In this document: positions 1 to 64,000 of the stretch, piece by piece
How the letters are laid out: every line of letters starts with the position of its first letter
Position numbering within the stretch: position 1 is the first letter of the stretch
Assembly: GCF_038025025.1 (NCBI RefSeq)
Contig: NW_027117350.1
Location: 1,178,001 to 1,242,000, forward strand
From: Phyllosticta citribraziliensis
Lineage: Eukaryota
Length of the DNA stretch: 64,000 nucleotides
Direction of reading: 5' to 3'
The notes under the pieces: model-generated
Told to the model about the DNA's origin: nothing
The model's database searches: none
Seen by the model: the letters and a program-made list of their open reading frames with translations, nothing else
Program-made: the position numbers and the translations under genes

Positions 1-1771
1 TCTGATAGTCCTTAATCAAGGCAGCGACGATACTTCGGACCATGCGGTCTGCGACGTATTTGCCCATGCACTGACGCGGGCCAAAGCCGTAGCGCCACAT
101 GTTGTATCGCACCTGTTCGGGTCAGAGCTCAGCTCTAGTATGGGAATCAGTTCGGGGTGGGAGAAGTACCTGCGATGCTTTGAGTCCCAAGAACCTCTCG
201 GGCTTGTACTTGGTGCTCTCAGCTCCCCAGAAAGGGTTGCGGATGTTGAGTCCGTACGTATCTACAATTACCATGGTCTGTTGTCGATTAGCGTGTGATG
301 AAAAAAAGGCTCAAAGGCTCAAGGGAACTTACGCGTCCGGGAATGATCCAATCGCCGACTTTGCGATCAGTTGGAGGAGCTTGGGGAATAGAGAACGCTA
401 AATGGCTGTGAGAAAAGCGTCCACGACTACGAAGCCGGGACAAACTTACGCGCAACAGGCCGCAGGCGGGACGCCTCGCTGATGCAGGCAGCAAGCAGCG
501 TGTCGTTCCGGGAGATGTAAGAGTCCCATGATGCATCATCGGTGCCGCTTTCCCTCTCGATCTCCTCCAGGAGTTTCGTCTGGTATTCGGGATAAGAGGC
601 AAGATATATGAAGTTCCACGAAATCGCGCCCGTGGTGACGTCGAGATTGGCAAAAAGCGACTCGTCCAAAGTTTGCAGGAGCTGTGCCAGATCAGCGATG
701 TTGTTCACGCGCTACTTCGCAGAGCATTACCTGTGTTTGGTCAAGCTTTCCGCTCTTGCTGTCCTCCCACAGCTTGGTCATGGCCGTTTTGGCTCCCCTG
801 GCCTTTGCCTTCTGGTAGATGTTTTCGTTGAAGGCCAGCCACTCTCGTTGGAAGTTGTCAAGCAGCCTATTTGCTGTTGTTGGGAGATACCGAGACAACC
901 AGAAACGCGCCATGCCGCCCTTGATCACAAAGGTGAAGAGTTTCTGGCGTATGGGAGATATCCTCCTGAGCCACTTGACGTCGTCGGCATCGAGCTCGCC
1001 GTACAGCAAAGTGGCCACAACGAGGAACGGATAGAACTTAACGTCTTCAGCAGGGTCGAATACACCATTTTGGAAGTCTCCGCTCGAACTAAGCTTCTCC
1101 ATGTACCGTCGCGTCTGCTCGCGGATGATGGGCGCGTCATTTGAAATTGCCGAGTGGGTGAAAGGCACCTCCATCTGCGACCGCAGGCTTTGCCACGATT
1201 TGCCGCTGAGCAAGCCGACACATTGGCCCAAAATCTGGCTCATCAGATATCCCGAGTCGTTGTTGACGGCTTTGTAGTGCTGGTCCGAATCCTTAAACAC
1301 TTCCTTCAAGTGTTGCGGATCAGAGATGACACTGGCGAGTTTCAGCAACAAAATTGAGAAATCCAAGGGCCAGCAACTCACACTTCAGAAGAAGAACCAC
1401 ACCAGATTCTGTAAATGGAGCCAAGCTTCTCCATCCACTCTTCGGCATTCTGACGGCCTTCGAGGAACTTTGCAACGTCGCCATTGCCGTTCGGCCAGCG
1501 GTATGGGAGCGACGGCAAATTCTTTGCTCCATCCTCGCTCTTGATGGGATAAGCCCAATGCAAATACCACTGTTGGCGATCAGTACTGGCGAGTCTCAAG
1601 TGTTCCGGAGGACTTTACGTTGAAAATTCCTGAGAGCAAGTCGGTGATTGCGCTCTGGCAGAATGAACGTGCTTTGAAGAAGATGGCTGTGATCAGGGTG
1701 GTAATGCTCAATCCCCACACCAATCGCGCCACCGTCAATGGCTCAGATCCGAAGGTCTCGAGAAACAACAT
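1..1771 (-). CDS. gliC: Cytochrome P450, GliC-like (diketopiperazine hydroxylase); multi-exon, 3' end runs off the window edge
   Basis: ATG at 1771 followed by an N-terminal TM segment; first intron GT..AG at 1570-1618. I-helix 'ESLFANLDVTTG', ExxR 'EASR', heme motif 'YGFGPRQCMG' read from the reverse strand near 60-95. Divergent from the GST gene. Confidence 0.88.
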
Positions 1772-1880
1772 CTTTGGTATGGCCAAAAAGCATCACCAGC
1801 GGAGTTCTCGGCGTCGAGTGGGATTAAATCTGGCTTCCGTATCTGTTCTATCAACGAGTCGACCGCTTCGCACGTCCCGA

Positions 1881-1891
1881 TCGGAACCCGA
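1881..1891. promoter_or_regulatory. GliZ-type Zn2Cys6 site TCGG-AAC-CCGA
   Basis: Exact TCGGN3CCGA in the divergent gliC/gliG promoter. Confidence 0.8.
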
Positions 1892-2029
1892 GTCCGTTCT
1901 CAATCCGATTCGACCTTCAGCTGCTTCCGACCGGTAGCCACCGGGCCCCGAACACGCTCTTGTTACTGATGCTATAAGGACAAGTGGTGCCATATCCTAT
2001 TTTCGTACCAAAAGTCCGCCACAGCCGCA

Positions 2030-2914
2030 ATGGGATCAACAGCACCGGAGTTCCCCGCCGTCAAGTACGGGGACATCCCGTACAACGGGAAGCCGATCCT
2101 CTACGTCGTAAAAGGTCCGAGCACATCTGCTTTGCGTCTGTATTGCTGGTCTAATCATGTCCTGTAGCCACGAAGACTTCATACATCAACTACATGAAAG
2201 TGTTGATGCTGGCGGAGGAGCTGAACCTGGACTATGAGATTTCAGTCGTCGTGACCAAAGACGAGTGGTACCAGCCGATCCACCCCGAACGTTACGTGCC
2301 CACGATCCGCGACAAGGACTCGGAGACAGACCAGGACATTTACGTGTTTGAAAGCACCGCCTGTCTTCAGTACCTCGCGGATAGCTACGACAAGGAGGGG
2401 CTTTGGCATGGAAAAACGCAAAAGGAGAAGGGTGACATCTTTTCCTGGACTGCTTATCAGACCGCAGGACTCGGGTATGACACTTTTGCCTGCTCTTCGC
2501 CATCTGGACTCATCGACAACTAAATCTTCTGATTAGGGCTACCTCCAAGTACTGGTTGTACTTTTTCGCAGTTCATGATGAGAAGTTGCCAAAGGCTATT
2601 GACAAGTAAGTCACATTCTTTGTTCTCCGTCTCACCGGAATCTGACAGGGGAACACAGATTCTACGCAAATGTCCTGAAGCAATGGGACATTTTGGAAAA
2701 GCGTCTTTCCCAGCCAGACCAGACGTACATCGCATTGAAGGACCGTCCAACTGTTGCGGACCTGGCATATCTTCCCTTTGCAATGCCATACATGTTTGAG
2801 TTTATGCAGGTGAAGATTGACGACTGGCCGAAGATCAAGGAGTGGTCAGATCGTATGCTGAGTCGCTCTGCAGTCAAGAAGATCTTGGATTTTGCTCCGA
2901 CCATAGGGAACTGA
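2030..2914 (+). CDS. gliG: Glutathione S-transferase, GliG-like (about 4 exons)
   Basis: MGSTAPEFPAV..ILYVVK, then GST-N 'IHPERYVPTI..VFESTACLQYLAD' and GST-C 'DRPTVADLAYLPF..WPKIKEWSDRMLSRSAV'. GT..AG introns; ETP context. Confidence 0.88.
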
Positions 2915-3435
2915 GGCTGCGGTCGTATGTATATTAATGAATTTCAATGGCAATAGATAAAGAACTGCATGGTTGTGTTTATGCTCCCACCGGCGTAGGC
3001 GGACAGGAGTTGATCTTTGTTCTTGGTGTTGGATCCTGTCTGAACTCAGATGCGTCGAAGCCAGATTTTGTGATTGGGACAGATCGTTTGAGTTCATTGA
3101 CATTGATTCTGGACAACCGTGGTCCCCAAAGCATTTTCCAATTTATTACCAAATACTGATACCATGGCGCATGGTCTACTGAAATACACGTACTGAGAAG
3201 AAGAAATACAACACGAAAATAAAAAAGTTGTAGCGACTGCACAAAAATGCAGCTCGAGGCGAAGAGGATACAACGTCAGTTCCATCTGGTTGTGTTCATT
3301 GTTAAACCCGCAATTAGTTATTACGATGAATCAAACTTGACTGAGAAACTCAAAGCAAGTGATGCCTTGCTAGTACAGGTTCGCCGAATCTGGAAACCGA
3401 AAGGCGCACGAGCATTATTGCAGCCGACTCGCGAA

Positions 3436-3446
3436 TCGGCGCCCGA
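3436..3446. promoter_or_regulatory. GliZ-type site TCGG-CGC-CCGA
   Basis: Exact motif about 230 bp upstream of the ABC transporter ATG. Confidence 0.75.
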
Positions 3447-3672
3447 CGGGACTTGTCGAAAGCCGACCACTCAGATTGGGAGCGGGATTGTATGCGAATC
3501 GATCACACCCTAATACTACAAGCGACTGCGGGGAACCTATTCTCTCTTTCTGGCTATGATTCATTGTTGACAAGAGGATCTGTATGTCGCCTCCTGTGGC
3601 CGGTTTCTTCTCGAACCTTTTTTCGTTTCGAACTCTCCCATTTTAATTCTGTCACTCATTACGCGAGCTCCC

Positions 3673-6490
3673 ATGACTTCTCTGGGGCTTACCATAGCTC
3701 TTTGGACCTACCCCGTCGCCTTTTGCTTGGTCGCCCTCGTGGCCAATTGCTATGAAGTCTTATACAAGCCCAAAGAGCCCGCGGGCAAAGTCGACACTCG
3801 GCGCTTGGCGAGGGCGGACAAGACGAAATTTCTGCTTCATATTATTCTAGTCATTATTTTGGTAAGTGGATCAATTTATGTTGAAACAGTTGCAAAATGC
3901 TGATAACTACCCAGGCAGTCAACACATACATTGCCGGATATGGAACGCTCAAGGGTGCAAGTGGATCACTGTTTGTCGGAGAGGCATATCTTGTAGGCGT
4001 TGAGAATGCTGCGTCAAAGGTGGCTTGGCTGACTTCTCTCATTCAAGGCTTCGATGCTTTCCATGCTCCTGATTTTCTGCAGCACACTTCTCCCCGATCC
4101 AGATGTCCCATACACGCCGGCGAGGTCCAATTTACAAACATGGCTACTGAGTGTCGTGTACGAAGTCGCCATCCTGGTCATGTGTCTGACCAGACTCTCG
4201 GCGGACCAAGGAGGACAAAGTGCGCTGGTTGTGACGTGCGAGGCGCTCTCGGCCGCTCGCGTCGTCGTGCTCAGCTTAATGTCAGCGCTGTATCTGCTCA
4301 GCCGACGCAGAATCGACGACAAAACTTCGGATGAAGAGCGCGAGTCTCTGCTGAGTGAGGAGCAGAGCGTACCGCATTACGGTTCTTCAGCTGCGGCGGC
4401 GGCGGCAGACCCTCGATCCAAGGACGCGCAGACAGTATCTGCGTTCGACTACCTGGCTGGGTTCCGTGATCTTCTTCCGTACCTTTGGTAGGTTTTCCAA
4501 ACACAAACGTGAGCGTGGACTGGCCATTTATCTGACGCCGACAGGCCATCGGACTCACGTCTGCTACAAGCCCGCGCAGTCTTTTGTTTCGGTCTCCTGG
4601 CTGCTCAACGTATTGTCAATATCCTGGTGCCGCATCAACTTGGTGTCGTCGTCGACCATCTCGGCAAAGGAAAACTACCGCTCAAAGAAATCTTCATTTA
4701 CGTCATCTACCGTGGTCTTCAGGGCCAACAAGGTGTCATTGGCTCCCTGAGGGCGATTCTCTGGATTCCCATCAGCCAATCTGCCTACCGCCGACTCACA
4801 ATTGCTGCATTCGAGCATGTCATGAAGCTGTCACTTGACTTTCATTTGAGCAAGCGCATCGGCGAGGTTATCAGCGCGCTGAGCAAGGGCAGCGCCATCA
4901 ACACATTTCTTGATGGTCTCATCTTCCAGCTCTTCCCGATGGTGTTCGATCTTTTCATCGCGGCTCTTTACTTCTTCTTCGAACTCGATGCCTTTTACGC
5001 AATTATTGTCGTCTCCGTCATGTGGTTCTACCTGTTCATCACCATCTACATGGCCAAATACCGCGGGCGGGCGCGACGAGAAGCTGCAAACAGAGACCGC
5101 GAAATGGAAGCTGCAAAGTAAGTTCGCAGCAATCTTTGAGCATTGCCGCGCTGACTAGGATGCAGGACTGATGCCATCATGTCGTATGAGACCGTTCACC
5201 ACAACAGCGCTTTGCCCATTGAACTTTCCAGATTTCAACGCCTGGTAAAGCGCTTCCAGACAGCCGAGTACTCCGTGTTCTTCTCCCTCAATATGCTGAA
5301 TGCAGTGCAAAACTTCATCTTCGTGCTCAGTGTCTTGCTGGTCTGCTTGCTCGCAGCATACCAGATTTCTGATGGACTGCACAAGGTGGCCATGTTTGTC
5401 ACCGTACTGACATACCTTGCCCAGCTTCAAGCGCCCCTTAACTTCTTTGGAAGCTTCTATACACAGGTCCAGAACAACATGGTTGATGCCGAGCGCATGC
5501 TGGCTCTTGTAGGTGGCAAACTTTCACAGCACGCAAACAACACTGACAAAGCGATCGTTCGATAGTACAAAATCACGCCAACGGTCAAAGACAGTCCCCG
5601 AGCGAAGCCAATGCCTACATGCGAGGGCAAGATTGCATTCAACCACGTCAACTTTGCCTACGACAAGCGCAAGCCGGCTCTGGGGGACGTATCGTTCGAA
5701 ATTGCGCCGGGCACAACGACAGCGATTGTGGGCGAGAGCGGCAGCGGCAAGTCGACGATTTTGAAGCTGCTGTTCCGTTTCTACGAGATTGATGGCGGCA
5801 GCATTACCGTGGACGGTGTCGACATCCGCGATGCCACAATGGAGACGCTGCGCACGCACTTTGGTGTCGTACCCCAGGACACGATCTTATTCAACGAGTC
5901 CATTCTGTACAATCTCATGTACTCAAAGCCTGACGCTACGTTTGAGGAGGTGCAGGAGGCTTGCAAGGTCGCAAGCATCCACGACAAGATTCTCAGCTTC
6001 CCGGACGGATACAACACCGGCGTCGGTGAGCGAGGTTTGAGGCTTTCCGGCGGTGAGAAGCAAAGGGTAAGTGGAACATGCGCCTCCAAGATCCGTCTGC
6101 AACCATCTGACAATATCACAGATTGCAATCGCGCGCGCGGTGCTCAAGCGCCCGCAGATCATGCTTCTGGACGAAGCAACTGCTTCATTGGACTCGCAGA
6201 CCGAGCGCCTGATCCAGGACGCGCTGAAAACCGCATGCAGTGGAAAGACTACAATTGCCATTGCGTAAGTGCCCATGCTTCCTGAAATCACGCAAAAAAT
6301 GTGACTGACTTATCGCAGCCATCGGCTTTCGACTATCACCGAATCGCACCAGATCATTGTCATGCACTCAGGAAGTATTGTAGAGAGGGGCACACACGAG
6401 GAACTGCTTGCACTTGGTGGCAGATACAGATCTATGTGGGAGAAGCAGACCAAAGCTGCCTCTTCCAAGTCTGAAGGCAGGAAGGAGTAA
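3673..6490 (+). CDS. ABCB half-transporter (HMT1/ATM1-like; SirA/VerA-type ETP exporter), multi-exon
   Basis: TM domain '[20 protein letters not shown]', Walker [10 protein letters not shown], signature LSGGEKQR, Walker B '[11 protein letters not shown]', H-loop 'AHRLSTI'. Last exon ends TAA at 6488-6490. Confidence 0.92.
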
Positions 6491-6720
6491 TAGGGAGGCG
6501 AAACTTTTGTTTATTGCACGTGAGGAGTTTGCCGGGCTTTCCAAATTTCTGCGCCTGCACCTACGTTTATCTGTACCATTTTCATTGCATTATCTTTACC
6601 GAATCGATCTTTACATTCTTTCGTCGTCGTCTCGCGCATGGTCTGATATATGCGAGAGAAAAACTTGAAAATGGAACATGCTATCGATCCGTGGTGGTGT
6701 CTTCTACAAGTAGATGAACA

Positions 6721-6757
6721 CCTCGCCAAAATCCTCGCCAAAATCCTCGCCAAAATC
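6721..6757. repeat. 12-bp tandem repeat (cctcgccaaaat)x3
   Basis: Seen directly in the convergent intergenic region. Confidence 0.8.
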
Positions 6758-7015
6758 ATTCGTTCTGGTTCTCGTAATATGCCTTTCGCGCGGAACTGAA
6801 ATGGAAATTGGAACAAAGTCTAAGGTCAAAGGCCCCACAGTTTCTATATACAGTTGAACCCATTTTGTGTGAGAGAAATTGCATATTGTTCAAATCCATT
6901 GCGATATTTGTGTGACATTCAGACGCGTTGACAAAGTGGAGTAAAGGATGTCTTTGTCAAGAATCAGTAAAACAAAACGCTAATGAGTATTGTACAAGAA
7001 AAATGTGCCACGCAT

Positions 7016-8656
7016 CTAAACATTCTTCTTCCTGCGAAGCTGAATAATGGCCTTGGGGTTGATGACAACTCGTATACCATCGATATACCTGCTCTCTTCA
7101 TTTTCATGACCTGGCTTGACCCGAACGTCGTAGTGCGTCAACAGATGCGCCAGGAATGCCTTTTCCAAGGCCGAGAAGAAGATGCGACCGGGACAGGCGC
7201 GCCCGCCCAGCGAGAAGTTGATCTCCGAATCGCTGGTCGAAGTGAGCTGGTGCCTGAACTCTTCGCCCGGAGCCTGCCGCATGCGATAAAAGCGGTATCC
7301 GTCGAACTTGGTCGGTTCCGAGAAGAACTCTGGCGACATGTTGGCGCGGTCAGCGCTGACGGCGCACAGTGTGCCGTAGGGGATACGCGGGCCCACTGAG
7401 AGCTGCATGCCGTTCGGATCGACGACTTTTCGCATGATGGCCACTGTGTTGGAGCGAATGAGTTAGCTTTGGGCTGAGAGCGAGTGTTGTGTGACGTACT
7501 CATAGATGGCGGGTTCAAGCGGTGAGTCTCCTTCATGAAACTGTCCATCTTCTTCATCTTGAACACCGCAGCCTTGTTCAAGCCGCCAAACTCGTGCATC
7601 ACCTCCTCATACTCCTCCCGCAGCGGTTCCTGATACTCCGAGTACTTGGCAATGTTGAACAATGAGTGACTGAGCCCTCCCGAGATGTTCATGACTGATT
7701 CTAGGATAATTGTGACTTCGTCGCGAGCCAGCTTCTTGGCGACGGGGTTCGAGTATTCCGGAATCATCCAGTCAAGCAGCTCGCCACCGTCAGAGTGAAT
7801 TGCAGCTGTACGCCTGGATTTGAAGTCTTTGCCTGTGGCAAGATAGCGATCGAGATGGCTCTGTATGACGGGCATCATCAAGTCCTCCATGTGGTCTCGT
7901 GCTTTCGTCAAGGCGCGGATCCATGGGAGGCGCGACTCGAAGAACCAGCGAATGATTGGGGGCACCGGTCTCAGACTGCCAACTGCGTCGCTCAGAGTGC
8001 GTACGTACTCGGTCACTGCGGTAAACCACTCGGGATCGCGGCTTAGCTGTCGGCCCAGGAACGGGCGCGAACTCATGATCGACGCGATGCGAAATGTCGC
8101 GGGCCAGATCTGGTCTACGGTGGTCCATTCATCGCAGCTCCCAAACACCGTATCGAAAGCGTAGGCGACATCGGCTTCGAATGAATTGATGACAACGTCG
8201 AGATTGTTCGACATGGCCCGGATGCCCGCCTTCAGCTCCATATTTTCTTCGCCCTGATACGTGTATTTCCCGAGGAGAATGTCGGATGTGTGAGCCTGAA
8301 AAGATGCGGATGTCGATGCAAATAGCTCCCTCATCGCCTTTGGCGGGTAAAAGACATGTGGCATGGACGGCAAGGCGATCTGGTAGACGCCATCTGGATA
8401 CTGCGTTTTGCAGTTAGCGCATTGTTGCAGCCCGCCCCACAGAGGGCCCACTTGCCAGTCTATCGCCCTCACGGACTGCATCCTCAAAGCTGGTGTCGTC
8501 TGGCTTGCCCATTACCGGCACTCCAGGTGCCAAGACTAGCGCAGGCTTGAAAAGTGTGAGAATGTAGTTCCATGACTTGAACAGGATGAAGCCAGAAACG
8601 ACGACAAGTAACGCGATGGAAGGAGAGAAACCGAAACCGAAAACGTTCATGGACAT
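7016..8656 (-). CDS. Cytochrome P450 (tailoring; resembles ent-kaurene-oxidase-like fungal P450s), 3 exons
   Basis: ATG at 8656 with N-terminal TM segment; 'KMDSFMKETHR' (ExxR), 'PTKFDGYRF', heme motif 'FSLGGRACPG'. Introns near 8400-8460 and 7445-7500. Confidence 0.9.
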
Positions 8657-8743
8657 GGTGGGCAACTTCCAACGACGCCAGAATGGTCGGCTACTGAGAG
8701 ACTTCTCTGGGCAAAATATTTGAATGACATTGCGACACGCGTT

Positions 8744-8754
8744 TCGGCGCCCGA
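8744..8754. promoter_or_regulatory. GliZ-type site TCGG-CGC-CCGA
   Basis: Exact motif in the divergent P450/O-methyltransferase promoter. Confidence 0.8.
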
Positions 8755-8923
8755 GCTGTTTGTGATACGACTCAGGCGTATCATGGCCAAGGTTTGACTT
8801 TTGACTGCTCGGGACGGAAAGCGAGCGACAGATAAATCATTGAACAGACTTGGAATAGCGGTACGGCGCATTCACAACTCACTTTCAACTCAGAATCGTC
8901 GCTCCTCCATCCGATCCGCTACC

Positions 8924-10202
8924 ATGGCCTCCAAGACGTCTGCTCTCGCAGCTCTCAGAGACTTGCGGGAATTGACGGCAAAACTCGAGGCGCAGATAGA
9001 AGCGTGCCCAGGAAATACTTCGTTGGTCGACGATCGCGGTTTGGACAGCACCAGAAGTGGGTTCATCGAGACCGCTAACAAAGTGAGCCTGCTCCTGAGT
9101 CACCCGCTGGAATACTGGGCACAGGTTCGAGGCACCTGCGCCGACACCGCGGCATTCCGGTCCGCCAGCGAGCTCGAGTTATTCCAGCGCATACCACTCG
9201 ACGGCACCATTTCTTCTCAAGACCTCGCCGCAGCCGCAGGTGTCGATGAGGACGCGCTGACACGAGTCCTGAGATTGCTGGCTCTACGGGATTGTTTTCA
9301 AGAAAAGAAACCACACGTCTTCGCCCATACGCACTTCTCTGCTTTCGTGAGAGAGCATCCGCACTTTGCATCCTTCACCCGAACAAGCCTGGAAGTATTT
9401 GGGTGCTCATCGACAAGTCTGCCTGATGCGCTTCTTGCGCCAGTGGATTCTGATGGACACAAGCCGAGTGCCTTTGAAGTGCGATTCGGCGAGCCATGCT
9501 ATGCATACTGGAACAACCACCCGGAGAAGCTGGCACGGTTTCAGCACGGGCTCCACGAGCCACTACTCTTGAACGAGATTACCGAAGCATATCCTTGGAA
9601 CGAGGTCAAGGGTACGGTTGTTGACATTGGAGGAGGCGAAGGCCAGGTTGCAATGTGCCTGGCAGACGTAAGACCAACGGAATCCTCAGAGGTATCCGTT
9701 TCGCTGACCGACCGAGCAGCACTTTTCGCATTTGAGCTTCATCGTTCAGGACGTCTTCGTCAAGGAGGACAAAGTCGAAGAAGTTGCCCGCCGCAATTTG
9801 TCCAACAGACTGCGCTTTGAGGTCCACGATTACTTCACGCCCCAAGAACCCGTGACAACGGGCGCCTACTTCCTCAAGCACTGCTTGCACAACAACGGAG
9901 ACGACGACTGCGTGAGGATCCTCAAAGCCATTGTACCGGCTTTGCAGACAAGCGGACCGGGAGCATGCTTGATTATTGCCGAAAACGTTCTTCCAGAATG
10001 GGACGACGCAAGTATGGCGAGGAGGCAGAAGACGGAGTTGCTCCAGGACGACATCAGCATGATGCTGTTGTTCAACGCAAAGAAAAGGACTGCGGCGGAA
10101 TACCAAAGCTTGTTATCTCGTTCGCATGATCGGCTAAAGATTGTCGCAATCCATAGGCCTTCCCGGGGCCAGCTGTGTTGCTTGGAAGTTCGTCTAGCAT
10201 AG
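8924..10202 (+). CDS. SAM-dependent O-methyltransferase (GliM/SirM-like), 2 exons
   Basis: Winged-helix dimerisation region, 'VVDIGGGEG', 'FIVQD', 'HDYFTPQ', 'YFLKHCLHN', 'KKRT'. Intron at about 9668-9718. Confidence 0.88.
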
Positions 10203-10914
10203 AAAGTGTAGAAAGCCGAGAAAAGAGCACCGACCGGGCTCCGAGCGTGCACCGAACACGCACGGAAGCCGAGAAAAGTTCACTTCTCGCAGTATGTTGC
10301 AACAAGCCATCCATCCAAAAGCTCTAACAAAATGTGACTTTTCTGGACGACTGGCCGGAAAGAGAGAGAGTGTGTGAGAGAGATGTTGCAGCTGTGACTT
10401 ACTTCTGACGAAATGGGCTGGTGGGGGATAGATCCGAGTTGGCGCCTGCCCTGGCGCAGTTCTGGCGTTCAAGGGCCGAAATTTGAGTTGCGATACAAGT
10501 TGACAAGGAGGTGAATTGAATTTGCTTTGAATCTCATGGCATGAGTTTGCTTCGTCTTCCTTCAAACTGCACGCATCTGCTAGTCAAGAGCTGGTCAGTC
10601 TTCTTGCCCTTCTGGGTTAGACGTGAATGCCGGGTCGGGCCGTTCTCGGGCGGGGTAAGCCAACAATTTTTTTCAACATCTCGCCTTTGACACCTCACGA
10701 CTCATCAACTTTGGACTTCTCAATCCAACTCCGCCAGCATCGTGCCAATGTAAAAATTCAGGATTGAATGCGTACAAGACTTCTGCTTGCAACAAGCCAT
10801 AGACTGGCTGAGATTCCCCATCTACCACAAACTCCAGGCATGCGATGAGAAGGGAAGAAGAGAAGACGGGAGAAAAGAACCGGAAGATTGACTAGGAAAG
10901 GGAAAAGACACGAA

Positions 10915-13900
10915 TCAAACGCCACGTAGATGTTCCAGCGCCAAATCGCGCATCTCTTCCACGTCTGCGCCCAAAGCAGAACACTGGTGTTGCAAAAGAG
11001 CGTCCAAACGGCGGACCAGGTTCTCGTACTGCCGCTCTGGGTCCAACAGAGCCTCGACAGCCTGCAGTAGCATGCTCTGCAGTATCCTGACCAGGGTCTC
11101 TGAGACACGATCCGTGTCGTACTCGAAACGGACCGACAGGCGGTCGGCAAAAACATGCCACTCAAAAAGCACGCCAAACTTAGCGCCTTCGGTCCAGACG
11201 TGCAGAGGGCGCGCTCCCTCGACAGGGAAAATGGACTCCTCCGTCCCGCGGTCATCATGGAAAGTGACGACACAGTCGAAGAGCTGCTGACGGTGTGACG
11301 GAAAGGGCAGGCCGAGGTGCTTGAGCAACCGTGGCCACGGCTCGGCGTGAGCCAGTGAGCTCTGCGACGCGCATTGCACGCTACGCAGCACGTCCATCGA
11401 TGTTATTGTCGAGTGTTGCGGCTCCGCCTTGACCCGAACAGGTAAGGCTTGGAGGAATAGCCCAACCACCTTTTGGTCGTCGACGGACGTCCGGTTCGCG
11501 TACGGGCTGCCGAGCACCACATCCCTCCGGCCGCAAAGCGCATGCAGCACTACCCCCGTTGCAGCAAGACCGAACTGGTGGAGTGTCAGGCCATTGGCTG
11601 TAGTTAACGCGAGGATGCCGTGGTAGAGCTCCTTGGGCACGGGAAGCAGCAGCGAAGTGCCTCTGTACGACTTTTGCCAGGTCCGCCGGCCACCGCAGCC
11701 GTCGTGCTCAAGCTCTGGGCGCCGGAGCTGCAGGCCGTGTAGATTGGAAGCCCAGAAGAAAGCGCTCTCTACCTCGGTCGGCTGGTTCCATGCGGTGCTG
11801 TCAAAGTAGTCGCGCTGCAATAGCGGCAGCTCGCCGCCGTTGAAAATCGTGGCAACCTCGGCCAGCAACGTCTGCAGTGCCGTGAGGTCGCATATGATGT
11901 GTGAGATGGTAATGGCCAAGATTGACGGCGACAGCACCACCCGAACCAACACGTCCTTGCTGAGGTCGAAGGGCTGGTTGACGAAGGCTCGGACGTTGAT
12001 CGAGTCAACCACATGCACCTTGATCGGCTCATCCACCATGACGCGCTCGACTCGACCATCCCCAACGTCCATGAAGCGCGAGCGCAGGATTCGATGCCGG
12101 TTCATGACCGTCTCAACCGCGCCGACGAGCCGCTGCAGGTCTATTCCGGGCTGTAGCTCCGCCACCCACGGGACGTTGAACGCGCACGCGCTTTCCGAGT
12201 CACGGTAACGGTGCCACCATTCGAGCTCAGCTGGCGATAGCTTCCTGGTATCCAATCGCGTAGCCTGCAATCTAGCCTGCGGCCGTGTCTTGCGGCTTCG
12301 TACCCGCATCTCCACGACGGCGGCCAAGTCGGCGAGCGTTGGCGCCATGATGACGTCCCTGACCAAGAGTGGGATCTCACAGACGCTTCGCAGACGAGCC
12401 GCTAACTTGAGCTGCAGGACTGAGTGTCCGCCCAGTGCTGTGAAGCTGTCGTCGGGCGACAGGCCAACCAAAGAGTCCAATCCAAGCAGCAGGCGCCATT
12501 CCTGCGCGATGAGCGCCTCAAAACGGGTCAGGCCGAGCGCCTCGCCGCTCTTCATACCAGCAGCACAGGGCGGCTCGAAGACGGCCGCCTGTTGCGCCAG
12601 CGCCTTTGCGTCAAGCTTCCCGTTGCGAGACATCGGCAGACGCTGCATGGCCGTAATTTGCTTGGGCTGGGCGTGTTGGGGTAGCGCGCGGTGCAGTCGG
12701 CGTGCCAGCTCCTCCGTGTCGACGTCTTCGGGCTCGATCCACAGTACAAGCTTGCCATTGTGCTCCGTAGCCACGGCCTTGCGCACAGCGGGTGCCATTT
12801 CGCGCACCGCGACGGCTCCGACATCGTCCAGGTTGATGCGGAAGCCACGCATCTTGATCTGCCTATCGCGACGCCCGCACACATGCACATTGCCAGCCGC
12901 ATCCCAGAAGCCCACGTCGCCGGTGCGGTACATGCGCTCTTCCGGGAGTGTCGGGCAAAAGAGGTCGGGTAGGAACTCGCGTGCCGTTTGGGCGGGCATG
13001 TTGATGTATCCGCGAGAAACTTGGACGCCGGCGATGAAGATGTGGCCAATGACGCCGGGTGGCGCCAGCTCCATACGGTCGTCCAGTATGTACAGCCGCG
13101 TGGAGGGGACGGGCGGGCCGACGTTGACTGGTATGCCTGCCCGCAGCTTCTGCTGGCAGGCCCCGATCGTCCCCTATCATACAGTGAGTACGCTAAACCC
13201 CCATATCCTGTGGAGACAACATACCTCGGTTGGACCATACAAGTTATACAGCGTCCTTCCAACTGCCCATTTATCCAATGTTGTCTGTTGCACGGGCTCG
13301 CCGGCAAAATAAACCTGGAAGGCCAATTCATTACCACTTGCTCAAAGGAGAAGGATTGCGAAGGGAAAAGAGAAACATGGAGAACGTACGTATTTGAGAT
13401 TGGGGTAATCGCTTGGATCCAGCCCTGCAGCGACAGACGGCGTCATCATGGCGACATCTACATCTCCCAGATGGGAGAACGGATTTTGTGGTTCCTTTCT
13501 GAGTACGAGCGTTGCGCCATAGCAAAGGGACGCAAACACCTCGTGCACGCAGCCATCGAAGCCCGGCGACAAGAATTGCGCGATGCGAACTCCCGGTGCA
13601 CTGTTGAGTCGTATCTCGAGGTCAGAATGGAAGGCCGTGACACCTCCGTGCTCGCATACGACACCTTTTGGAAGTCAGCTGCAATTCAAAAGAAAGTAAG
13701 TTGGTGCTCACCTTTTGGCTTGCCAGTTGAGCCCGAGGTAAAGCAGAGGAATGCGGCATCTCTGCTATGCTGGAGCCTCGGTGCAGACAAAGACGGCTGT
13801 ACATTACTGGCGAGAATCTGATCAATGGCCAGGGCAACGGGGCCACCCACCATGGGCTCCTGCAGCTGCGAGCTTTCGGTGCATAGCAACAGCGTCGCGC

Positions 13901-16900
13901 CACTGTTCCGCAGCAGATCAGCGCGGTACTCGGCCGCGTGAGAGGCGTCGATAGGGCAGTACACGGCACCGGCCTTGAGGGCAGCGCATACGCCTACGAT
14001 CCAGTTGATGGAGCGGTCTGATACGACGCAGACAACGTCTCCAGGTTTGACGAGTTTCTCAGCGACAGCTGCAACCCTCGATGAGCCCGCCATCAGCTCG
14101 CCATAGGTCAGCCTGGCCTCGCCTCTCTCCACAGCAACCAGGCCGGCATTGGCACGTGCGGCCTCTTCGATGAGGCTCGTGACGGTCGGCCCGGACTTGC
14201 GTACGTAGGTGGCGGGAGAGTCGTGGTTGCCGCGGGCCAGCAACTTGCGCGAGATACCATGGTCCAAACGCCGGCTTAGGCACTCCTGCAAGCTGAGGTC
14301 CGGCTGTGTGACGGCGTGCAGTAGGTTTCGATACACGACTGCCATTTGCCTGATGTCGTTGTCGGCGAACGCGTCGCGGCGGTACAAGAAACGCACCGTT
14401 CCGTCGCCTTCGACAAGCACATTCAGTGGTAGGCCCGGTGCCTCCTTGACGATCGGTGGCCGCAAAGGCTTGATGGAAGCGTGTTGCAGTGTAGGTGCGT
14501 CGAACTGGATGGCGAGGGCGGAGGAGAAGCGCAGTGGCTGGCCCTTTCGCTCGACGGCCTGGAACTTGGACAGAGCTTGCACGGCGCGGTACATGTCCCG
14601 GAAAAAGGAGGCAGCCGACCCGCCATCCCGATCGACGGCGATGCGCAGTGGCTGTGTGCTGATGAGAGGGCCGACGATGCTGTCGGCTCCATCGAACCCC
14701 AGACTCCTCGCCGAGACGACAGCGCCGAAGAGCACCGCATCCGAGTTGGAGTAGCTGGAAAGGACGAGCGCCCACGCTGCGTAGTGGAAGGCTGCGGGAG
14801 TTGTGCGGAGGGTTCGGGCGCGTTTGGTCAGGGCCGCAACGTCAAGGCCTATCTGCAACGAGTGCTCAGCGTGGACGGCACTGCCATGCGAAGGCTTTGG
14901 GAGCAGCATTTCTCCTGCGGCATTGGGGATGGCTCTGTCCTGCTGTCGCCAGAAGATGTCGGCTTCAATGGCCGTCCGCGTGGCAAACGCATGCAGACTT
15001 TCGACGGCGACGGGGAAGGGTGGAGACTGTTCGAATGTTTGGCCATCCAGGGCGGCAGACAGCTTGTTCAGAATCAGTGACGCGGAGAAGCCATCAATCA
15101 GGGCGTGGTGAATGGAGAAAATGACGATGCTTTCGGCGTCCGGACCGTGCAGCGCGGTGAAACAGGCACCCAGCCCAGCGGCGGCAGCGGCTTCGTCAGT
15201 CCTCTGCTCTACGTCGTCCTGCGAAGCCACTTCATACTCGCTCCATCGGAATGGCGCTTCGGCACCGATTTGCTGCGTCTGGGAGTCAACGTCCAGCTCG
15301 GTGCGGAAAATGGGCTCCACTGCTACCACGGTCCGCCAAGCAGCCCGCAAGTGCGGAATGTCAGCTGTGCGGTATGTGGCCATGTGCTGTACGACATTTG
15401 CCTTCTTTTGCTGGAGGGACTCGAAGACGAGAGCCTTTTGAAGCGTTGTCAGAGGGCCCTCTGATACCATTCGGCTTGCGCTGGGCCTCTTTGAGATGTC
15501 CGGCGTCCTGCTGCAGACCTGAAGCAGACTGTTGATTGAGGGAGCAGTGAGTATGTCTTCGACGCGGACGGCAAAACCAAGCCGTCGACAGTGCGAAGAC
15601 AGCATGACGGCTGCAAGCGAGTGCAGGCCCTGGCTGACAAAAGGTTGGTCCACGTCAATTGTGCATGTTGGCACGTCAAGAATACGAGCCATGCCGCTGA
15701 CTATGGCAGACTTGAGGTCTTTAGGATCCTCAGCAACATCCTCGTTGGCATCCTCGGCGCTAGGTACGGCGGCTTTCAGTACTTCGGTCAATTTTCGTGG
15801 GTCGACTTTGCTGCTGGGGGTTGTCGGTAGTGATTTCAGTCCCACGATGTAGTCAGGCACAAGATATGCTGGGACCTTGGCCATCAACAAACATCTCAAA
15901 GCCTTCGGGTCGTCAACAGGCGGGGACACGGCGGTGCAGAGTTTCCTTCCAATCAACACCGAATGTGCCGCCTTCAGTCTCTTGTCCATGGCCAGGATTG
16001 CCGCATCCACGTCGAGCTCGAGATTGACCAGGAACCCTCGGATCTTGACTGTTCGATCGCGCCGTCCACAGAATTCGATGACCCTCCCTCCGTCCTCGCT
16101 GGCGCTCCACCTCACGACGTCTCCTGTTCTGTATGCGCGTTTTCGATTGTGGATGATGAATTTTTCGTCTGTTCGCCGCTCGTCGCGCCAGTATCCCCGG
16201 GCCAATCCCTTGCCAAAGATCAGCAGCTCTCCTTCTTCACCAAGGGTGTCAATGTCATCCCCGTTGTCGTCCACAATCGCTACTCTGGCGCCGCCAATAG
16301 CAGTTCCAAGGATGGTCGGTCTGAACTCGCCACTCTCGGGACACCTTGGCACAACACCACTCAGAGTTGCGCAAGTTGCTTCAGTTGGTCCGTATGCGAT
16401 CCATATTGGCCTCTTCAAAACACTCCAGGACTCCAAGAGCCTTTTGGAGGGCGTTTCGCCGCCGAGAACTATCCTGTCGAGGCACGGGTAATCGCAAGGT
16501 AACGAGGGCGCCTCCAGAGCCTCGAGGATGGATGGTGTAGCGACGAGGACGCTGCACCGGTAAGTTTGCTGCTGCAGATTCGATCGGTTGGCAAGGACGA
16601 CGGTTCCGCCATTGCAAAGAGTGTTGAACAATGTTCCCATGCACGCTGACTCGGCATTAGTTTCTGCCGGAATCTGCCACGAACCCGGACGCTCGACTCA
16701 CCATCAAACGCCACGGAAAGTACGAGTAGCACTCGATCGTCAGGGGTTACGTTGTAGTTGAAAGGAGGCGTCGTCACGAAGTTGGCCAACGATTCGTGCC
16801 GTATCTCGACGCCTTTGGGCTCGCCTGTCGTGCCGGAGGTGAAGATGATGGTTGCCAAGTCCGGGAGGAACTCTTCTTCTCTGTCATCGTTCTGATTTTG

Positions 16901-17296
16901 TTCGTTTTCCTCGTCTTCCACATTCACCATGACCGTGTCGGGAATCTTCATCCGTTTTCCGGTATAGACGGCAAGCCCGGAGCAAGTCCTGCCCAGAACA
17001 TTGTCAATTCGTTCCCGCGGCCACTGGTCGCGGTCTACGGGCACATAGGTTGCTCCCGCCTTCAGTATGCCTAGCACTCCGACTACCATGTGCAGACAGG
17101 AGCTCGTGAGTATGGGAATCACGCAGGACGGGCGTGCTCCGGCTTGTCGCAACCGCCGGGCGAGGGACGACGACCGCTTGTCCAAAGCGCGGTACGTGAG
17201 AGTTTCGTGGCCATCCTGCACAGCAATGTTGTCCGGGTAATGCTTGCAGATGTTCTGGAAGAGTGCAAGCACAGTTGGAGAAAGCTTGCGAATCAT
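10915..17296 (-). CDS. gliP: Two-module NRPS, GliP/SirP-like diketopiperazine synthetase (A-T-C-A-T-C)
   Basis: A1: FTSGTTGEPKG, YGPTE, YRTGD, GRRDRTVKIRGFLVNL. T1 'GLHSL'; C1 'HHALIDG'. A2: FTSGSTGKPK, YRTGD, GRRDRQIKMRGFRINL. T2 'GGHSV'; terminal C 'SHIICD'. Several short introns at about 13170-13720 and 16645-16700. Confidence 0.93.
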
Positions 17297-17456
17297 GGCG
17301 AAGGTTTGAGGCTGGTATGGTGGTGAACCAACGGCTGCATGTCACTGCTAGCCGCATACACCCTATTTAACACAAGGTTGCAGCCAACGCCTTGTTCCAG
17401 ATAAACTTGAATTCCAGGCTGGGAAAGTGATTGGCAGGAACGACGCGGCTCTTTGG

Positions 17457-17467
17457 TCGGTTCCCGA
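17457..17467. promoter_or_regulatory. GliZ-type site TCGG-TTC-CCGA
   Basis: Exact motif in the divergent NRPS/gliI promoter. Confidence 0.8.
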
Positions 17468-17580
17468 CCCGGATACGCCTGAGAGTGTCCATTTCAGGCG
17501 CGTGGGGGATAAAGGGCATACTATCAGTCGCTTCCGTGGCCGAGGCGTCCTCTGGCAAGTCTCCGAAGCTCCGAACCATA

Positions 17581-18989
17581 ATGGCCCTTTCCGAGCGGAT
17601 GCGTGGCACTGTCGAGAGTGTCATGCCAAAGATTGCTACCCAAGTTGCCCAACGAAGCTCTAGCAACCCTCCCATTGATTTCAGCACAGCAGAGAATTGG
17701 TTGATTAGACCAGAGCTGGTAGAATTCTTCAAGGATGCCATCGGAAAGCGCCTTGTCAAGCAGGTCAGAAGCCAAGATGCTCTCCCCGAACAGTTGTTTT
17801 GACGCCAATGCAGGATTTGTCGTATCAAAAAGGGTTCGCGGGCGATCCCAATGTCATAGCAGCACTATCAGATGCCTTCAACAGGCTTTTCGCTCCCAAG
17901 ATTCCCGTGGAACCGTCTCACATTGCAGTCGGACCGGGTGGAGCAGCCATTCTGGAGTCACTGTTGATCAACATATGTGATGCCGGAGACGGGATGCTGG
18001 TTTTGGCACCCTTTTGGAGTAAGTGTTCGACACTCACCACACCGCACATATCTTGCTAACCGAAGTCCTCCAGGCGGCTTCCACTTTCAATTCGACGTCG
18101 GCCCAAAAGTCGCCATCATACCCGTTACATCACCAGAGGAAAACGTGTTCAGCGAAAAAGTGGTTGACGATCTCGAAGCAGCCCTCGCCAAAACGGATAA
18201 GAAAGTCAAAGGCGTGGTCCTCTGCAATCCCCATAACCCGCTGGGCCAGTGCTACACAAAGAAAGCTCTGGAGGCCATTGCCGTCTTCTGTGAGAAGTAC
18301 GATCTGCACCTCATCTCGGACGAGATCTATGCCCTCTCAATCTACAAGTCGGCAGATTTGGCCAACCCGGTGCCGTTCTTCTCGGTGTTGAGCTTGGATT
18401 TGGCGCAGATCAAGGTCAATCCCGCCAGAGCTCACATCATCTGGAGCGTAAGCAAAGACTTTGGCTGCAGTGGATTTCGACTGGTGAGATGACCTTGCCG
18501 ACCGAGCTTGTTTGTGTTGTCTAATGTCTCGCAAAGGGTGCACTTGTCAGCCAAGGGAGCCTTGCCATGGCATGTGGAGTTGCCATGGCTGCCAACACGC
18601 AGGTGTCCGGACTCACTGCTGTTGCCGTCACAGCGCTGCTCTCCGACCCGGCAGTCACGGACAGCTTCATCGCATTGAACAGAGCCAGATTATCGACCGC
18701 ATATGAGACCATGGCCAAGGTATTCCGCACCCGCGGTATGCGATACATTCCTGCCAACGCTGGCATCTACATCTGGGCAAAGCTGTCCAACAAAGTCGAG
18801 TCTTGGGAGCAGGAGGCCGACTTGACCAAATTGCTGGCAGAGAAGGAGGTCGCTGTCAGCGCAGGCAAGGGGTACGCCGCCGCCTCTCCGGGCTGGTACC
18901 GGCTTTCTTTTGCCATGGAGCCAGAGGATCTACAAAAAGGGCTTGAGCGACTGGTACGAGGGATCGAGCAGTTTGAAAAGGATCCATGA
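17581..18989 (+). CDS. gliI: PLP-dependent C-S lyase (aminotransferase class I / ACC-synthase-like), GliI-like, 4 exons
   Basis: 'IDFSTAENWL', 'LCNPHNPLG', 'HLISDEIYA', PLP lysine 'SVSKDFGCSGFR', 'GWYRLSFA'. Confidence 0.9.
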
Positions 18990-19090
18990 TTGAGTGCTCC
19001 AAACGGCACTTTTGACAAGCTTCCAGACACTACACACGATACATCACAAGACGAGAATCAAAAAGGTTTATTTGCAATCAATTGCAGACA

Positions 19091-19913
19091 TTACCCATCC
19101 ACCCCGTCGCCTCTTCCCCAGATCGGCGCGTGGACGCAATCGTGATAAGCCCACATGAGATACACAACGAATCGAACCACCTGCGCCGTGCCGGCTGGCG
19201 CATTTCCGTCCGGGCCCAGGCTGGCCATGGTCATCTTCTCGACAAGATACATGACGGGGCCCCAGAAGGCTACAAACAAGAGAGCACCAATTTTGCGCAT
19301 GACATTCCTTGGCGGTTGGTAAACCGGGAGATTCTGGAGGTACTGGCGGTAGTCGTCGGGCAAGTTTGCGTCACTGGCGCCGTCGGTGAGGAGATTCTGG
19401 AGACCCTCGTCAGTTTGCCTTCTCATGGGACTCAATTATCTCTTCTTGAGCCAAGAAAGAACAACACACCATGTATCTCTGGCTCGGGACCGCAGGCGGG
19501 TCTCGCTGCATAATGGTACCCAGCGTGCGGATGGTAAAGCTTGGCCCCGTCATAGCCTCGTCAATAGCATCCACGGGGACCGCAGGCAAAGCAATGTCGG
19601 CGTAGGCGATTCCGCCGCCCTCGGAAGCAACCAGATGGATGTACTGCTCGGTCGTGATCAGGTACGCGACGCCAACCACCTCTCGGGCCTTGGCGTCGTC
19701 CGTCCCCGTAATCGGACGGATGGACGTGTACGCCGGCTCCGTGTACGGCGTTCCCGGAATCTCGGTGGTCAGCTTCCAACCCGGGACGCGGGCGCGTGCT
19801 GTCTTTATCGGTTGGATGCCACGGGAGTCAATAAACTTGGCCCGGCTCATATTGGAGCCGTAGGCAAAGTACCAGACCCCCGTTGCGCTTTTCGTTGTTC
19901 CCATGGAATGCAT
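19091..19913 (-). CDS. gliK: Gamma-glutamyl cyclotransferase, GliK-like, 2 exons
   Basis: 'WYFAYGSNM', 'PYTEPAY', 'VVGVAYLIT', 'ASEGGGIAY'. Intron 19397-19469 joins RYM to NLLTDGA..LPDDYRQYL; C-terminal 'HAPIWGRGDG'. Confidence 0.9.
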
Positions 19914-20018
19914 GTTTGCTGCTGCTTCTGGAGCTGGAGGTGTGTTGTTTTGGCACTTTCTGCGCTCATCTCTATCTCTGGAGAGGCGCCCATGTTATTT
20001 CGCGAAGCCTGAGCCTGA

Positions 20019-20029
20019 TCGGTCCCCGA
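20019..20029. promoter_or_regulatory. GliZ-type site TCGG-TCC-CCGA
   Basis: Exact motif about 110 bp upstream of gliK. Confidence 0.78.
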
Positions 20030-20415
20030 CACACGACTTCAGATGGATCTCAATCTCATCGCCCCGCATCGGGATGCAGCAGTTGAATGCATCTGCATCG
20101 GTTCATGACAAGCCTTAATCGCCAGCATTTGTGATTCTGCAGTGCAATGCGTCATTTGCTGAAGGTGTATCTACAGTTCGACAGATATATCGCCACATTG
20201 CACAGGAGTACTCAAAGGTTGAGCTAACAGACGCAGCGACACCTAAATTTCCCTTTCAACCAGCATTGATGTTCTTCAAACCACTCGTCTCACGAGGGTC
20301 TTCTTCAACAGATGTTGCTCTACTTGGCCCAAGCAGTGCGGGTGATCGTCTTTGTGGAGTCGGCGGGCGCGGGCCGAGCAGCTCGGCATCCGTGTGGATC
20401 GCTGGGCCAGGTGGG

Positions 20416-20426
20416 TCGGCATCCGA
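20416..20426. promoter_or_regulatory. GliZ-type site TCGG-CAT-CCGA
   Basis: Second exact motif upstream of gliK; a near-copy TCGGCATCCGT lies at about 20382. Confidence 0.6.
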
Positions 20427-20661
20427 GGACCTGGGGTACTCTGACAAGGCAAACAACTCAGGAATTGGTAGCGATGAAACGAACTTTGACACATGAAATC
20501 GATAAATTTGGTGGGTCGATTCAAGGAAGTTGACAACTTTTTTGTTACTGAAAGATGATCGGACTACAAGAATATACAATTGTGCTTGCAATCAATAGAA
20601 GTGACACGGTAAGGAGAGAAAGCTTCGAGTCTATGATCTACTCTGAAAATCCAAAAACAAC

Positions 20662-21658
20662 CTATCTACCCTGTTGGACTTGCATGGCGGCGCCATTTGC
20701 AGCAAAGAGGCCCATGGAGATGCCAGATGCCACCACCTTGAACGGGCTTGCGCAGTCTCCTGCGGCAAAGACACCCGGCACATTCGTTTCGTTGAAGGGA
20801 GGGTTAATCTGGAGGTCGAGACCAGGAGTCAGCTCGACACCGAGCTGCTCCGCCCACGGACCATTCAACCTGCTCCGCGGCTTGTGGGCGACGAAGCCAA
20901 ACACCTCCCTCGCGCCATCTTCAAACTGGACCTCAACATCGGCGTTGTCGCCCGGCACCTTCTTGAAGCGGATGATCCGTCTCGAGTCGACCGTCAAGCC
21001 CTTTTCTGCCGCCGCGGTTGAGATTTCCCGCGTCAAGGCCGTGTTGCCGTGAGTCAGGACAGACACGCTCTTGGCCAGGCGCTGTGCCATGCAACCAACG
21101 CCGATCGAATGCATCAGATCCGCCATGTCCTCGACGGCCAGAACGCCTGCCTTGGACGCTCCGCGCTCTTCATAGCCGTGGCAGAACAAACAGTGGTAGC
21201 TGTCGCAGGCGTGTTAGTACATTTATCAACATCGAAGTGGAAGAAGGAGCGTGTCTTTACATTCCATGACCCCAGCACTCATCGTATCCAGCTATCTCGG
21301 GATACAGGTCCTCAGAACCCGTCGCCAGGACGACCTTTTTTCCCGTGTACTTCTTGCCGGCGTCGTCAACGGCCTCGAAGCCGCCGTCGGCCAGCTTGGC
21401 CAGCTTTTCGACCTTTGCGCGAACGAAGCGCGTGGTGTTGTACCGAGTTGTCAGGTCTTTGCGCGCCGCCTCGCGAAACTCTTCCGGGTTCTTGTGGTCC
21501 CAGGTCGGGACGTTGTGCATGTGGGCGGCGCGGGCATTGCGGTAGACGCCCGAGTCGAAGACGATGCAGGGGTGCATCAGCCTGCTCAGAGCTGTGGCTG
21601 CTGAGAGGCCGGCGGGACCGCCGCCAATGATGAGGACGTCGACGTCGTGGGAGGCCAT
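20662..21658 (-). CDS. gliT: FAD-dependent dithiol oxidase / thioredoxin-reductase-like, GliT-like, 2 exons
   Basis: 'VDVLIIGGGPAGLSAA', 'VVLATG', CxxC 'YHCLFCHGYE' across intron 21200-21260, 'ETNVPGVFAAGDC'. Confidence 0.92.
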
Positions 21659-21833
21659 TTTTGTTGGTGTTGTTGCGGGACGATGGTATTGTTCAAACGA
21701 TGACAACAAAGCACGAGCGCGAGGGAGAGCTCTGGATGTACGAGTAGTAACAGCAAACATGCAGAGCAATATGGCAGCTCTGAAAGTTTAATATGATTTC
21801 TCCACGCAGGGTTTGCGGTCCGCTCCGCTCGAC

Positions 21834-21844
21834 TCGGGTTCCGA
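21834..21844. promoter_or_regulatory. GliZ-type site TCGG-GTT-CCGA
   Basis: Exact motif in the divergent gliT/GNAT promoter. Confidence 0.8.
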
Positions 21845-21932
21845 CATTCCAAGTCGGACATCATGACCTGCTCTTAGGTGGTATTTACTTTTCCGCAACC
21901 CGCGCTCGCAAAGCCCACCGCTGCAACCGATC

Positions 21933-22652
21933 ATGACTGTCGAGGACGAAATGTTCCACCTGCGGCCAGCCGCGCCGGCCGATCTGCCGGCGTTGGTCGG
22001 CCTCGCCGCGCAGCCCTTCACAACCGGCGCACTGAACGCCGCCGGCCTCACCTTTAGCCAGCAGGAGATTTCGACATACCTCGAGTGGCGGCTTCCGCGT
22101 TTGCTGGTCGATCCGAAAGCGCTGCTGCTCGTCTTTGAGTTTCGCCCCGTCAACTCGTTCAAAAAGGTTCCGTCGCGGGTCGTTGGCTGCGCCCTACTGC
22201 AGCTCGGATTCTCGGCGAAGCGTCCAGCAGATTCCTATCCATCAAGTCAGTCACCATCAATGAGATTTTGTTGTTGCCATTCTAACTGCAACCATCTAGA
22301 ATTGAGTCTTGCTTCTCTCCGCCTCAAGGCCGCTCTCTCCGACATCACTGTGTGGCCCGACTCGGAAACGGCCGAGGTGCACACGCGTTTCGAAGCCGCG
22401 CAAGTCGCCATTGACCAAACCGTGAAGCAGAGCGCAACGGTCATGGTGTTTGCGTTTGTCGATCCAGACTTTCAGAGCTGCGGGCTGGGCTCAAGAATGC
22501 TTGCAGCGGTCCGGGACAAGGCCGAGCAGCTCGACAAGGGTGCCTTGCCCTTCATGGCGATCCTCCGCAACGAGGACGCGAGCTTCGGGAACCTTTCGGG
22601 ACTGAAGGAAGTGAACGGCGCGGCAGGACTGAGGTTCATGGAGGCGTGTTGA
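21933..22652 (+). CDS. GNAT-family acetyltransferase (probable in-frame 54-nt intron at 22246-22299)
   Basis: N-terminal 'HLRPAAPADLPAL', 'RVVGCALL', acetyl-CoA motif A 'FVDPDFQSCGLGSRML'. Intron gtcagt..ctaac..ctag. Confidence 0.75.
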   Translation: MTVEDEMFHLRPAAPADLPALVGLAAQPFTTGALNAAGLTFSQQEISTYLEWRLPRLLVDPKALLLVFEFRPVNSFKKVPSRVVGCALLQLGFSAKRPADSYPSSQSPSMRFCCCHSNCNHLELSLASLRLKAALSDITVWPDSETAEVHTRFEAAQVAIDQTVKQSATVMVFAFVDPDFQSCGLGSRMLAAVRDKAEQLDKGALPFMAILRNEDASFGNLSGLKEVNGAAGLRFMEAC

Positions 22653-22708
22653 TACTGAAAGGGTTGACGGTGTGATGCTTGTGAGTTCTGGATGCGGCAG
22701 ACAACCCG

Positions 22709-22719
22709 TCGGTCTCCGT
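22709..22719. promoter_or_regulatory. Near-consensus GliZ-type site TCGG-TCT-CCGT
   Basis: One mismatch; about 110 bp upstream of the MBOAT ATG. Confidence 0.5.
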
Positions 22720-22820
22720 ACTAGGATCAGTAGTTAGAAAGGGGGCGTGTTGTATAAGATGCAGCCATTTCCAATTCAACATACTTCAGCAACTGTTTCT
22801 CCTTTGTCTGTCTGGTCGAG

Positions 22821-24872
22821 ATGTCAATAGGGTATGCACTGGGGGCTCCGCCCTTGGATGAGCGCCTTGCCATGCCTGGCCTCTTCATTCCGTCTTTTTA
22901 CATCGTTTTGATATTCTCCATCCTGATTCGTCCCGCGATTTTGCGCAAATTCGTCATCACGGCTGTGATTTTGTCCTACCTGGTCGCATATTTTCACTAC
23001 ACTGCTGGGATCGACGCAGACTATCAGAATACGACCATGCTGCTTTCATCGGCCATAATGTGGGTCGAATTCGGAGTCTTTCAAGATCTTGAACAGGGAC
23101 AGATATTCCGGACATGGGAGACAGAGGAAACGCAAGTTTCAGACCGACCGTGGTGGAAGAAATTGGCGTGGAGCTACGATCTGTGGACGTCGTGGCGCGG
23201 TCCGGGGTGGAACTGGCAGTCCAGCCGCTCGCCCAAGCTACCCACACATGTGACGGATCGCCGGTGCGTGTTGTCGGGACTCGCAAAGATGATTCGGGTT
23301 CGCTCTGGCTGATGGCGGGAACAGAAGTTTTCTGGTGGACAACTTCAAGCGCGGAATTTACTGCTGGATCATGAGCGATGCTCTACTCTTTTTGCTCGAA
23401 TCGACTCCGTACACTCGCCTTGAAGAGCGCCAACATATCCAAGCCGCGCCGATCCACGTGCAAGCAGCCGTTGTGTGGCTTGCTGCGCTCCACACACAGT
23501 ACAGCATGAGCTTCATGTACCGCATCGTCGCCTCCGTCCTCGTCGCTATCGGGGTTTGTTCGCCAGTCCAGTGTCCGCCGTTATTTGGACCCTTCCGTCG
23601 CATGTACACCGTCGGTAATTTGTGGGGTATCTGCTGGCAGCAAATGATGAGAAGAGTAGGTTTCCAATCGTTTGGTAAGACTCTGCGGTAAACTTGACTG
23701 ACGAGGCTTCGGTGGCTTCTAGTCAATCTTGCTGGTGCCAAACATGGTCGTTTCGGGGTTGTGCATCAGCGGAATCGCAGCAAAATACACTCGTGTGCTG
23801 CTCTCCTTCGCAGCTTCCGGATCCATGCATGCGGCCGGTGCATACAGCGCGACAAGAGGTTCTCTTGGAGATATGCGTTTCTTCATGTCTCAAACGCTTG
23901 CGATCATTGCGGAAGACTGCGTCATGTCGCTCGGAAAGCTAGCGGGCATTCGAAAGTCAGGCAAGTGTCAATCTGGCCCCTCGGCAACACGACGTACTGA
24001 CTTCAATTGTTGCAGCATGGACCGTTTCCCCATGGATCAATTACGTCCCACAGATTCGCACCTTCGAAAAATCCTACAACGGCCGCGCCGGGTCCCTTTA
24101 TCCGGCGTGGGAAGTCTTCAACGCCTCGGGCGCCTCGGCTTCATGGGCCAACCCAGTGCTCCCCACCAACGAAGAATCCATCGTCTGTCGCCGCCGCATC
24201 CGACGCGGGCATCGGCTGCTCATCGCTCTCTGGCACCCCGACCGGGCTTCGCCGGCTACCAATGGATCCGTCGGCGGTCTCCGCACGCTGCTTGACCTGT
24301 CCAACCAGCAGCTGCGTGTTGTCAGCCAAATCATCCAGCAAGCCTACAATGACGCCGTTTTTGGCTGTATGACGGCCGCCCAAAAGAGCACCTGGCTCAA
24401 CCACCTGACCGCCAGGTTACCAGCCGAGTGGGACACGCTCGACGCGTTTGACGTCACCAGCGAAGATATCGTCGATCGCGCCGACCCGACGGACATGGGC
24501 CTTGACCTCACGACACGCGAGTATGTCCACGTCACGCAGTGCATGGAGCGCGAGGGGGTTCCGTGGGAAGTGGCGCTACACAAGCTGCGGCAACAACGCC
24601 GTACTCTGTGGTTCCGGTGTAAGATGGTGGTTGAGCAGGTGGTCAGCGTGCTATCAGGACGAGCAGGAAGACACCAAGATGAGTTTCGTCATCCAGGGGG
24701 ACCGGCTCTCGAGCGCACGCTGCGCAGGCAGAGGGCGCTTGAGAGCCTGATGGAGCGGACTGGCGCTCTCAACGGCTGCTTAGACACTGGAGAAAAACAG
24801 ACGCGGCCATGGTGGGAGAGGAAGGATTTTGACCCTTCCATGTGCGGAACTAAACCGTTTCACGCTGCGTAG
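22821..24872 (+). CDS. MBOAT/wax-synthase-family O-acetyltransferase (SirH/AtaH-like), apparently spliced in frame to a J-domain-like C-terminal exon
   Basis: 'WRGPGWNWQ', 'PPLFG..YTVGNLWGICWQQMMR', 'FAASGSMH', 'FFMSQTLAIIAED'. Introns 23264-23324 and 23656-23722, plus a GC-AG intron 23961-24015 that keeps frame into the ORF ending at 24872. Confidence 0.72.
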
Positions 24873-25337
24873 GGACCAGCAGCAGCAGCGAGGCACTACT
24901 CTCTGGATTTCAGACACTACATGGTGTGTTGTTGTCATATCATGTTCTATTATCATGCTGAGAAGTAGCAATGTTGATTCAATCCCTCCTTGTTGGCCGA
25001 CTCGTTCCTGTTCCGGCGCACGCAGCAATAGTGAGACTGTCCGTCCGTCCGTCCGTCCATGTCAGACCTCTGAGACACACACAGTGTACGCACGCAGATA
25101 CTGTGTGGCCGGGCAATGATAATGTGCCCATATAAATTGCTGCCCCTCACGCCTCTCGGTAGTCCGTCTCGTCGTCTGTCATCGACCCATCCAATCAATC
25201 CACCGCCAGTGTGGTCATTTACCATCATCATCCTCATCCATCCATCCATCTACGGACACACTGCGGCCACCATTTTGTCCATCCATCCCTCCATCCATAT
25301 TCACACTCCCCGGCAGAACGAGCGGCAATACATACAA

Positions 25338-25460
25338 ATGGGAGGGATGACGACGATAAAGACGACATCAAAAAGAAGACCTTGCCAGGCGCTTATTGCC
25401 GACGGCAGCCGGCTGTGCGCCTACGCGGCGCGGCCAGATAGTGACACATGCACTGTGCAC
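25338..25460 (+). CDS. First exon of a small putative C3H zinc-finger protein (C-x10-C-x10-C-x2-H)
   Basis: MGGMTT..CQALIADGSRLCAYAARPDSDTCTVH, followed by a gtgagt donor and a ctgac..cag acceptor. Confidence 0.35.
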
Positions 25461-25819
25461 ATCTTCGCTTCGGGACGTGTGAGTTATGAGTACATGTACC
25501 TGCCTGCAGTGAACTGACCGACCGGCGGACAGGAGAAGAAGGAGAGGAAGACGGCGACGGCTGCGAAGAGCCAGAAGAGCAGCAACCAAGGAGATGGTCG
25601 TGGCAAATTCTTCGAGCTTGCCCCGGCCGTCACGCGCATGGCTCGGCGGCAGCCGATGAGGAGCGAGCCCGACGACGACAACAACAACGACGACGAACGA
25701 GGACTACGCCGCCGATGCCTTGGCGGAGGCCCTGCGGCAGGTGGCCGGCGCGCAGACCCAAGGCATGACAAGGGTATTGAAGGCTTTGGAGAAGATGGGG
25801 CTGTGAGGCCAGGTCATTC

Positions 25820-26940
25820 TCAAATATCACAGAGTAGTCCTAGGAGTGATGTTGGGTATGAATGTACATTTGCGGCGTCCATCCATCCTTCTCCCTCGTC
25901 TCCCTTGGTCGTCAACCCCAAAAATCCCAACGGGCGCCCCCCCAATTTGTATGTCCTCCCGCAAGTGTCGTCCTCCGTCGTCCACCACCACCACCGCACC
26001 AGCAGCAGGCCGACCGCTAGTATCAGCGCCAGCGCCAGCGCCAGTTCCAGCAGCGGGGCCCTTGTGGTTTCCGTGGTTCGTGCGTCCACTGCCGGTGCTT
26101 CTCCTCCCTCCAAGTCCTCTGTTTGTGCGACCGCCGCCGGTGCGTCTCCTTCCTCCAAGCCCTCTGTTTCTACCACCACCATTCTTTCCGCTACGCCCTC
26201 ATCATCCTCCTCCTCATTTTCCTCCTCCTCATCTGACAAGTCGCGTGGCGGCGAGAAGTCGTGCCGCTTGGGGTACCATTCCACAGACTGCTACTTGACC
26301 TTGGGAGTCACCATGTTGGCCGACACGCGGCGACGGCGAGTGCCACTGTTAGTCTCTTAGTCTTTGAACAAGCAGCAACTACCTTCTCGCTCAACACCTC
26401 TCTATCCATGCCTAGGTTTCTGTCGCCTGCCTTTCCTTATTATCAGCCAAGTCGACATGCGGAATCTGAGCTTTTATTTTACTGTAATCTAGACTGCTAT
26501 AGCAGCTGCCGCGTCAGACTATACGTGAGGACTTGGCAGCCAGTGAGCATGCCGGCCACGAAGATGGTCGCGTTCAAGAGGCAGCCGCTGAGGAAGCGCA
26601 CTTGCACCCCGAGTGTTGACGACGGCGGGGGCTGCAGTGGTGATTGCGGTGGTGATTGCGGTGGTGATTGCGATGGTGATTGCGGTGGCGATTGCGGTGG
26701 TGATTGCGATGGTGATTGCGGTGGTTGCGGCGCGGTGGAGGGACCATCGTGAGGACGGCGGTGTGAGCAGGGCTGTAGGTTGTCCTCGCGATGTGGACGC
26801 GGCCGGAGGTTATATCGTGTCGAGTTCATCGCGAGTGAGAGCTGCGCTGTCGTGCTCAGAGGCCACGATGCACGGCGTGGTGGTAGTAGGGGGGAAGAGG
26901 GTGAAGATGGTGGGAAGGGGTCGCTCGAAGAATCGGCCAT
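25820..26940 (-). pseudogene. Disrupted gene for a Pro/Ser-rich and acidic membrane protein with two hydrophobic segments
   Basis: Two same-strand ORFs (MADSSSDPF.. and ..EWYPKRH..LALALILAVGLLLVRWWWW) separated by TAG/TAA stops that sit in CAG/CAA-like context. Confidence 0.4.
26637..26725. repeat. 12-bp tandem repeat (ggtgattgcgrt), about 7 copies
   Basis: Directly visible; reads as PQSP/SQSP repeats on the minus strand. Confidence 0.9.
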
Positions 26941-27849
26941 GGTTAAAGGAAGCCAAGGAGAGACTGCTGACAAGGAAACAAAGATGAAAGGGGCGAACAA
27001 GGAGAGGCTGCGACGACGACTGCAGGTTTGTTTTCGGTGCGGACAAAGAGTTATTCGCTGCCGACGGCCACGCGGACAAACTACTGAGAGGCCAAGTTTG
27101 TGACGAATCCGGCATCCGAATTTAAAGAAGGCGATGAAAAGAGAATAACTAAATAAGGGATGCTCCAGGCTTAGTTAAGCTAAAAGGTGCCGTCACCCAC
27201 GCTCGTCTCAGCATGAACAACTTCAAAGGTAAGGTATAACTCATCAGTAAATCCTAATAGACACTTGACGTGCTTCAGCTTATGGCCATGTTCGGCCTTG
27301 TCGCCCAACCTTGCCGACTTTGCCCTAGACGGACGTGCGTGCCGTGGGACACAGCCCTCGCCTCAAATGCAGAACAAAAAAGATCAACGCCCACTGACGT
27401 GGTATTCAGCAGCTTACCTCCTTGTGTAGAGGCAAGTGAGGTTGAGGAGCGGGAGTGAGGCAGGGGAATGAATCAACGGGCGGCGACGTTGACTCGGTGG
27501 AAAGGCTGAGTGAGCCAAATTGCAAACTTGTCGTGCTAACCATCTTCTTCAATTGCTTTGTTCCCCCAGACACAATTCAATGGCAGAAGGTGCTGACGGT
27601 GTAAGGCTGGTCGGCAACTAGCAGTAATATAGGTAGTCTCAAAGGCAAAGAGACTCTGCGGTGATAGGTGGAAAGAGGCTGAGAAGTAGAAGGCGAAAGG
27701 GCGAGAGGCGGCAGAGGGGATGGATGCATGCATGTGAGTTCAAACGTCGCGACGGAAGACTGTCCCCGCAGTACCAAAGGGGGTGCCCAAGCTGGATTGG
27801 CCTCATGGAAATTCGCGCGTGTGGTGCAGGCGGGGAGTTGTAGGTAGGG

Positions 27850-28110
27850 ATCGGCTCTTTACGAAATATATTAATTAAGACGGATATTGTAAAGGCACTT
27901 TAAATACCTGAAATTCTAGTTTTTGAAATGGCGCGTGCACGCTAACCTAGCTAAGTTAAGTATATACCTAATAGGGTAGGCGGTATCTCAGATACTGGCA
28001 GAATTAGCCTATAAAACCTCTCTACACTACTATTAAATAACTATAGCTTGCACCCCATACCTAATTAAGCTAAGCGCAAAACCCCCTTACGTATCACTTA
28101 ATTTGAGACG
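27850..28110. other. AT-rich, TpA-rich patch consistent with RIP-mutated relic DNA
   Basis: ttaattaa, ctagctaagttaag, tatataccta runs within a GC-rich background. Confidence 0.55.
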
Positions 28111-29777
28111 ATACTAATACATGAATTACCCCAATACGTAATGTCGAAAGATCGGCGCAGCCGACCCCTAGTTGTAGGCTGAAGGCGGGAGGCCATAGTG
28201 GGGTAGGTAGCGGGCGTTTCATGCCCGCCCGTCAGGCCGTAGTGGTAGCGAGGTGGGCCGCCGGCGGTCGGAGAGCGTTTCATGCCCGCCCGGCCCCCCC
28301 ACCTACCTGCAAACGCACAGAAAATCCTTTTGTCTTTGCTTTCCCATGCCTGCCTTCACTACCCACCTCCACAATGTCTCTCTTGAATCCGGCTGGCCTG
28401 GAGATGTGCCAAAGCCAAAAGGTTGTTTTGTCGCGCAGACAACGACGCGTGTTTCGCTGCTGAACGCTCCTGTCATGGACTTGGTTGGGTGCTTAAGGGT
28501 CTGAGACGTGTCTGTGAACAAGCCGGCGCGTTCCGAACAATGATCAAACTACCTGAAAGCGTTAGCTGGTGGAGTAGTGTTGAGCCAGGTTCCTTTAGGC
28601 GGGCAATCAGCCCATCTTCTTCGCCGCCGCTCCGCTTCAAGCGAGGGGGCCGGGCGGACAGTGATGCAACATGGTCGCGAGGCACACAGCTGACGGTGGG
28701 ACTGAACCACGGATGCGATGCAACCACCACCTTCCCCTCCGTCGGCACGGCGTTGCCGCAGGCAAGCGCACGCTGAAGCGGACGACAAGCAACGCTGCAG
28801 CGCGATTCGCAGTGTGAGGCGACGCCTCGTCTTCCAGAAAGGAGGAACAACCCGATGGCAAGGTTCGCGGCGGTGGTGACTGGGAGAAGCCTCTGGGATT
28901 GCCGGTCGAGAACTTGAAGGAGGTGCAGGAGCGGCGAGTCGGGGCGCATGGATCAAAGACAAAGATGACCAAGGCACAGCGCGTTGCGGCGATTTGATGG
29001 GACTCTTGCCTGGACCAGATTGATTCGGCCCGACAGAAACCATGCTCTTTGTTCCCCACCAACCAAAGCTGACAACCTCACCAATTCACCTCCCATGGTC
29101 CCCCGGAATCCTCACTCCTCGCCCTCCCAGAATCCCACATACCTCTCACTCACCACCAATTGCACCTCGCCGAGGCTGAGAGCCGATATCGAGAGAGATG
29201 AATGGGGTGGGGGGTGGTGGGTCTGTGTAGCAGCAACTCCTCAGCATTGCGTCCTCCGAAAAAAGGCGATAGATGGGCGGGGAGCTGGGCGTCTGCGTAG
29301 CAGCTGGCCTCGGCGGTGTGGACACGGAGAGGGATGAACGGAGGACTGGGCGCATCTGTGTAGCTTGCCCACCTCGGCGTTGTTTACGAGTGGTGATTTT
29401 GGTCACCAGCGAGAGTATAGCCATGGTGTATCGCTCCAGAAGGTGCAGCTGCCTGCGGCGCCATTGGAAGTCGTAACGAACGGTGAGACGATGGAGGAGG
29501 AGGAGGAGGAGGAGGAGGACGGACGGCACAGCGATGGCGACTGGAGAGCTTAGAGACGTTGGTTGAGAAGGAATGGAACGAGTAGACCCGCGTTCTCTAT
29601 ACACGACACTGGTCAGATGGGCACCATGGGTATGCGCGCGGTCTTTGACTTGCCTTGACATGCATCCCCTTGTTTAGGCTCACGAGGTGGATGTAAAGGG
29701 CGGTAGAGCGTGGTCTAGTGCGTCCGGCTTGTACATCCATGGTGGCGGCCTTTGCGAGGATGCAGCGCGCCTTTTGC

Positions 29778-29923
29778 GAATGGCCTTCTCGCTGGCGGGA
29801 ATCATACTCGCTGGCGGGAAAGGCAACTTGCTGGCGGGAATCATACTCGCTGGCGACAATGGGCATTCTCGCTGGCGGGAACCATACTCGCTGGCGGGAA
29901 TGGCTTTCTCGCTAGCGGGAATG
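29778..29923. repeat. Palindromic minisatellite array 1 (7 x ctcgctggcgggaa)
   Basis: Core repeats every 19-22 bp. Confidence 0.9.
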
Positions 29924-32320
29924 GGCGAAGGTGGTCGCGAGGGCAGGCGCAGTCGACGGGAGGGCGGTCGGAATGGTCCATGGCGAGCGGCCAGGGTGCA
30001 GTACTTGGACGGGTCCGGGTGGACGAAGCCTTTGTGTAAAATGGCGCCCTGTCACCCATCGTGGCGTTCGGTTGCTACATAGCGTTGTGCTTTTGTCATG
30101 GCCGGTGCTTGAAGTGGCACAGCATGGTGGTGGACGGGAGGGGACAGCCACCTCAGCCACCTCAGCCACCTCAGCCACACCTGACTCGTACTGCACTGCA
30201 CTCTCACAGTGGGTGACGAAAGAAATTACGAATCCGGAGTTTTCCCAGAAAGCTCTATGAAGCTGCCCTTTAGATAAATAATTTTCTTTCTATACTCATC
30301 TTATTCCTGAGATCTTTCTGATAAAGATAGGCCCTTTTTTTGGCCTAACTTTGGCTATTGTGGTGGTAAAACTGAGCGAAAAGGGTATCAGAGCTGTCGA
30401 AGTTCTTTCGTCACCCACTGTGCTCTCGACTGCGACGCGACAGCGACGTGACCGCGACCGACACCGCGACTTCAACCCTTCGACCTACAACCAATCCATC
30501 TCTGAGCCGTCCATGTTTGCACGCCAATTCTTGTCCTTTTCTTCCACCGTCGCCTTTTTCAACCCTTCGCTGCCTCCTCGATTCGCGACAAATTTGCCGT
30601 CGTTCTCGGTCGCAGACTCGCTGCCCCCACCTCCGATTGCGCTCCGCGGCGAACGCGAGCACCAACTTCCTGGACAATGCCTCTTGAGGCCTCCGATTGA
30701 ATATCGGAGTGAGTAGCAGCAGCGTGAGTGAGCGCAGATCAGTGCGAGCATGCTGGCCCATATTCAGTAGCCTAGTAGTGGTGAATACGACGCGCCGAGG
30801 CAACGCCACTGGCACCTACATGTATGTATCTCTTTTCATCTCGGGAACCAAGACTCATCTTTCAAGGCCAAGATTCCCAATCTCGAGGTCGACACTCGGC
30901 AGCCATCTCTTCATCACCGCTCGCCTCCCTGCCTTCTCGTGGCTTCCTCTTTCGCGGACGACACAACATTTTGGAGGCTTCGAGCGACGGGAAGGTCTTG
31001 ATCTGGGCCCAGCGCGTCCCATCGCTCGCCTTGCTCCGCCAGTCCGCCATTCAACACAATGTCGCCCTCCTTGGCTCCTATTCAGTCGCAAGCAGAAGCG
31101 GCGCGTGCAAATTGTGGGACAGTTGCCGGGGCACGTACGCTGTGTGAACGGGGCGGTGGGCAAGCAGTTGACGGGGTGGGTTTTGCTGGCCCGCTCGCTC
31201 CACCCGCCGAGAGATTCGTGGTCAGAAACCAAGCTGCCTTAGGACACGACCAATGTCCTGGAGGGTCGCCAAGTAGCTGCATATACGTACATTGTCGGCT
31301 GGCTGACCCAGGTGGCGCGCCCAGTAAGAGGACTGATTGACTCCCGTCTGCGCCGCATCATTAACTGGATTGACAACGTCCAACGCAACTCCAGCCTGCC
31401 CTTTTCAACCAAGCGCCGTCCCTCCTCATCGTCGTCATTGTCGTCGCCCACCCTCCCTCGCAAGCGCTGCCACTGCCCCATGTGAGTGCCACCGCCCAGT
31501 ACGCCAACAAAGCGCCCAACAACAAGCACCTTCGAATCCGACAAGGACACGCCGCGCCCGTCGCGACCGGCCCACTCGTCCAAGAGGTCGCGCACCAACT
31601 CGTCTTCGCGCTCCTCAACTTTGGCCCGCAGTCCCGTCAAGACTCCCGCCGATCTTGCCATCTAGGCCACCATCACGCCCGTCAGCCTAGATTGAATCAT
31701 GTTAAATCTGGCTCAAGTCCTCAGTCGTACACTGGATGGGGTACTTTGTGCTTTGCTGACCGAGAATCCCAGATGGCGCGATACCGCAAGCTTCTCCTAG
31801 GAAAGGAGCTCCAGAAATCTTTACCGGGGCCGACCCATAGTCCGTTAGAGCAACAAATAGACAAGCGCGTTTGCGTCGGTGTTTGCCTTAATGTGGAGAT
31901 GCGTCGAAACAGCCAGCTCAGACTGCTTGAATTAGTGGTGTGAGTGGGCAACGCTGACAGAGAGAGAGAGCTCTAGTTGGTTCTTTTTGAATGGTGCTTG
32001 ACCACTCCGAATTCACGTCGAAATAGTGTCAGGGAGCGATGTAAGCCTTCGATTGCTTCGACGGGAATGGCGGTATCCGTTTGTATCTAGACGCTGCTGG
32101 ACTCCGGAAGACGCGCGAGTTTTCCAAGACGCTCTGGTGTGTTGAGCTCAAACAAGAGAGAGGAATAGAAGCGAATCCCGATTGGTGAATGGGACAGCAA
32201 ACCATTACTCTTTGCGCTGCGACCAAGCATTCATATATCAAGATCCCACGGTAGACCATTCTCACTCGCTACATTCCATGAAACCACCTCTTCAATTCTA
32301 GTCTGCTACCCTGAGCCCAA

Positions 32321-32927
32321 ATGCCTTTGAACACCAGTAAGTGCATCGCATCATTACCAGCGAACAGATAATGAACGCGTGCTAGATCAACACCAAGTCC
32401 ATACTGCACGGCAAGAGCAGCTGCAAGACTCGGCTCGACGCGGGCTTTCGTCGTACGCCAAAGCAGATCCAGAACTTCCATGGATACTGGCCTTCTACGC
32501 GTCAATCATCATCAGCTTTCTCCAGCTAGCATGCTTCGTCGCCACGGCCTTCTGCCTCTGCAGGGCCGTTAGAGACGACATCAAGCTGGCAGAATTCCAA
32601 GTCGCAATCGACGCGCTGGCCAAGAAGATCAAGTGCTCCGCGGACTACTTTGAATACGGCTGCGACGGACCGCGCATGCCTGCGATGGAGAACGGGTGCA
32701 TGATTTGGGAGCTGTGCATGAAGAAGGATGTAAAGATGCCACAACTCAGCAGCGCGCGCGCGATGGCCATCGTGATCAGCTCTTTTGCCGGGTCCATCTC
32801 GTTCAAGACCTTGGCCATGTGGGTAGTCGCCGGCGGCCTTAATCTTGTCCTTCTACGTTATCTCGACAGCCCTCCTTTCACGGCTCCCCGTCGACAAATG
32901 GCTGGCAGCCGCTGTTGGAAGTGCTGA
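32321..32927 (+). CDS. Brr6/Brl1-domain nuclear envelope protein (short, divergent), 2 exons
   Basis: ATG at 32321; intron 32337-32385 restores frame. TM helix, 'VRDDI', four-Cys loop C-SADYFEYG-C..MPAMENG-C-MIWEL-CM, then 'ARAMAIVISSFAGSISFKT' and a second TM helix. Confidence 0.8.
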
Positions 32928-33325
32928 ATCGAGATCCTAGAGGTCACCGCCGCTCTTCTCTTCCTTCCGCTTGCCGATTCGAAAATAATCTCGAAAGTCA
33001 ATTGCAACGCCGCAACAATGTCCACCACTGCTGCAACACTGCTGGTTCCATGGTCGAGGAGGTGGACAAGACGATGCTCTCATAGGGCGACACTCAATAT
33101 GATGCCTAAGGTCGTGGAGCTATCTATCCGAGCTGATTTTGTGCTTTCGTGGATTCGTCTTGAGAATGTCGCCACGGAAATGGACACGTGGGCCTCGATG
33201 AAGACAGATGAAGTCAAAAAAGATGGTTGATTCAAGGGGCGAAGGGAAAAGGTTCTGTATGCAAAGTCAATCTTCTTTACACTTGTTTCCAATGAATGCA
33301 ATTTCCTCACGATCGTTGGGAAGGA

Positions 33326-33455
33326 TGAGGTCCTACTGCTCTGCTCACCTTGAGGTCCTACTACTCTGCTCACCTTGAGGTCCTACTACTCTGCTCACCT
33401 TGAGGTCCTGCGCTCGCGCGCCTTGAGGTCCTGCGCTCGCGCGCCTTGAGGTCCC
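33326..33455. repeat. 23-24-bp tandem repeat ending ccttgaggtc (about 5 units, two sub-types)
   Basis: ctactctgctcaccttgaggtc x3, then ctgcgctcgcgcgccttgaggtc x2. Confidence 0.85.
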
Positions 33456-34882
33456 GCAAGCGAGCCCAGTGGGCGACGAGGGAAATATATAGAGGTCATT
33501 GTGCGCAAGTGGTGGGTGCCGCCTTCTCCTCTGGGAAGTCCCCCCGCAGCTGAGCAGGATGACGGGAAGCAGCACCCACCGGACCTGCCTGCCTGAACCC
33601 ACGTGGCAAACGATGAGAGTGCAAGAGGTGACCTTGAGCACCGCAGCGCGTATATTGGGTCAAAATGCAGGGCCCGCGCTGCGGCTCTTTGCGCAGCACC
33701 TCCGGATGCTCAAACAGTGTCCGGGCGGGGGTTGTGGCTTTGCATGATGACAGTGTGCCTCGTGAGATCAAATCTGGCAAGCTCATGTAGACCGAAAATA
33801 GGGTGGATGGGAGTGGAGTGGTGCAGCATCAGTTACCGGGCGAGAGGGTAGTGAGTTGTGAATGGGCCGGTGGGGGCGGCGCTGTCAATGGGCGCTGGTA
33901 AAGTGGCAACAAAACACCAGCACATTTCTACCCTGTGGCCGAGTCAGCCGCACTGCCTGCAGCTAACCACCTGTTTGTTGCACGTTCCGCGACTTGAGCG
34001 AGCGATGGGTGCTTCCACTCTCTATGCGACATGAAAAACAGGGATGCAACGCCGCTCCAAAGTTTGGCCACCATGGAGACGTCGATTGTCTCTCCAATTG
34101 CAGAATTATCTCAGCCTTCTCCTTTTGCAGAGGCTTGCCAACCCCGCTGGAAATGCAAAGAAAGCAGACCGTTGCAGCGTTGTATCAAAAAAGCAATGAG
34201 CATCAAGTTTTTGAAATATGGTGGCGCCAACTTCGCCGAGGTTCTGCTTGTAGCTTTCCTGGGCCGAGACGTAGTGCTCACCCCATGTGCTGATGAGAAA
34301 TTTGAGCGCTGGAAATTTCACCCTTTCCCGACGGGAACCGAAACCGATGCCAGATCGCGTGCGTCGTCGAGGGAGTGGTCTGCTGCGTGGAGGGGCGCCT
34401 TGGATGTAGGAGTCGACCGCTGGGATGTTGACCGCACGTTCCTCGGTGGAACAGGTGGCAGGCCCCATGGGTTCTCGCGGGCGTGGTCTGTGGTGCGCGG
34501 AGTGGACGGGACGAACCTGTGCTGGTTTCGGTGATGGGTAAGGCGACGCGGAGTTGCAGGCGCGTAATCATCGTGATCGTCTCAGGCAAGAGAGCCGTGC
34601 CCGATCGAAAGGCTTGAGTCTGGTGTTGGGCGGCGGTGTGTAGATGGTGACAGTGAAGGTGAGAGGAAAACCACTGCATGCGCGTATCAGCAAAAACAAC
34701 GCGACGGCGACGGTGAGAGGGCAGGGTAGCAGAAGCGTGGGAGGAATACGTCCCATAGACGTAGGGCATTCCCTGAGCAATCGTCGGAGACGGCGAGCGA
34801 ACGGTGTGATAGATGGCGAGAGCGGCGAGCAACGAGCGGCGAGGAGACAGTTTGCCGAGATGAGGAGGGTGTAGTAGGAGTA

Positions 34883-34934
34883 GGAGGAGGAGGAGGAGGA
34901 GGAGGAGGAGGAGGAGGAGGAGGAGGAGGAGGAG
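34883..34934. repeat. (GAG)n microsatellite
   Basis: Perfect trinucleotide run just upstream of array 2. Confidence 0.95.
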
Positions 34935-34969
34935 AACCTGAGCCGCTGGGCAGTCACGTGGACTATCCA

Positions 34970-35106
34970 ATTGCCGCCGGCGGGAATCATACTCGCTGGC
35001 GGGAATGGGCATACTCGCTGGCGAGAATGGATGAATGCCGCCGGCGGGAATCAAACTCGCTGGCGGGAATGGATGTCGCTAGCGGGAATGGCTTTCTCGC
35101 CAGCGG
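34970..35106. repeat. Palindromic minisatellite array 2 (about 7 cores)
   Basis: Same core and orientation as array 1; preceded by gtcacgtg at about 34954. Confidence 0.9.
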
Positions 35107-38100
35107 CTTTTGACCACCACCACCTACATCCGTCATCATCACCATGGCGCACCTTAACAACCAGCCAGCCTATCCCAATCTCCTCGGCCACACTCAAGCG
35201 CAAGCGTAACCACTCCCAAAACTCCCTTTGTCCGTATTCTTAATAACCAATTTGACGCCTACCTTGTGCAGTGGGACGGTAACTGGCTCCCCCGGCTCCT
35301 CTACCATTTCATCCGGAATCTGACCTCACTCACTCAAGCGCGTCGCCGATTCCCACCTCCTCCGTCTCCCTCAATTCGACCTCGCATGCCTTTCCACCCA
35401 AGCACGACGAGTCTGACGAGGACAACGTCTACACCACCTCGAAATCGACTGCCTCCCATCCACCACCACGGTTCCCGTCGGTCGTTCATCCAGCCTGTCT
35501 GGTTTCCCCGGTGGCTCAACGCGGCGACATGAGAAACAAACCTGGGCTTGCGGAATTCCAACGACGTTGTCGACAGAATCGTGGCAATCGTTTCCAGAGG
35601 AGGGCAGGCCGACACAAATAGCAACTGAGAAGGGAAAGGGAAAACCAACAAGCGGCAAATGTCCCGCCTGCTCCCGCCTTAGCCTTGGTGTCTCGCCCCA
35701 GCAGTGCAATCAGCGACACGGCATCAAGCAATGGAGCTACAAAAAGACGGCCCTTCACCCGATGTCAATGGATCTCCTGGACAGAGCGGCAATGCCACCA
35801 ATGGAAACGTCAACGGTGGTCAGGGCCCAAAGTCTCAGCCTTCAATGTACGACACTACTCCACCTGCTTTTCAATTCAAGTCAAAAACGCGCTTGTCGAA
35901 AAAGCACTGGCTGTACTGGGCGATTCCGTCCAGCGCGACACCGCCAGGCTCTTGGTCTGCGGCATCGGCTTTCTTTTCAGCAGGAAGCAACAGAAAGCGC
36001 CAGGCGTCTAATGGCGTGTCTCCTGTCGCGCACACCCTGAGCTATGCGCTGCTGCTATCGCCGCGCGCGAAGAAGCACCACTGACGGCTTAGCTCCAAGC
36101 ACCAGGGCCTGTGCCGCTGAACCGAACGACAGCTCGCCCTTCCCCGAAATGAGAGTGAACCGTGAGGTCAGCGTCCCATGTGGATCCATGGAGCGCGGTT
36201 TCGCTGCTGGGTGACTGTGCCACTGGAGACGTTGCAGATACTGGGGTTATATGCTTTGGGGGATAAATGGTCGGGAATCAAAGAGGGCCTGTGCTCAGAT
36301 TCAACTGGGTTGCTCGACACCGCATCGGCTGTTGTTAAGCGCCCCTGCCAGGCAATACCCGTGGAGGACGGAGGCTTTGCTGTTCTTTTTCCAGTAATTT
36401 CAAGAGCCAACCAAGGACTTTAGTGCGCCGCGGCCCTGTCAATCAAGACATTTTTGAAAACGCCGCCGACGCTTGATGCGCTCCAGGAGAATAACGTGGA
36501 CACTCAGCTTTGACGTCTTGTGTGGCGTAGGCGGCCTTCTTACTACCCACCTTCTCGCAACATGCTCACCAGCAGACCGCCCTCCCTCGCCATCTCACTT
36601 CACCGTTGCTCCTTTGCATCGTTTGAATGCGGTGCGCCTCAGCACCAGGCCTGAGACAGAACGCAACCTTGACGACTCCATTCTGTCCACGCATACGGCA
36701 ATGCCAGGAGATGGCAGGCGTTCAGTTCAACCTGCTCAAAGCCAGCATCATGGGGGATGAAGACGCGGTGGTGGCAGGACATCGGCGTCCACCATCACCA
36801 CGTACCACCCATCAGCAAGCATTCAGTGCGTAGTTGAAGAAGCACGCTGGTCACCTGCACGTGTGCAGGCGACTGGGAGCGTGTCTTCAACGAGGGAGAG
36901 AAGCAGGAACCGGAAGAGTTTCTTGTCTACGGCGTCTAGGCAGAGCCTCTAGGTCGCCGGGTAGGTGGTTAGACAGAAATTCGAAGGAAGGTTCCATGGC
37001 AACGCGCCTAGAAGTGCAGAAGGAGATGTCAGATGCGACGGTGAAGGGCCACGTGAAGTAATTTCAACGACGACAGCGACAGTAAGAACACGAACATGAA
37101 AGGTTCCGCCGAGAGAATCGACGTCATGGGCGTTGACCCAGGCGCGACCGCGAACGAGCGCGACATTGAGGCCATGGACAAGGTCATCGGTGGAGAAGCG
37201 CTTGATCGCGATCAAGGGCAAATTCTCCAACGGACCCGAGAGGTCCTCGGCGACGCTGCCAGACCCGGACGCCCCTTCCAGCATCAATAAGGACGAAACA
37301 TTTGTGAACCTAGCACCAATTGGCAGTGAGTTCTCCTGCGGCGAGACCACAGACGCCTACTGCCACACGCAGTACAACCTGCTCCTTCCTCGCTGGGCTT
37401 GTCTTTTGCTCGGCGACCGCCCCGCAGGAATACTTCAACGGCTTGTTGGTGTGCGGCACGCACGGCACTCTGTCCATGCTCATGACCGACAAGAAGTTGC
37501 TGATGAAGGCCTAAGTCAAGTTCGCGCTGGTGTTGTATGAGAGGATGACGAGCAAGATCCTGTCCAAGGTTGCGGACCCGACCACAAGGTACGTGTCGAA
37601 GGTATTCATGCGCACCGACTAGGACGAAGTCTTTGTGTCGACGATGGAGTTGCCGGCGGAGATGGAGGAGAATTCCGAAGGGAGGGACGCTCTAGTCGTG
37701 CTTGGGAGCATGGTCCTGGCGGCGCAGGTGGTGAAGTACGTAAAGATGAAGAACGGCGCGATTTCCGCCGTGGGCAAGGACGCGGTGGCGAGCCCGAGGA
37801 TGGTCGAGAAGTAGCCGACTTTTGAGTGGGTCTGCTGGCTCTGGCAGTCGTCCTGAGGATGGCATGCCGCCGTTGCGAGGAACCGATTCCCAACTGCTTG
37901 AACGCCCCGGCCATGAAACTCCCCAGCCAGTGCAGATCCCGAAGCAATGGCGGATGACGTGCCCTAGTCAGCGCCAAGCTGCCCAATGACCAGAGCTGCT
38001 TCCCACTCAGCGGCGGTCCATGTTTCTAGCCCTCTTGCAGACCTAGCAGGTACATACAGGGGAAAACCCACGCACTCAGCACAGGTGGTAGGCTTCCCAA

Positions 38101-40169
38101 GTTGACTGGTGACGCGGGGTTGGACAAGGAGAATATCGCCAACTTCCCTGAGAATAATGTACGGTTGATGGTGAAAAAGATGCTCCTGCATTGAGGACAG
38201 CACAGCTGTTCGACGCGAAGGTCGGCGTGCATTCTTGCTCGAGGCTGGGCGCGGATGACACAACGCATGGGACGGCGAACAAGGGCGCCGGATGCGCATC
38301 GCACTCCCGACATGTCTTTGGCTGAATTGACCGCTAGACGCTGCTTCAACTCGCGCGGAAAACGTAGTCTTGGAGGTGTCGATGTCGGTGTCTGGGCTGG
38401 CGGCGGAGGACTCAACTTTGAGTGGGCGCTATAATGTTGAAAAGTGGCCGTCTCCTTCTTCACAATTTGAGGCGCAAGAACTGCGTGCTTCGGGTGAGCT
38501 GGTGGGATCCGTGAATCACATTCGGCGGATATGCAGTCAGTGTTGACGTGTGGTCCGCATCCGGCGTGGACGAGTTTTGGTCCTGAGGTTGCTCCAGGTC
38601 GTAGTCTCTGCTCTTGTTGTCATTAGACTCTCCTCTCCAATTAGCGACGCCCTCGTCGACGTGATGAGCTCCACGCGCAGTACCGCAGCAATTGGCTGGG
38701 CGGCCATCAGCGCGCGCAATGGGTTGATCAGTGGCCGCCGACCGCTGCGAACAAGTGAAATTGGTGGATTCCGGGGATAGCAGGTCAAGGGCGGAGTAGA
38801 CAAAGGGCGAAGAGGATGGCCTTATTGATCCAAGTGGTGCTGTCGAAACGTCCCAGTACACGAACTCGACCTGTCAGCGTGTGAGATGGTGTCTAGCTTT
38901 GAATGAAAACAGGGCAAGGGAGGCGTACATTTCGAGCAGCTTGGAGGAACTAGAACGATCGGATGTGGGGCGAAGACGGAAACGGAGGGTGATTCAACTT
39001 GTCGACCTATACCAGTGTGGTGACCGGCCTTGAATGAAGAGAGGGCGAGGAAGGCGTGCTTCTCTGGCGACGTCTGCTGGTGCGGACGCTTGCCCGGCTG
39101 CGTTTCGTCACCGGCGGAAGTACGAGCAAATATCAAGTCCCGACCATGCCCCACTTGAGAAACTCTTCAATCCTATCACAAAGGCGGCGGCGCCCTTATC
39201 ATGACGCGCCGTCGTCGCACACAAGTCATCCGGCGCAAGAAGCGATCGCGGGCTCTGGTTTACCCTTCAACTTGGCATGCGTGGCCTCAGCGTCTTGGAC
39301 CGCGACGCCCGCGGGCGGCGTCAACGGCTGCCGACATGGCATTGAACGGGTCCGTCGCGATGGCGGTCCTTCGCCCAAGATGCCCAAGATGCCCAAGACG
39401 CCCAAGGCTAAGGTGGATTCTTGGCGAGTTCTATGATGCGCATATCGTTCAAGGCAAAGGCGCCCCAAATAAGGTAGATTACGCTTTGTCCGACCTGATA
39501 GCACCCACTGAGCTGCTCCATGGCCTTGTCGGTCTCGTTCATGGGAGGAGCGCGAGATTCTTCGGTCGCTGTCTGCCCGTCGGCCGTCATACGCTCTTGC
39601 TCCATTTCAGAGTCGCGCTTCCGTTTCCTGGGGCGCTCGATCATAACAAACGGATTGGATAGGTCGATTCCCTCGTTCAAATCCTGAATTGTTTCGTCCG
39701 GAGCTCGGTCAAAGGTCCAGTCGACGTCTCCGAGCAAGGTTTCGGCATCATCGCGTCTTGTGTCCTCCACGCTTGCTTCACTCGCGGTCCTTGTTGCTGC
39801 CGGTGCCGCTCACTGGAGTTGTGTCTTCAACTATCGGAATTGAGACGGGGCCAAGGTTGTGCTGGCGCTTTTGCAGGTGTGGAGGGGTGCGTTCTGCGGG
39901 AGAGGACGGGTCGCGTTCTGCGGGAGAGGGCGACGCGCGATGTGCGGGGGAGGGCGACGCGCGATATGCGGGAGAGGACGGCGAGCATATTGTGGACGGG
40001 GGCGAGGTTGGCAAGGGTGACTAGGAGTAGCACATGGTGTAAGCAAGCATCATTTGGGTTGAATTATATGGTTGCTCACAGTGTAGAACTGTCGCTGAGG
40101 GGGACTTGGAGCGCTTCAGGGCTGTCCATCTTGCTGTTGGGTGTCAAGTCGAGGCAAATTGCGCGCCTT

Positions 40170-40765
40170 GTCGCTGGCGGGAAAGGCAACTCGCTGGCGG
40201 GAATCATACTCGCTGGCGGGAATGGCCCTCTTAGTAATCACCTTCTTTCTTGCTGGTGGGGAGGCCATTCCCGCTAGCGAGTATGAATCCCGCTGGCGAG
40301 AGAGCTGGTCACGTGAGCGAGGAAGCCATACTCGCCGGCGAGTATGCTGGTCACGTGAGCGAGGAAGCCATACTCGCCGGCGAGTATGCCGGTCACGTGA
40401 GTGAGGAAGCCATACTCGCCGGCGAGTATGCCGGTCACGTGAGCGAGAAAGCCATACTCGCCGGCGAGTATGATTCCCGCTAGTGAGTGGCTGAGTCACC
40501 CGCTGGCGAGTATGCCGGTCACGTGAGCAAGTGGCTGAGTCACCCGCTGGCGAGTATGGTTTCCGCTGGCGAGTATGCCGGTCACGTGAGTGAGCAGCTG
40601 AGTCACCTGCTGGCGAGTATGCCATTCCCGCCGGCGAGTATGCCGGTCACGTGAGCGAGAAAGCCATACTCGCCGGCGAGTATGATTCCCGCTAGCGAGT
40701 GGCTGAGTCACCCGCTAGCGAGTATGATTCCCGCTGGCGAGATTGCCATTCCCGCTAGCGAGATT
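40170..40765. repeat. Palindromic minisatellite array 3 (3 forward cores, then an inverted block with 42-bp units)
   Basis: Unit ggtcacgtgagcgaggaagccatactcgccggcgagtatgcc; 7 CACGTG and 4 TGAGTCA sites. Confidence 0.93.
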
Positions 40766-43700
40766 CACCGGCCACTACTTAACACGTCCTGGGGAGCCCA
40801 CGAGCAACTGGGCATCTTGGACAGCACGTTGGGCCAGGTCTTGTCTATACCAGACGTCCGCATGCGCGACTCGCCTTCGTAATGCTTTCAACTCCAACTT
40901 CTTTTCCTCCTAACGACGCGCTCCTAATTGCTCCAAAATTGACTCTCCTGAGTCCACAGTACCCTGGCAAGCGATGCCACCAATCAACAGGCTACAACCA
41001 CCGAGCCCTCCACTGAGCCCTCCACCGAGCCCTCGACGCGTGCGCTGCTTCAACAACACAGCACCACGCTCAAGATGTCAAGCCTGATAGCCTACCTAAT
41101 ATAAGAAATAAATGACATCTAGGAGGATATCACAGCATTTTCTCTTCAGGATATACATTCTGGACTTCGCTAATAGCGTAGGATGACACACCAAGAATAT
41201 CGGATGCGGCAACTTGGGCACCGAATCGGTTGGCTTGTGGGGTCCTCCTCCTCCTCCTCATTGAGATCTTGATCGCTTGCAGTATACACGTGGACCGCTC
41301 AGATTCGTCGCGACTTGGGGCTTCATTCCATGGCCAGGCTCTTGGGTCTGTCTGCCTTCATTTTCGGGTCTATTTGTGTGCTTCGCCCCAGCTTCAAATT
41401 CTACAGCTTATCCTCGCCTCACTCAGGGTTTCTGGTGGCTGAAGGCTTTCCCTCTTTCTATAAGAGCTCACGGAGTGTGTCGTTGACATTCGGCGCGCCC
41501 TCATTGGTGTCAACGGGTCAGCTTGGATTACAGCGGCCAAGCGGCGCCACCAGAGTCACCGCGCGCCTGTTCTCCACAAAACCACAGCGACCACTCGTCA
41601 GCCTTTCTCCTCTGAAGTCGCTCCAGGCACCGCGACTCATTCCAGAGCGAAGCAGCGAGCGAGGCTCGCCCCCGTTCCCGCGGACATTTTCTTCATCTTG
41701 TCCCCTGGAGACGAGCCCTTACACCATCCACTACCCGGCATCGACAGGCTATAAGTGTCCAAGTAGGACTGATGCAGAGAATGGTACGTGAGGTGACCTT
41801 GGCTTTGGCCGTTTACACGTTGGTGGGCCAAGATGCGATGAGACAAGAAGGAGAAGAGCAACAGCAACGGCGGGCGTAAAGAAGATGAGAGAAGAATTTA
41901 TAAGGCGGTTGTGATTCTGTTGGATTAGCGTTGGCGACACCGGGAAGAAAATTGGTCTTCCTGCACTCCCACTCTTGTTAACCTTACCTCCATCTCAACT
42001 CTACTCACCTTCATCTCAACCACTCTACAGCTATCCCAAGCTATCAGACGAGTGCGTCGCCATCTCCAATTTCTCAGCCATTCTTGCTAATCAAGACGAC
42101 TGCATAGGATTCTGTGTTTGGAGTCCGGGCATTAAAAACTTTCCTGAACCAGCCTACGCCAACGACCTACTTGAGACGTCACTGGACATTGCCGCTGTTC
42201 AAGTACTGTGTGAAATGATCCTGCTGCCTTCGTCCGCCGCCGTGCTCCTACCTCCCATCATCTGCTATCCTTTACTCACCGCCCTCATCTTTTTAGAGTT
42301 CACTTCTCACTTCGGCCCCCCATACTCCTACTACCGCCAAAGCATGTCTATAAACAGAGGTGCTTGCAAACCCCTTATAAGGATGCAATCTTGAGACAAG
42401 GTTGTAAATCTCGCAGCTGTGGGACTGAAAGAGGTAGGAGACACATTACCAAACCAAGGGAGTTTTGCGCTAGCTACCCGCTGGGCTGTTATTCAAACTC
42501 GATGTACGCCTGCTCGAATGTATCCTTCAGCTCCTACTCCTCCAGTTGGTCCGTCCTTTCATCACCTTGTGACTGACATCTTGCTTCAGTTGCTGCAAAC
42601 TATCCTTAACCTCCTTCCACTGTTTCCACGTGCGACGCCTGGTGTCGACTCGGTCCTCTGATGCTGTCGAGCCGCGCATCCCATATATTGGCCATGGTGC
42701 GGAGCCTGTCGATGACTGCCTCGCTCGTCAAGCACCATTCCTTCCATCGGGTGGTTGGTGCTTCTCGACCGTATCAAAACCCAATATATGGTGATGGATG
42801 CGGTGACCACGATGGCCATGCCTCAGCTCGCACTCCATACGCGCAACACGTTTGTGACCGCACAGGCGAGATTCATGCGCAATGTGGTTGCCACATTCCT
42901 GGCTCTTACACTTTGGTTTTCCACATTCGTGCCGGCATGCATCTTTCTTAAGAATCAGAGCTGTGGTCGCGTCCTGAACTGGAGCTGAATCAGAGGCTCT
43001 CATCCTACGCCTTAGAGATTGACCTCTGCTATGCTACCAGGACATGAACGGCGTGAAAACTTCGAGACAGGACGAGAGAACATGGAGACGCATATGCATG
43101 GGGCCAAGTTGAGCAAATATTTGGATCTGTGGGTACAGTGCTGATTGATTGAATACATAGGTGCGTGGCATTCAGCGGGGCTGGCCGTAAATCCATGACA
43201 CCACCCCCAACTCCTCCCCCACTTGCTGACGACCCATAATCCTGTGGAGAAGTGGCGGCCAGACGCGTCGGGGACTCTGAAATGGATTGTCCTGAGTGAA
43301 AGGGCTGCTGTGGGTTTCCTCGTACTGTACTTGAGGCGTGTTTGCTGTGGATGGACGTGATCGTCTCGACGGCGGCGGCAGCTCATCAACCTCGTACTCC
43401 TGAGCCCGAGCATGTTTTCTCCAAGCGTGCTTCGACGTCGGATGCTGTTATTGCTCTCGCGGGACGGGTTTGAGGCCAGATTTGACTGATGGGTACCTCG
43501 CGCCGCCTTCGTCGGCTCTGCGTTCGCTGTCGAAGTAGCCCGCCCGGGCAGCACACACGGACGGCGGATTCCAGTCTGTTCAACCTTCGAGACGCCAGAA
43601 AGTGGGAGGAGCAATCTGCGGACAGGAGACGGTGTGCTCGTCAAGTTTTGCGCGTATGTGAGCTGGAGTCGAGGCGACGATGGGCGCTCGATGAGCTCTG

Positions 43701-46700
43701 TTTGCTGGGCCGGCGCGTTGGAGTCGCGTTTCGGTAAGTTTGGTTTGCGACGAGGCCGTCGTCGACGAGAGAAGGTTTTCGTAGTGCATTTTTTGGGAGG
43801 AGAAGTCGGCGCGTAGTACAGCGACGGTTTCTTCCAGCTTTTGCGCGTAGGTGAGCTAGAGTTGAGGCGATTATGGGCGCTTGATAAGGTCTGTTTGGGC
43901 GGCCTGAGCGTTGGTGTCGCGCTCGGGCGAGGTGGGCTAGGCGGGCGAAGTAAAGAATCTGAACATTGCGGCCGTCGACCCCATGGAACGGGCGAGGCGA
44001 AGAATCTGAACATTGCGGCCGTCGACTCCATCGAACGCACCCAGCGGGTGAGGGTGCTTGTTCTCGTTGCTGCACCATGTCGTGGGTTGTAGGAGTAGCC
44101 GTTGTGCTTTGGCGTACCGGTAGAATCAGACAAGTGATGGTGAGGTGGATGCGATGAAAGAAGAGCGTCAGCGGATGTTGTGATTGATGATGGAGGAAGA
44201 AGAGGAGAGGAGGAAGAAGAAGAAGAAGAGGAAGAGGAAGAGGAGGAAAGCCCAGGTCGCCAGCTCGTCACTCCCTCCGTCTCCCCCGCCTCGTCGCCTT
44301 CGACCCGCTCGACCCATCCATCTTGCCTTTCTCAGCCAATACCGACAAACATCTGCCTCTCGGTGGCTGCCGACAACGAGAAGAGATGCTCCTCAACCAC
44401 CGCCGAGCCTCTCAACCTTCTCATCTGGCGCTTACCTCTCCTCTCCTCTGTTCGTCTCGTCCCTGCTCCTGCTGCTGCTGGATACTAATGTTGGCCAGAA
44501 GAACGACGTGAACAACTTCCAACCGTCTTCTAGATCGTGCCGGCCTTGGCTGCGGCGGCTTCATCTTGCCCGCTCGTCCCCGCCGGAAACAACTGTCGAG
44601 GATCGACTACCCACCAAGGTTCCATGATCCAAACGAGGAAAACGCGTTTGTCGACAACATCGCCCCAGCGTGGCACGTCTTTGGTGCTTCGGACGCCGCG
44701 GCCTTGTGGGCCAACCTGCGGCTCCTGACCGACGCAAAATCCGCCCAATGTCGCTACCGCATCCAACCGCATCGTTGCCAGGAGACTCTGGACGCGGCGG
44801 CGACCGAGGAGCTGGTCTAGCTAGAGACGCAAATCATTCGACTCCCTGCCATGCAGTGGAGTAGACGAGGGGAGTCCCATCTACGGCAGGGTGGTCCTGA
44901 TCAGGTCAGACAACGTCACCGTCAGTCCATCAGGCCCCGCCGGCGGGCGCATTCCTGGACGCTTGACGACTCGAACTTCATCCCTCTCACTTTCAATTCA
45001 CGACCCACCACCCTCAAGTCTCGCCAAGTCCTCCAATGTCTCCGGTCCCGCCGTACTCTCTCTGCTCCGCGCCACCCAGCGCCTGCTCAAACGCCTCAAC
45101 GCTGCTATCGGCTCCACCGCACAATTCCCGACCACTGGGGACTTGGGGCGCTGAATGCGCAAGACGTAAAGCACCGCCGCAAAAGCCGCCGACGGTCTAT
45201 TGGAATCGCCGGACAGGTCAGCTCTAGGTACACCTCCCCTTCAAGTTCTCTTTGCATGTCCGGCCCAACTTCATTCTCCGGCTGCCCAGGTATGCTTCCC
45301 GCCGAAGCTCCCCTCTCCAGGTGTGGTGCTCATAGGGGCACGCCATCGAGGTCATGGCACGATGCCAACGGCGCTGTTCGCAAAGCGCGGCCGCGTGGTA
45401 TCGCCGCTGCTGCTACTGCCATCGCCAGCGTGGCGCTCTCGCACACGTCGCCCGGGGCTCGCGAGGTCGTCAACGGCCGCCGCGCCGCCATCGAACGCTC
45501 CTCCACCTCCACACCAACAACCACCTCCACCCACGCTGCCGACACAAGGGCATAGCGAGCCCATCATCAAATGCCGTCGTCAGCGCCATCAGGCTCCCAG
45601 TCACCCCAAACACGGCTACAAATAGCAGGCCTTCTCGGCCAACAGCGGTCTCGATCTGGAAGCCCTTATGATTTGGACTACCACCTGACGCCATGCGCGC
45701 GCTACGAGCTCGCGCATGACCATCATGCGTCTACTGCTTATGCTCATACTCACAAGGCTATGATATCCCGATGGAAACTGCATGCCTGCCTTCCCTCCAA
45801 GTCTGTTGCGCGTGCTACACAAGATGACGACAAGGAAGCGAGGGCGCGTTTCCCCGGCAGAGGAGGGGACAGTGCTGTGGCGGCAGATGGTAGCACCCGT
45901 CAGACACTGAACGAGGCCGAGAGAGGCGTGCGGCGGTTGACGAGAAGCGTGGGAGATGTTAAGAGAGCACCAGGACCATCGGCTTGGCATGTTGGTGCGA
46001 AAAAAATGGTTGACAGAGGTGGATGACACAGTTCTGGGGGCTGACAAGTGCACATGGCTTGTTATTCTGACCAAATCCTGCTCATGGGACGATCCGGCCG
46101 TTGTTCCCAGCAGCCACCGTGTTTGAGAGATGAGGCGGCGGCGCTGTCAGGCGCGTTGCCGACGAAGTCGGGACGACCCTGGCGCACTGTTGATGCTGAT
46201 ATTGCTATTGCTAGAGTCCTCCAACCTAACATCAATGTCATTATCACTTTCAGAGCCTTGCTTCGCTCTATTTCCAAAATAATCAGCCCAGGGGTCTACT
46301 GGCTTCCGTTTGGCATGGGAGCTGGATTGTTGTCAGGTTTGCTGGACTTCATCTTGATCGCTGCGGTGGTATCCTCAGGCTCCCTCTCGACGTCTTGCTT
46401 GACAAGCGGTTCTAGCTCTTTGATGGCATCGCCATTATTATCTGCAGGGCCAGTGAAGACCTCCTTGGGGCACCGGAAACGCGGTCGAGTACTGCGGTGA
46501 TGTCCGTCAGTGCCGCCGTAATTCATTATATTTTCTCTATGTAGTGGTGGTGATGCTTTGATTTGAGCCACGGGCTGGGCTTTTTCATTTGATATTCATC
46601 CATAGCCCTTGTTCCTCCTCCTCCACCCCCCATCTCCCACTGATTGCCCGACTCTTCTGTGCACAACAGTCACCAAGTGCCGTTGAGCCCGCGCTGCCGT

Positions 46701-49396
46701 CTGGAGGCTCGTGGCTAAGACTCGATCGAGCTTCCTGGCAAAGCGCGTGAGGTGCTCGTGCGCGCAGCTGCTTCGCGTCCCCCCCTCCCCCCTTTTATCA
46801 TACTCGGCAACCAGCTGCGGGTGAATTTCCTCTTCCCGCTCCATAGTCGCGGCGTTTATGGCCGGAGCGAGGCCAGGCGCGGGAGGCATCATCTTCCGTA
46901 ACTCTCTTCCCGGTCATACGAAGACAAGCGCGGATTGAGCGAGCGTGGCGGGCCTGGCAGCAAAAGGTCAGTCAGTCAGTCTGCTAAGTAGCAGGCAGGG
47001 CTCGACTTGCATGACGCCACCGATGGGGCCGTCATACTCCTCGCCATCAACACCAGCAGCAGCAGCAGTGGTCGAGCTGCCATGGCGACCGTCAGTGCGG
47101 ACGCTGCCTCTGACGACTCTTCGTCGGCTGGCGTGCCGGGCCCGCCGGCCATGGCCGTACCGCTCTCATCATGCCTGATACTCGCGCGTCGGCCAAAAAA
47201 AATTGGAAAGGGGCCGTCGCGATACATAAATGCGGCGCGCGCAAACTCGAAGTCGCACCAAAGCTCGTCGTCCTCGGGCGGCCACACGCGGCCTCAGCAA
47301 CTAACTCTCACGAACGACGCACCGGCTCGGAATTCGACGGCCGCCTGGCCGGCCCACCATGGCGATGGATTTGCTGTGAAAGTCCACGTTGGCGTTGGTC
47401 TGCACGCGCTCATTGATTGATCCAGCTGCGCAGGTGTTCGCACTGTACTGGTCGACTGGATTTTGGGCAACAAGTCCTTTGTCAGTGCGGTGCGCCTTGT
47501 ATGGCCGTACCAGCAACAGCGGAATCTGCAATTAGGAGCTTCATGATGAGACAGTCTCTTGTACTCTCGTGAAGTTGTCCTTTTGTGGAAGTCGACCTTT
47601 GGATTCGGCCTCGTCTCAGCCTCAGCCTTGACAACCTTGCGCGCGCGCACATGCCGAGGAAGATGAAGACGCTAAAGTACTTTTTTTTAGGCGTCGTCAT
47701 CACGCTCAAGGGCTCGCTTGAGCAGCTGTAGAATCAGGTCGAGAAAAGTGGCGTCCGGCTGCTTGATTTCCGGCCTCTACTTGGCTGTGGCCGAGTTTCA
47801 CGACCAACTAGGGGCTGAGCGCGCACGTCCTGGTCGACAGTAGGCCGAGGGATGGTGGGCCACGGCTTTTGAATTGCTTGCTGCAGTCTTTGGTCCAATT
47901 ATGATGCGCTGCGTTTTGGATTCGGGCAGGCATCAAGATGCCAGGCAATTTCTTCGAGAGGCGAGGAGACGTGATGATGATCGTCAGCCACGCGCTTCGA
48001 CTTCTAGAGACGGCAAACGATTTTAGCAGCATTCGTGTGGGCCCATGGCCGGAAAGACAAGCTTCGTAGTGAGCCGGTGGGCGGGCCATCATCATCCCTA
48101 TAGGGATTCTAGTGCGCCGCGGCTGCTATTTCTTCGTCGGTGGTGGTGATTAGATGACAGTCCCAGCGGTTGAAGTCTCCCGTTTGCCTAGAGCGGAATG
48201 CGGAAGAGGGATCAATGTCCACAGACTCGATCCCGTCTTGACCAACCACAGCACTAAAACTTTTCAAGGCCAATCTCGACACCAGCGTCGCTGGCCACGA
48301 CCAACTCCAGCTTGTAGACACGTCAGAGGCTCTTTAAAAAGAGCACAAGATGGCCGGGCATGTCGTCTATGGGTCTGGAAGGCAGGACACGAGGTACTGG
48401 AATGATGAATTGGGACATGGTTTCAAGATGGATCTTTGGTTATTTGCGGGCGGAACCAGCAGCAGCATTGGAGAATGGGACGGGTTGCTGGTACTCGAGG
48501 GGAAATCCAGAATTTGACGTGCATATGCCATTGACGGGGAGGACCAAATAGAACATTTGTTTCAGGCGTTTCGAGCTGGATGTGTGCGAGACATGATTGG
48601 GACACGAAGACTGACCACCAGGACAGTCATGGCCAATTCAAAGACTCGGACTCGGACATGGCCTCTCTTATTCCCCGGCTGCACCATCATCATCACCACC
48701 AGTTGTGCGCCCAATCCACCGCTTTTAGATCCATCGGAGGCCTGACCAAGACACGTTGTCCCACCACTGTCCATTCAATCGATGTGGTGCTGGCGGCCGA
48801 TACCGAGTCGTGGGGTTTCAGGCTGTATGGATTGAGAAAAGGCGGCAGGAGGAGGAGGAGGAGGAGGAGGCGGCGTTGATACTGTGACAATCAGTCGCAA
48901 ATGGCGACAGCACAAAGTCCATAACTTCAGGCGCTGCGGTCCTTGAGCCACGCTGCAAGCCGTCGACACAACGCGGCCAATCTGGCGCAGCTGGAAAACC
49001 AACGTACTTTGGCGACACCTGATGATACTGAGACTTCCAGGTTGTACGCCCTCTTGTTGTTGAACTTGATTGTGCAGTCCGTCTCGTTTGTTCCCCAGTG
49101 TCATCTTTCTCTCTGAAGCTGCGTGACAGTGCGACAGGGGTGCGATGGTTGCCGGAGCGAGACTGTCCCCGTGAAGTAGCCATCGACACAATCTCGGGTG
49201 ACAGGGCATCGTGACGCGGCCGCAGCTACTGGAGGAAGATGAAAAAGCAATGATAGAGATGGTAGTGATGGCGACGAGGGATGGCCTTGGTCGTGCTGGT
49301 GTTTGTGTTGAAGTGTCCAGTGAAGGAAGTGGAGGAGAGCTTGTCGGAGAAACGTTTTGCTAGCACGTCCAACATGCATGCATGTCTCGACGACGA

Positions 49397-50327
49397 CTAG
49401 GAGGTTTGTGAAAGGCGGTCCGAGGCGGGTATGCTCAAATTCCAGTCTGTCTTCTGCCCCGTGCGGTCCATTTCCGCCGACGCCTGCTGCAGCACCGCCT
49501 CGAGCACTTGGCAGAGGCGCCTGCTCTGAACCCCCGCGTCTCTGGTGAGAGCCGTCTCTGTCTGTCGGAGCTGGAAGCTCTGTGCGTCGAGTGCGGCCGC
49601 GAGCGTATTTGCTGTGTCCGCGTCCACTTGTCTTGTTGGCCGCGACAGCGCGAGCGTGTAGCTCCAGCTCGCCGCCACATGGCGTCCTCGGAGGCGCTGG
49701 TGACTTTGGGGAGCTTCACCGAAAGCGGCGACAGCTGCGGGGCAGTGTTGTGCTTTGAGCCAATCTTCTTTGGTTGGATGTGCTCCGCGTGTTTTGGCAG
49801 GGCGCCATTGCTGAGCTCTGGGGGGCCGGAGATCCACTCGTGAATGAGGAAGAGAAGAGGCACAATGCGACACAGGCAAGCCTGCCTATCAAGCACTGCT
49901 GGAGCCGAAGCCGCGTGAGGTAGACCGCATGGGCTGCGAGCTGGTGTGGAAATTGTGAGAGCCGAACGAGGCCTGGCGCGCCTGCGGCGCTGGGTACCGC
50001 GCGTACAGATGCTTCTTGGCCGGGGACAGGTGAGGTCTGCAATGCTCGTCTGCGAGGCACCCGTGCGGGCGCCAAGCGGACCTGAAGTGCTTCGGACCTC
50101 CTGTGGTGTGCCGGGTGTAGGCGTAGCAGTGTGGGCGTGCGACGGTTGTGGCAGTACTCCAGAGTCGCCTTTTGGCATTCTTGGTCGGGCTGAGAAGTTG
50201 GGGCAGTACTTTCGATGACGCGAGCGTTGTCGGGCTCGATGAGGCGCTGCAGTTCGGCGAGATGGTGCGCGAGTTCTGGCGGCGGCAGCGAAGACGTATG
50301 GTGGTGGTGGTGGTGGTGGGCCGTCAT
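49397..50327 (-). CDS. Hypothetical (possibly disrupted) gene divergently transcribed from the CenH3-like gene
   Basis: ATG at 50327 (MTAHHHHHHH..), continuing into the helical ORF that ends at 49397. Exon structure uncertain; no family recognised. Confidence 0.35.
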
Positions 50328-50635
50328 GGTCGTTTCGGTCGAGGATGATGGCCTGGGGCGACGACCGTGTGAGCGTCGAGCATGACGCGCAAGCAAGCGA
50401 GAAGATGAAGTGGCAAGGAAATGCACAGGAAGTGTGACACGGAGTGAGGGAGTGAGGGTAGACGCAGATGGATGGACGGACGAAGAAAACGACAAACCTA
50501 CCGACATGTACAGGCTGGCACCTGCGGCTTGTTTGCTCCATGCCTGAGGCCGAGAGCGACGACGACGATTGTCTACATATTTAGTTTCTTGGACCTTCAT
50601 CAACCTCTTTCGATCCTCCATCCACTCAATCAAAA

Positions 50636-51148
50636 ATGGCACGATCCAAGCTCGGGAAGCCGTCGAAACGAAGCCTCTCACAGCGTATGTCCGACAACAC
50701 CACAGCCAACACACTGCACATTGCTGACACACAGTTCGCACGCGCAGCTGGCGACCCCACCCCTCGGCCGCCGGTCAGGCGTCGCAAGTCCAGTGCCGTT
50801 GCCATCAGGGAAATCAAAGCATGCCAAAAGTCGACCGACCTCTGCCTGCGCAAGCTGCCCTTCTCCCGCCTGGTCAGTATGCCACAGACACAGCCACACA
50901 CACATACACACAACTGACCAACACGGTACCAGGTGCGGGAGATTGCTCAAGCAATGACGGATGGCGCCAGCGGGGTGACGCGGTGGCAGGTCAAGGCGTT
51001 GGAAGCGCTGCAGGAGGCGGCCGAGGCGTACCTGGTCGGTGTGATGGAGGACACCAATTACTGCGCCCAGCATGCCCGTCGCCAGACTATCAAGCAGGTT
51101 GACATGCAGTTGGCGAGACGGATCCGCGGTCGGTTTGAGGCCCATTAA
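50636..51148 (+). CDS. Divergent centromeric histone H3 variant (CenH3/CENP-A-like), 3 exons, 129 aa
   Basis: Exons 50636-50684, 50748-50872 and 50933-51148 give [129 protein letters not shown]. Confidence 0.85.
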
Positions 51149-51393
51149 CAGTAATTCCGTCCGCGGCAGCGGCACAACATACATTGGTTGATTGGATAGA
51201 GACAAACCGACAGGGGAGAGGGAAGCTCTACAGGAAGGAGAGGAGGCTTGCGGCCGTCGAAGATGGGGATAAGCACTGAATTCATGCAGATTGACGTGCG
51301 CTGTGTGTGCTTTAGCTTCTTGTGTGAATCTGCCCAATGTCATTGAATGTAGTAGTATCAGCAGACTAACCCAGACATATGACTCGCCACTAC

Positions 51394-52275
51394 CTAAGCA
51401 AGCTCGTCCTCTCCGTCCTCCTCATCATCATCATCATTATCATCATCATCGTTCAGCTTCTTCACCAGCCGGTTGTACTGGGTAATGGCCATTGCCTCAG
51501 AAACTCCCAGCTCTTCCGCAATGCCTTTGAACTTGAATCCTTTGCGGCGTTGGCCCAGGAGGTGGTCCTTTTCGGCCTGGGTCCATCTTCGGTATGATTG
51601 ACTGTCGCCACCGGTGGCCGAGCGACCCTTCTGGACGTCGTAGAATCGTTGCCTCGCTGCTTGCAGCGTGCGCCCGGGCATGTGCGCTGGAACAATCTCT
51701 GCCCACGGCACCTTCTTGTCCCGCAGCTCTTTCATCCTCGCGTCCTCCTCGGGGGTCCAATTGCCAAATTTCAGGGCGCTGGCGTCGATGGGTTCGATGC
51801 CTTCCTTGGTTGTTGTCGTGATGGCGGGCCGAATCGGCACATTTGTTGTTGTCCTTGATTCGGAAGAGTGAGTATGAAGCATGTCAACAACAATCGACCC
51901 TTGGTGAACTTACTCGTGCTTGTCCTCTTCTTCTGCCTCGACATGACTGTCCATCCTCTCCTCGTCCTCCTCGTCGTCCTCTTCGCCCTCCTCTGCCTCC
52001 AGCGTGTCGTCCATCCTTTCCTGCGGGGTTTCATCTTGACTGCAAGCGTCATCCCAAGCCAGAGCGGCGAACGGCCCCTCCTCCGGGTAATCTTCCATGC
52101 CTGCAAGGTACCCGTGGTCTTGCACCAGATCGCCAGTCGCCAAATCCACCACGTCGTCTGCGCCGTCACCGTCGTCTCGCGCATACTTTGCGAGGAAAGC
52201 GTCGGTGAAAATAGCATCTGCCCATGCTGGCGGCAGCAGCGGTGATGGCGCTGCGGCCTGGTCGTGGGGAGGCAT
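51394..52275 (-). CDS. Scm3/HJURP-domain CenH3 chaperone fused to two Myb/SANT repeats, 2 exons, about 273 aa
   Basis: Exon 52275-51914 has 'FLAKYARDDGDGADDVVDLATGDLVQDHGYL' (Scm3-like KY..D.IDL.TGEIV.DNGHL) and an acidic tract. Intron 51854-51913 keeps frame. Exon 2 has 'WTPEEDARMKELRDKKVPWAEIVPAHMPGRTLQAARQRF' and 'WTQAEKDHLL..KFKGIAEELGVS'. Confidence 0.78.
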
Positions 52276-55200
52276 CGAGTAGGATGGCGGTTGATGGATC
52301 TGCAACGATCTGGTTTGGCGTGAAGAACGGAGGAGGTACTGGCGAAGGAGTCGTTGTTTGCTGCGTCATTGTTTGCTGCACCTAGCTAGCTGGGTCTTGT
52401 GCGGAACCAGGCAGTCGGCCAGCTTGCCCCCAGGAAATCCCTTCCCACGAGGCCACACGAGGCGTTTCGCGTCGAAGGCGGAAAGAGTCGGCGCCAGTCT
52501 CTTCGCATGATCAATGGTGTGGGTTGTTGAATATTCAAGATTATTGGATCGTCTCGTTCGTTGGTGTTGACGGTACCACCGGCGACGAGCTTACCTTACC
52601 CCTTTGGGTTTGGCGCGTCGGCGCGGCCGACCCCGGCTGTCCACCCATCATCCCCGCCCCTCGACGCGACTCTCGCAACTATCTCCATCCCAACTCTCCA
52701 CACCCACCAGAAGCTGTGAACGCGCCTGAATCCACGCTTGCTTGCGCCTCCGGCAACGCCACCCGTCTCTCGCGTCTTGCAATCTACCGCCTCGTGTGCT
52801 GTCGCTTTTCGCTCGATCCGTCCAACCCCACCATCTCGTCCGTCAAACATGCTGCCGCAGCCCGAGGGGAATACACAAATACAGTTGGAGGTCGAGGGTA
52901 CATGAGCTGTGCTTGGATAGCACAGTGAGGACAGAGGAAGAGATGGAACAAGATTGATTCTTTGGATTGGCCACGACGCCTACCGTGTTTCGCCTTTGCT
53001 CGACGTCGCTCCGTATGCCAACGACAGCCGCAACAACCTCTGTGTCTATTACCGTGCGTGCGCCTGTCACGATAGAGGATGGAGCATGTCCTTTGACACG
53101 TTGACGCCAGGGCCCATGAGATGTATCTCTCTCTCGTCTGGCTCCCCCCTCACAGCTGTAAAGACGGAGCACGCTTCGGCTTCGAGGTCCGTCAGCTCTG
53201 GCGTCATTATTTGCTTCGAAGTCGTCGGCTTGAGGTCCTGCAGCTCCGGCATCATATGCTTCTTTATGGCGGAGGCGGCGAAGGTCCTGCAGCTCCGGCA
53301 CCATCCGCCTCTTCATGGCGCCAAAGTCGTTGACGCGGAGTTTGGGCTCTGCCTCTACCCCCTCTCCCGCCTCCTCCATCCATGTTGCCTTTGAGGAAGA
53401 CGATGGCCACGTCCTGCCTTTCATTGTCGCTGCCCAGGTATGGGAGCTGTGGGCGTAGTTCTGAGAGGACCCGATGGATTACAAGGCGATAGATAATAGA
53501 GGCCAGGACCTGAATGAAGGCGCGCGTCGGAGAAGGCGTGGCGGCAAGTCAAGCAAGCTGCTCTGCATCGTTAACATTTATACCAGGAGTCAAACAACAC
53601 ATGTCTACGCGCTCAGAATGACTGCCATCTGATCCGCCGCCGTTCTTTCACGAAAGACTCGGGGTCGCGACAAAAGAGCAGGGCACACCGCCCAACCCTT
53701 GAAACAGCCTGCCTTCGCCTCCTCCATGCAACCCGTGTGAAGCTTTTGGTCCATCCATGACGATCCTCGATCTCTACCTGGCTGTTCTTTCGCGGTGCCG
53801 AGCGTGGCCTCATCCAACTTGCGACCCTCCTTTTCCAATGCGCCCGGACACCTCCCACCTTTCCCACGGCGCTCCATCATCCGTCTCCATCCAAGCCCTC
53901 TGGCAATGAAAAAAACAGACACAAGGGATTTGGCTTTACACGGGTCTGTCACCACAATCGACAAGCGACACATTAAATTCCATCTTCCTCCCATCATCCA
54001 CCCTCGAAAAGTCTCTGCACACGAGCATCAATCAAAAGCCGCGAAGAGTTACTCCGTCGAGTTCCAGTATCGGCTAGAAGCCGAGCCTGACAAGCTCAAC
54101 TCTCGGATCCCTTAGGACAGCCGGCGCGTAATCCGCAGCAGGAGGCGGGACATCGGCGGAAAAGGAGTAGTGCATGGCCGACGGGGGATGCACAAGGGGC
54201 ACGTCAGTCGTGATGGTTTCCAGCCGCATGGCAGACCGCACGGTCCAGGCAAAGGCGTTGGCGTAGCCGTCTCCGCGGTGCATCAGGCGGCGCGACCTTG
54301 GGCGCGTCCCGCGCGTGTCTGCTGCGACGCTGAACGGGCTCCCCAGTCGTCCAAGCATCTTGTGCGGCGTTTGCGTTGTTGAAAGCCACTCCCAGTAGCA
54401 GTGGGCGCATGCGCAATGGGGCTGGTGGGAAATTGCTGGGTTGTACAACGGAATCCATGGATTAATGATGGGTGCTTTGTAAGGTTGAGAGCGGCTTTGC
54501 TGTTGTGTTTATGCTTAGCTTTCGTCTAACTTGCAAGTTGTTTTGGTGGTGAATACCCTTGAACGTGTGCTGCCCTTGGCAAACTGCAGGTGCTGGGTGT
54601 GTCGCGGCATTTTGAGTCCGCGTCTTCAATCTGAGCGGTTGAGGAACAGGATGGTCGCCAGGTGAGGAGGTGAAGACTGCTATATGTATCATTTCTCCTT
54701 TCTCTTTTCTTTCCCCATCAAACAATTAATGACAAGTCTAATGGAATTTGTTTTTAAGGCGAATGAGGCGCAAGCGGGGCCGCCGCTTCTTTCTTTTTTG
54801 TCAAGTGGCCAAAAGCAGTAACTCTGAGCGTCCACATCATGATGATCCATGCACAGGAAATGAAGGATGTTTGCGTCTGTAGCTGCGCTAAGCAGGGGTT
54901 TGCCCCCGCATGCATAGAATTTGTGGAGTAGAACTGAAACGGGAAAAGGAAAGAAAGGAAGAGATAGGGACTGGTAACAAGTTCCGCCACAGCCTTCGTC
55001 CTCCACCTCATGAATATCAACTGAGAATCGTTGCTGAAGGCCTAACGGTTGACATTGGCAGGCGCTGTCTCTTCCCACGCTCCCTTGTCCCCGTCGCGGA
55101 TATCCATCTCCGTGGCCCCAAAAGACGATATGGCGCGTGGAAACGCCGTTGCTGAAGCTTCTGAGGCTCCGAACGCCCCAGAAACCTCTGTTTCTTGCTG

Positions 55201-56399
55201 CGGCGCAGTCTCTTGCGCTGGTAGCTCGCGGTGGTAGTTGCGGCTGTGGAAGCGTCGGTAGCAGCAGCAGCAGCAAAGCGGCAGAGGCTGTAATTGGGAT
55301 AGAATGGGAGGAATATGTGGTGGTGGAAGCGTAGATGGGACCTGCCGATGCAGAGGTGGGATGCTGAGAAGGACGAACGAGACCAGAGGGCTGACCGATG
55401 GGAGACCTACCTAGGAAGCAGGGGTTTCTATGGGAGTACGCCGGCGCGATGAAGCGTCGTATCTCGTTTTGCGGCTGGCTGGACCACATGCCATTCATCA
55501 TCCTTTTCTAACGACAAGCACGCCAGCTCCTGGCACGCTTGGAGTGACACCACGGCCCACCAACTCATCCAGTATTCTTGGCTAGGCCTCTTTCGACGGC
55601 GTCTGCATACTCGCGATCGGGGGTTTTTGTGCGCCTCGAGGAGGATGTTGATCGGCTGTTGACGTATATCCCAGTCAACCTGGACCTATGAAATGTCACC
55701 GGTGCGGGCGAGCAAAAGGTTCTGCTGCAGCCTCTCTGAGGATGCGTCTGTGGCCGCCTGGCCGACCGTATTGGGAGCCTTGACAAAAAGATGTGTCGGC
55801 TCAGCGAGAAGACCCGCGGCTCGACCTCGAACCAAGTGCGACCAGCGCGTTGTTTCCGGAACTGTGAGCGGGCTGGATTGAGGTCTTCTGATGCTGCTTG
55901 TGTGGGCGCAGTTGGAGCGGTGCTGGTGGTGGCGATGCTAGGTTTCGACCCGGGGCCAGGCTGGCTGTTGCTGTGGGTGGTTTTCTCTGCCATCATGACG
56001 GGCGGATGAGGACGAGGACCTAAACCCTTCAGCCAAGCAAGCCGCCACCCCAGCCGGGCAGGTAGTCTCAGCCCAAAGTCTCCTCTGTCGTCGTGATGTA
56101 GAACCGATGGAGCAACTGGCCTGCGCCAAGCCGCCAGCGCAGTTGGGAGGAGTCATTGTCGCCATTTTTGCTGTGCCTGCAATGGCGGTGGTGGCAGCGG
56201 CGGCTCAGGCGTCGTATGTGGATGGCACGGCGAGAGAAAGAGAAAGAGATGTTCGCGCAGTTGAGGCGGGCGTGGGCGTGGGAGCGGGCATGGTGATGGA
56301 GGTGACGGCACGGTACAGTAGCGCGCAAGGATCTGTTGTATGCAGCGGTAGGGAGAAAAGCTAGGTCCAGGTAGCAAGGTAGTGCTTATGTAATGTCGT

Positions 56400-56730
56400 T
56401 TCTCGCTGGCGAGTATGGCCATTCCCGCTGGCGAGTATGCCATTCCCGCTGGCGAGTATGCCGGTCACGTGAGCGAGAAAGCCATACTCGCCGGCGAGTT
56501 TGCCATTCCCGCCGGCGAGTATGGCGGTCACGTGAGCGAGTGGCTGAGTCACCCGCTGGCGAGTATAATTCCCGCTGGCGAGTATGGCCATTCCCGCTGG
56601 CGAGTTTGCCATTCCCGCTGGCGAGTATGCCGGTCACGTGAGCGAGAAAGCCATACTCGCCGGCGAGTTTGCCATTCCCGCCGGCGAGTATGGCGGTCAC
56701 GTGAGCGAGCGGCTGAGTCACCTGCTGAGA
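56400..56730. repeat. Palindromic minisatellite array 4 with a 169-bp higher-order duplication
   Basis: Same modules and orientation as the main block of array 3; ggtcacgtg at 56463 and 56632, gagtatggcca at 56411 and 56580. Confidence 0.93.
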
Positions 56731-57040
56731 TAACTAGCGGGTCCGGTCCGGTCCCATCGCGTTCGGTTCCTTCAGACGGTCGCGGTGTCACGTGATTTCG
56801 CGTTGCGGGCCGACCTGGAGTCTCTCAGGGACCTGAGGTGAGGTCGCGTCGGCAGGTCACGCACTGCTACTGAAGGTAAGGTAAGGTACATGTAGTGACA
56901 CCCTCTCTCGCTCCACTCTCGTCCACTTCATCCATCATCGATCGCTGCAATCCTCCCGCCGCCTCGCCAGCTTCACCCTCATCGCCCGCCCCTGCTCCCC
57001 TTATCCGCCATCCATCCGCTCGCTCACTGCACTCGTCCGT

Positions 57041-57400
57041 TGGAGATGCTTGCTCAGAGAAGTACTCCTCCCGCCGCTTCACTCCTTCAGAGCTGTACTG
57101 ACTGGTACGCTTGGAAGAAACACCTCACCGCTTGGCCGCTGTCCTCTGCATTCGAAGCCGTCCATCTCTTGGCTCTTCCATGGGAGATGCTTCTCAGACA
57201 AGTACTCCTCCCGCCGTCCTCTCCTTCAGAGCTGTACTGACCGATACCCGACAGGCCGGACTCTACGTTGAAGGAAACACCTCGCCGCCCGGCCGCTCTC
57301 CTCTAAGCCTCAAAGAGGCGCTCCTCTCTTCGTGCGTTCTTCCGAACTGTACGAAGTCTGCATCAAAGGAATCACCTCGCCGTCTGGCCGCTGTCCTCAA
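57041..57400. repeat. Degenerate tandem repeat of about 140 bp (2-3 copies) within a decayed ORF
   Basis: ggagatgctt..aagtactcctcccgccg..tccttcagagctgtactga..aaacacctc..ggccgct recurs at about 57042 and 57183, and partly at about 57345. Confidence 0.75.
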
Positions 57401-58856
57401 ATCCACCAATCTTGGCCCTCCAAGCTACACTCCGACGTTTCCGCGCTGTTGTCCTGGATTGCCTTCTGGCCCACATCATTTTCCTCGGCATACATCAAGG
57501 ACATCTTGGGCACGGTGAGATGGGCGACCATTCCCAACAGCCATCATGGCCTCAAGGTTGTTTTGCCGCAAGGCTCCGTTAACAGCTTCTCAAAACTGAC
57601 TGACTACTACGCGCAGGATATCCCCTCCGCGGGCTCATCGCGTCATCGGTATCGCTCAAGTTGCCTCAAAGGTCCTCGTTTCGTCGTCAGCAGGGGTATT
57701 TCCAGAGAATTACGCCTCCCTCAACCTCACCCTCTCTCGTTTATACTGATTTGTAGGTTGCAAGTCTTATGTCCGCACCTAACCCTAGCGAGGCAGATCG
57801 GACGATGCGACGCGACACGACAGAAACCGGGCATTGTCTAATTCCAGCCATATACATGTTCACTTCAGCTTCTTCCCTCCTGTCCCCCCCCTCTGTTTCT
57901 GTGCCGGGTCATCAGCCCAAGATCGCGAACCTCCTCGCCGTTCTGACAAGCTACCAGGGGCGGCAGCCGGCCCTGTGTGTTTCACTGGCGAGGAGAGAAT
58001 GCTGGGGGTCGCTTTGAGTCCTCGATGAGCCTCGACAGCGGACAATTCACCGGCAAGCTCACGAGCTGTACGAGCCTCGCCTCGCCGTACGTCGTCGATA
58101 AACGCCTACGAGCTTCAATAGGCCGCTACCTCAAATTTCATTTCGATGACATGAAGGAATTGGAAAATGGCACAAGGACGCGAGGAGCCGGGATGTCCTG
58201 TTAGCGGTGGTGTAGGTTGAGGGACGGGAGGCGGAAAGCAACATCGTCATGCATCTAGAGAACATAAAATCCACTCAACCTCAGATGATGCCTTGACCTG
58301 CCTCTGGGATCTTGACAGGTCATTCGATTAGTCGGTTGTGGGCGCACGATCTGCCACGGCGATGCGCTGCTTGCTAGCATTCGGCTTCTCGATGACCCAC
58401 AAAACACGGCTCGTGCGTTGGCTGGAGGACGGAGAAGGGATGATGGACCGTGGATGGATTAAGAGACAACGTCATAATCAGTGTTGGTTAACGGAGAAGA
58501 GCGCGGACGAGAGATAAAATAAACTACCCTACCTTCTTCTTCTCCGTGCACTTCAACTTAGCCCTTCTCTTCCTATCTCTACCGCTCATCTTGCTGCACA
58601 TAATAATAAAGAAGACGCCGTCAGCTAAGATTTAATCAAAGATGAGGATAAGGAAGTAAAGCAGGTAGTCCTACTAATGCTGCTAGTGATTTATTAAGGT
58701 AGGGAGAGCGAGTAATTATACTAACTATAACACTATGTCATGCTATAAATATAGCCGTCTATGAGAAAAGCCATCATGGTAGTGGGTGCCACTTGAATTT
58801 GTTTGAGGGTTGGCCGAGATCACGGTTAGTCGGGAGAGGAGGTTAAGGGTGCCTGA

Positions 58857-59020
58857 CTGATTTTAATTTGCTGGTATTGGTGGAGCCCCGGGACGCTCCC
58901 CTGTGGAAGCCTTCGAGCTGCCCAACTGATTTTGATTTACTGGTGTTGGTGGAGGCCCAGGACGCTCCCCTATAGAAGCCTTCAGGCTGCCCGACTGATT
59001 TTGATTCGCTGATGTTGGTT
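58857..59020. repeat. Tandem repeat of about 68 bp (2.3 copies)
   Basis: ctgatttt..ctggt.ttggtggag..ggacgctcccct..gaagccttc..gctgccc repeated. Confidence 0.85.
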
Positions 59021-62000
59021 GAGACGATGGCTTTATGTTCGCAATTGGCCTCGGTATTGGAGGAGGTGGTGGATTAAGTAGAAGATCACTGCTATGGACG
59101 AAAGCCCTAAGGATAGCGTGGAGAGATGAGGGTCTTTTAGATCTGAGACTGACGAATCTGTCCTCGTATCCTGCGAAAGGGGCTGTGGACGAGAGTGTGA
59201 CGCTGTTCTTGTCGCCTTAAAGCAAGTAGAAAAAAGGGGACTTGAAGTTATTCCCCGCAGAGTCCGTCCACACTGTCGACGGTGCCTCGCACGCGCTGTG
59301 TCCGCCTTCCACAGGCCTCGCCTACTGGGTCAACGTGTGGAAGGGAGAGTACGGCCGCTTTCAGGCGCAGGAGGAGACGGCGCGAGCTTGCATGATTGGC
59401 CAGCAGGCCGCCCGCGCGTCGGCCACGCCATCGGCACGGTGGCCATTCGGCTAGGTAGCCAGGCTGATGTCGTGCAGGCCAGCTCAGTTTGCTGGACGGA
59501 CTGGAGCGCAACACGCGGCGTCGAGCCACTCGGTTCTTGCGGAATAGTGGCGAGTTCGAGCATCATGCGCTCGGATTCAGGAGCAGGTGACTGGAGCCAG
59601 CTAAAGGTCCCCCTCCTTTGTGCGTAGACCACAAGAAAGACGACCTGGACATGTCCATTCTCGTGTTAGTTTCCGTCGCAAAAGCTCCGCCCTCACCGAC
59701 GGCGCCGCCGCCCTATGAGCCCTCCCGATGTCCAATTCCAGGACTTGGCTAAGAGCGGCGCTAAGAGATTGAAACATGGACCGAGGCCAGTGAGTAGCCC
59801 AGCGTGCGCATGGTGGAGACGAGGGACGGGACTTTGGCAGACGCGTTTTATAGCGGGGAGCGGCGCCAGCAATTTGCGGGCGCTTTGCCGCTGACATGAT
59901 GTCCTAGCATGCCGCCGTGAGTCGTGCGTTGTGAAATACACCGGCGGGCTCGAGGGAACGCGTTGCCACAAGATGGTTCAATCATGGCCGGCGTCAAACG
60001 CCACTAGTTGTGGAGAGTAAAGTAAGAAAAAGACGCCAGTTCCTTTGAGACGCTCAAGCTGCTTGAGCGAGTTGGATGGTAGATTAATAGATGAGAGAAG
60101 GCAGGTTGTAGCAAGGGGTAGGTCTGAAGGCAGTATAATGTAAGAGCAGCTAGTGTGCCTGTCTAGAGGGTAAGTAGAGAGGTTAAAGCAGCATGGAGAA
60201 GTCGTGGTTGGGCCTTTCACTCATCCAGGCCTGGTGGGCAAGGCATCATAGACACGGTCGTTGTGTCGTTGATGTCGTGGCTTGCGGCTGTAGAGAGTCA
60301 AAGATGGCGGGGGGATGGGAACCCGGACGATGCGACGCGACCGGACTGAGTTTTATCCGAAATGGCGCACTCCCATGGATCCATCCATTAATCTGATGAG
60401 TGCAAGACGCGTCGTTGCGTGGAACGGTTGGGTTGATATGAGGAAATGACGAGAGGGAAAGGGACGGCGCGCGCGAGGAAGCGTGGGCAGGCCGGGCGTC
60501 GCGACGGTAAGGATAACTGACTGCCTAGAAGTAGGCGGCTCAAGCTGCGAGAGAGAGAACAAGGTAAGTTGGATAAGAGAATAAGGGCCCACGTCAGTTG
60601 AGGTGGATGACAAGATACAGCGTCTTGACCGACGGGGCTGGGGCCTTAGACATGGTGGACATTGACAACGTTCAGGGATAGTGGAAGAGTACTCATTGCT
60701 TGCTGATGAGGCGGACGTGGAGCAGAGCTGAGATGGTAAAGGAATCCATATCCGGAGACTGACTACTCCCGTTCTTCCCCCCCCTGCATCTTTGACAACA
60801 GTCGCTGGGTGCCGCAATGACGAAACAACACCATCACCACTCCTGAAATCTTGTCGCTTCGCCGTCGGGCTTCGCCTGCATCGGTGGTGGTGATCGTGGT
60901 GGTGTTCGACAGCCTGGGAATTGGCCTGGGAGGCGTGGTAGGAGCAGAGCTAACCCCGTTTTGGCCATGTTGAGGCAGCGCGACGTGGTAGGTGCTAGTC
61001 AAGATTGATGTGACGTGGTGGTGGAAGAGGTCTGAGAAGAGGACCGGGAAGTTGTCGTGTATCCACCGCCCGCTCCGCATTTTCCTCCGGACCCAGCACT
61101 CCCGTCGGACAACGTCAACTGCAAAGGTAATTTTCAGATCCCGGGTGTGGGCGAGGTGCATCAGGGTGGGAAGCTTTGCTACTGCGAAAGCGTAAGATTA
61201 TCAGCGGTGGAAATTCAGCATTTAACCACCCTTCCTCGTCCGCCGTCGACGCAGGGAAGTTTTCTGACAAACTCGACCACCTCCTATTACAAAAATACAT
61301 GTCACCCGGAGTGCTAATATATGTCTTTCTCCTTTTCAGATGCGGGCGGATGGGTCAAATATTCAAGACTTTGGCGGCGGCAACAGAGACGGTGGCGGCA
61401 GCAGAGGCGGCGCTCGCGCATGGGTTTGGCGCCATTTTCAGGAGGGTCGTGAGCAGAGAAGTCTGCCTTGATACTGAATATTTTGGCGGCGCTAAGGTAC
61501 ATGTAGGAGTAGACCTGTAGGAACCCAAGGAACCACACCAACCACGGCGGCCTTGCACCGTGGTTTCACGGGTCCGTCCGACGACGCTGGAGTGGTGGCA
61601 ATATGCATGACGCGAAGTCGTCATCATATCCGGGGCGGGCATTCGGGGCCAAGTCCATGGTCGGTCCGCACCAGGGTCAAAGCAGAGGGAGAGTCTGGCC
61701 GGGAACGAAGGTGTTGACGACGAGGACGAATCCCGAGCGTGGCGGTCCTTGGTTTTGTCAAGCAGAGGGACCGGAGAATTGTGGATACATTTAAATTACC
61801 ACAAAATGGTCAAGGCTGCTCTTGCTGGCGACTAAATTGCAAACTGTTTTTTGCAGAGGTACGGCAGCCATCTGAAGTCGTTAAAATACTGATCCGTCTG
61901 GTCTGTATATCCCAAATGGCAAACGCGCAAGTAGCAAAGCACCTGAGAATGGTTCCCGTGCTTTCTGCAGAAGCTCTGACTTTGTACAAGAGGGCTCTTG

Positions 62001-64000
62001 TCGCACCGGTGTTGCCAAAAGCCGCTGGTCGGCGTGCGGTGCTGGGAGCAGCGGCTGGAGCAACGCCAGCTGGAGCTCCGGAAGCCTTGCGGCGGGCGAC
62101 GGCGTCGTAATCGCCACCGGGGAAGCTTTGGTCCCAAGTCATGGATTGATGAATGAGAGGTAGAGGTCAAGTCTTTTTTCTTTATCGTCACTGGGCTGGC
62201 AAAGCTTGCTTGGCCTTGACCTGGTGGGGGATGAGGTGGATGAGGTGGTGCCGGAGTGTGAGATTGCGAGCCAAGGTGGAGGACCTCTGCCACAGCGCTT
62301 GCATGCCGCGCAGGACATCAACGAGCTGCTCCACCTGTTGGTCGAGGCCGCTAAACGCAGCGCGCAGGCGCTCTTTGGCGGCGGCGACGGCTTCGACCCA
62401 CCTCGCATCCTGTCCCCGCACCACGGCCTCGAGGGAATCGATGCGACAACGGCCGTCTTGCTGCGGCGGCGGCTGCTGTGCTGTTGCTCCTCCTCCTACT
62501 TCGTCGGGTGATGGGATGGCTTTTCCGCCATGGCTCTCCGCAGCGTGTGCAGCAGCAAATGATGTGGACGGGAGTGAGGCTGAGGTGGTTGTCCGTAACA
62601 GATCACCTGCCGGCGGCTGTACGATGACCAATTCGTCCGGCTCGTTCAGCCTGAAGCCCCCCATCGCTCGCCCCCCGCTTTCGAGCTGAGGTATAAACGG
62701 GCAGGCACTGCGTTGGATGCAAGAGACCCCTATGCTGGTCCAGTCCACCTCCCCCCTTCTGGAAACTCTCTTTGGACCCGCTGGCAGCGCCCGTAGATAG
62801 ATAATGGCAATGGCAGCAAGGCCACGACCGGAGCAGCAGACACGTACATGTTGGACGCATAATAAATAGTAGAAGCAAGAGCGGCGTCCAGTGTCGACCA
62901 CGGGAGAAATTGGAGGAGGATAAGGACAAGGAGAATGACCAGGAGACGGCGTTGGCGAGAATGATTATTTGAAGGAAATAGCATAGTTCGACGTGGTTAA
63001 GCCGCCGCGGCCACTGACTTTGCGCGCGCCCAGAATTAGAACAGGAAGAAGACCCGTGATCCCGTTCCGGCTTCTTGCTGACTGGTACAGGCAGATGAGA
63101 TGAATCGGTGGAGCTTGTTGCACAAGGTCAAAGGGATATACGGACGAGTGAGTGGTGCAAGATATACAAAGAGTCGGGAGTTGGTGAATACGACCTGAGA
63201 AAAGACATCTCCACTTCCCAGCGGCAAGAGGGTTCGGAGGACCAAGGAGCAAGTACCGTGGTTGCGATGCTGGGTATGAGTGGAGGATTGAGGATGGGTA
63301 GAGGCTGAGGGCACAGGAAGGTGTAGTTCGTTGAAAGACCGCCAGTTTGCTTGCTGCTAAAGCTCTACAGGATGCGGGCCGCAAGACGTACATCGACCTT
63401 GCGATTTTGCTGCAACAGGACCCCAACTTCCCGTCGCACTTTGAGTAAGGACGCCTTGTTTTCTTCCGAAGGATCTTCATCGCATCGATTGACAAGTTGT
63501 CCAATGGCGACTGCGACGCTTGGTCCTAAAACGTCCTGTCTAGTAGTGTTTCATTTTGCGTCGTCTCATGAAGCATCCATCTTCTTGTCTAGCAGCGCCC
63601 TGTCAAGCGCGTAACGAATTGCTCAGATGAAGCAGAGGAAGAAGAGACTCATCGTCTCTCTAACGGCCGGCGTCGGACGTCGCCTGCTGGAAGAGACAGG
63701 GTTTGGTAATTTCGTCGTCTGATGCGCCTTTTTTGTGGTTCATCCAGAAGTTTCGGGGCACTTGACTTGAATTTTGGTGTTGTGTTTACTGAAGGATGCT
63801 AGATGCCGTACAAAACCATTGCAGCCACTGAAATAGTCTTCACTGTGAACATGATCTCCAGTCGGGATTTCCTCAGTGATATGGGGTACGGTGGCGATAG
63901 TCTTGGGGACCTTGATGCGTCGCGCCTCATCCTTCGCAGATGAGGGAAGCAAGCGCAGGACTCTGAGATTGGCGGTAGTGCACCAGTATTCGAGAGAGTA

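Follow-up and report, generated by a model that had tools for sequence, protein, structure and literature searches.

Four dispersed arrays of a near-palindromic 21-bp unit in Phyllosticta citribraziliensis as a possible promoter minisatellite with transcription-factor sites

A near-palindromic unit of about 21 bp occurs 46 times in four arrays in the 64-kb window (the whole stretch of DNA analysed here) of this citrus-leaf fungus, and no copy lies elsewhere in it. We hypothesize, giving the idea an even chance, that the arrays form a promoter minisatellite, low in copy number and specific to its lineage, that would act as iterated transcription-factor sites and may have spread by slippage, fold-back and ectopic conversion. 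The unit has the dyad consensus GCCATWCYCGC-YR-GCGRGWATGGC. An earlier note had placed four arrays here with the common core (ct/cc)CGCnnGCG(ag/gg), and both positions and core hold: 35 of the 37 occurrences of the core in the 64 kb lie within the arrays, and the two outside compare with 0.5 +/- 0.8 expected. A 19-nt dyad pattern, searched on both strands with up to two mismatches, gave 64 matches, all 64 in the arrays, against 0.03 expected.

The arrays (none is assigned a strand) fall into two lineages, one plain and one bearing E-boxes and TGAGTCA sites. Array 1 (29778..29924; spacing 19-22 bp) and array 2 (34969..35106) each consist of seven plain dyad units, and three more make up the left part of array 3 (40168..40230), all with the arms in the order X-core-Y. 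The right part of array 3 (40251..40766; whole array 40168-40766) has 18 dyad units with arms Y-X or X-X, seven E-boxes, four TGAGTCA sites and higher-order periods of 42 and 63 bp, while array 4 (56398..56733) has 11 dyad units, four E-boxes, two TGAGTCA sites and an internal 169-bp duplication at 97%; the arm order in this second lineage is Y-core-X. Overall, the arrays are 60-62% GC and their dyads are spaced 19-23 or 40-44 bp, near two helical turns. The units stand head to tail with periods of 19-21, 42, 63 and 169 bp, as in a minisatellite with units of 10-100 bp. The perfect 20-bp palindrome described earlier exists, in five copies that are all confined to the right part of array 3. That the ETP cluster is free of the repeat also proved correct, since the pattern scan of the window found no dyad unit there. 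The sole look-alike in that cluster is a 28-nt stretch within an O-methyltransferase ORF (9083-9110).

The orientations claimed for the arrays apply to the arms and fail for the unit as a whole, whose central dinucleotide on the plus strand is TG in 26 of the 46 units (CG in 12, TA in 7, CA in 1). Inverting one orientation group therefore does not simply give the other. In a set of 40 distinct units, 5 of 80 half-sites have a broken outer CpG and 39 of 80 a broken central C; in units that share descent this contrast is not a count of independent events, and a dyad whose spacer is free would be expected to show it. The left part of array 3 folds back on the start of its right part, and over about 50 bp the two ends of array 3 are copies of each other in inverted orientation, an inversion that arises only through the repeat units themselves. 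Exact blocks of 27-33 bp are common to arrays 1, 2 and 3-left (33 bp between 3-left and 1), and one of 49 bp is common to arrays 3-right and 4. The arrays thus have blocks in common without having common flanks: self-blastn with the arrays masked gave six pairs, none of them at array flanks. No 2-kb bin has a positive composite RIP index, and therefore the arrays are not RIP-degraded at that scale.

TGAGTCA is presumably a bZIP-type site (Gcn4/CpcA/AP-1). Six copies of it and 11 GTCACGTG E-boxes lie inside arrays 3-right and 4, none of which the earlier note had recorded; these E-boxes descend from a single founder module, and chance readily yields short known motifs. A stand-alone GTCACGTG E-box (34953..34960, plus strand) lies 16 bp to the left of array 2, with flanks unrelated to the array module, and in a related species, organism B, it is intact while neighbouring bases differ. 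Another E-box (56787..56796, no strand assigned) is found 54 bp beyond the right edge of array 4 and could be what remains of a decayed array module. The window has 13 RTCACGTG sites in total, each of them in an array or within 54 bp of one, against 4.5 matches expected window-wide, and array edge zones such as that around the array-2 E-box make up 0.8% of the window. The consensus of yeast Cbf1 is (G/A)TCACGTG (PMC3737730).

Transcription around the arrays was followed in contigs from four of seven runs (X4, X6 and X7 were left out). X1 and X2 were treated as RNA since their contigs skip GT-AG introns (no run is recorded as RNA), and X1 may contain DNA, covers 30 of 30 bins and enters array 3 from both sides. 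To the left of array 3, a first coding-like exon (40080..40129, minus strand) has its ATG 39 nt from the array; the adjoining intron 40021-40079 is spliced in RNA contigs, and the frame downstream of the exon has in-frame stops. To the right, a spliced transcript (40775..42590, plus strand; introns 42052-42107 and 42504-42589) leaves the array without a long open frame. Array 4 is left by a spliced transcript with broken frames on its left (53173..56321, minus strand; intron 54500-54556) and by another on its right (57000..58400, plus strand, start approximate; introns 57062-57117 and 57555-57614). Outward spliced RNA contigs are found in this way on both sides of the two arrays examined, 3 and 4. 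Near array 4, contigs from two RNA studies break off some 80 bp from the array, at 56318 and 56321, and the DNA-like run X5 continues beyond these ends to 56372. This is a weak hint of a transcription start there; contig ends cannot give or fix exact start sites.

Two further candidate gene starts are read from the sequence only: a strong-context ATG (GCCGCCACCATGG) at 29738..29740 on the minus strand, 38 nt outside array 1 and followed by an intron-like stretch, and another at 35144..35146 on the plus strand, 38 nt outside array 2 with a broken frame downstream. Three array edges are 38-39 nt from a strong-context ATG, and an RNNATGG context lies within 50 nt of four of the eight edges against a background of 0.143 (P=0.018, in a test chosen post hoc). 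Because outward spliced contigs leave arrays 3 and 4 and array edges lie 38-39 nt from such ATGs, we locate arrays 3 and 4 at the promoters or 5' ends of genes that are mostly broken; arrays 1 and 2 probably occupy similar positions. The broken genes beside the arrays match no Pfam family above the cut-off, and remnants of HP1, Dbf4, PD-(D/E)XK and Ulp1 guessed there by eye are tentative. Paralogy among the array-side genes was not detectable, with a single pair in a six-frame self-comparison of 24000-64000; the tblastx self-comparison rows were discarded as linked-score noise.

Under the promoter-minisatellite hypothesis, the arrays would lie at the promoters or 5' ends of genes, most of them decayed, in an accessory block, and would act as UAS-like site clusters, helping to keep the DNA open and driving outward transcription on both sides. 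A homodimeric putative factor would read the dyad half-sites, a Cbf1-type bHLH protein would read GTCACGTG, and a Gcn4/CpcA/AP-1-type bZIP protein would read TGAGTCA. Slippage could multiply the units and give the periods of 42, 63 and 169 bp; template switching by fold-back, which would be favoured by self-complementary units, could flip them; and ectopic conversion could carry them between loci. The idea of iterated protein-binding sites had been put forward earlier in general form, and in that form it may stand, since conserved half-sites, a free centre, a spacing of about two turns, embedded sites and promoter positions would all fit it; its Myb, centromere and mobile-end versions are without support, as discussed below. 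Compared with fungal motifs, the dyad has no established match, and the motifs listed are unrelated. Resemblances to E2F, TEA/AbaA (CATTCY, 17 in the arrays), Uga3-type (14) and Leu3-type (4) sites we take as leads only. Selection on the flanking promoters is doubtful, because the flanking transcripts are mostly broken or non-coding.

Promoter repeats that multiply factor sites are known from the human TYMS and insulin VNTRs. In Aspergillus, tandem promoter repeats that duplicate factor sites raise transcription, and the TR34/TR46 repeats of A. fumigatus cyp51A are similar to the arrays in being tandem promoter or 5' units with duplicated factor-type sites, including bHLH-type ones (PMC9239056). 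However, cyp51A TR34/TR46 involves one locus, few direct copies and an intact gene, whereas the arrays are 46 palindromic units of two lineages and mixed orientation at four loci beside mostly broken genes. Similarly, promoters of the yeast Met4-Met28-Cbf1 regulon have the exact (G/A)TCACGTG (PMC3737730), which in the arrays too stands beside a presumably bZIP-type site, TGAGTCA. Unlike in those promoters, the sites here are amplified in tandem within a minisatellite with no adjacent sulfur genes, and the main dyad differs from the TGTGGC core of Met31/32.

Organism B holds the whole block, collinear at about 89-97% identity, including the array-2 flank with its E-box. It lacks a contig at 56587, both arrays are thinly covered in it, and array interiors differ or are missing in its contigs; the array content is therefore not well conserved. 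Bins without cover in this species (47854-48514 and 57769-58400) were excluded as evidence.

Rather than being read by any factor, the arrays might be a neutral minisatellite that grows by slippage, hops by template switching and survives in tolerant spacers of a decaying block with no binding of consequence, which we regard as possible, though not probable. Broken flanking genes, poorly covered array interiors in organism B, an X1 contig in which a 21-bp unit is missing at 56587, through true variation or through collapse in the assembly, and centres that vary among CG, TG, CA and TA, as CpG deamination would make them, are all consistent with neutrality. However, neutral repeats should occur anywhere in non-coding DNA, whereas all arrays examined are at 5' ends; the outer CpGs are spared and the central one is not; and an independent E-box falls beside array 2 in spite of the small share of the window taken up by edge zones. 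Alternatively, the arrays might act as RNA, through hairpins in 5' leaders or through read-through that yields double-stranded RNA or a translation block. Single-strand folding is indeed strong (DNA z of -8.8 and -17.9), array 1 folds much better on the plus strand (-37.7 against -14.5 +/- 3.7 kcal/mol for shuffled sequences), one X1 contig extends into array 3 as far as 40209, and the TG centres together with five of five outer C-to-T changes on the plus strand keep G-U pairs. But any palindromic repeat folds, array 4 does not favour the plus strand and array 3-right does so no more than shuffles do, and two founder mutations could account for the TG bias. Further, known transcripts run away from the arrays on either side, the left half of array 3 has hardly any X2 cover, and Rfam has no match in 27000-64000, and thus we consider an RNA role very improbable.

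Subterminal repeats are carried by CACTA, hAT and Foldback transposons, and the arrays had also been proposed as subterminal or recombination repeats of a mobile element, here a relic DNA transposon, fold-back or Starship-like element with an enzyme that is encoded beyond the window or has decayed; on its own, array 3 might be a fold-back miniature element of 600 bp. The inverted ends of array 3 are compatible with this, as is the gene-poor, decayed block with duplicated chromatin genes beside the ETP cluster; pieces of this block are paralogous to other parts of the genome (loose ends at 43274/43475, 47052 and 55258), and a partial Scm3 copy occurs in another gene model. Yet no transposase, recombinase, helicase, reverse transcriptase, DUF3435 or DUF3723 match was found in the ORFs and read-through frames scanned, the arrays lack homologous flanks and shared termini (the longest word shared by any of the eight 40-bp outer flanks is 7 bp), and the block is collinear in organism B. 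A check for target-site duplications at the arrays found none: the longest direct words between the two outer flanks of one array are 3-6 bp and not at the edges, where a decayed duplication of 2-3 bp would escape, and there is no TA at the edges of array 3. An excision joint between arrays 3 and 4 is likewise absent from the joints listed (15 of 52; 12 of 17). The block resembles Starships in being accessory, decayed and adjacent to a secondary-metabolite cluster with repeats in both orientations (PMC9156397), but differs in lacking a captain or transposase in the frames scanned, termini and target-site duplication. No Starship mark (a DUF3435 captain at the 5' end, or at least three of DUF3723, FRE, PLP and NLR) was found in 369 ORFs and 30 read-through frames of this window, past whose end at 64000 the block may extend. 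We therefore find a mobile-element origin rather unlikely.

As had been claimed, a divergent H3/CenH3-like gene (50636..51148, plus strand, two introns spliced) and an Scm3-domain gene with two Myb repeats (51394..52275, minus strand, one intron spliced) lie tail to tail between arrays 3 and 4, 5.8 and 4.1 kb from the nearest array, respectively, and a Brr6/Brl1-like domain exon (32331..32927, plus strand), whose 99% protein identity links the DNA to Phyllosticta citribraziliensis, lies between arrays 1 and 2. However, the arrays are 4-6 kb from the start codons of the pair and therefore the bracketing says little; as the stretch that separates arrays 3 and 4 takes up 58% of the span of all four, bracketing of the pair would also be usual by chance. 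Both genes are intact and transcribed without such arrays in their promoters. The proposal that the arrays are targets of the Myb repeats was not borne out, as neither promoter holds an array and the arrays hold no canonical Myb word: YAACKG, TTAGGG and TTACCCG, which we take as Myb-type words although the specificity of this Myb pair may differ, have 88, 3 and 4 occurrences in the window and none in the arrays. A homologue search with the Myb exon gave no match, and an Atlas search with it returned generic Myb clusters only, below 0.9.

We think it very unlikely, too, that the arrays are centromere-like or partition sites at which the Scm3-Myb protein loads the variant H3 on the block. An additional centromere inside a chromosome arm would make the chromosome dicentric, and besides the absence of Myb words and the chance expectation of bracketing, the high GC content, the position between transcribed genes and the lowest 80-bp GC of 0.43-0.50 within 300 bp of the arrays, which leaves no AT-rich core, count against the claim. 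By contrast, both point and proto-point centromeres have an AT-rich core (PMC13017519). In its favour, the arrays lie in the same conserved block as the H3-like, Scm3-Myb and Brr6-like genes, and at the point centromeres of yeast GTCACGTG also serves as CDEI, to which Cbf1 binds (PMC13017519); the 13 RTCACGTG sites in or beside the arrays are CDEI-type elements, which are not centromere-specific. The likeness to yeast point and proto-point centromeres extends to GCG-containing motifs and nearby CenH3-like and Scm3 genes (PMC13017519), and the differences lie in the GC-rich, multiple arrays and in the host, a filamentous ascomycete. A broader version, in which the dyad is the site of a dedicated factor, possibly the Scm3-Myb paralogue itself, and the arrays mark a family of dispersed Phyllosticta accessory blocks, each with its own centromere, nuclear-envelope and chromatin duplicates and all under a single self-spreading cis element, would make them what is left of a selfish segregation system that had its own regulon or loading sites; we hold it to be improbable. 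To our knowledge, DNA-encoded CenH3 loading is established only in budding yeasts, and therefore the Scm3-Myb protein or variant H3 on the arrays, if found, would matter much more than a promoter role; what speaks for it is proximity and nothing beyond proximity.

If the promoter-minisatellite hypothesis is true, the arrays show in nature how a palindromic minisatellite builds a promoter and moves it: one unit was amplified, gained two familiar factor sites and was seeded at several gene starts. It would explain the continued transcription of decayed duplicates in an accessory block and offer a compact test of repeat-made cis-regulation in filamentous fungi. The literature searched, supplements aside and with subscription papers thinly covered, holds no description of these arrays. 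A two-unit pattern with nine matches in the window hit 41 loci in metagenomes and one locus in viruses. Of the 41, 40 matched once, and the remaining one matched three times through a longer tandem repeat that is unrelated; each of the 42 loci has at most one dyad site, and we read all as chance. A composite pattern of dyad plus E-box had no match in viral or prokaryote genomes, and these collections, with few fungal genomes, say little on fungal range. Within the genome, X5 depth summed at 40746 comes to 518, where single contigs have 65-90, and it averages 26-59 over the arrays, with no high-copy spike; this depth, which is not a copy number, weakly disfavours a high genome copy number of the unit.

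The four arrays lie where the earlier note had placed them, at 29778-29924, 34969-35106, 40168-40766 and 56398-56733 (arrays 1 to 4), and 35 of the 37 matches in the window to the core (ct/cc)CGCnnGCG(ag/gg) fall inside them. With a 19-nt dyad and up to two mismatches, all 64 matches are inside arrays, against 0.03 expected. The unit is a near-palindrome with the consensus GCCATWCYCGC-YR-GCGRGWATGGC, and 46 dyad units were counted (7, 7, 21, and 11 in arrays 1 to 4), with a dyad-to-dyad spacing of 19–23 bp or 40–44 bp. The perfect 20-bp palindrome noticed earlier is present five times, exclusively in array 3, and no dyad unit occurs in the ETP-type cluster, in agreement with the earlier note. 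The outer CpG is changed in only 5 of 80 half-sites, whereas the centre is changed in 39 of 80; the central dinucleotide is TG in 26 units, CG in 12, TA in 7, and CA in one.

The units fall into two lineages. A plain lineage, comprising arrays 1 and 2 together with the three leftmost units of array 3, has exact blocks of 27–33 bp in common, and a second lineage, formed by the rest of array 3 and by array 4, has a 49-bp block in common. Restricted to the second lineage are extra modules, namely 11 GTCACGTG E-boxes and six TGAGTCA sites, the latter of which we take to be Gcn4/AP-1 sites; to the eye, this E-box module looks like a remodelled 21-bp unit. Both lineages meet back to back in array 3, the left part of which (40168-40230) folds back on the beginning of the right part (40251-40766). 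Array 3 had been described as flipping internally, and the two arms of the unit are indeed swapped between the lineages; however, the central strand is the same in both, and therefore the lineages are not simple inversions of each other. An inversion predating two C-to-T changes would be the simplest account of swapped arms with the same centre. No homology was found between the flanks of the arrays, and the genes beside them show no detectable paralogy among themselves; the array sequence would either have moved between loci independently or be all that has been conserved. The higher-order periods, the hairpin of array 3 and the shared blocks suggest that units may have multiplied by slippage, been flipped by fold-back template switching, and been transferred between loci by ectopic conversion. 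GGA microsatellites, which read as CT-rich leaders on the minus strand, lie left of arrays 1 and 2 (29493-29519 and 34876-34934), and the one beside array 2 is retained in organism B, a related species represented by the DNA-like run X5.

The first 25 kb of the window hold the ETP-type cluster (P450s, GST, ABC transporter, O-methyltransferase, NRPS, aminotransferase, and oxidoreductase), and the window is gene-poor from about 27 kb onward. Among 252 ORFs scanned in the gene-poor part, the only convincing Pfam matches were a Brr6-like exon, an H3-like gene (50636-51148, plus strand), and an Scm3 gene with two Myb repeats (51394-52275, minus strand). The Brr6-like protein shares 99% identity with a protein of Phyllosticta citribraziliensis, which passages of PMC6859488 and PMC9073689 describe as a citrus endophyte. 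Both the H3-like and the Scm3-Myb gene are spliced, the two are arranged tail to tail, their starts lie 5.8 and 4.1 kb, respectively, from the nearest array, and motif scans of the window found neither dyad nor E-box in their upstream regions. As for the bracketing of this pair by arrays 3 and 4, the gap between the two takes up 58% of the four-array span. A 103-bp match (71%) links 24102-24204, in the ORF closing the ETP cluster, with a decayed copy within the block (44665-44767); by eye, an HPD, J-domain-like stretch is recognisable in this ORF. Towards the edges of the gene-poor block are two short patches (27850-28140 and 58500-58760) that are AT-rich and look affected by RIP, and their read-through, from 58601 on in the second, gave no Pfam match. 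The Brr6-like exon is followed about 400 bp downstream by a distinct tandem array, with 25-bp units and a TGAGGTCC core (33326-33454), and a word similar to this core occurs near 56830, right of array 4.

Contigs from four of the seven listed runs were compared with 38600-58400, and two of these runs, X1 and X2, were treated as RNA because their contigs skip GT-AG introns. The RNA contigs place a minus-strand transcript left of array 3 (introns 40021-40079 and about 38869-38926) and a plus-strand transcript right of it (introns 42052-42107 and 42504-42589), and similarly a minus-strand transcript left of array 4 (intron 54500-54556) and a plus-strand transcript right of it (introns 57062-57117 and 57555-57614). 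This evidence on position covers arrays 3 and 4, and arrays 1 and 2 are placed by sequence alone. Left of array 4, contigs of two RNA studies end at 56321 and 56318 while X5 runs on, a weak hint of a transcript start about 80 bp from the array. A strong ATG context is found within 50 nt of four of the eight array edges (background 0.143, P = 0.018, in a test picked post hoc); three strong-context ATGs are 38–39 nt from an array edge, and one of them begins a spliced first exon. The transcripts flanking the arrays contain in-frame stops and matched no Pfam family. The transcripts at 38000-43000, 46300-50500, and 53200-58400 are long and cleanly spliced, and all three stop codons occur many times in frame; the stop-rich spliced transcripts of the block are retained in the related species and would be either transcribed pseudogenes or long non-coding RNAs. 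On the minus strand, 46300-50500 is a single long transcript, which is spliced and arranged head to head with the H3-like gene; fragments of it resemble Dbf4 motifs by eye, a resemblance that Pfam did not support. Right of array 4, units of 115–135 bp are locally duplicated (57032-57404), with a spliced intron within the first unit.

The arrays are a real and clearly structured feature, for which a regulatory role is plausible but putative. We hypothesize, with about an even chance of being right, that they are a promoter minisatellite working as iterated candidate factor sites, because of their position at transcripts, their spared outer CpGs, and the clustering of RTCACGTG at arrays, where all 13 sites of the window are inside arrays or within 54 bp of them (one within independent flanks). 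RTCACGTG is given as the yeast Cbf1 consensus in PMC3737730. Promoter tandem repeats that multiply factor sites, as treated in PMC9239056, are the closest known kind, whereas the arrays here are palindromic, modular, at four loci, and amid decayed duplicates; no description of these arrays was found in literature listings. Against the promoter-minisatellite reading count the shared descent of the units and the broken target genes, and that the arrays are instead a neutral minisatellite is unlikely, though hardly far-fetched. A structured RNA has very little probability. The plus strand of array 1 folds much better than shuffles predict, and that of array 4 does not.

The earlier note had offered Myb targets, centromere-like sites, or a mobile element, none of which fared well. 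No canonical Myb-type word, as generally known, is present in any array, although these words may not be those of this Myb pair. The passages of PMC13001451 consulted do not deal with DNA binding by Scm3-Myb proteins of fungi. It is highly doubtful that dyad arrays mark dispersed accessory blocks with duplicated centromere/chromatin genes, with the Scm3-Myb paralogue possibly as dedicated factor. Centromere-like sites are very improbable: the array E-box equals the CDEI word, but an AT-rich core is required in both point and proto-point centromeres (PMC13017519), whereas the arrays are 60–62% GC and flanked by transcripts. A mobile-element relic is decidedly unlikely; array 3 has ends that form inverted copies over about 50 bp, as a fold-back relic might, but the window yielded neither an enzyme gene nor shared termini among arrays nor a target-site duplication. 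Specifically, 369 ORFs were scanned along with 30 read-through frames, the latter from parts of a block that may extend past the window, and these contained no gene for a transposase or recombinase and no Starship marker (as defined in PMC9156397); none of the joints listed for 38600-58400 links array 3 to array 4.

In organism B, X5 covers nearly all of 38600-58400, the pieces listed being about 89–97% identical. One X5 contig runs from the left flank into array 2 and covers its first units, with the E-box intact and two nearby bases different, and therefore the block and at least array 2 predate the split from organism B. X5 has no contig at 56587, and the interior of array 4 is thus different or missing in organism B. 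Mean X5 depth is 26–59 over arrays vs. 65–77 in neighbouring bins, and at 40746 the depths add up to 518, equivalent to about six to eight single contigs, although depth is not a copy number; the absence of a high-copy spike weakly suggests a small repeat family. No comparable arrays were found in metagenome, viral, or prokaryote sequence, collections that contain few fungal genomes. Another gene model of the species (protein P0006) has about 55 Scm3-domain residues at 93% identity (window 52105-52270) and is otherwise unrelated to the Scm3-Myb gene, indicating that part of this gene was copied to another site. Together with loose contig ends at 43274/43475, 47052, and 55258, this shows that parts of the block are also present at other places in the genome. 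A broken HP1-like gene suspected by eye at 43274-43475 was not confirmed by Pfam; all four runs show a diverged paralogue of this 200-bp stretch elsewhere, with very high depth in both RNA runs (3365 in X1).

Follow-up and report, generated by a model that had tools for sequence, protein, structure and literature searches.

A short, core-only Brr6/Brl1 paralogue near CenH3-like and Scm3 genes in Phyllosticta citribraziliensis

The short Brr6 gene and its surroundings

In the window (the whole 64,000-nucleotide stretch that was analysed of the DNA of P. citribraziliensis, a citrus-associated fungus), a short Brr6 paralogue lies on the plus strand. Its exon 1 (32321..32336) consists of the ATG, four further codons and one nucleotide, a 49-nt GT..AG intron (32337..32385) interrupts this new short leader, and exon 2 (32386..32927) carries the whole Brr6_like_C_C core and the stop codon. 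The intact two-exon gene proposed in the preliminary description was confirmed, since the 558 nt of coding sequence specify 185 amino acids without internal stops, and the product was identical to an NCBI protein named Phyllosticta citribraziliensis (P0002), which also matches exon 1. The splice joint (32336 to 32386) was present in sequencing run X1, whose contig was colinear with 32386-33254 without a single differing letter. X1 was judged to be RNA from GT..AG joints only, none of the runs being recorded as RNA, and these joints make its RNA nature very likely. Four runs were compared over 32200-52199, with contig depths that are unusable for ranking expression; one of them, metagenome X3, had a contig across 32274-32734 with four differences from the window. 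The RNA contig bearing the short Brr6 also contained a minus-strand intron (CT..AC, 33254-33374), which points to a convergent transcript that overlaps or abuts the 3' end of the gene. A 25-nt tandem repeat (33326-33454) lies just 3' of the gene, and X1 lacked 23 letters at 33398.

The gene is placed between repeat array 1 (29769..29924, 19-21-nt units) and repeat array 2 (34954..35106), at 2.4 kb and 2.0 kb respectively, as had been described. Nothing ties the gene to these arrays. Both arrays belong to a set of four related arrays of partly palindromic 19-21-nt units, the other two being at 40165-40765 and 56400-56727. The starts of arrays 1 to 3 are about 5.2 kb apart, two divergent spliced transcripts flank array 3, and the 13 occurrences of TCACGTG in the window are all within or beside arrays 2-4.

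To the right of 25 kb, with short ORFs scanned to 48.5 kb, the only recognisable genes found were the short Brr6, a divergent CenH3-like gene and an Scm3 gene with a Myb-like part. The CenH3-like gene (50636..51148, plus strand; P0244) encodes 129 amino acids and has two spliced introns, and its product has an H3 fold that resembles CenH3 proteins in its long loop 1 and its RW motif. The Scm3-Myb gene (51394..52275, minus strand) has one spliced intron and an inferred start codon. These two genes are arranged tail to tail, 18-20 kb from the short Brr6, and all of their introns were spliced in X1. Pfam matches were obtained for only two of the 52 long ORFs right of 25 kb (Scm3 and Myb), and none of the 140 short ORFs scanned at 27-48.5 kb (of 195) scored above a curated Pfam cut-off.

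The interval between the short Brr6 and the CenH3/Scm3 pair was occupied by spliced transcripts without recognisable ORFs and by stop-broken stretches that match genes expressed elsewhere, with loose ends at 35743-35846 and 43274-43475. Three stretches (35743-35987, 43274-43475 and 45812-45991) were about 90% like other contigs of the same RNA run, and the one at 43.3 kb, which matches a contig of deep coverage, is part of a stop-broken frame. Neither decayed frame, at 37.2-37.9 kb or at 43.2-44.0 kb, could be assigned to a Pfam family, and an ESM Atlas search with one 91-aa piece of these frames gave no match. Two coding-like frames (36950-37940 and 39411-39809) had no Pfam match either, the second having a basic NLS-like stretch. 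Dinucleotide composition in 4-kb bins gave no sign of heavy RIP. Positions 1-25000 contain an NRPS, two P450s, an O-methyltransferase, an aminotransferase, an oxidoreductase, a GNAT, an MBOAT and an ABC transporter, that is, a secondary-metabolite cluster, which we take to be of the epipolythiodioxopiperazine type and which abuts the duplicate-rich region.

The Brr6 core and its relatives in Phyllosticta

Membership of the Brr6/Brl1 family was upheld by the domain HMM, the protein scoring 68 bits (E 9e-19) for Brr6_like_C_C (PF10104), where the cut-off is 25. The expected layout of a transmembrane segment, a four-Cys luminal loop, a predicted amphipathic helix and a second transmembrane segment was likewise recovered by hydropathy, a structural model and alignment, all segments being on the plus strand. 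TM1 (approximately residues 38-66; 32481..32567), recognised from hydropathy, the model and conservation, was strong, and S45 and S49 occupied the positions of its family-invariant Q and N. The luminal helical hairpin (32634..32717), delimited by alignment A1 and the predicted structure, carries Cys89, Cys98, Cys110 and Cys116, which were invariant across the 93 aligned sequences of A1 and whose disulfide pairing is predicted only. Residues M103-P104-A105-M106 (32676..32687) form the ΦPAΦ (PAL-type) hydrophobic loop, a motif taken from 10.1101/2025.07.21.665908; the exact M-P-A-M form was absent from the forms listed for 238 other proteins, and both flanks are hydrophobic.

The putative amphipathic helix (approximately residues 127-144; 32748..32801), placed from the model and conservation, retained the hydrophobic face M132/I136/F139/I143, positions matched by spacing only, and had a moment of 0.33, against a family median of 0.47 and a 5th percentile of 0.40 (n = 216 helices). 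TM2 (approximately residues 147-165; 32808..32864), seen by hydropathy and in the model, was present but weak, with a rough Hessa sum of 3.5 as compared with -1.9 to 1.2 in the six canonical proteins scored. The predicted structure (pLDDT 81, pTM 0.52) had helices at residues 36-96, 104-118, 127-142 and 145-166, in the order expected for the family. Searches of the PDB gave no match, either by fold with the model (none at E ≤ 0.001 among the five listed) or by sequence, and a solved structure of the family was not found in this way. A complex prediction of a canonical core with the window protein, run without alignments, scored 0.00 and was counted neither way.

Little is left outside the core: 19 residues precede it and 36 follow it, compared with 236-287 and 92-131, respectively, in 11 named canonical proteins. 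Taking as conserved those positions with at least 75% conservation among 238 other proteins, the window protein kept 25 of 48, while the other members kept at least 31 (median 44). Among the 23 lost were the Q and N of TM1, N96 and the linker after Cys116; W113, F139 and K146 were kept, alongside the four Cys and the ΦPAΦ loop. This retention was not random: of the 15 columns conserved at 97% or more, 12 were kept, whereas among the 84 variable columns the number was 20 (binomial p 7e-6). The retention may be a historical trace rather than a sign of current selection.

A canonical Brr6 of the same species (P0157, 508 aa) was recovered by a search with the P. capitalensis Brr6, to which it was 87% identical across the searched region, in a cluster of nine members. 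Of the proteins compared by BLAST, P0157 was the best match of the window protein (34% over 157 aa). The claim that the gene is a paralogue was thus sustained, as P0157 exists in the species and the canonical synteny is missing at the window copy. Judged from sequence, the gene is a member of PF10104, yet not the canonical orthologue. With the single long Brr6/Brl1 of filamentous ascomycetes, of which P0157 is an example, it has in common the Pfam domain, the four Cys, the loop and the helix face; compared with P0157 it is shorter by about 225 residues at the N-terminus and 95 at the C-terminus.

We found a second core-only Phyllosticta Brr6 (P0018, 186 aa, 67.8 bits to PF10104), whose accession series is interleaved with that of P. 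citribraziliensis and whose counterpart is P0341. The two short proteins both keep the four Cys and are 28% identical. P0018, however, is without the ΦPAΦ loop and has a normal helix moment (0.43), whereas the window copy keeps the loop and has a low moment. Only 8 of the 15 near-invariant columns were retained in P0018 (p 0.17), so the signal seen in the window copy does not appear there.

Close relatives of the window protein were not found elsewhere. When 1.84 billion representatives were searched with phmmer, 533 matches had E ≤ 0.001; none but the protein itself reached E 1e-30, and the next-best was 35% identical. A word-based homologue search, which considered 109 candidates of 98-314 aa, recovered nothing beyond the query itself, and 12 pattern matches in viral contigs included no relatives. 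A widespread short Brr6 subfamily, suggested by ESM Atlas clusters of 129-268 aa, was rejected because most of the short phmmer matches read as canonical genes that had been truncated, either at their start or at the conserved intron.

Origin of the short copy

At 66 or more of 80 fungal loci, a splice donor was located directly after the amphipathic helix, without read-on into TM2; 13 of the same loci read on by script (nine by eye) and one was cut. The same post-helix intron was found in read-through gene models of two Phyllosticta clusters (P0153/P0154 and P0345). The window gene has no intron at this phase-0 family site, which corresponds to 32813/32814. In the canonical filamentous-fungal genes (L001-L080) the post-helix intron truncates many automatic gene calls.

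The canonical neighbours, an Atl1-like (alkyltransferase-like) gene, Bud13 or a kinase, were met at 15 of the 27 metagenome loci that were 15 kb or longer and were all missing from the window; the first two were named from Pfam, and the third is presumably a kinase. Compared with the long filamentous Brr6, the window copy thus stands without the conserved intron, this neighbourhood and 23 of the 48 conserved residues. No relic of the P0157 N-terminus was detected in the window at E<1. The missing intron together with the truncation fits a retro-like copy, and the window gene is probably a truncated, intron-less copy of this kind that gained its leader exon later. Plain intron loss is a possible alternative to retroposition, and such loss does occur without it, as indicated by the loci that read on (nine by eye and at most 13 by script, of 80).

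Trees that took in 34-68 of 240 cores were built. A quick tree (68 rows) united the window protein with P0018 and both Phyllosticta canonical proteins (SH-aLRT 100). We did not trust this grouping, since long branches met there and the careful trees, without P0018 (34 rows) or with it (35 rows), left the window protein unplaced with unsettled bootstraps. Its end branch was 3.8-4.6 changes per column long. A Phyllosticta clade for the window protein remained acceptable under the AU test (p 0.37). The window protein shared five of 35 Phyllosticta-rare states (2.3 expected) and P0018 shared 11, the derivation of the latter from the Phyllosticta canonical gene being clearer. The two short proteins have four rare states in common, a number matched or exceeded by four of 238 other proteins, and among the shared residues are C64 and Y96, which are otherwise absent.

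Horizontal transfer from another fungus, instead of duplication within Phyllosticta, would concern the origin of the gene only. The failure of the careful trees to unite the window protein with the Phyllosticta canonical genes, and its few Phyllosticta-rare states beside those of P0018, would agree with such a transfer. We consider it quite doubtful: the best match is the protein of its own species (P0157), the Phyllosticta clade survived the AU test, no donor-like relative appeared among the 533 matches, and C64 and Y96 are common to P0018, even if four other proteins share as many rare states.

Possible roles and possible link to CenH3 and Scm3

According to 10.1101/2025.07.21.665908, yeast Brl1 and Brr6 rings meet across the lumen through their ΦPAΦ loops, a long N-tail, present in Brl1 only, carries export signals, and overexpressed Brl1 without this tail rescues the loss of both genes. 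Two further reports describe binding of Nic96 by the Brl1 N-terminus (PMC13043894) and mutants of the amphipathic helix that are dominant-negative when the hydrophobic face is changed and tolerated when the polar face is (PMC9402233). The Brr6 of S. pombe, of the same family and the sole gene there, drives spindle-pole insertion and acts in spindle-pole-body insertion and extrusion (PMC3206342); the mitotic reading of the window gene derives from it. Across 55 holomycotan species, most fungi had one BRL1/BRR6 gene, with a notable duplication in Saccharomycotina (10.1101/2025.07.21.665908; its supplementary fungal tree may list others).

Judged from its published description, the Brr6 of S. cerevisiae resembles the window copy in having the same core order, in being without the Brl1-type N-terminal domain and in coexisting with a long paralogue (10.1101/2025.07.21.665908 and PMC13043894). 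The yeast duplication, however, is ancient in Saccharomycotina and both of its genes are essential, whereas the window copy is restricted to its lineage, out of synteny and one of two short copies, and it is far more degenerate than the rest of the family.

The reading that we favour, at about an even chance and by analogy with yeast, is that the short Brr6 is an untargeted, core-only fusogen subunit that partners the long canonical protein. It would be an old, fast-evolving, lineage-restricted BRR6/BRL1 duplicate, a truncated intron-less copy that landed in a duplicate-collecting region and was reduced to the membrane-fusion core with selection persisting. As deduced from yeast, both TMs would sit in the nuclear-envelope/ER membrane, with the disulfide-held hairpin projecting into the lumen, and the ΦPAΦ tip would pair head-to-head with the long canonical protein, or with itself, in the opposite membrane, which would help the inner and outer membranes to fuse at pore assembly or spindle-pole insertion. 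Because the N-tail of about 230 residues, which in yeast Brl1 provides the export signal and the Nic96 contact, is missing, the protein would act as an untargeted partner, like budding-yeast Brr6. Such a long-plus-short pair would have been reached independently of the yeasts, converging on the Brr6/Brl1 pair. In favour of this reading are the canonical copy in the same species, the short flanks of the core, the missing post-helix intron and canonical neighbours, the non-random residue retention, the spliced transcript and the model with the expected helix order; the rescue by overexpressed, tail-less yeast Brl1 and the tolerated polar-face changes of the helix may also speak for it. Against it are the low number of conserved positions kept (25 of 48), with the changes in TM1, at N96 and in the linker after Cys116, the low helix moment, the weak TM2, the possibly historical nature of the retention, the unsettled placement in the two careful trees and the occurrence of intron loss without retroposition.

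A duplicate under relaxed constraint or in decay, with no current function and passively transcribed in a region that accumulates copies, is a rival that we regard as unlikely, though with an appreciable chance. The long end branch (3.8-4.6 changes per column), the neighbouring transcribed stretches without recognisable ORFs, some of them stop-broken copies, and the other short paralogue P0018, already without its ΦPAΦ loop, would all be in line with decay. However, an open frame of 185 codons with a clean intron has been maintained despite 66% amino-acid divergence, and the key residues were kept non-randomly (p 7e-6).

Similarly unlikely is a linked segregation module. In it the short Brr6 would act together with the CenH3-like and Scm3-Myb copies, for example in a specialised nuclear division or in a chromosomal island that promotes itself, and the envelope would be remodelled where the spindle pole or a variant centromere docks. 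The segregation theme of the preliminary description stood in so far as a Brr6 paralogue does lie near divergent CenH3 and Scm3 genes; the shared function stays putative, proximity being what connects them. For the module, all three genes recognised to the right of 25 kb relate to centromere or envelope and were spliced in X1, both families have extra divergent copies here (P0018 and P0339), and S. pombe Brr6 drives spindle-pole insertion (PMC3206342). On the other side, 18 kb and five to seven gene models, with broken duplicates between, separate Brr6 from the pair, and Brr6-family proteins function chiefly in pore biogenesis.

Sequencing runs and accession numbers were also informative about the block. 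All four runs gave cover on 32200-52199, including one from another organism (X4, most contigs <95% alike), which had depth in 30 of 30 bins, both Brr6 and CenH3-like genes included; this would fit a module. The accessory nature of the region, as proposed earlier, stays putative, the longest contig with the protein being 2.47 Mb and the run of the second organism having depth in every bin. P0002 and P0244 were each found on at least three contigs, with two accessions in one numbering series; their accessions were spaced by 6 in each of three series, a second of which belongs to the same species, and the first series contained another pair, 8 apart and in reverse order. The canonical P0157 differs from this pattern, with at least two contigs and one accession in that series, and P0018 had at least one contig. 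From the doubled accessions we infer co-duplication of the block, held twice with identical proteins in one assembly, which may be a real duplication, in agreement with a module, or assembly redundancy, which would count against it.

Other observations speak against a module. In the CenH3-like gene an intron is present at a site through which other CenH3 gene models read; as this ancestral intron was kept and Brr6 lost one, the two copies probably arrived separately, by different routes. A further CenH3-like protein of this species (P0339), with derived residues common to P0244, may be the normal CenH3 or another copy, and it is on a contig of 599 kb, as opposed to 253 kb for P0341, the other short Brr6. 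No captain tyrosine recombinase or transposase was matched in Pfam among 88 long ORFs and 140 of the 195 short ORFs at 27-48.5 kb; a mobile element could reach beyond the window. H3 or Scm3 matches were found at none of 80 canonical Brr6 loci, where an 18-kb link would be missed because the flanks were 10 kb at most (only 15 loci reached 20 kb). We infer that the nearness to the CenH3/Scm3 copies reflects the region and is not proof of a shared job.

The boldest form of this idea, which we hold to be rather improbable, is a Phyllosticta island of independently copied core genes with its own centromeric histone, loader and envelope fusogen. Such an island would duplicate as a block and bias or specialise the inheritance of DNA or nuclei, and on behalf of the variant centromere the short Brr6 would open or remodel the envelope at the spindle pole.

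A dominant-negative tuner, which would dock on the canonical protein through the intact loop, fuse poorly and damp pore insertion, is very unlikely. The intact loop combined with a low-moment helix and a degenerate linker would suit this role, and in yeast, mutants of the helix that retain the loop intact are dominant-negative; however, those mutants carry an aspartate on the hydrophobic face, and residues 132, 136, 139 and 143 (by spacing) are hydrophobic here. That the window gene is the sole BRR6 orthologue, in conserved synteny, has practically no chance and was ruled out, since the domain match is all that speaks for it, P0157 exists in the same species and the canonical neighbours are absent from the window.

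In the literature that could be searched (subscription papers being mostly outside it), we found no description of additional Brr6 copies in filamentous fungi or of linkage of an extra Brr6 to CenH3/Scm3, and the main text of two Phyllosticta genome papers (PMC6965161 and PMC6612112) had no occurrence of Brr6, Brl1, centromer or histone. If the link to CenH3/Scm3, at present one of proximity only, were functional, the region would represent an undescribed kind of fungal inheritance island. The presence of one long copy and two short ones in a filamentous fungus constitutes an independent natural experiment on the splitting of pore-fusion work, in which the loop, kept in one short copy and lost in the other, mirrors the mutants made in the laboratory.

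Follow-up and report, generated by a model that had tools for sequence, protein, structure and literature searches.

In fungi, CenH3 and its chaperone Scm3/HJURP are treated as single-copy, co-dependent and essential. It is chiefly insects that are known to have paralogs of both, plants being a further source of CenH3 paralogs, and meiotic conflict has been offered as the explanation; in fungi, meiosis is symmetric. In 2007, Aravind, Iyer and Wu reportedly described large Scm3 proteins of fungi whose C-terminal DNA-binding domains, Myb fusions included, are lineage-specific. In mosquitoes and Drosophila, paralogs of CenH3 (Cid) and of its chaperone (CAL1) have been co-retained (Kursel, Welsh and Malik 2020, PMC7306699). 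Our literature search found no fungal CenH3/CENP-A paralog with a linked chaperone in print.

The locus examined here lies in a window of 64,000 nucleotides from the citrus-associated endophyte Phyllosticta citribraziliensis and pairs a histone variant gene (H3v) with a gene whose product carries an Scm3 domain and Myb repeats (Scm3-Myb). It differs from the canonical CenH3/Scm3 system in the physical linkage of histone and chaperone genes and in the small size of the chaperone, only 273 aa. As in the insect Cid/CAL1 case, duplicated centromeric histones under different constraints would accompany a duplicated dedicated chaperone within one lineage. However, the insect duplications occur in animals and were explained by intralocus conflict and tissue-specific expression, and the abstract of that study mentions no adjacency of histone and chaperone genes (PMC7306699), whereas the Phyllosticta genes are 245 bp apart and the second chaperone copy is only putative. 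Like the large fungal Scm3 proteins, Scm3-Myb carries its Scm3 domain at the N-terminus and DNA-binding modules, in this case two Myb repeats, behind it; unlike them, it is compact, is encoded beside a histone paralog, has a second, apparently decayed locus in the same species and is unannotated in public protein sets. A Myb-type domain is also present in the Myb/SANT-domain CENP-A assembly factors KNL-2/Mis18BP1 (see Maddox et al. 2007), which belong to the CenH3 loading pathway. KNL-2/Mis18BP1 proteins, however, have no Scm3 domain and work at a step upstream of the chaperone, while in Scm3-Myb the chaperone itself contains the Myb repeats. Given the mosquito paralogs of histone and chaperone (PMC7306699) and the fungal Scm3 proteins with DNA-binding domains (PMC8015856), the original prediction went too far in stating that no system like this had been described. 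We think it reasonably probable that the pair is a lineage-specific, expressed combination of histone variant and chaperone, forming a private deposition module beside the canonical CenH3 system.

Two intact, spliced genes had been predicted tail to tail with 245 bp between their stop codons, and both the coordinates and the exon structures proved right (Table 1). Neither reading frame is broken, each of the six splice sites is intact, Scm3-Myb has no internal stop, and the spliced H3v protein is letter-for-letter identical to P0003, 'histone H3 [Phyllosticta citribraziliensis]'. Codon bias in the four exons scored is 0.17–0.38 bits per codon, matching reference genes in strength, with scores of 0.375 and 0.291 for the two exons of Scm3-Myb. 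Evidence for splicing comes from assembled contigs without introns in two public runs from different studies (X1 and X2), both presumed to be RNA. X1 contigs join 50684 to 50748, 50872 to 50933 and 51853 to 51914, so that all three predicted introns are absent, and X2 contigs join 51853 to 51914, omitting the Scm3-Myb intron. As the contigs lack exactly the predicted introns, both genes are expressed and spliced. One X1 contig record spans 50932–51852 and therefore crosses the whole spacer. A further run, X5, yielded only a few short pieces.

Table 1. Features of the H3v and Scm3-Myb locus, in positions of the window.
Feature	Position	Strand	Details
H3v gene, CenH3-derived histone variant	50636..51148	+	129 aa; ATG at 50636; exons 50636-50684, 50748-50872, 50933-51148
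H3v intron 1	50685..50747	+	63 nt, GT..AG; contig joint 50684 to 50748
H3v intron 2	50873..50932	+	60 nt, GT..AG; in-frame TGA inside; contig joint 50872/50933
Spacer between the two stop codons	51149..51393	.	245 bp, convergent 3' ends; unbroken under one X1 contig
Scm3-Myb gene	51394..52275	-	273 aa; ATG at 52275; exon 1 52275-51914, exon 2 51853-51394
Scm3-Myb intron	51913-51854	-	60 nt, GT..AG
Scm3 (CenH3-binding) domain, residues 26-62	52090..52200	-	Pfam PF10384
Acidic linker, E/D-rich, about residues 86-120	51914..52020	-	Read from the translation
Myb repeat 1	51637..51765	-	PF00249, 1.4e-6; helices 34-45, 50-57, 63-74 of the exon-2 model
Myb repeat 2, then acidic tail	51421..51585	-	PF13921, 1e-5; helices 92-103, 108-115, 119-137, pLDDT about 85

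Profile searches matched the core histone, Scm3 and Myb families in the pair. H3v has an H3-type histone fold (Pfam Histone, 1.8e-30 and 106 bits for the whole protein; 6e-18 and 65.7 bits for exon translations), and 46 columns are invariant across all nine aligned H3/CenH3 rows, H3v included. Among solved structures, S. pombe Cnp1 scores highest with it (123.9 bits; at most 104.6 for any H3); among sequences it scores 138 bits with the paralog P0089, 131–137 with Dothideomycete CenH3s and 107 with canonical H3. Like Cse4, Cnp1 and hH3v, it has an H3 fold, RWQ and an extended loop 1, with four residues more than in H3; it also shares the PGDPTP motif of Dothideomycete CenH3s, found here as QPGDPTPR. 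The CenH3/H3 diagnostic column holds Q, and the N-terminal tail lacks ARTKQTARKS. A metagenome scan with an H3v exon returned 335 relatives, of which the best 80 are ordinary H3-like genes of environmental contigs at 56–74% identity.

Judged by its sequence, H3v is derived from CenH3. The canonical fungal CenH3s end in G-x-W-G-x-x-x in five of five rows, while H3v ends in GRFEAH and P0089 in GD; in the alignment with these five rows, the W-G-x-L-G tail is absent from H3v. For this reason we call H3v CenH3-derived and not a CenH3. In CENP-A, the C-terminal tail binds and recruits CENP-C. Its loss argues against kinetochore seeding by H3v and leaves the proposal that the pair seeds or drives its own centromere unsupported. 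Phylogenetic analysis groups H3v with P0089 (SH-aLRT 86 in the second tree), but the deeper placement is weakly held, as neither a position with Pezizomycotina CenH3s (p-AU 0.42) nor one with H3-like rows (p-AU 0.16) is rejected. A first tree that included the P0121 fragment was discarded because the junk flanks of P0121 distorted it. H3v has a branch length of 1.06. Of the 60 columns without variation in the seven other rows (P0089 left out), H3v has altered 13, among them the P-G-T before alpha-N, which could reflect relaxed constraint.

A separate 156-aa CenH3 (P0114/P0124) is present in the genus, where its conservation between P. capitalensis and P. citricarpa exceeds 90% and it is found on 14 contigs, and P. 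citribraziliensis presumably has it as well; accession numbers were judged too unreliable a guide for placing P0124 and P0089 in one assembly with P0003. H3v differs from such canonical fungal CenH3s in its identity to them (61–64% to P0124 and P0114), in its missing C-terminal W-G-x-L-G tail and in having only a short tail of about 30 residues, and P0003 is named only from P. citribraziliensis, on three contigs. H3v is thus an additional copy and not the regular CenH3 of the genus, in agreement with the predicted second CenH3. P0089 (136 aa) is a third intact paralog that shares two identical substitutions with H3v (L to C and L to Y). Other contigs carry decayed or mis-modelled copies, one of the H3v type (P0121, partial Histone, 36 bits) and one of the chaperone (P0001, Scm3 at 26 bits, 93% identical over 54 aa). 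These additional copies of both genes in the same species indicate that the predicted duplication is real. The introns in both genes favour DNA-based duplication, and a retrogene origin is rejected.

The predicted composition of the second protein, an Scm3-like motif, an acidic linker and two Myb repeats, was borne out by Pfam matches above the cut-offs. The Scm3 profile (PF10384) matches at 2.1e-8 and 34.1 bits (cut-off 24.3), with the match covering profile positions 18–53 of 53 and the first 17 unmatched. The motifs of Scm3/HJURP comprise a Trp of Dikarya, KY, alternating acidic and short hydrophobic residues, and D-x-G-x-L (PMC13001451). Like canonical Scm3, Scm3-Myb has these motifs in or just before the domain; its translation contains W18, K30-Y31, the acidic/hydrophobic run DDVVDL, and DHGYL. 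In a PDB sequence search, the Scm3 exon gave only a WD-repeat match, rejected as chance (E 0.082). In the second exon, Myb_DNA-binding (PF00249) reaches 28.7 bits against a cut-off of 24.4 and Myb_DNA-bind_6 (PF13921) 26.1 against 22.9, and the closest solved relatives are c-Myb repeats (c-Myb R2 for repeat 1, 7.2e-6). An AF2 model of this exon folds into two three-helix units with a mean pLDDT of only 60.6, repeat 2 standing at about 85; the top rows of a Foldseek search with it are R2R3-type Myb domains, none at E of 0.001 or below.

A complex test of the Scm3 domain with H3v and a stand-in H4 (cut from a nematode protein) gave weak support for binding, with a score of 0.37 against 0.11 for the best of three controls. 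Of 78 solved complexes, 51 reach this mark, as do 2 of 108 mismatched pairs; at scores of 0.60 or below, it is reached by only 5 of the 78 but by all four passing mismatches (of 180). The runs share at least 60% of contacts, and the pLDDT of the partner is at least 47. Because similar complexes have already been solved, the pass may reflect likeness only.

The Scm3-Myb gene seems to be missing from public annotation. It is absent from public protein sets, those of P. citribraziliensis included, so its absence from the sets of other species says little. Searching exon 1 with phmmer against 1.84 billion representatives returned three proteins, namely a P. citribraziliensis mis-model, a 72-aa fragment and a repeat protein without an aligned stretch, and no ortholog named from another Phyllosticta species. 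The Myb exon was found in none of 1399 candidates among longer proteins and in none of 591 pattern matches from a metagenome scan after confirmation, and the ESM Atlas gave no usable match to the Scm3 exon.

These results bear on the alternative that Scm3-Myb is the fungus's one regular Scm3, of the usual fungal architecture, and that a young CenH3 duplicate adjoins it by chance, so that there is no second module. C-terminal DNA-binding domains are common in fungal Scm3 proteins, as exemplified by the C2H2 clusters of C. albicans (PMC8015856), the Scm3 domain of Scm3-Myb is well formed, and the gene shows good expression and has a syntenic counterpart in a second organism (organism B). Yet the species has another locus whose Scm3 domain is 93% identical, which is unusual for an essential single-copy gene, 273 aa is much below the size of the large Scm3s of filamentous fungi, and the phmmer search named no ortholog from another member of the genus. 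We regard a lone, regular Scm3 as unlikely.

In organism B, the segment from 44 to 58 kb is syntenic, with the flanks about 90–95% alike. Likeness over the Scm3-Myb gene is about 95%, no higher than in some flanks (85–97%), and hence does not demonstrate purifying selection. Across 24.5 to 64 kb of the window, a Pfam match was found in one of 75 ORFs of at least 130 aa (Brr6-like) and in none of 201 ORFs of 75–129 aa, and codon bias of the coding kind is lacking in the long flanking ORFs (-0.12 to +0.09 bits per codon); the flanks nonetheless lie under spliced X1 and X2 contigs. A sliding codon-bias map was too noisy to delimit flanking exons. The earlier description of the genes as lying amid decayed sequence fits the lack of domains and of coding codon bias, but not the spliced contigs or the conservation in organism B. 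The domain scans gave no transposon domains. A secondary-metabolite cluster adjoins the domain-poor, repeat-related stretch that holds the gene pair. Arrays of a 21-bp palindromic unit, in principle candidate protein-binding sites, flank a 15.7-kb segment around the pair.

Both genes might instead be recent duplicates, transcribed yet functionless, that are decaying in a locally duplicated, eroding and gene-poor compartment. The 40 kb around them without coding signal or domains would suit such a fate, as would the known decayed copies of both genes (P0121 and P0001), the long branch of H3v and the 20 of 49 X1 contigs on 44–58 kb that are less than 99% alike, which suggests that parts of this segment are repeated elsewhere in diverged form. 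The genes themselves speak against decay: frames and splice sites are intact, codon bias is at reference-gene strength, three assemblies give the same H3v protein, 47 of the 60 family-invariant columns are kept, and three of the four differences listed in the H3v coding sequence of organism B are synonymous, the fourth being S to T. Functionless decay of the pair is improbable in our estimation. The idea that an accessory chromosome or giant mobile element carries the pair as cargo, and that the pair seeds its own centromeric chromatin for maintenance or drive, as the original prediction supposed, is highly improbable: the dispersed copies of both genes, the domain-poor, repeat-related stretch beside the metabolite cluster and the palindromic arrays as possible binding sites are compatible with it, but one assembly places the locus on a contig of up to 2.47 Mb, the segment that holds it is syntenic in organism B, no transposase, recombinase or reverse-transcriptase domain occurs in the 404 ORFs scanned over the window, GC content stays at 0.50–0.62 without a break in base composition throughout 24–64 kb, and H3v has no canonical CenH3 C-terminal tail.

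The original interpretation is partly supported, and we return to the reading of the pair as a private deposition module. Under this model, H3v would be a rapidly evolving histone with its origin in a DNA-level duplication of the fungus's centromeric H3. The N-terminal Scm3 domain of Scm3-Myb would capture an H3v-H4 dimer, the acidic linker would shield the histones, and the Myb repeats would recruit the complex to DNA for the assembly of an H3v nucleosome there. The binding of H3v, its deposition and its genomic target are what we infer from the features of the pair. Since the CENP-C-recruiting tail is lost, H3v more likely marks or modulates chromatin than builds a second kinetochore. A bolder reading, which we offer tentatively and hold to be doubtful, is that the tail-less, CenH3-derived histone and its Myb-aimed Scm3 loader form a self-contained linked cassette that has been duplicated and dispersed in Phyllosticta and either writes a new nucleosome mark at targeted sequences or competes with the loading of canonical CenH3. 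One candidate target of such a Myb-guided cassette would be the 21-bp palindromic arrays nearby.

If true, this would be the first case of a fungal centromere histone and its chaperone being jointly recruited to a new chromatin function. An expressed, apparently CenH3-derived histone beside an Scm3-type loader in a fungus would represent a simple, genetically tractable system. It could be used to address how histone variant and chaperone diverge together, whether a DNA-binding chaperone is able to redirect a CenH3-like nucleosome and what consequences follow from loss of the CENP-C-binding tail.

Both genes proved intact and spliced, as in the original prediction, and lie convergently with 245 bp between their stop codons (see table). 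The introns of H3v, the CenH3-derived histone gene, measure 63 and 60 nt and both have GT..AG ends; its product is identical to the annotated protein P0003, 'histone H3 [Phyllosticta citribraziliensis]', which assigns the window to this species or one very closely related to it. Part of the stretch is contained in five public sequencing runs, presumed to be RNA, whose contigs give neither strand nor level; contigs of four of these were aligned to 44000-58000. A single contig of run X1 (organism A) holds the joints 50684/50748, 50872/50933 and 51853/51914, the last of which is also found in a contig of X2, a run from the same organism in another study. Since these joints match exactly the three predicted introns, H3v and its neighbor Scm3-Myb are both transcribed and spliced as modelled. 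The same X1 contig crosses the 245-bp spacer, and therefore the 3' ends of the two genes converge closely or overlap. In run X3, from organism B, 98 contigs together fill all 30 bins, and most of them show 90-95% or less than 90% likeness, indicating that a second organism possesses the full 14 kb, the two genes among them. Among the differences listed for X3, four lie inside the H3v coding sequence, three synonymous and one S to T as read from the codons; these offer only a hint. Likeness is under 99% for 20 of the 49 X1 contigs on 44000-58000, which means that parts of the stretch have diverged copies and that these, too, are expressed.

Gene pair and secondary-metabolite cluster genes in the window
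Feature	Coordinates	Strand	Details
H3v gene	exons 50636-50684, 50748-50872, 50933-51148	+	start 50636; 129 aa spliced
Scm3-Myb gene	52275-51394	-	60-nt GT..AG intron 51913-51854; 273 aa
P450s	695-1384, 7019-8511		secondary-metabolite cluster
ABC transporter	4513-6282		secondary-metabolite cluster
O-methyltransferase	8798-10199		secondary-metabolite cluster
Two-module NRPS	10918-17341		secondary-metabolite cluster
Aminotransferase	17968-18986		secondary-metabolite cluster
Pyridine-nucleotide disulphide oxidoreductase	20665-21787		secondary-metabolite cluster
MBOAT_2	23293-24292		secondary-metabolite cluster

A Pfam run on the four exon translations of the pair identified a Histone domain in H3v (6e-18). 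The postulated CenH3 hallmarks of this H3-fold protein are supported by bit scores and by motifs. In blastp, H3v scored 138 bits against P0089, another P. citribraziliensis protein, 131-137 bits against the Dothideomycete CenH3s P0113, P0114, Venturia hH3v and P0124, about 124 bits against basidiomycete CenH3s and 107 bits against canonical H3, while among solved structures S. pombe Cnp1 tops the matches with 123.9 bits and every H3 is at or below 104.6. In the alignment, QPGDPTPR, common to Phyllosticta and Venturia CenH3s, directly precedes alpha-N; H3v has RWQ like the CenH3 rows, a Q at the sole fold column separating five CenH3 rows from two H3-like rows, and a loop 1 longer than that of H3 by four residues. 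Support from the trees is weak: H3v joins P0089 (SH-aLRT 86), and neither grouping with Pezizomycotina CenH3s (p-AU 0.42) nor with the H3-like rows (p-AU 0.16) is rejected. H3v is strongly diverged, being altered at 13 of 60 columns invariant in seven other rows (P0089 excluded), compared with 7 for P0089; six are altered in both, and at two of these six the replacement is identical (L to C, L to Y). H3v ends in GRFEAH and P0089 in GD; the canonical fungal CenH3 rows (5 of 5) have G-x-W-G-x-x-x. The C-terminal tail of CENP-A is recognized by CENP-C.

The Scm3-like motif and two Myb repeats attributed to the neighbor were likewise recovered by Pfam: Scm3 (PF10384) at residues 26-62 (2.1e-8; 34.1 bits against a cut-off of 24.3), and Myb_DNA-binding (1.4e-6) and Myb_DNA-bind_6 (1e-5) in exon 2. 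The best solved sequence relatives of exon 2 are c-Myb repeats. Its single-sequence AF2 model contains two three-helix units (mean pLDDT 60.6; repeat 2 about 85), for which Foldseek returned R2R3-type Myb domains, with no row at E <= 0.001. Read from the translation, the Scm3 stretch contains W18, K30-Y31, the acidic/hydrophobic run DDVVDL and DHGYL, features that correspond to those listed for scm3 domains by Hollis et al. 2026 (PMC13001451).

The 156-aa CenH3 of the genus (P0114/P0124), recorded under the names of P. capitalensis and P. citricarpa, falls within one 90%-identity cluster and is found on 14 contigs. Records of P0003 name P. citribraziliensis alone; it is found on 3 contigs of up to 2,469,777 bp. 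The genus therefore has a conserved regular CenH3 to which H3v is additional, and P. citribraziliensis presumably has the 156-aa gene as well. P0089 (136 aa) is an intact third CenH3-like protein of this species. Contigs of 1.72 and 1.28 Mb carry two P. citribraziliensis mis-models, both of them long 'hypothetical protein' models that have absorbed a decayed piece of one of the two genes: P0121 (714 aa) encloses part of an H3v-like fold in which one change breaks a helix, and P0001 (562 aa) encloses an Scm3 domain with 93% identity over 54 aa. The Scm3-Myb linker region shares 76% identity with P0122, a Logan fragment of 72 aa. None of the three phmmer matches of exon 1 among 1.84 billion representatives was a full-length relative, and word-based protein searches with the Scm3-Myb exons yielded 1 of 635 and 0 of 1399 candidates; the full gene is therefore absent from public protein sets, even those of P. 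citribraziliensis. One short domain may not suffice to detect a canonical Scm3 if the latter has diverged too far.

A 24.3-kb secondary-metabolite gene cluster occupies 1-24300, with a make-up reminiscent of epipolythiodioxopiperazine-type clusters. Beyond 24.5 kb, among ORFs not overlapping the pair, a Pfam match was found in 1 of 75 of at least 130 aa and in 0 of 201 of 75-129 aa. The single match, a Brr6-like gene (nuclear envelope/pore biogenesis) at 32331-32924, is an isolated coding island (PF10104, 1.1e-18; codon-bias score 0.196). Codon bias is lacking in long flanking ORFs (-0.12 to +0.09 bits per codon) and amounts to 0.17-0.38 in the four exons and 0.11-0.29 in reference genes. Because the flanks lie under spliced contigs, GC is even (0.50-0.62 over 24500-64000) and the Pfam scan of window ORFs found no transposon-type domains, the pair forms an island of coding sequence in surroundings that are poor in domains but transcribed, on a large contig, and the proposed accessory or mobile DNA is not evident. 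Within 44-58 kb, X1/X2 introns include 53054-53110, 54500-54556, 57062-57117 and 57555-57614, and flanking sequence is conserved in the second organism despite almost no Pfam domains (24500-64000). The transcripts may be non-coding or derive from orphan genes.

Just upstream of the H3v start, at 50352-50500 (-) and from 50327 downward, lies a divergent minus-strand transcript. Its 149-nt intron (50352-50500), CT..AC on the plus strand, is joined in an X1 contig; the reading frame from its first ATG begins MTAHHHHHHH, with a His7 tract, and it has a short bidirectional promoter region in common with H3v. The near-palindrome CTCGCYRGCGRG (44 matches, 0.14 expected) underlies four clusters of a ~21-bp tandem unit (29788-29919, 34992-35067, 40190-40762 and 56402-56688), some units forming a 20-bp perfect palindrome. 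The two largest, which bracket a 15.7-kb segment containing the gene pair, carry GGTCACGTGAG (CACGTG core; 11 matches, 0.02 expected, all on the plus strand). Flanked by units transcribed divergently, the 56.4-kb array differs in length between contigs. These clusters may represent arrays of sites for transcription factors.

Among described systems the nearest are the regular pair of CenH3 and Scm3 in fungi, fungal Scm3 proteins carrying DNA-binding domains at the C terminus (PMC8015856), and mosquitoes, where paralogs of both Cid and CAL1 have been retained together (PMC7306699). Myb fusions of fungal Scm3 were reportedly noted by Aravind et al. in 2007. Most simply, the pair would form a deposition module of its own, in which the Scm3 domain would bind H3v-H4, the acidic linker would shield the histones and the Myb repeats would target DNA. 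Modelling of the Scm3 domain with H3v and a stand-in H4 weakly supports such binding, scoring 0.37 against 0.11 for the best of three controls, with runs agreeing in at least 60% of contacts and partner pLDDT of at least 47. Among solved complexes 51 of 78 attain the mark, against 2 of 108 mismatched pairs; at 0.60 or below, only 5 of the 78 do so, as do all 4 passing mismatches (of 180). Since like complexes are already solved, the pass may reflect likeness to them only. The suggestion that the pair seeds its own centromeric chromatin loses ground because H3v lacks the CenH3 C-terminal tail; it is therefore more likely that H3v modulates chromatin or has a new role there than that it seeds a kinetochore.

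Follow-up and report, generated by a model that had tools for sequence, protein, structure and literature searches.

The histone gene and its convergent neighbor

The window, the whole stretch of 64,000 nucleotides from contig NW_027117350.1 of Phyllosticta citribraziliensis that was analyzed, carries on its forward strand a three-exon gene at 50636-51148 which, as read from the sequence, begins with an ATG at 50636, ends with a TAA at 51146-51148 and specifies a product of 129 aa. The spliced product matches at every residue the protein P0005, a 129-aa entry annotated as 'histone H3' of P. citribraziliensis, which occurs as the same protein on three deposited contigs under four accessions and is the sole member of its 90% cluster. 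The host is a Dothideomycete, not a Sordariomycete, and we take its order to be Botryosphaeriales. No other histone gene was found in the 64-kb window. The next gene downstream, on the reverse strand, codes for an Scm3-like protein. The features are listed below, with X1 denoting one of three public sequencing runs (X1, X2 and X3) that cover the stretch.

50636..50684, forward strand: exon 1 of the histone gene, with 16 codons and the first base of a Pro codon, encoding the short N-terminal tail; joined in the X1 contig
50685..50747, forward strand: intron 1, 63 nt with GT..AG ends, splitting the Pro codon of QPGDP in phase 1; the X1 contig skips exactly this stretch
50748..50872, forward strand: exon 2, encoding the end of the tail, alphaN and alpha1 up to ...LPFSRL; matches Pfam Histone
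50873..50932, forward strand: intron 2, 60 nt, GT..AG, phase 0, between L58 and V59 (...FSRL / VREI...); skipped in the X1 contig
50933..51148, forward strand: exon 3, encoding the end of alpha1, loop 1, alpha2, loop 2, alpha3 and the RFEAH tail, with the stop codon; matches Pfam Histone at E 3.3e-18
51149..51393, no strand: spacer of 245 nt between the stop codons of the convergent genes; the X1 contig is continuous across it
51394..51853, reverse strand: exon 2 of the Scm3-like gene, encoding two Myb-like domains and an acidic tail, with the stop codon at 51394-51396; P0511
51854..51913, reverse strand: predicted intron of 60 nt, GTAAGT...AAG, which removes an in-frame TAA; from sequence reading only
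51914..52275, reverse strand: exon 1 of the Scm3-like gene, encoding the Scm3 domain and an acidic stretch, with the ATG at 52275-52273 as the chosen start; P0510

None of the three runs is recorded as RNA, and X1 and X3 are only guessed to be so. Run X1 offers a single contig of 5274 nt, 100% identical to the locus, which skips exactly 50685-50747 as well as intron 2 (50872/3-50931/2). The upstream end of this contig maps to 50322-50351, leaving a third skip at 50353-50501, bounded by CT..AC, which corresponds to a minus-strand intron of the divergent neighbor gene. Because it shows three spliceosomal-type skips, on both strands, the contig fits a cDNA, and its skips indicate that the spliced form exists and that the acceptor at 50747, not that at 50734, is used; the support for this form is one contig of one run, whose depth is uninformative on the level of expression. 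A CTGAC branch site of intron 1 lies near 50723. An earlier note on this DNA, made from the sequence alone, had predicted the 63-nt in-frame intron, which is borne out by the exact skip in X1; it had also held that use of the upstream acceptor at 50734, with the ensuing frameshift, would undo its reading. No contig of runs X1-X3 uses that AG, and in the X2 copy a G>A change has removed it. The individual sequence features described in the note are likewise all present: the QPGDP motif split by an intron, LPFSRL, RWQ, the MARSK start and the RFEAH end.

The product is a member of the CenH3 family

P0005 matches the Pfam Histone profile (PF00125) with an E-value of 1.8e-30 and 106 bits. The best solved relatives of exon 3 by sequence are the centromeric histones Cse4 (2l5a, 2yfw) and Cnp1 (9lrv), at E 3e-21 to 2e-17, just ahead of H3. 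Against representative proteins, the same exon yields 7202 matches at E <= 0.001, the top rows being multi-histone fusions, none above 73% identity. As a whole, P0005 is closest to fungal CenH3s, with which it shares about 65% identity at most; among them are the 'histone H3' proteins P0127 of P. citrichinensis (155 aa) and P0130 of P. capitalensis (156 aa).

Phylogenetic analysis was performed on 44 rows, comprising two paralogs (P0005 and P0393, introduced below), 38 CenH3s and four H3-type sequences (with P0264 cut to its first 131 residues). In the resulting tree, which used 147 of the 209 columns and whose bootstrap had not fully settled, the CenH3 side is split from the four H3-type rows at 99/99, with P0005 falling on the CenH3 side, where it groups with P0393 in a clade supported at 100/99. 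The stem of this clade has about two changes per column (2.06) and its tips 0.60 and 1.46, against 0 to 0.05 for the tips of the four canonical Phyllosticta CenH3s. The position of the paralog clade within CenH3, with its long branches, is a polytomy.

The sequence marks of CenH3 in P0005 include W76 at the place of H3 F84, S56 where H3 has Q68, and a loop 1 that is four residues longer than in the H3 row. The features of canonical H3/H3.3, namely the conserved tail, Q68, F84, the short loop 1 and the ERA end, are all lacking, the N-terminal tail being unlike that of H3 after MAR. At its other end P0005 also departs from the CenH3s: its last residues are R125, F126, E127, A128 and H129, of which only the aromatic position is kept, whereas other CenH3-like proteins have W in 94/99, G in 94/99 and L/I/V in most at the corresponding positions. 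The hydrophobic C-terminal tail of most fungal CenH3s (A/V-W-G-G-L/I-G) presumably serves CENP-C binding. A low-confidence AlphaFold2 monomer model of P0005 (mean pLDDT 64.8, pTM 0.33) places helices at 31-44, 47-67, 74-107 and 113-128.

The derivation from CenH3 that had been proposed for this gene is hence supported by its separation from H3 in the tree, by Cse4 and Cnp1 as its best solved relatives and by the CenH3-specific intron in QPGDP. The contrary outcome, a tree placing it among canonical H3-derived variants, did not materialize.

A second gene beside the canonical CenH3

P. citribraziliensis has, under accessions of its own, a canonical 155-aa CenH3 (P0242, P0244), which falls in the P0127 cluster. 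P0242 is identical to P0127 of P. citrichinensis at 154/155 positions, the last residue being the one that differs, and is 64% identical to P0005 (73/114). Canonical Phyllosticta CenH3s (P0242; P0127, P0130, P0248) have in common with P0005 the QPGDPTP motif with its intron, REIK, AY.VG in alpha2, RWQ and the fold core. In contrast, P0005 has 16 residues before QP rather than 43, one extra residue in loop 1, RFEAH instead of AWGDA at its end and about 40 substitutions, many of them at sites invariant in 103 other proteins. Judged by what the two sequences share, the canonical Phyllosticta CenH3 gene is very probably the parent of the paralog.

A search with exon 3 among short proteins recovered P0393, which comes from P. 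citrichinensis, has 115 aa, is annotated as a 'histone-fold-containing protein' and is 77% identical to P0005 over exon 3. Its annotated start reads MAAGDP, and the first exon was probably missed in annotation. P0005 and P0393 belong to the same paralog clade and share the derived states R29, K79, L81, E82, Q104, R107, K112, M116, R125, F126 and E127; yet their identity is only 67% over 114 columns, whereas the canonical CenH3s of the two species differ at 1/155 positions. Among annotated proteins, members of the paralog clade come only from these two sister species, which are each other's closest relatives according to PMC9073689. The gap between P0005 and P0393 would reflect either an earlier burst of change or older, separate paralogs; the two need not be orthologs.

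Side observations in the other runs concern further sequences of this kind. Run X2 has a 288-nt CenH3-like contig, at a depth of 14.5 versus about 80, which shares L81, E82 and Y101 but has VH, and run X3 has, at low depth, an exon 2 variant whose length differs by one base. These hint at more family members or at broken copies.

Origin by duplication at the DNA level

The comparison of intron positions that the earlier note had suggested proved informative. Searches of metagenomes with tblastn returned 82 rows over 80 loci, of which 69 are H3-type (RFQ/RYQ), 8 RWQ-type and 5 other; six of the RWQ-type loci entered the comparisons. The place and phase of intron 1 are matched in 5/5 Pezizomycotina-type CenH3 loci among them (L001-L004, L017): in each, the match starts exactly at GDP, and upstream of it are a CTAAC branch site, an AG and the two bases completing the Pro codon. 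Intron 2 has its counterpart in a Mycosphaerellales-like CenH3 locus (L079), with an intron exactly between ...SRL and VREI.... Further, where the canonical Phyllosticta gene has been annotated in differing ways (P0240, P0241, P0243, P0244, P0245), the versions all part at QP|GDP. Since both ancestral introns are kept, an origin of the paralog by DNA-level duplication of a CenH3 gene is well supported by the gene structures, and a retrocopy origin is ruled out.

As to the parent, forcing the paralogs together with the four canonical Phyllosticta CenH3s costs 4.8 log-likelihood units and is not rejected (AU p = 0.12), which falls short of proof. P0005 and the canonical Phyllosticta CenH3 also have rare states in common, namely K40 (4/103 of the other CenH3-like proteins), Y91 (9/103), G94 (1/103, with H in 102) and V95 (0/103), and these shared states point to a Phyllosticta-type parent. 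A caveat attaches to G94: run X2 has yet another CenH3-like contig, its third, with paralog states but VH there.

RIP was considered as the cause of the divergence and rejected on composition indices, for which the customary thresholds were used. The gene has a GC of 0.63, a GC3 of 0.76, a TpA/ApT of 0.27 and a (CpA+TpG)/(ApC+GpT) of 1.54, values which lie within the range of the window itself or beyond it in the direction away from RIP.

A conserved core with altered surfaces

Column counts were made over the matches P0128-P0239 with lengths of 120-200 aa, from which seven plant, alga, animal or unnamed-eukaryote rows (P0129, P0140, P0149, P0199, P0220, P0229, P0237) were dropped by hand, leaving 103 other CenH3-like proteins. 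The residues critical for the four-helix bundle have been described as H3 H113, D/E123, L126 and I/L130 (PMC4027189). Their counterparts in P0005 are H105, D115, L118 and I122; the first three are among 33 columns invariant over 42 sequences, and I122 is nearly so (V in P0393). The retention of the bundle His and Asp noted earlier (H105 and D115, for H3 H113 and D123) is thereby confirmed.

The description of the protein as rewired also stands, inasmuch as P0005 has, at otherwise invariant or near-invariant positions, states seen in 0/103 of the others. Five positions that are identical in 103/103 others are changed in it (G44, T45, L61, V117 and M120 in H3 numbers). The changes with states found in 0-2/103 others fall in several regions. 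In alphaN, at the DNA ends, Y41R is common to both paralogs, and P43S, G44S, T45A, K53A, Y54C and L61C are found in P0005 only; the start of alpha2 has S86V, K79 and E82, and its end F104M, L109Y and I112Q; loop 2 and alpha3 have K115R, V117Q, M120K and K122V. In the C-terminal tail, A-W-G-D-A has become R-F-E-A-H, with W replaced by F and the GGL of other CenH3s gone. The roles of alphaN at the DNA ends, of the dyad residues and of the C-terminal tail are general nucleosome knowledge. Alignment to the solved Cse4-Scm3-H4 chain 2l5a puts K79 and E82 at the places of the two Met residues where alpha2 of Cse4 starts; Met residues at this place are reportedly the Cse4-specific residues that face Scm3 in the work of Zhou et al. 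from 2011. The alphaN helix of Scm3 is described as packing on 'Cse4-specific residues' (PMC4027189).

The N-terminal tail is that of a CenH3 in shortened form, ...KRSLSQP aligning with ...KRRRSSGAQP, and the loss of about 27 tail residues is well supported. Equally well supported is a fast divergence of the protein while its fold core stayed constant.

Some of the features first listed as unusual call for revision. VG for VH and REIK are also found in the canonical Phyllosticta CenH3. Similarly, loop 1 is longer than in H3, as claimed, but exceeds that of the canonical CenH3 of P. citribraziliensis by a single residue, and it resembles the SGVTRWQ loop of Teratosphaeria. The view of the MARSK start as H3-like does not hold up, with MAR starts occurring in the canonical CenH3s of other Dothideomycetes (Lophium, Teratosphaeria and Lecanosticta).

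Purifying selection on the gene

Run X2, from a different coded organism, has unspliced contigs that are 90-99% alike to the locus and cover 50601-51400. Over the 387 coding bases, the X2 copy differs from that of P0005 at 12 positions (about 3% diverged), six of them plainly synonymous, with the amino-acid changes S45T, G94S, V95I and H129Y. Its introns have deletions of 3 nt and 8 nt, yet the reading frame is intact and so are the four splice sites. By the Nei-Gojobori method (95.3 synonymous and 291.7 non-synonymous sites; Sd 7.5, Nd 4.5), dS is 0.083 and dN 0.016, giving a dN/dS of 0.19 (binomial P 0.0025, Fisher p 0.0022), figures that are based on 12 differences in contigs of one run of unrecorded kind. 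That purifying selection acts on the paralog today is well supported by this pattern of substitution. Given the existence of the spliced form together with purifying selection, the paralog very probably makes a working protein.

The Scm3-Myb gene

The minus-strand ORF at 51913-52365 of the neighboring gene matches Pfam Scm3; within P0510, the Scm3 domain (PF10384) scores 34.1 bits (E 2.1e-8), the cut-off being 24.3, and covers profile positions 18-53 of 53. The gene also has matches to Myb_DNA-binding (E 1.4e-6) and Myb_DNA-bind_6 (E 1e-5), both above the Pfam cut-offs. It hence combines the Scm3 domain of the Scm3/HJURP family with the added DNA-binding architecture of the fungal members, here two Myb-like domains. 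Scm3 is the fungal chaperone of CenH3 (PMC4027189), and fungal Scm3 homologs carry Myb domains, as related in a passage of PMC8997354 that cites content of Aravind et al., 2007. Other searches were less productive: P0510 against solved structures retrieved no Scm3 or HJURP chain, with one chance row at E 0.082; tblastn of P0510 against the 80 metagenome loci gave nothing below E 0.26; and a protein-atlas search with the Myb exon found generic Myb clusters only, all with scores < 0.9.

The contigs of run X2 also reach 51400, consistent with the same neighborhood in that organism. Among canonical-type CenH3 loci of the metagenomes, 0/6 have an Scm3 domain nearby (150/153 ORFs of at least 80 aa, in flanks of less than 1 kb to 6 kb); CenH3 loci are not, as a rule, linked to Scm3. 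A DER1-like gene lies upstream of the canonical CenH3 in L001, L002 and L017. If a genome of about ten thousand genes is assumed, the chance of adjacency to one given gene is about one in several thousand. As a loader of the paralog, the Scm3-like neighbor is a possible but doubtful candidate, proposed from its domains and position.

Interpretation and alternatives

We consider it likely that the gene is a second, lineage-specific centromeric-histone gene (CenH3-2) of P. citribraziliensis. That it is a functional, diverged CenH3 paralog appears highly probable from the sequence comparisons; that it acts at centromeres as a specialized, for example stage-specific, CenH3 is a more tentative suggestion. 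On the proposed mechanism, the paralog would still pair with H4 and could form the four-helix bundle, with four of its surfaces altered: alphaN at the DNA ends, the start of alpha2 (K79, E82), loop 2/alpha3 at the dyad, and the C-terminal tail. These altered surfaces would yield a variant nucleosome with different chaperone and kinetochore contacts, for which the Scm3-Myb gene, 245 bp away and tail to tail, would be the obvious candidate loader. In an extended form of this proposal, which we regard as quite unlikely, the histone and its neighbor would constitute a private CenH3-Scm3 cassette, with the neighbor being itself a diverged copy dedicated to loading the paralog alone; the K79/E82 surface would then be matched by changes in the N-terminal helix of the chaperone. 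The idea of an orthogonal CenH3, raised in the earlier note, is made more concrete by the presence of the Scm3-domain neighbor.

The changes at sites fixed in 103/103 others could also be compatible with the loss of normal nucleosome function, and we consider it unlikely that the gene is a non-centromeric or regulatory derivative, which would reside elsewhere in chromatin or serve as a decoy competing with the canonical CenH3 for H4 or Scm3. This alternative would account for the replacement of the W-G-G/D-L/hydrophobic tail (present in about 94/99 others), the loss of most of the N-terminal tail, the K and E at the positions facing Scm3 in Cse4 and the changed dyad-facing residues. However, the aromatic F126 is kept at the W position, and RWQ, the loop and all the core residues are CenH3-like; an Scm3-domain gene next door would suit a histone that is deposited no less than a decoy, and purifying selection is compatible with either.

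Were the gene instead a decaying duplicate, it would be a transcribed young relic that has not yet acquired a disabling mutation. Its extreme divergence, which includes invariant positions, and the narrow taxonomic spread among annotated proteins fit such a relic, as would the exon 2 variant of X3, which could be a broken extra copy. Yet we hold this to be improbable in light of the excess of synonymous change, the preservation of the frame and four splice sites in both copies despite the two intron deletions, the identity of P0005 on its three deposited contigs, the intact sister paralog P0393 and the untouched fold core. The notion that P0005 is simply the single, fast-evolving CenH3 ortholog of the species draws on the public record, which calls it just 'histone H3', and on the fast evolution of CenH3s in general, but, barring mislabeled P0242 records, is scarcely credible: the canonical P0242 is present with P0005 only 64% identical to it, P0242 and P0244 are near-identical to their counterparts across the genus, and P. 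citrichinensis has its paralog-clade member beside a canonical CenH3. On balance, a second CenH3 gene is the reading that we prefer.

Comparison with known systems

Duplicates of CenH3 are usually explained by conflict arising from asymmetric meiosis or by roles in germline versus soma. They have been documented in flies, mosquitoes, nematodes, plants and algae (PMC9577544; PMC12321929; PMC7306699), and in clades where meiosis is symmetric, fungi among them, positively selected CenH3 branches are reported to be less frequent (PMC12321929). Our literature search found no lineage-specific CenH3 paralog in a filamentous fungus and no paper on Phyllosticta together with CenH3; a Verticillium preprint with the phrase 'two CenH3' is said to concern a hybrid species. 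A fungal paralog that has diverged fast and is nevertheless constrained, lying beside an Scm3-family gene, offers a test of how a histone-chaperone pair might split in two, and of whether forces besides female meiotic drive diversify centromere proteins. If the private cassette is true, the fungus would operate two orthogonal systems for depositing centromeric histones, a pair without precedent among fungi, in a haploid lineage for which, with its symmetric meiosis, no centromere drive is expected.

Among solved relatives, the fission-yeast Cnp1 is similarly small (a 120-aa chain) and, with Cse4, is among the best solved relatives of exon 3, while 2l5a, with Cse4 bound by Scm3, is the structure in which the Met pair lines up with K79 and E82. 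Unlike the paralog, Cnp1 and Cse4 are each the sole, essential CenH3 of their species. In the way that it works, the paralog would most resemble CenH3 duplicates of animals. Among these are the hcp-3L genes of Caenorhabditis, which are recurrent, lineage-restricted CenH3 duplicates with the parental exon-intron structure mostly kept. These belong to holocentric nematodes and are described as short-lived (PMC9577544), whereas at least two diverged members persist in the sister fungi. The insects have Cid paralogs along with paralogs of the chaperone CAL1, of which Anopheles keeps two (Kursel, Welsh and Malik, 2020, PMC7306699). Like the Phyllosticta paralog, the insect Cids include a second CenH3 copy that has been retained and that differs in its N-terminal tail and in the constraints on it, and the duplicated chaperone of Anopheles is a model for a histone paired with its own loader. 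In contrast to the fungal case, the insects have asymmetric female meiosis and use CAL1 rather than Scm3; the abstract of that study states no physical linkage of histone and chaperone genes (PMC7306699).

Transcript structure at the histone locus

The first intron of the CenH3 paralog (positions 50685-50747 of the window) is open in frame, and its retention would add 21 codons without introducing a stop. In the copy recovered from run X2, a public sequencing run from a different coded organism, a 3-nt deletion within this intron likewise preserves the frame. The spliced form is the only one that we have seen.

Upstream of the histone lies a divergently oriented gene:

49700-50640, minus strand: divergent neighbour, ATG at 50328
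50353-50501: 149-nt intron within its 5' leader, as seen in the contig from run X1

Its product contains seven consecutive histidine residues and matched no family in a Pfam search. As the X1 contig runs unbroken from the leader of this gene into histone exon 1, the 5' ends of the two genes appear to overlap.

Two further contigs, X2 record 8 and X3 record 10 (the latter from another public run), align to positions 50832-51033. One is a third CenH3-like sequence, which shares paralog-specific residues yet displays VH at the G94 site, where the paralog and the canonical Phyllosticta CenH3 have VG; the other is an exon 2 variant differing in length by one base. These may represent additional members of the family or broken copies.

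Gene neighbourhoods

In three of the six metagenome loci compared, a DER1-like gene is situated divergently upstream of a canonical Pezizomycotina-type CenH3 gene:

L001, 2145-3042: DER1-like gene
L002, 4095-4934: DER1-like gene
L017, 429-1569: DER1-like gene

This arrangement looks like conserved synteny. Among the ORFs of the window that were scanned against Pfam, none carried a DER1 domain.

Across the 40 kb from 24000 to 64000, the scanned ORFs of at least 150 aa lacked a Pfam family, save for the histone, the adjacent Scm3-Myb gene, and a Brr6-like ORF (32331-32924). The GC content and RIP indices of this region are ordinary, and it seems to harbor many poorly conserved genes.

At the other end of the window, the Pfam search of ORFs uncovered a secondary-metabolite gene cluster (600-22000):

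10918-17341, minus strand: multi-module NRPS with A-T-C domains
within 600-22000: two P450s
within 600-22000: ABC transporter
within 600-22000: O-methyltransferase
within 600-22000: class I/II aminotransferase
within 600-22000: pyridine-nucleotide disulphide oxidoreductase

We take this gene content to be reminiscent of ETP clusters of the gliotoxin/sirodesmin type.
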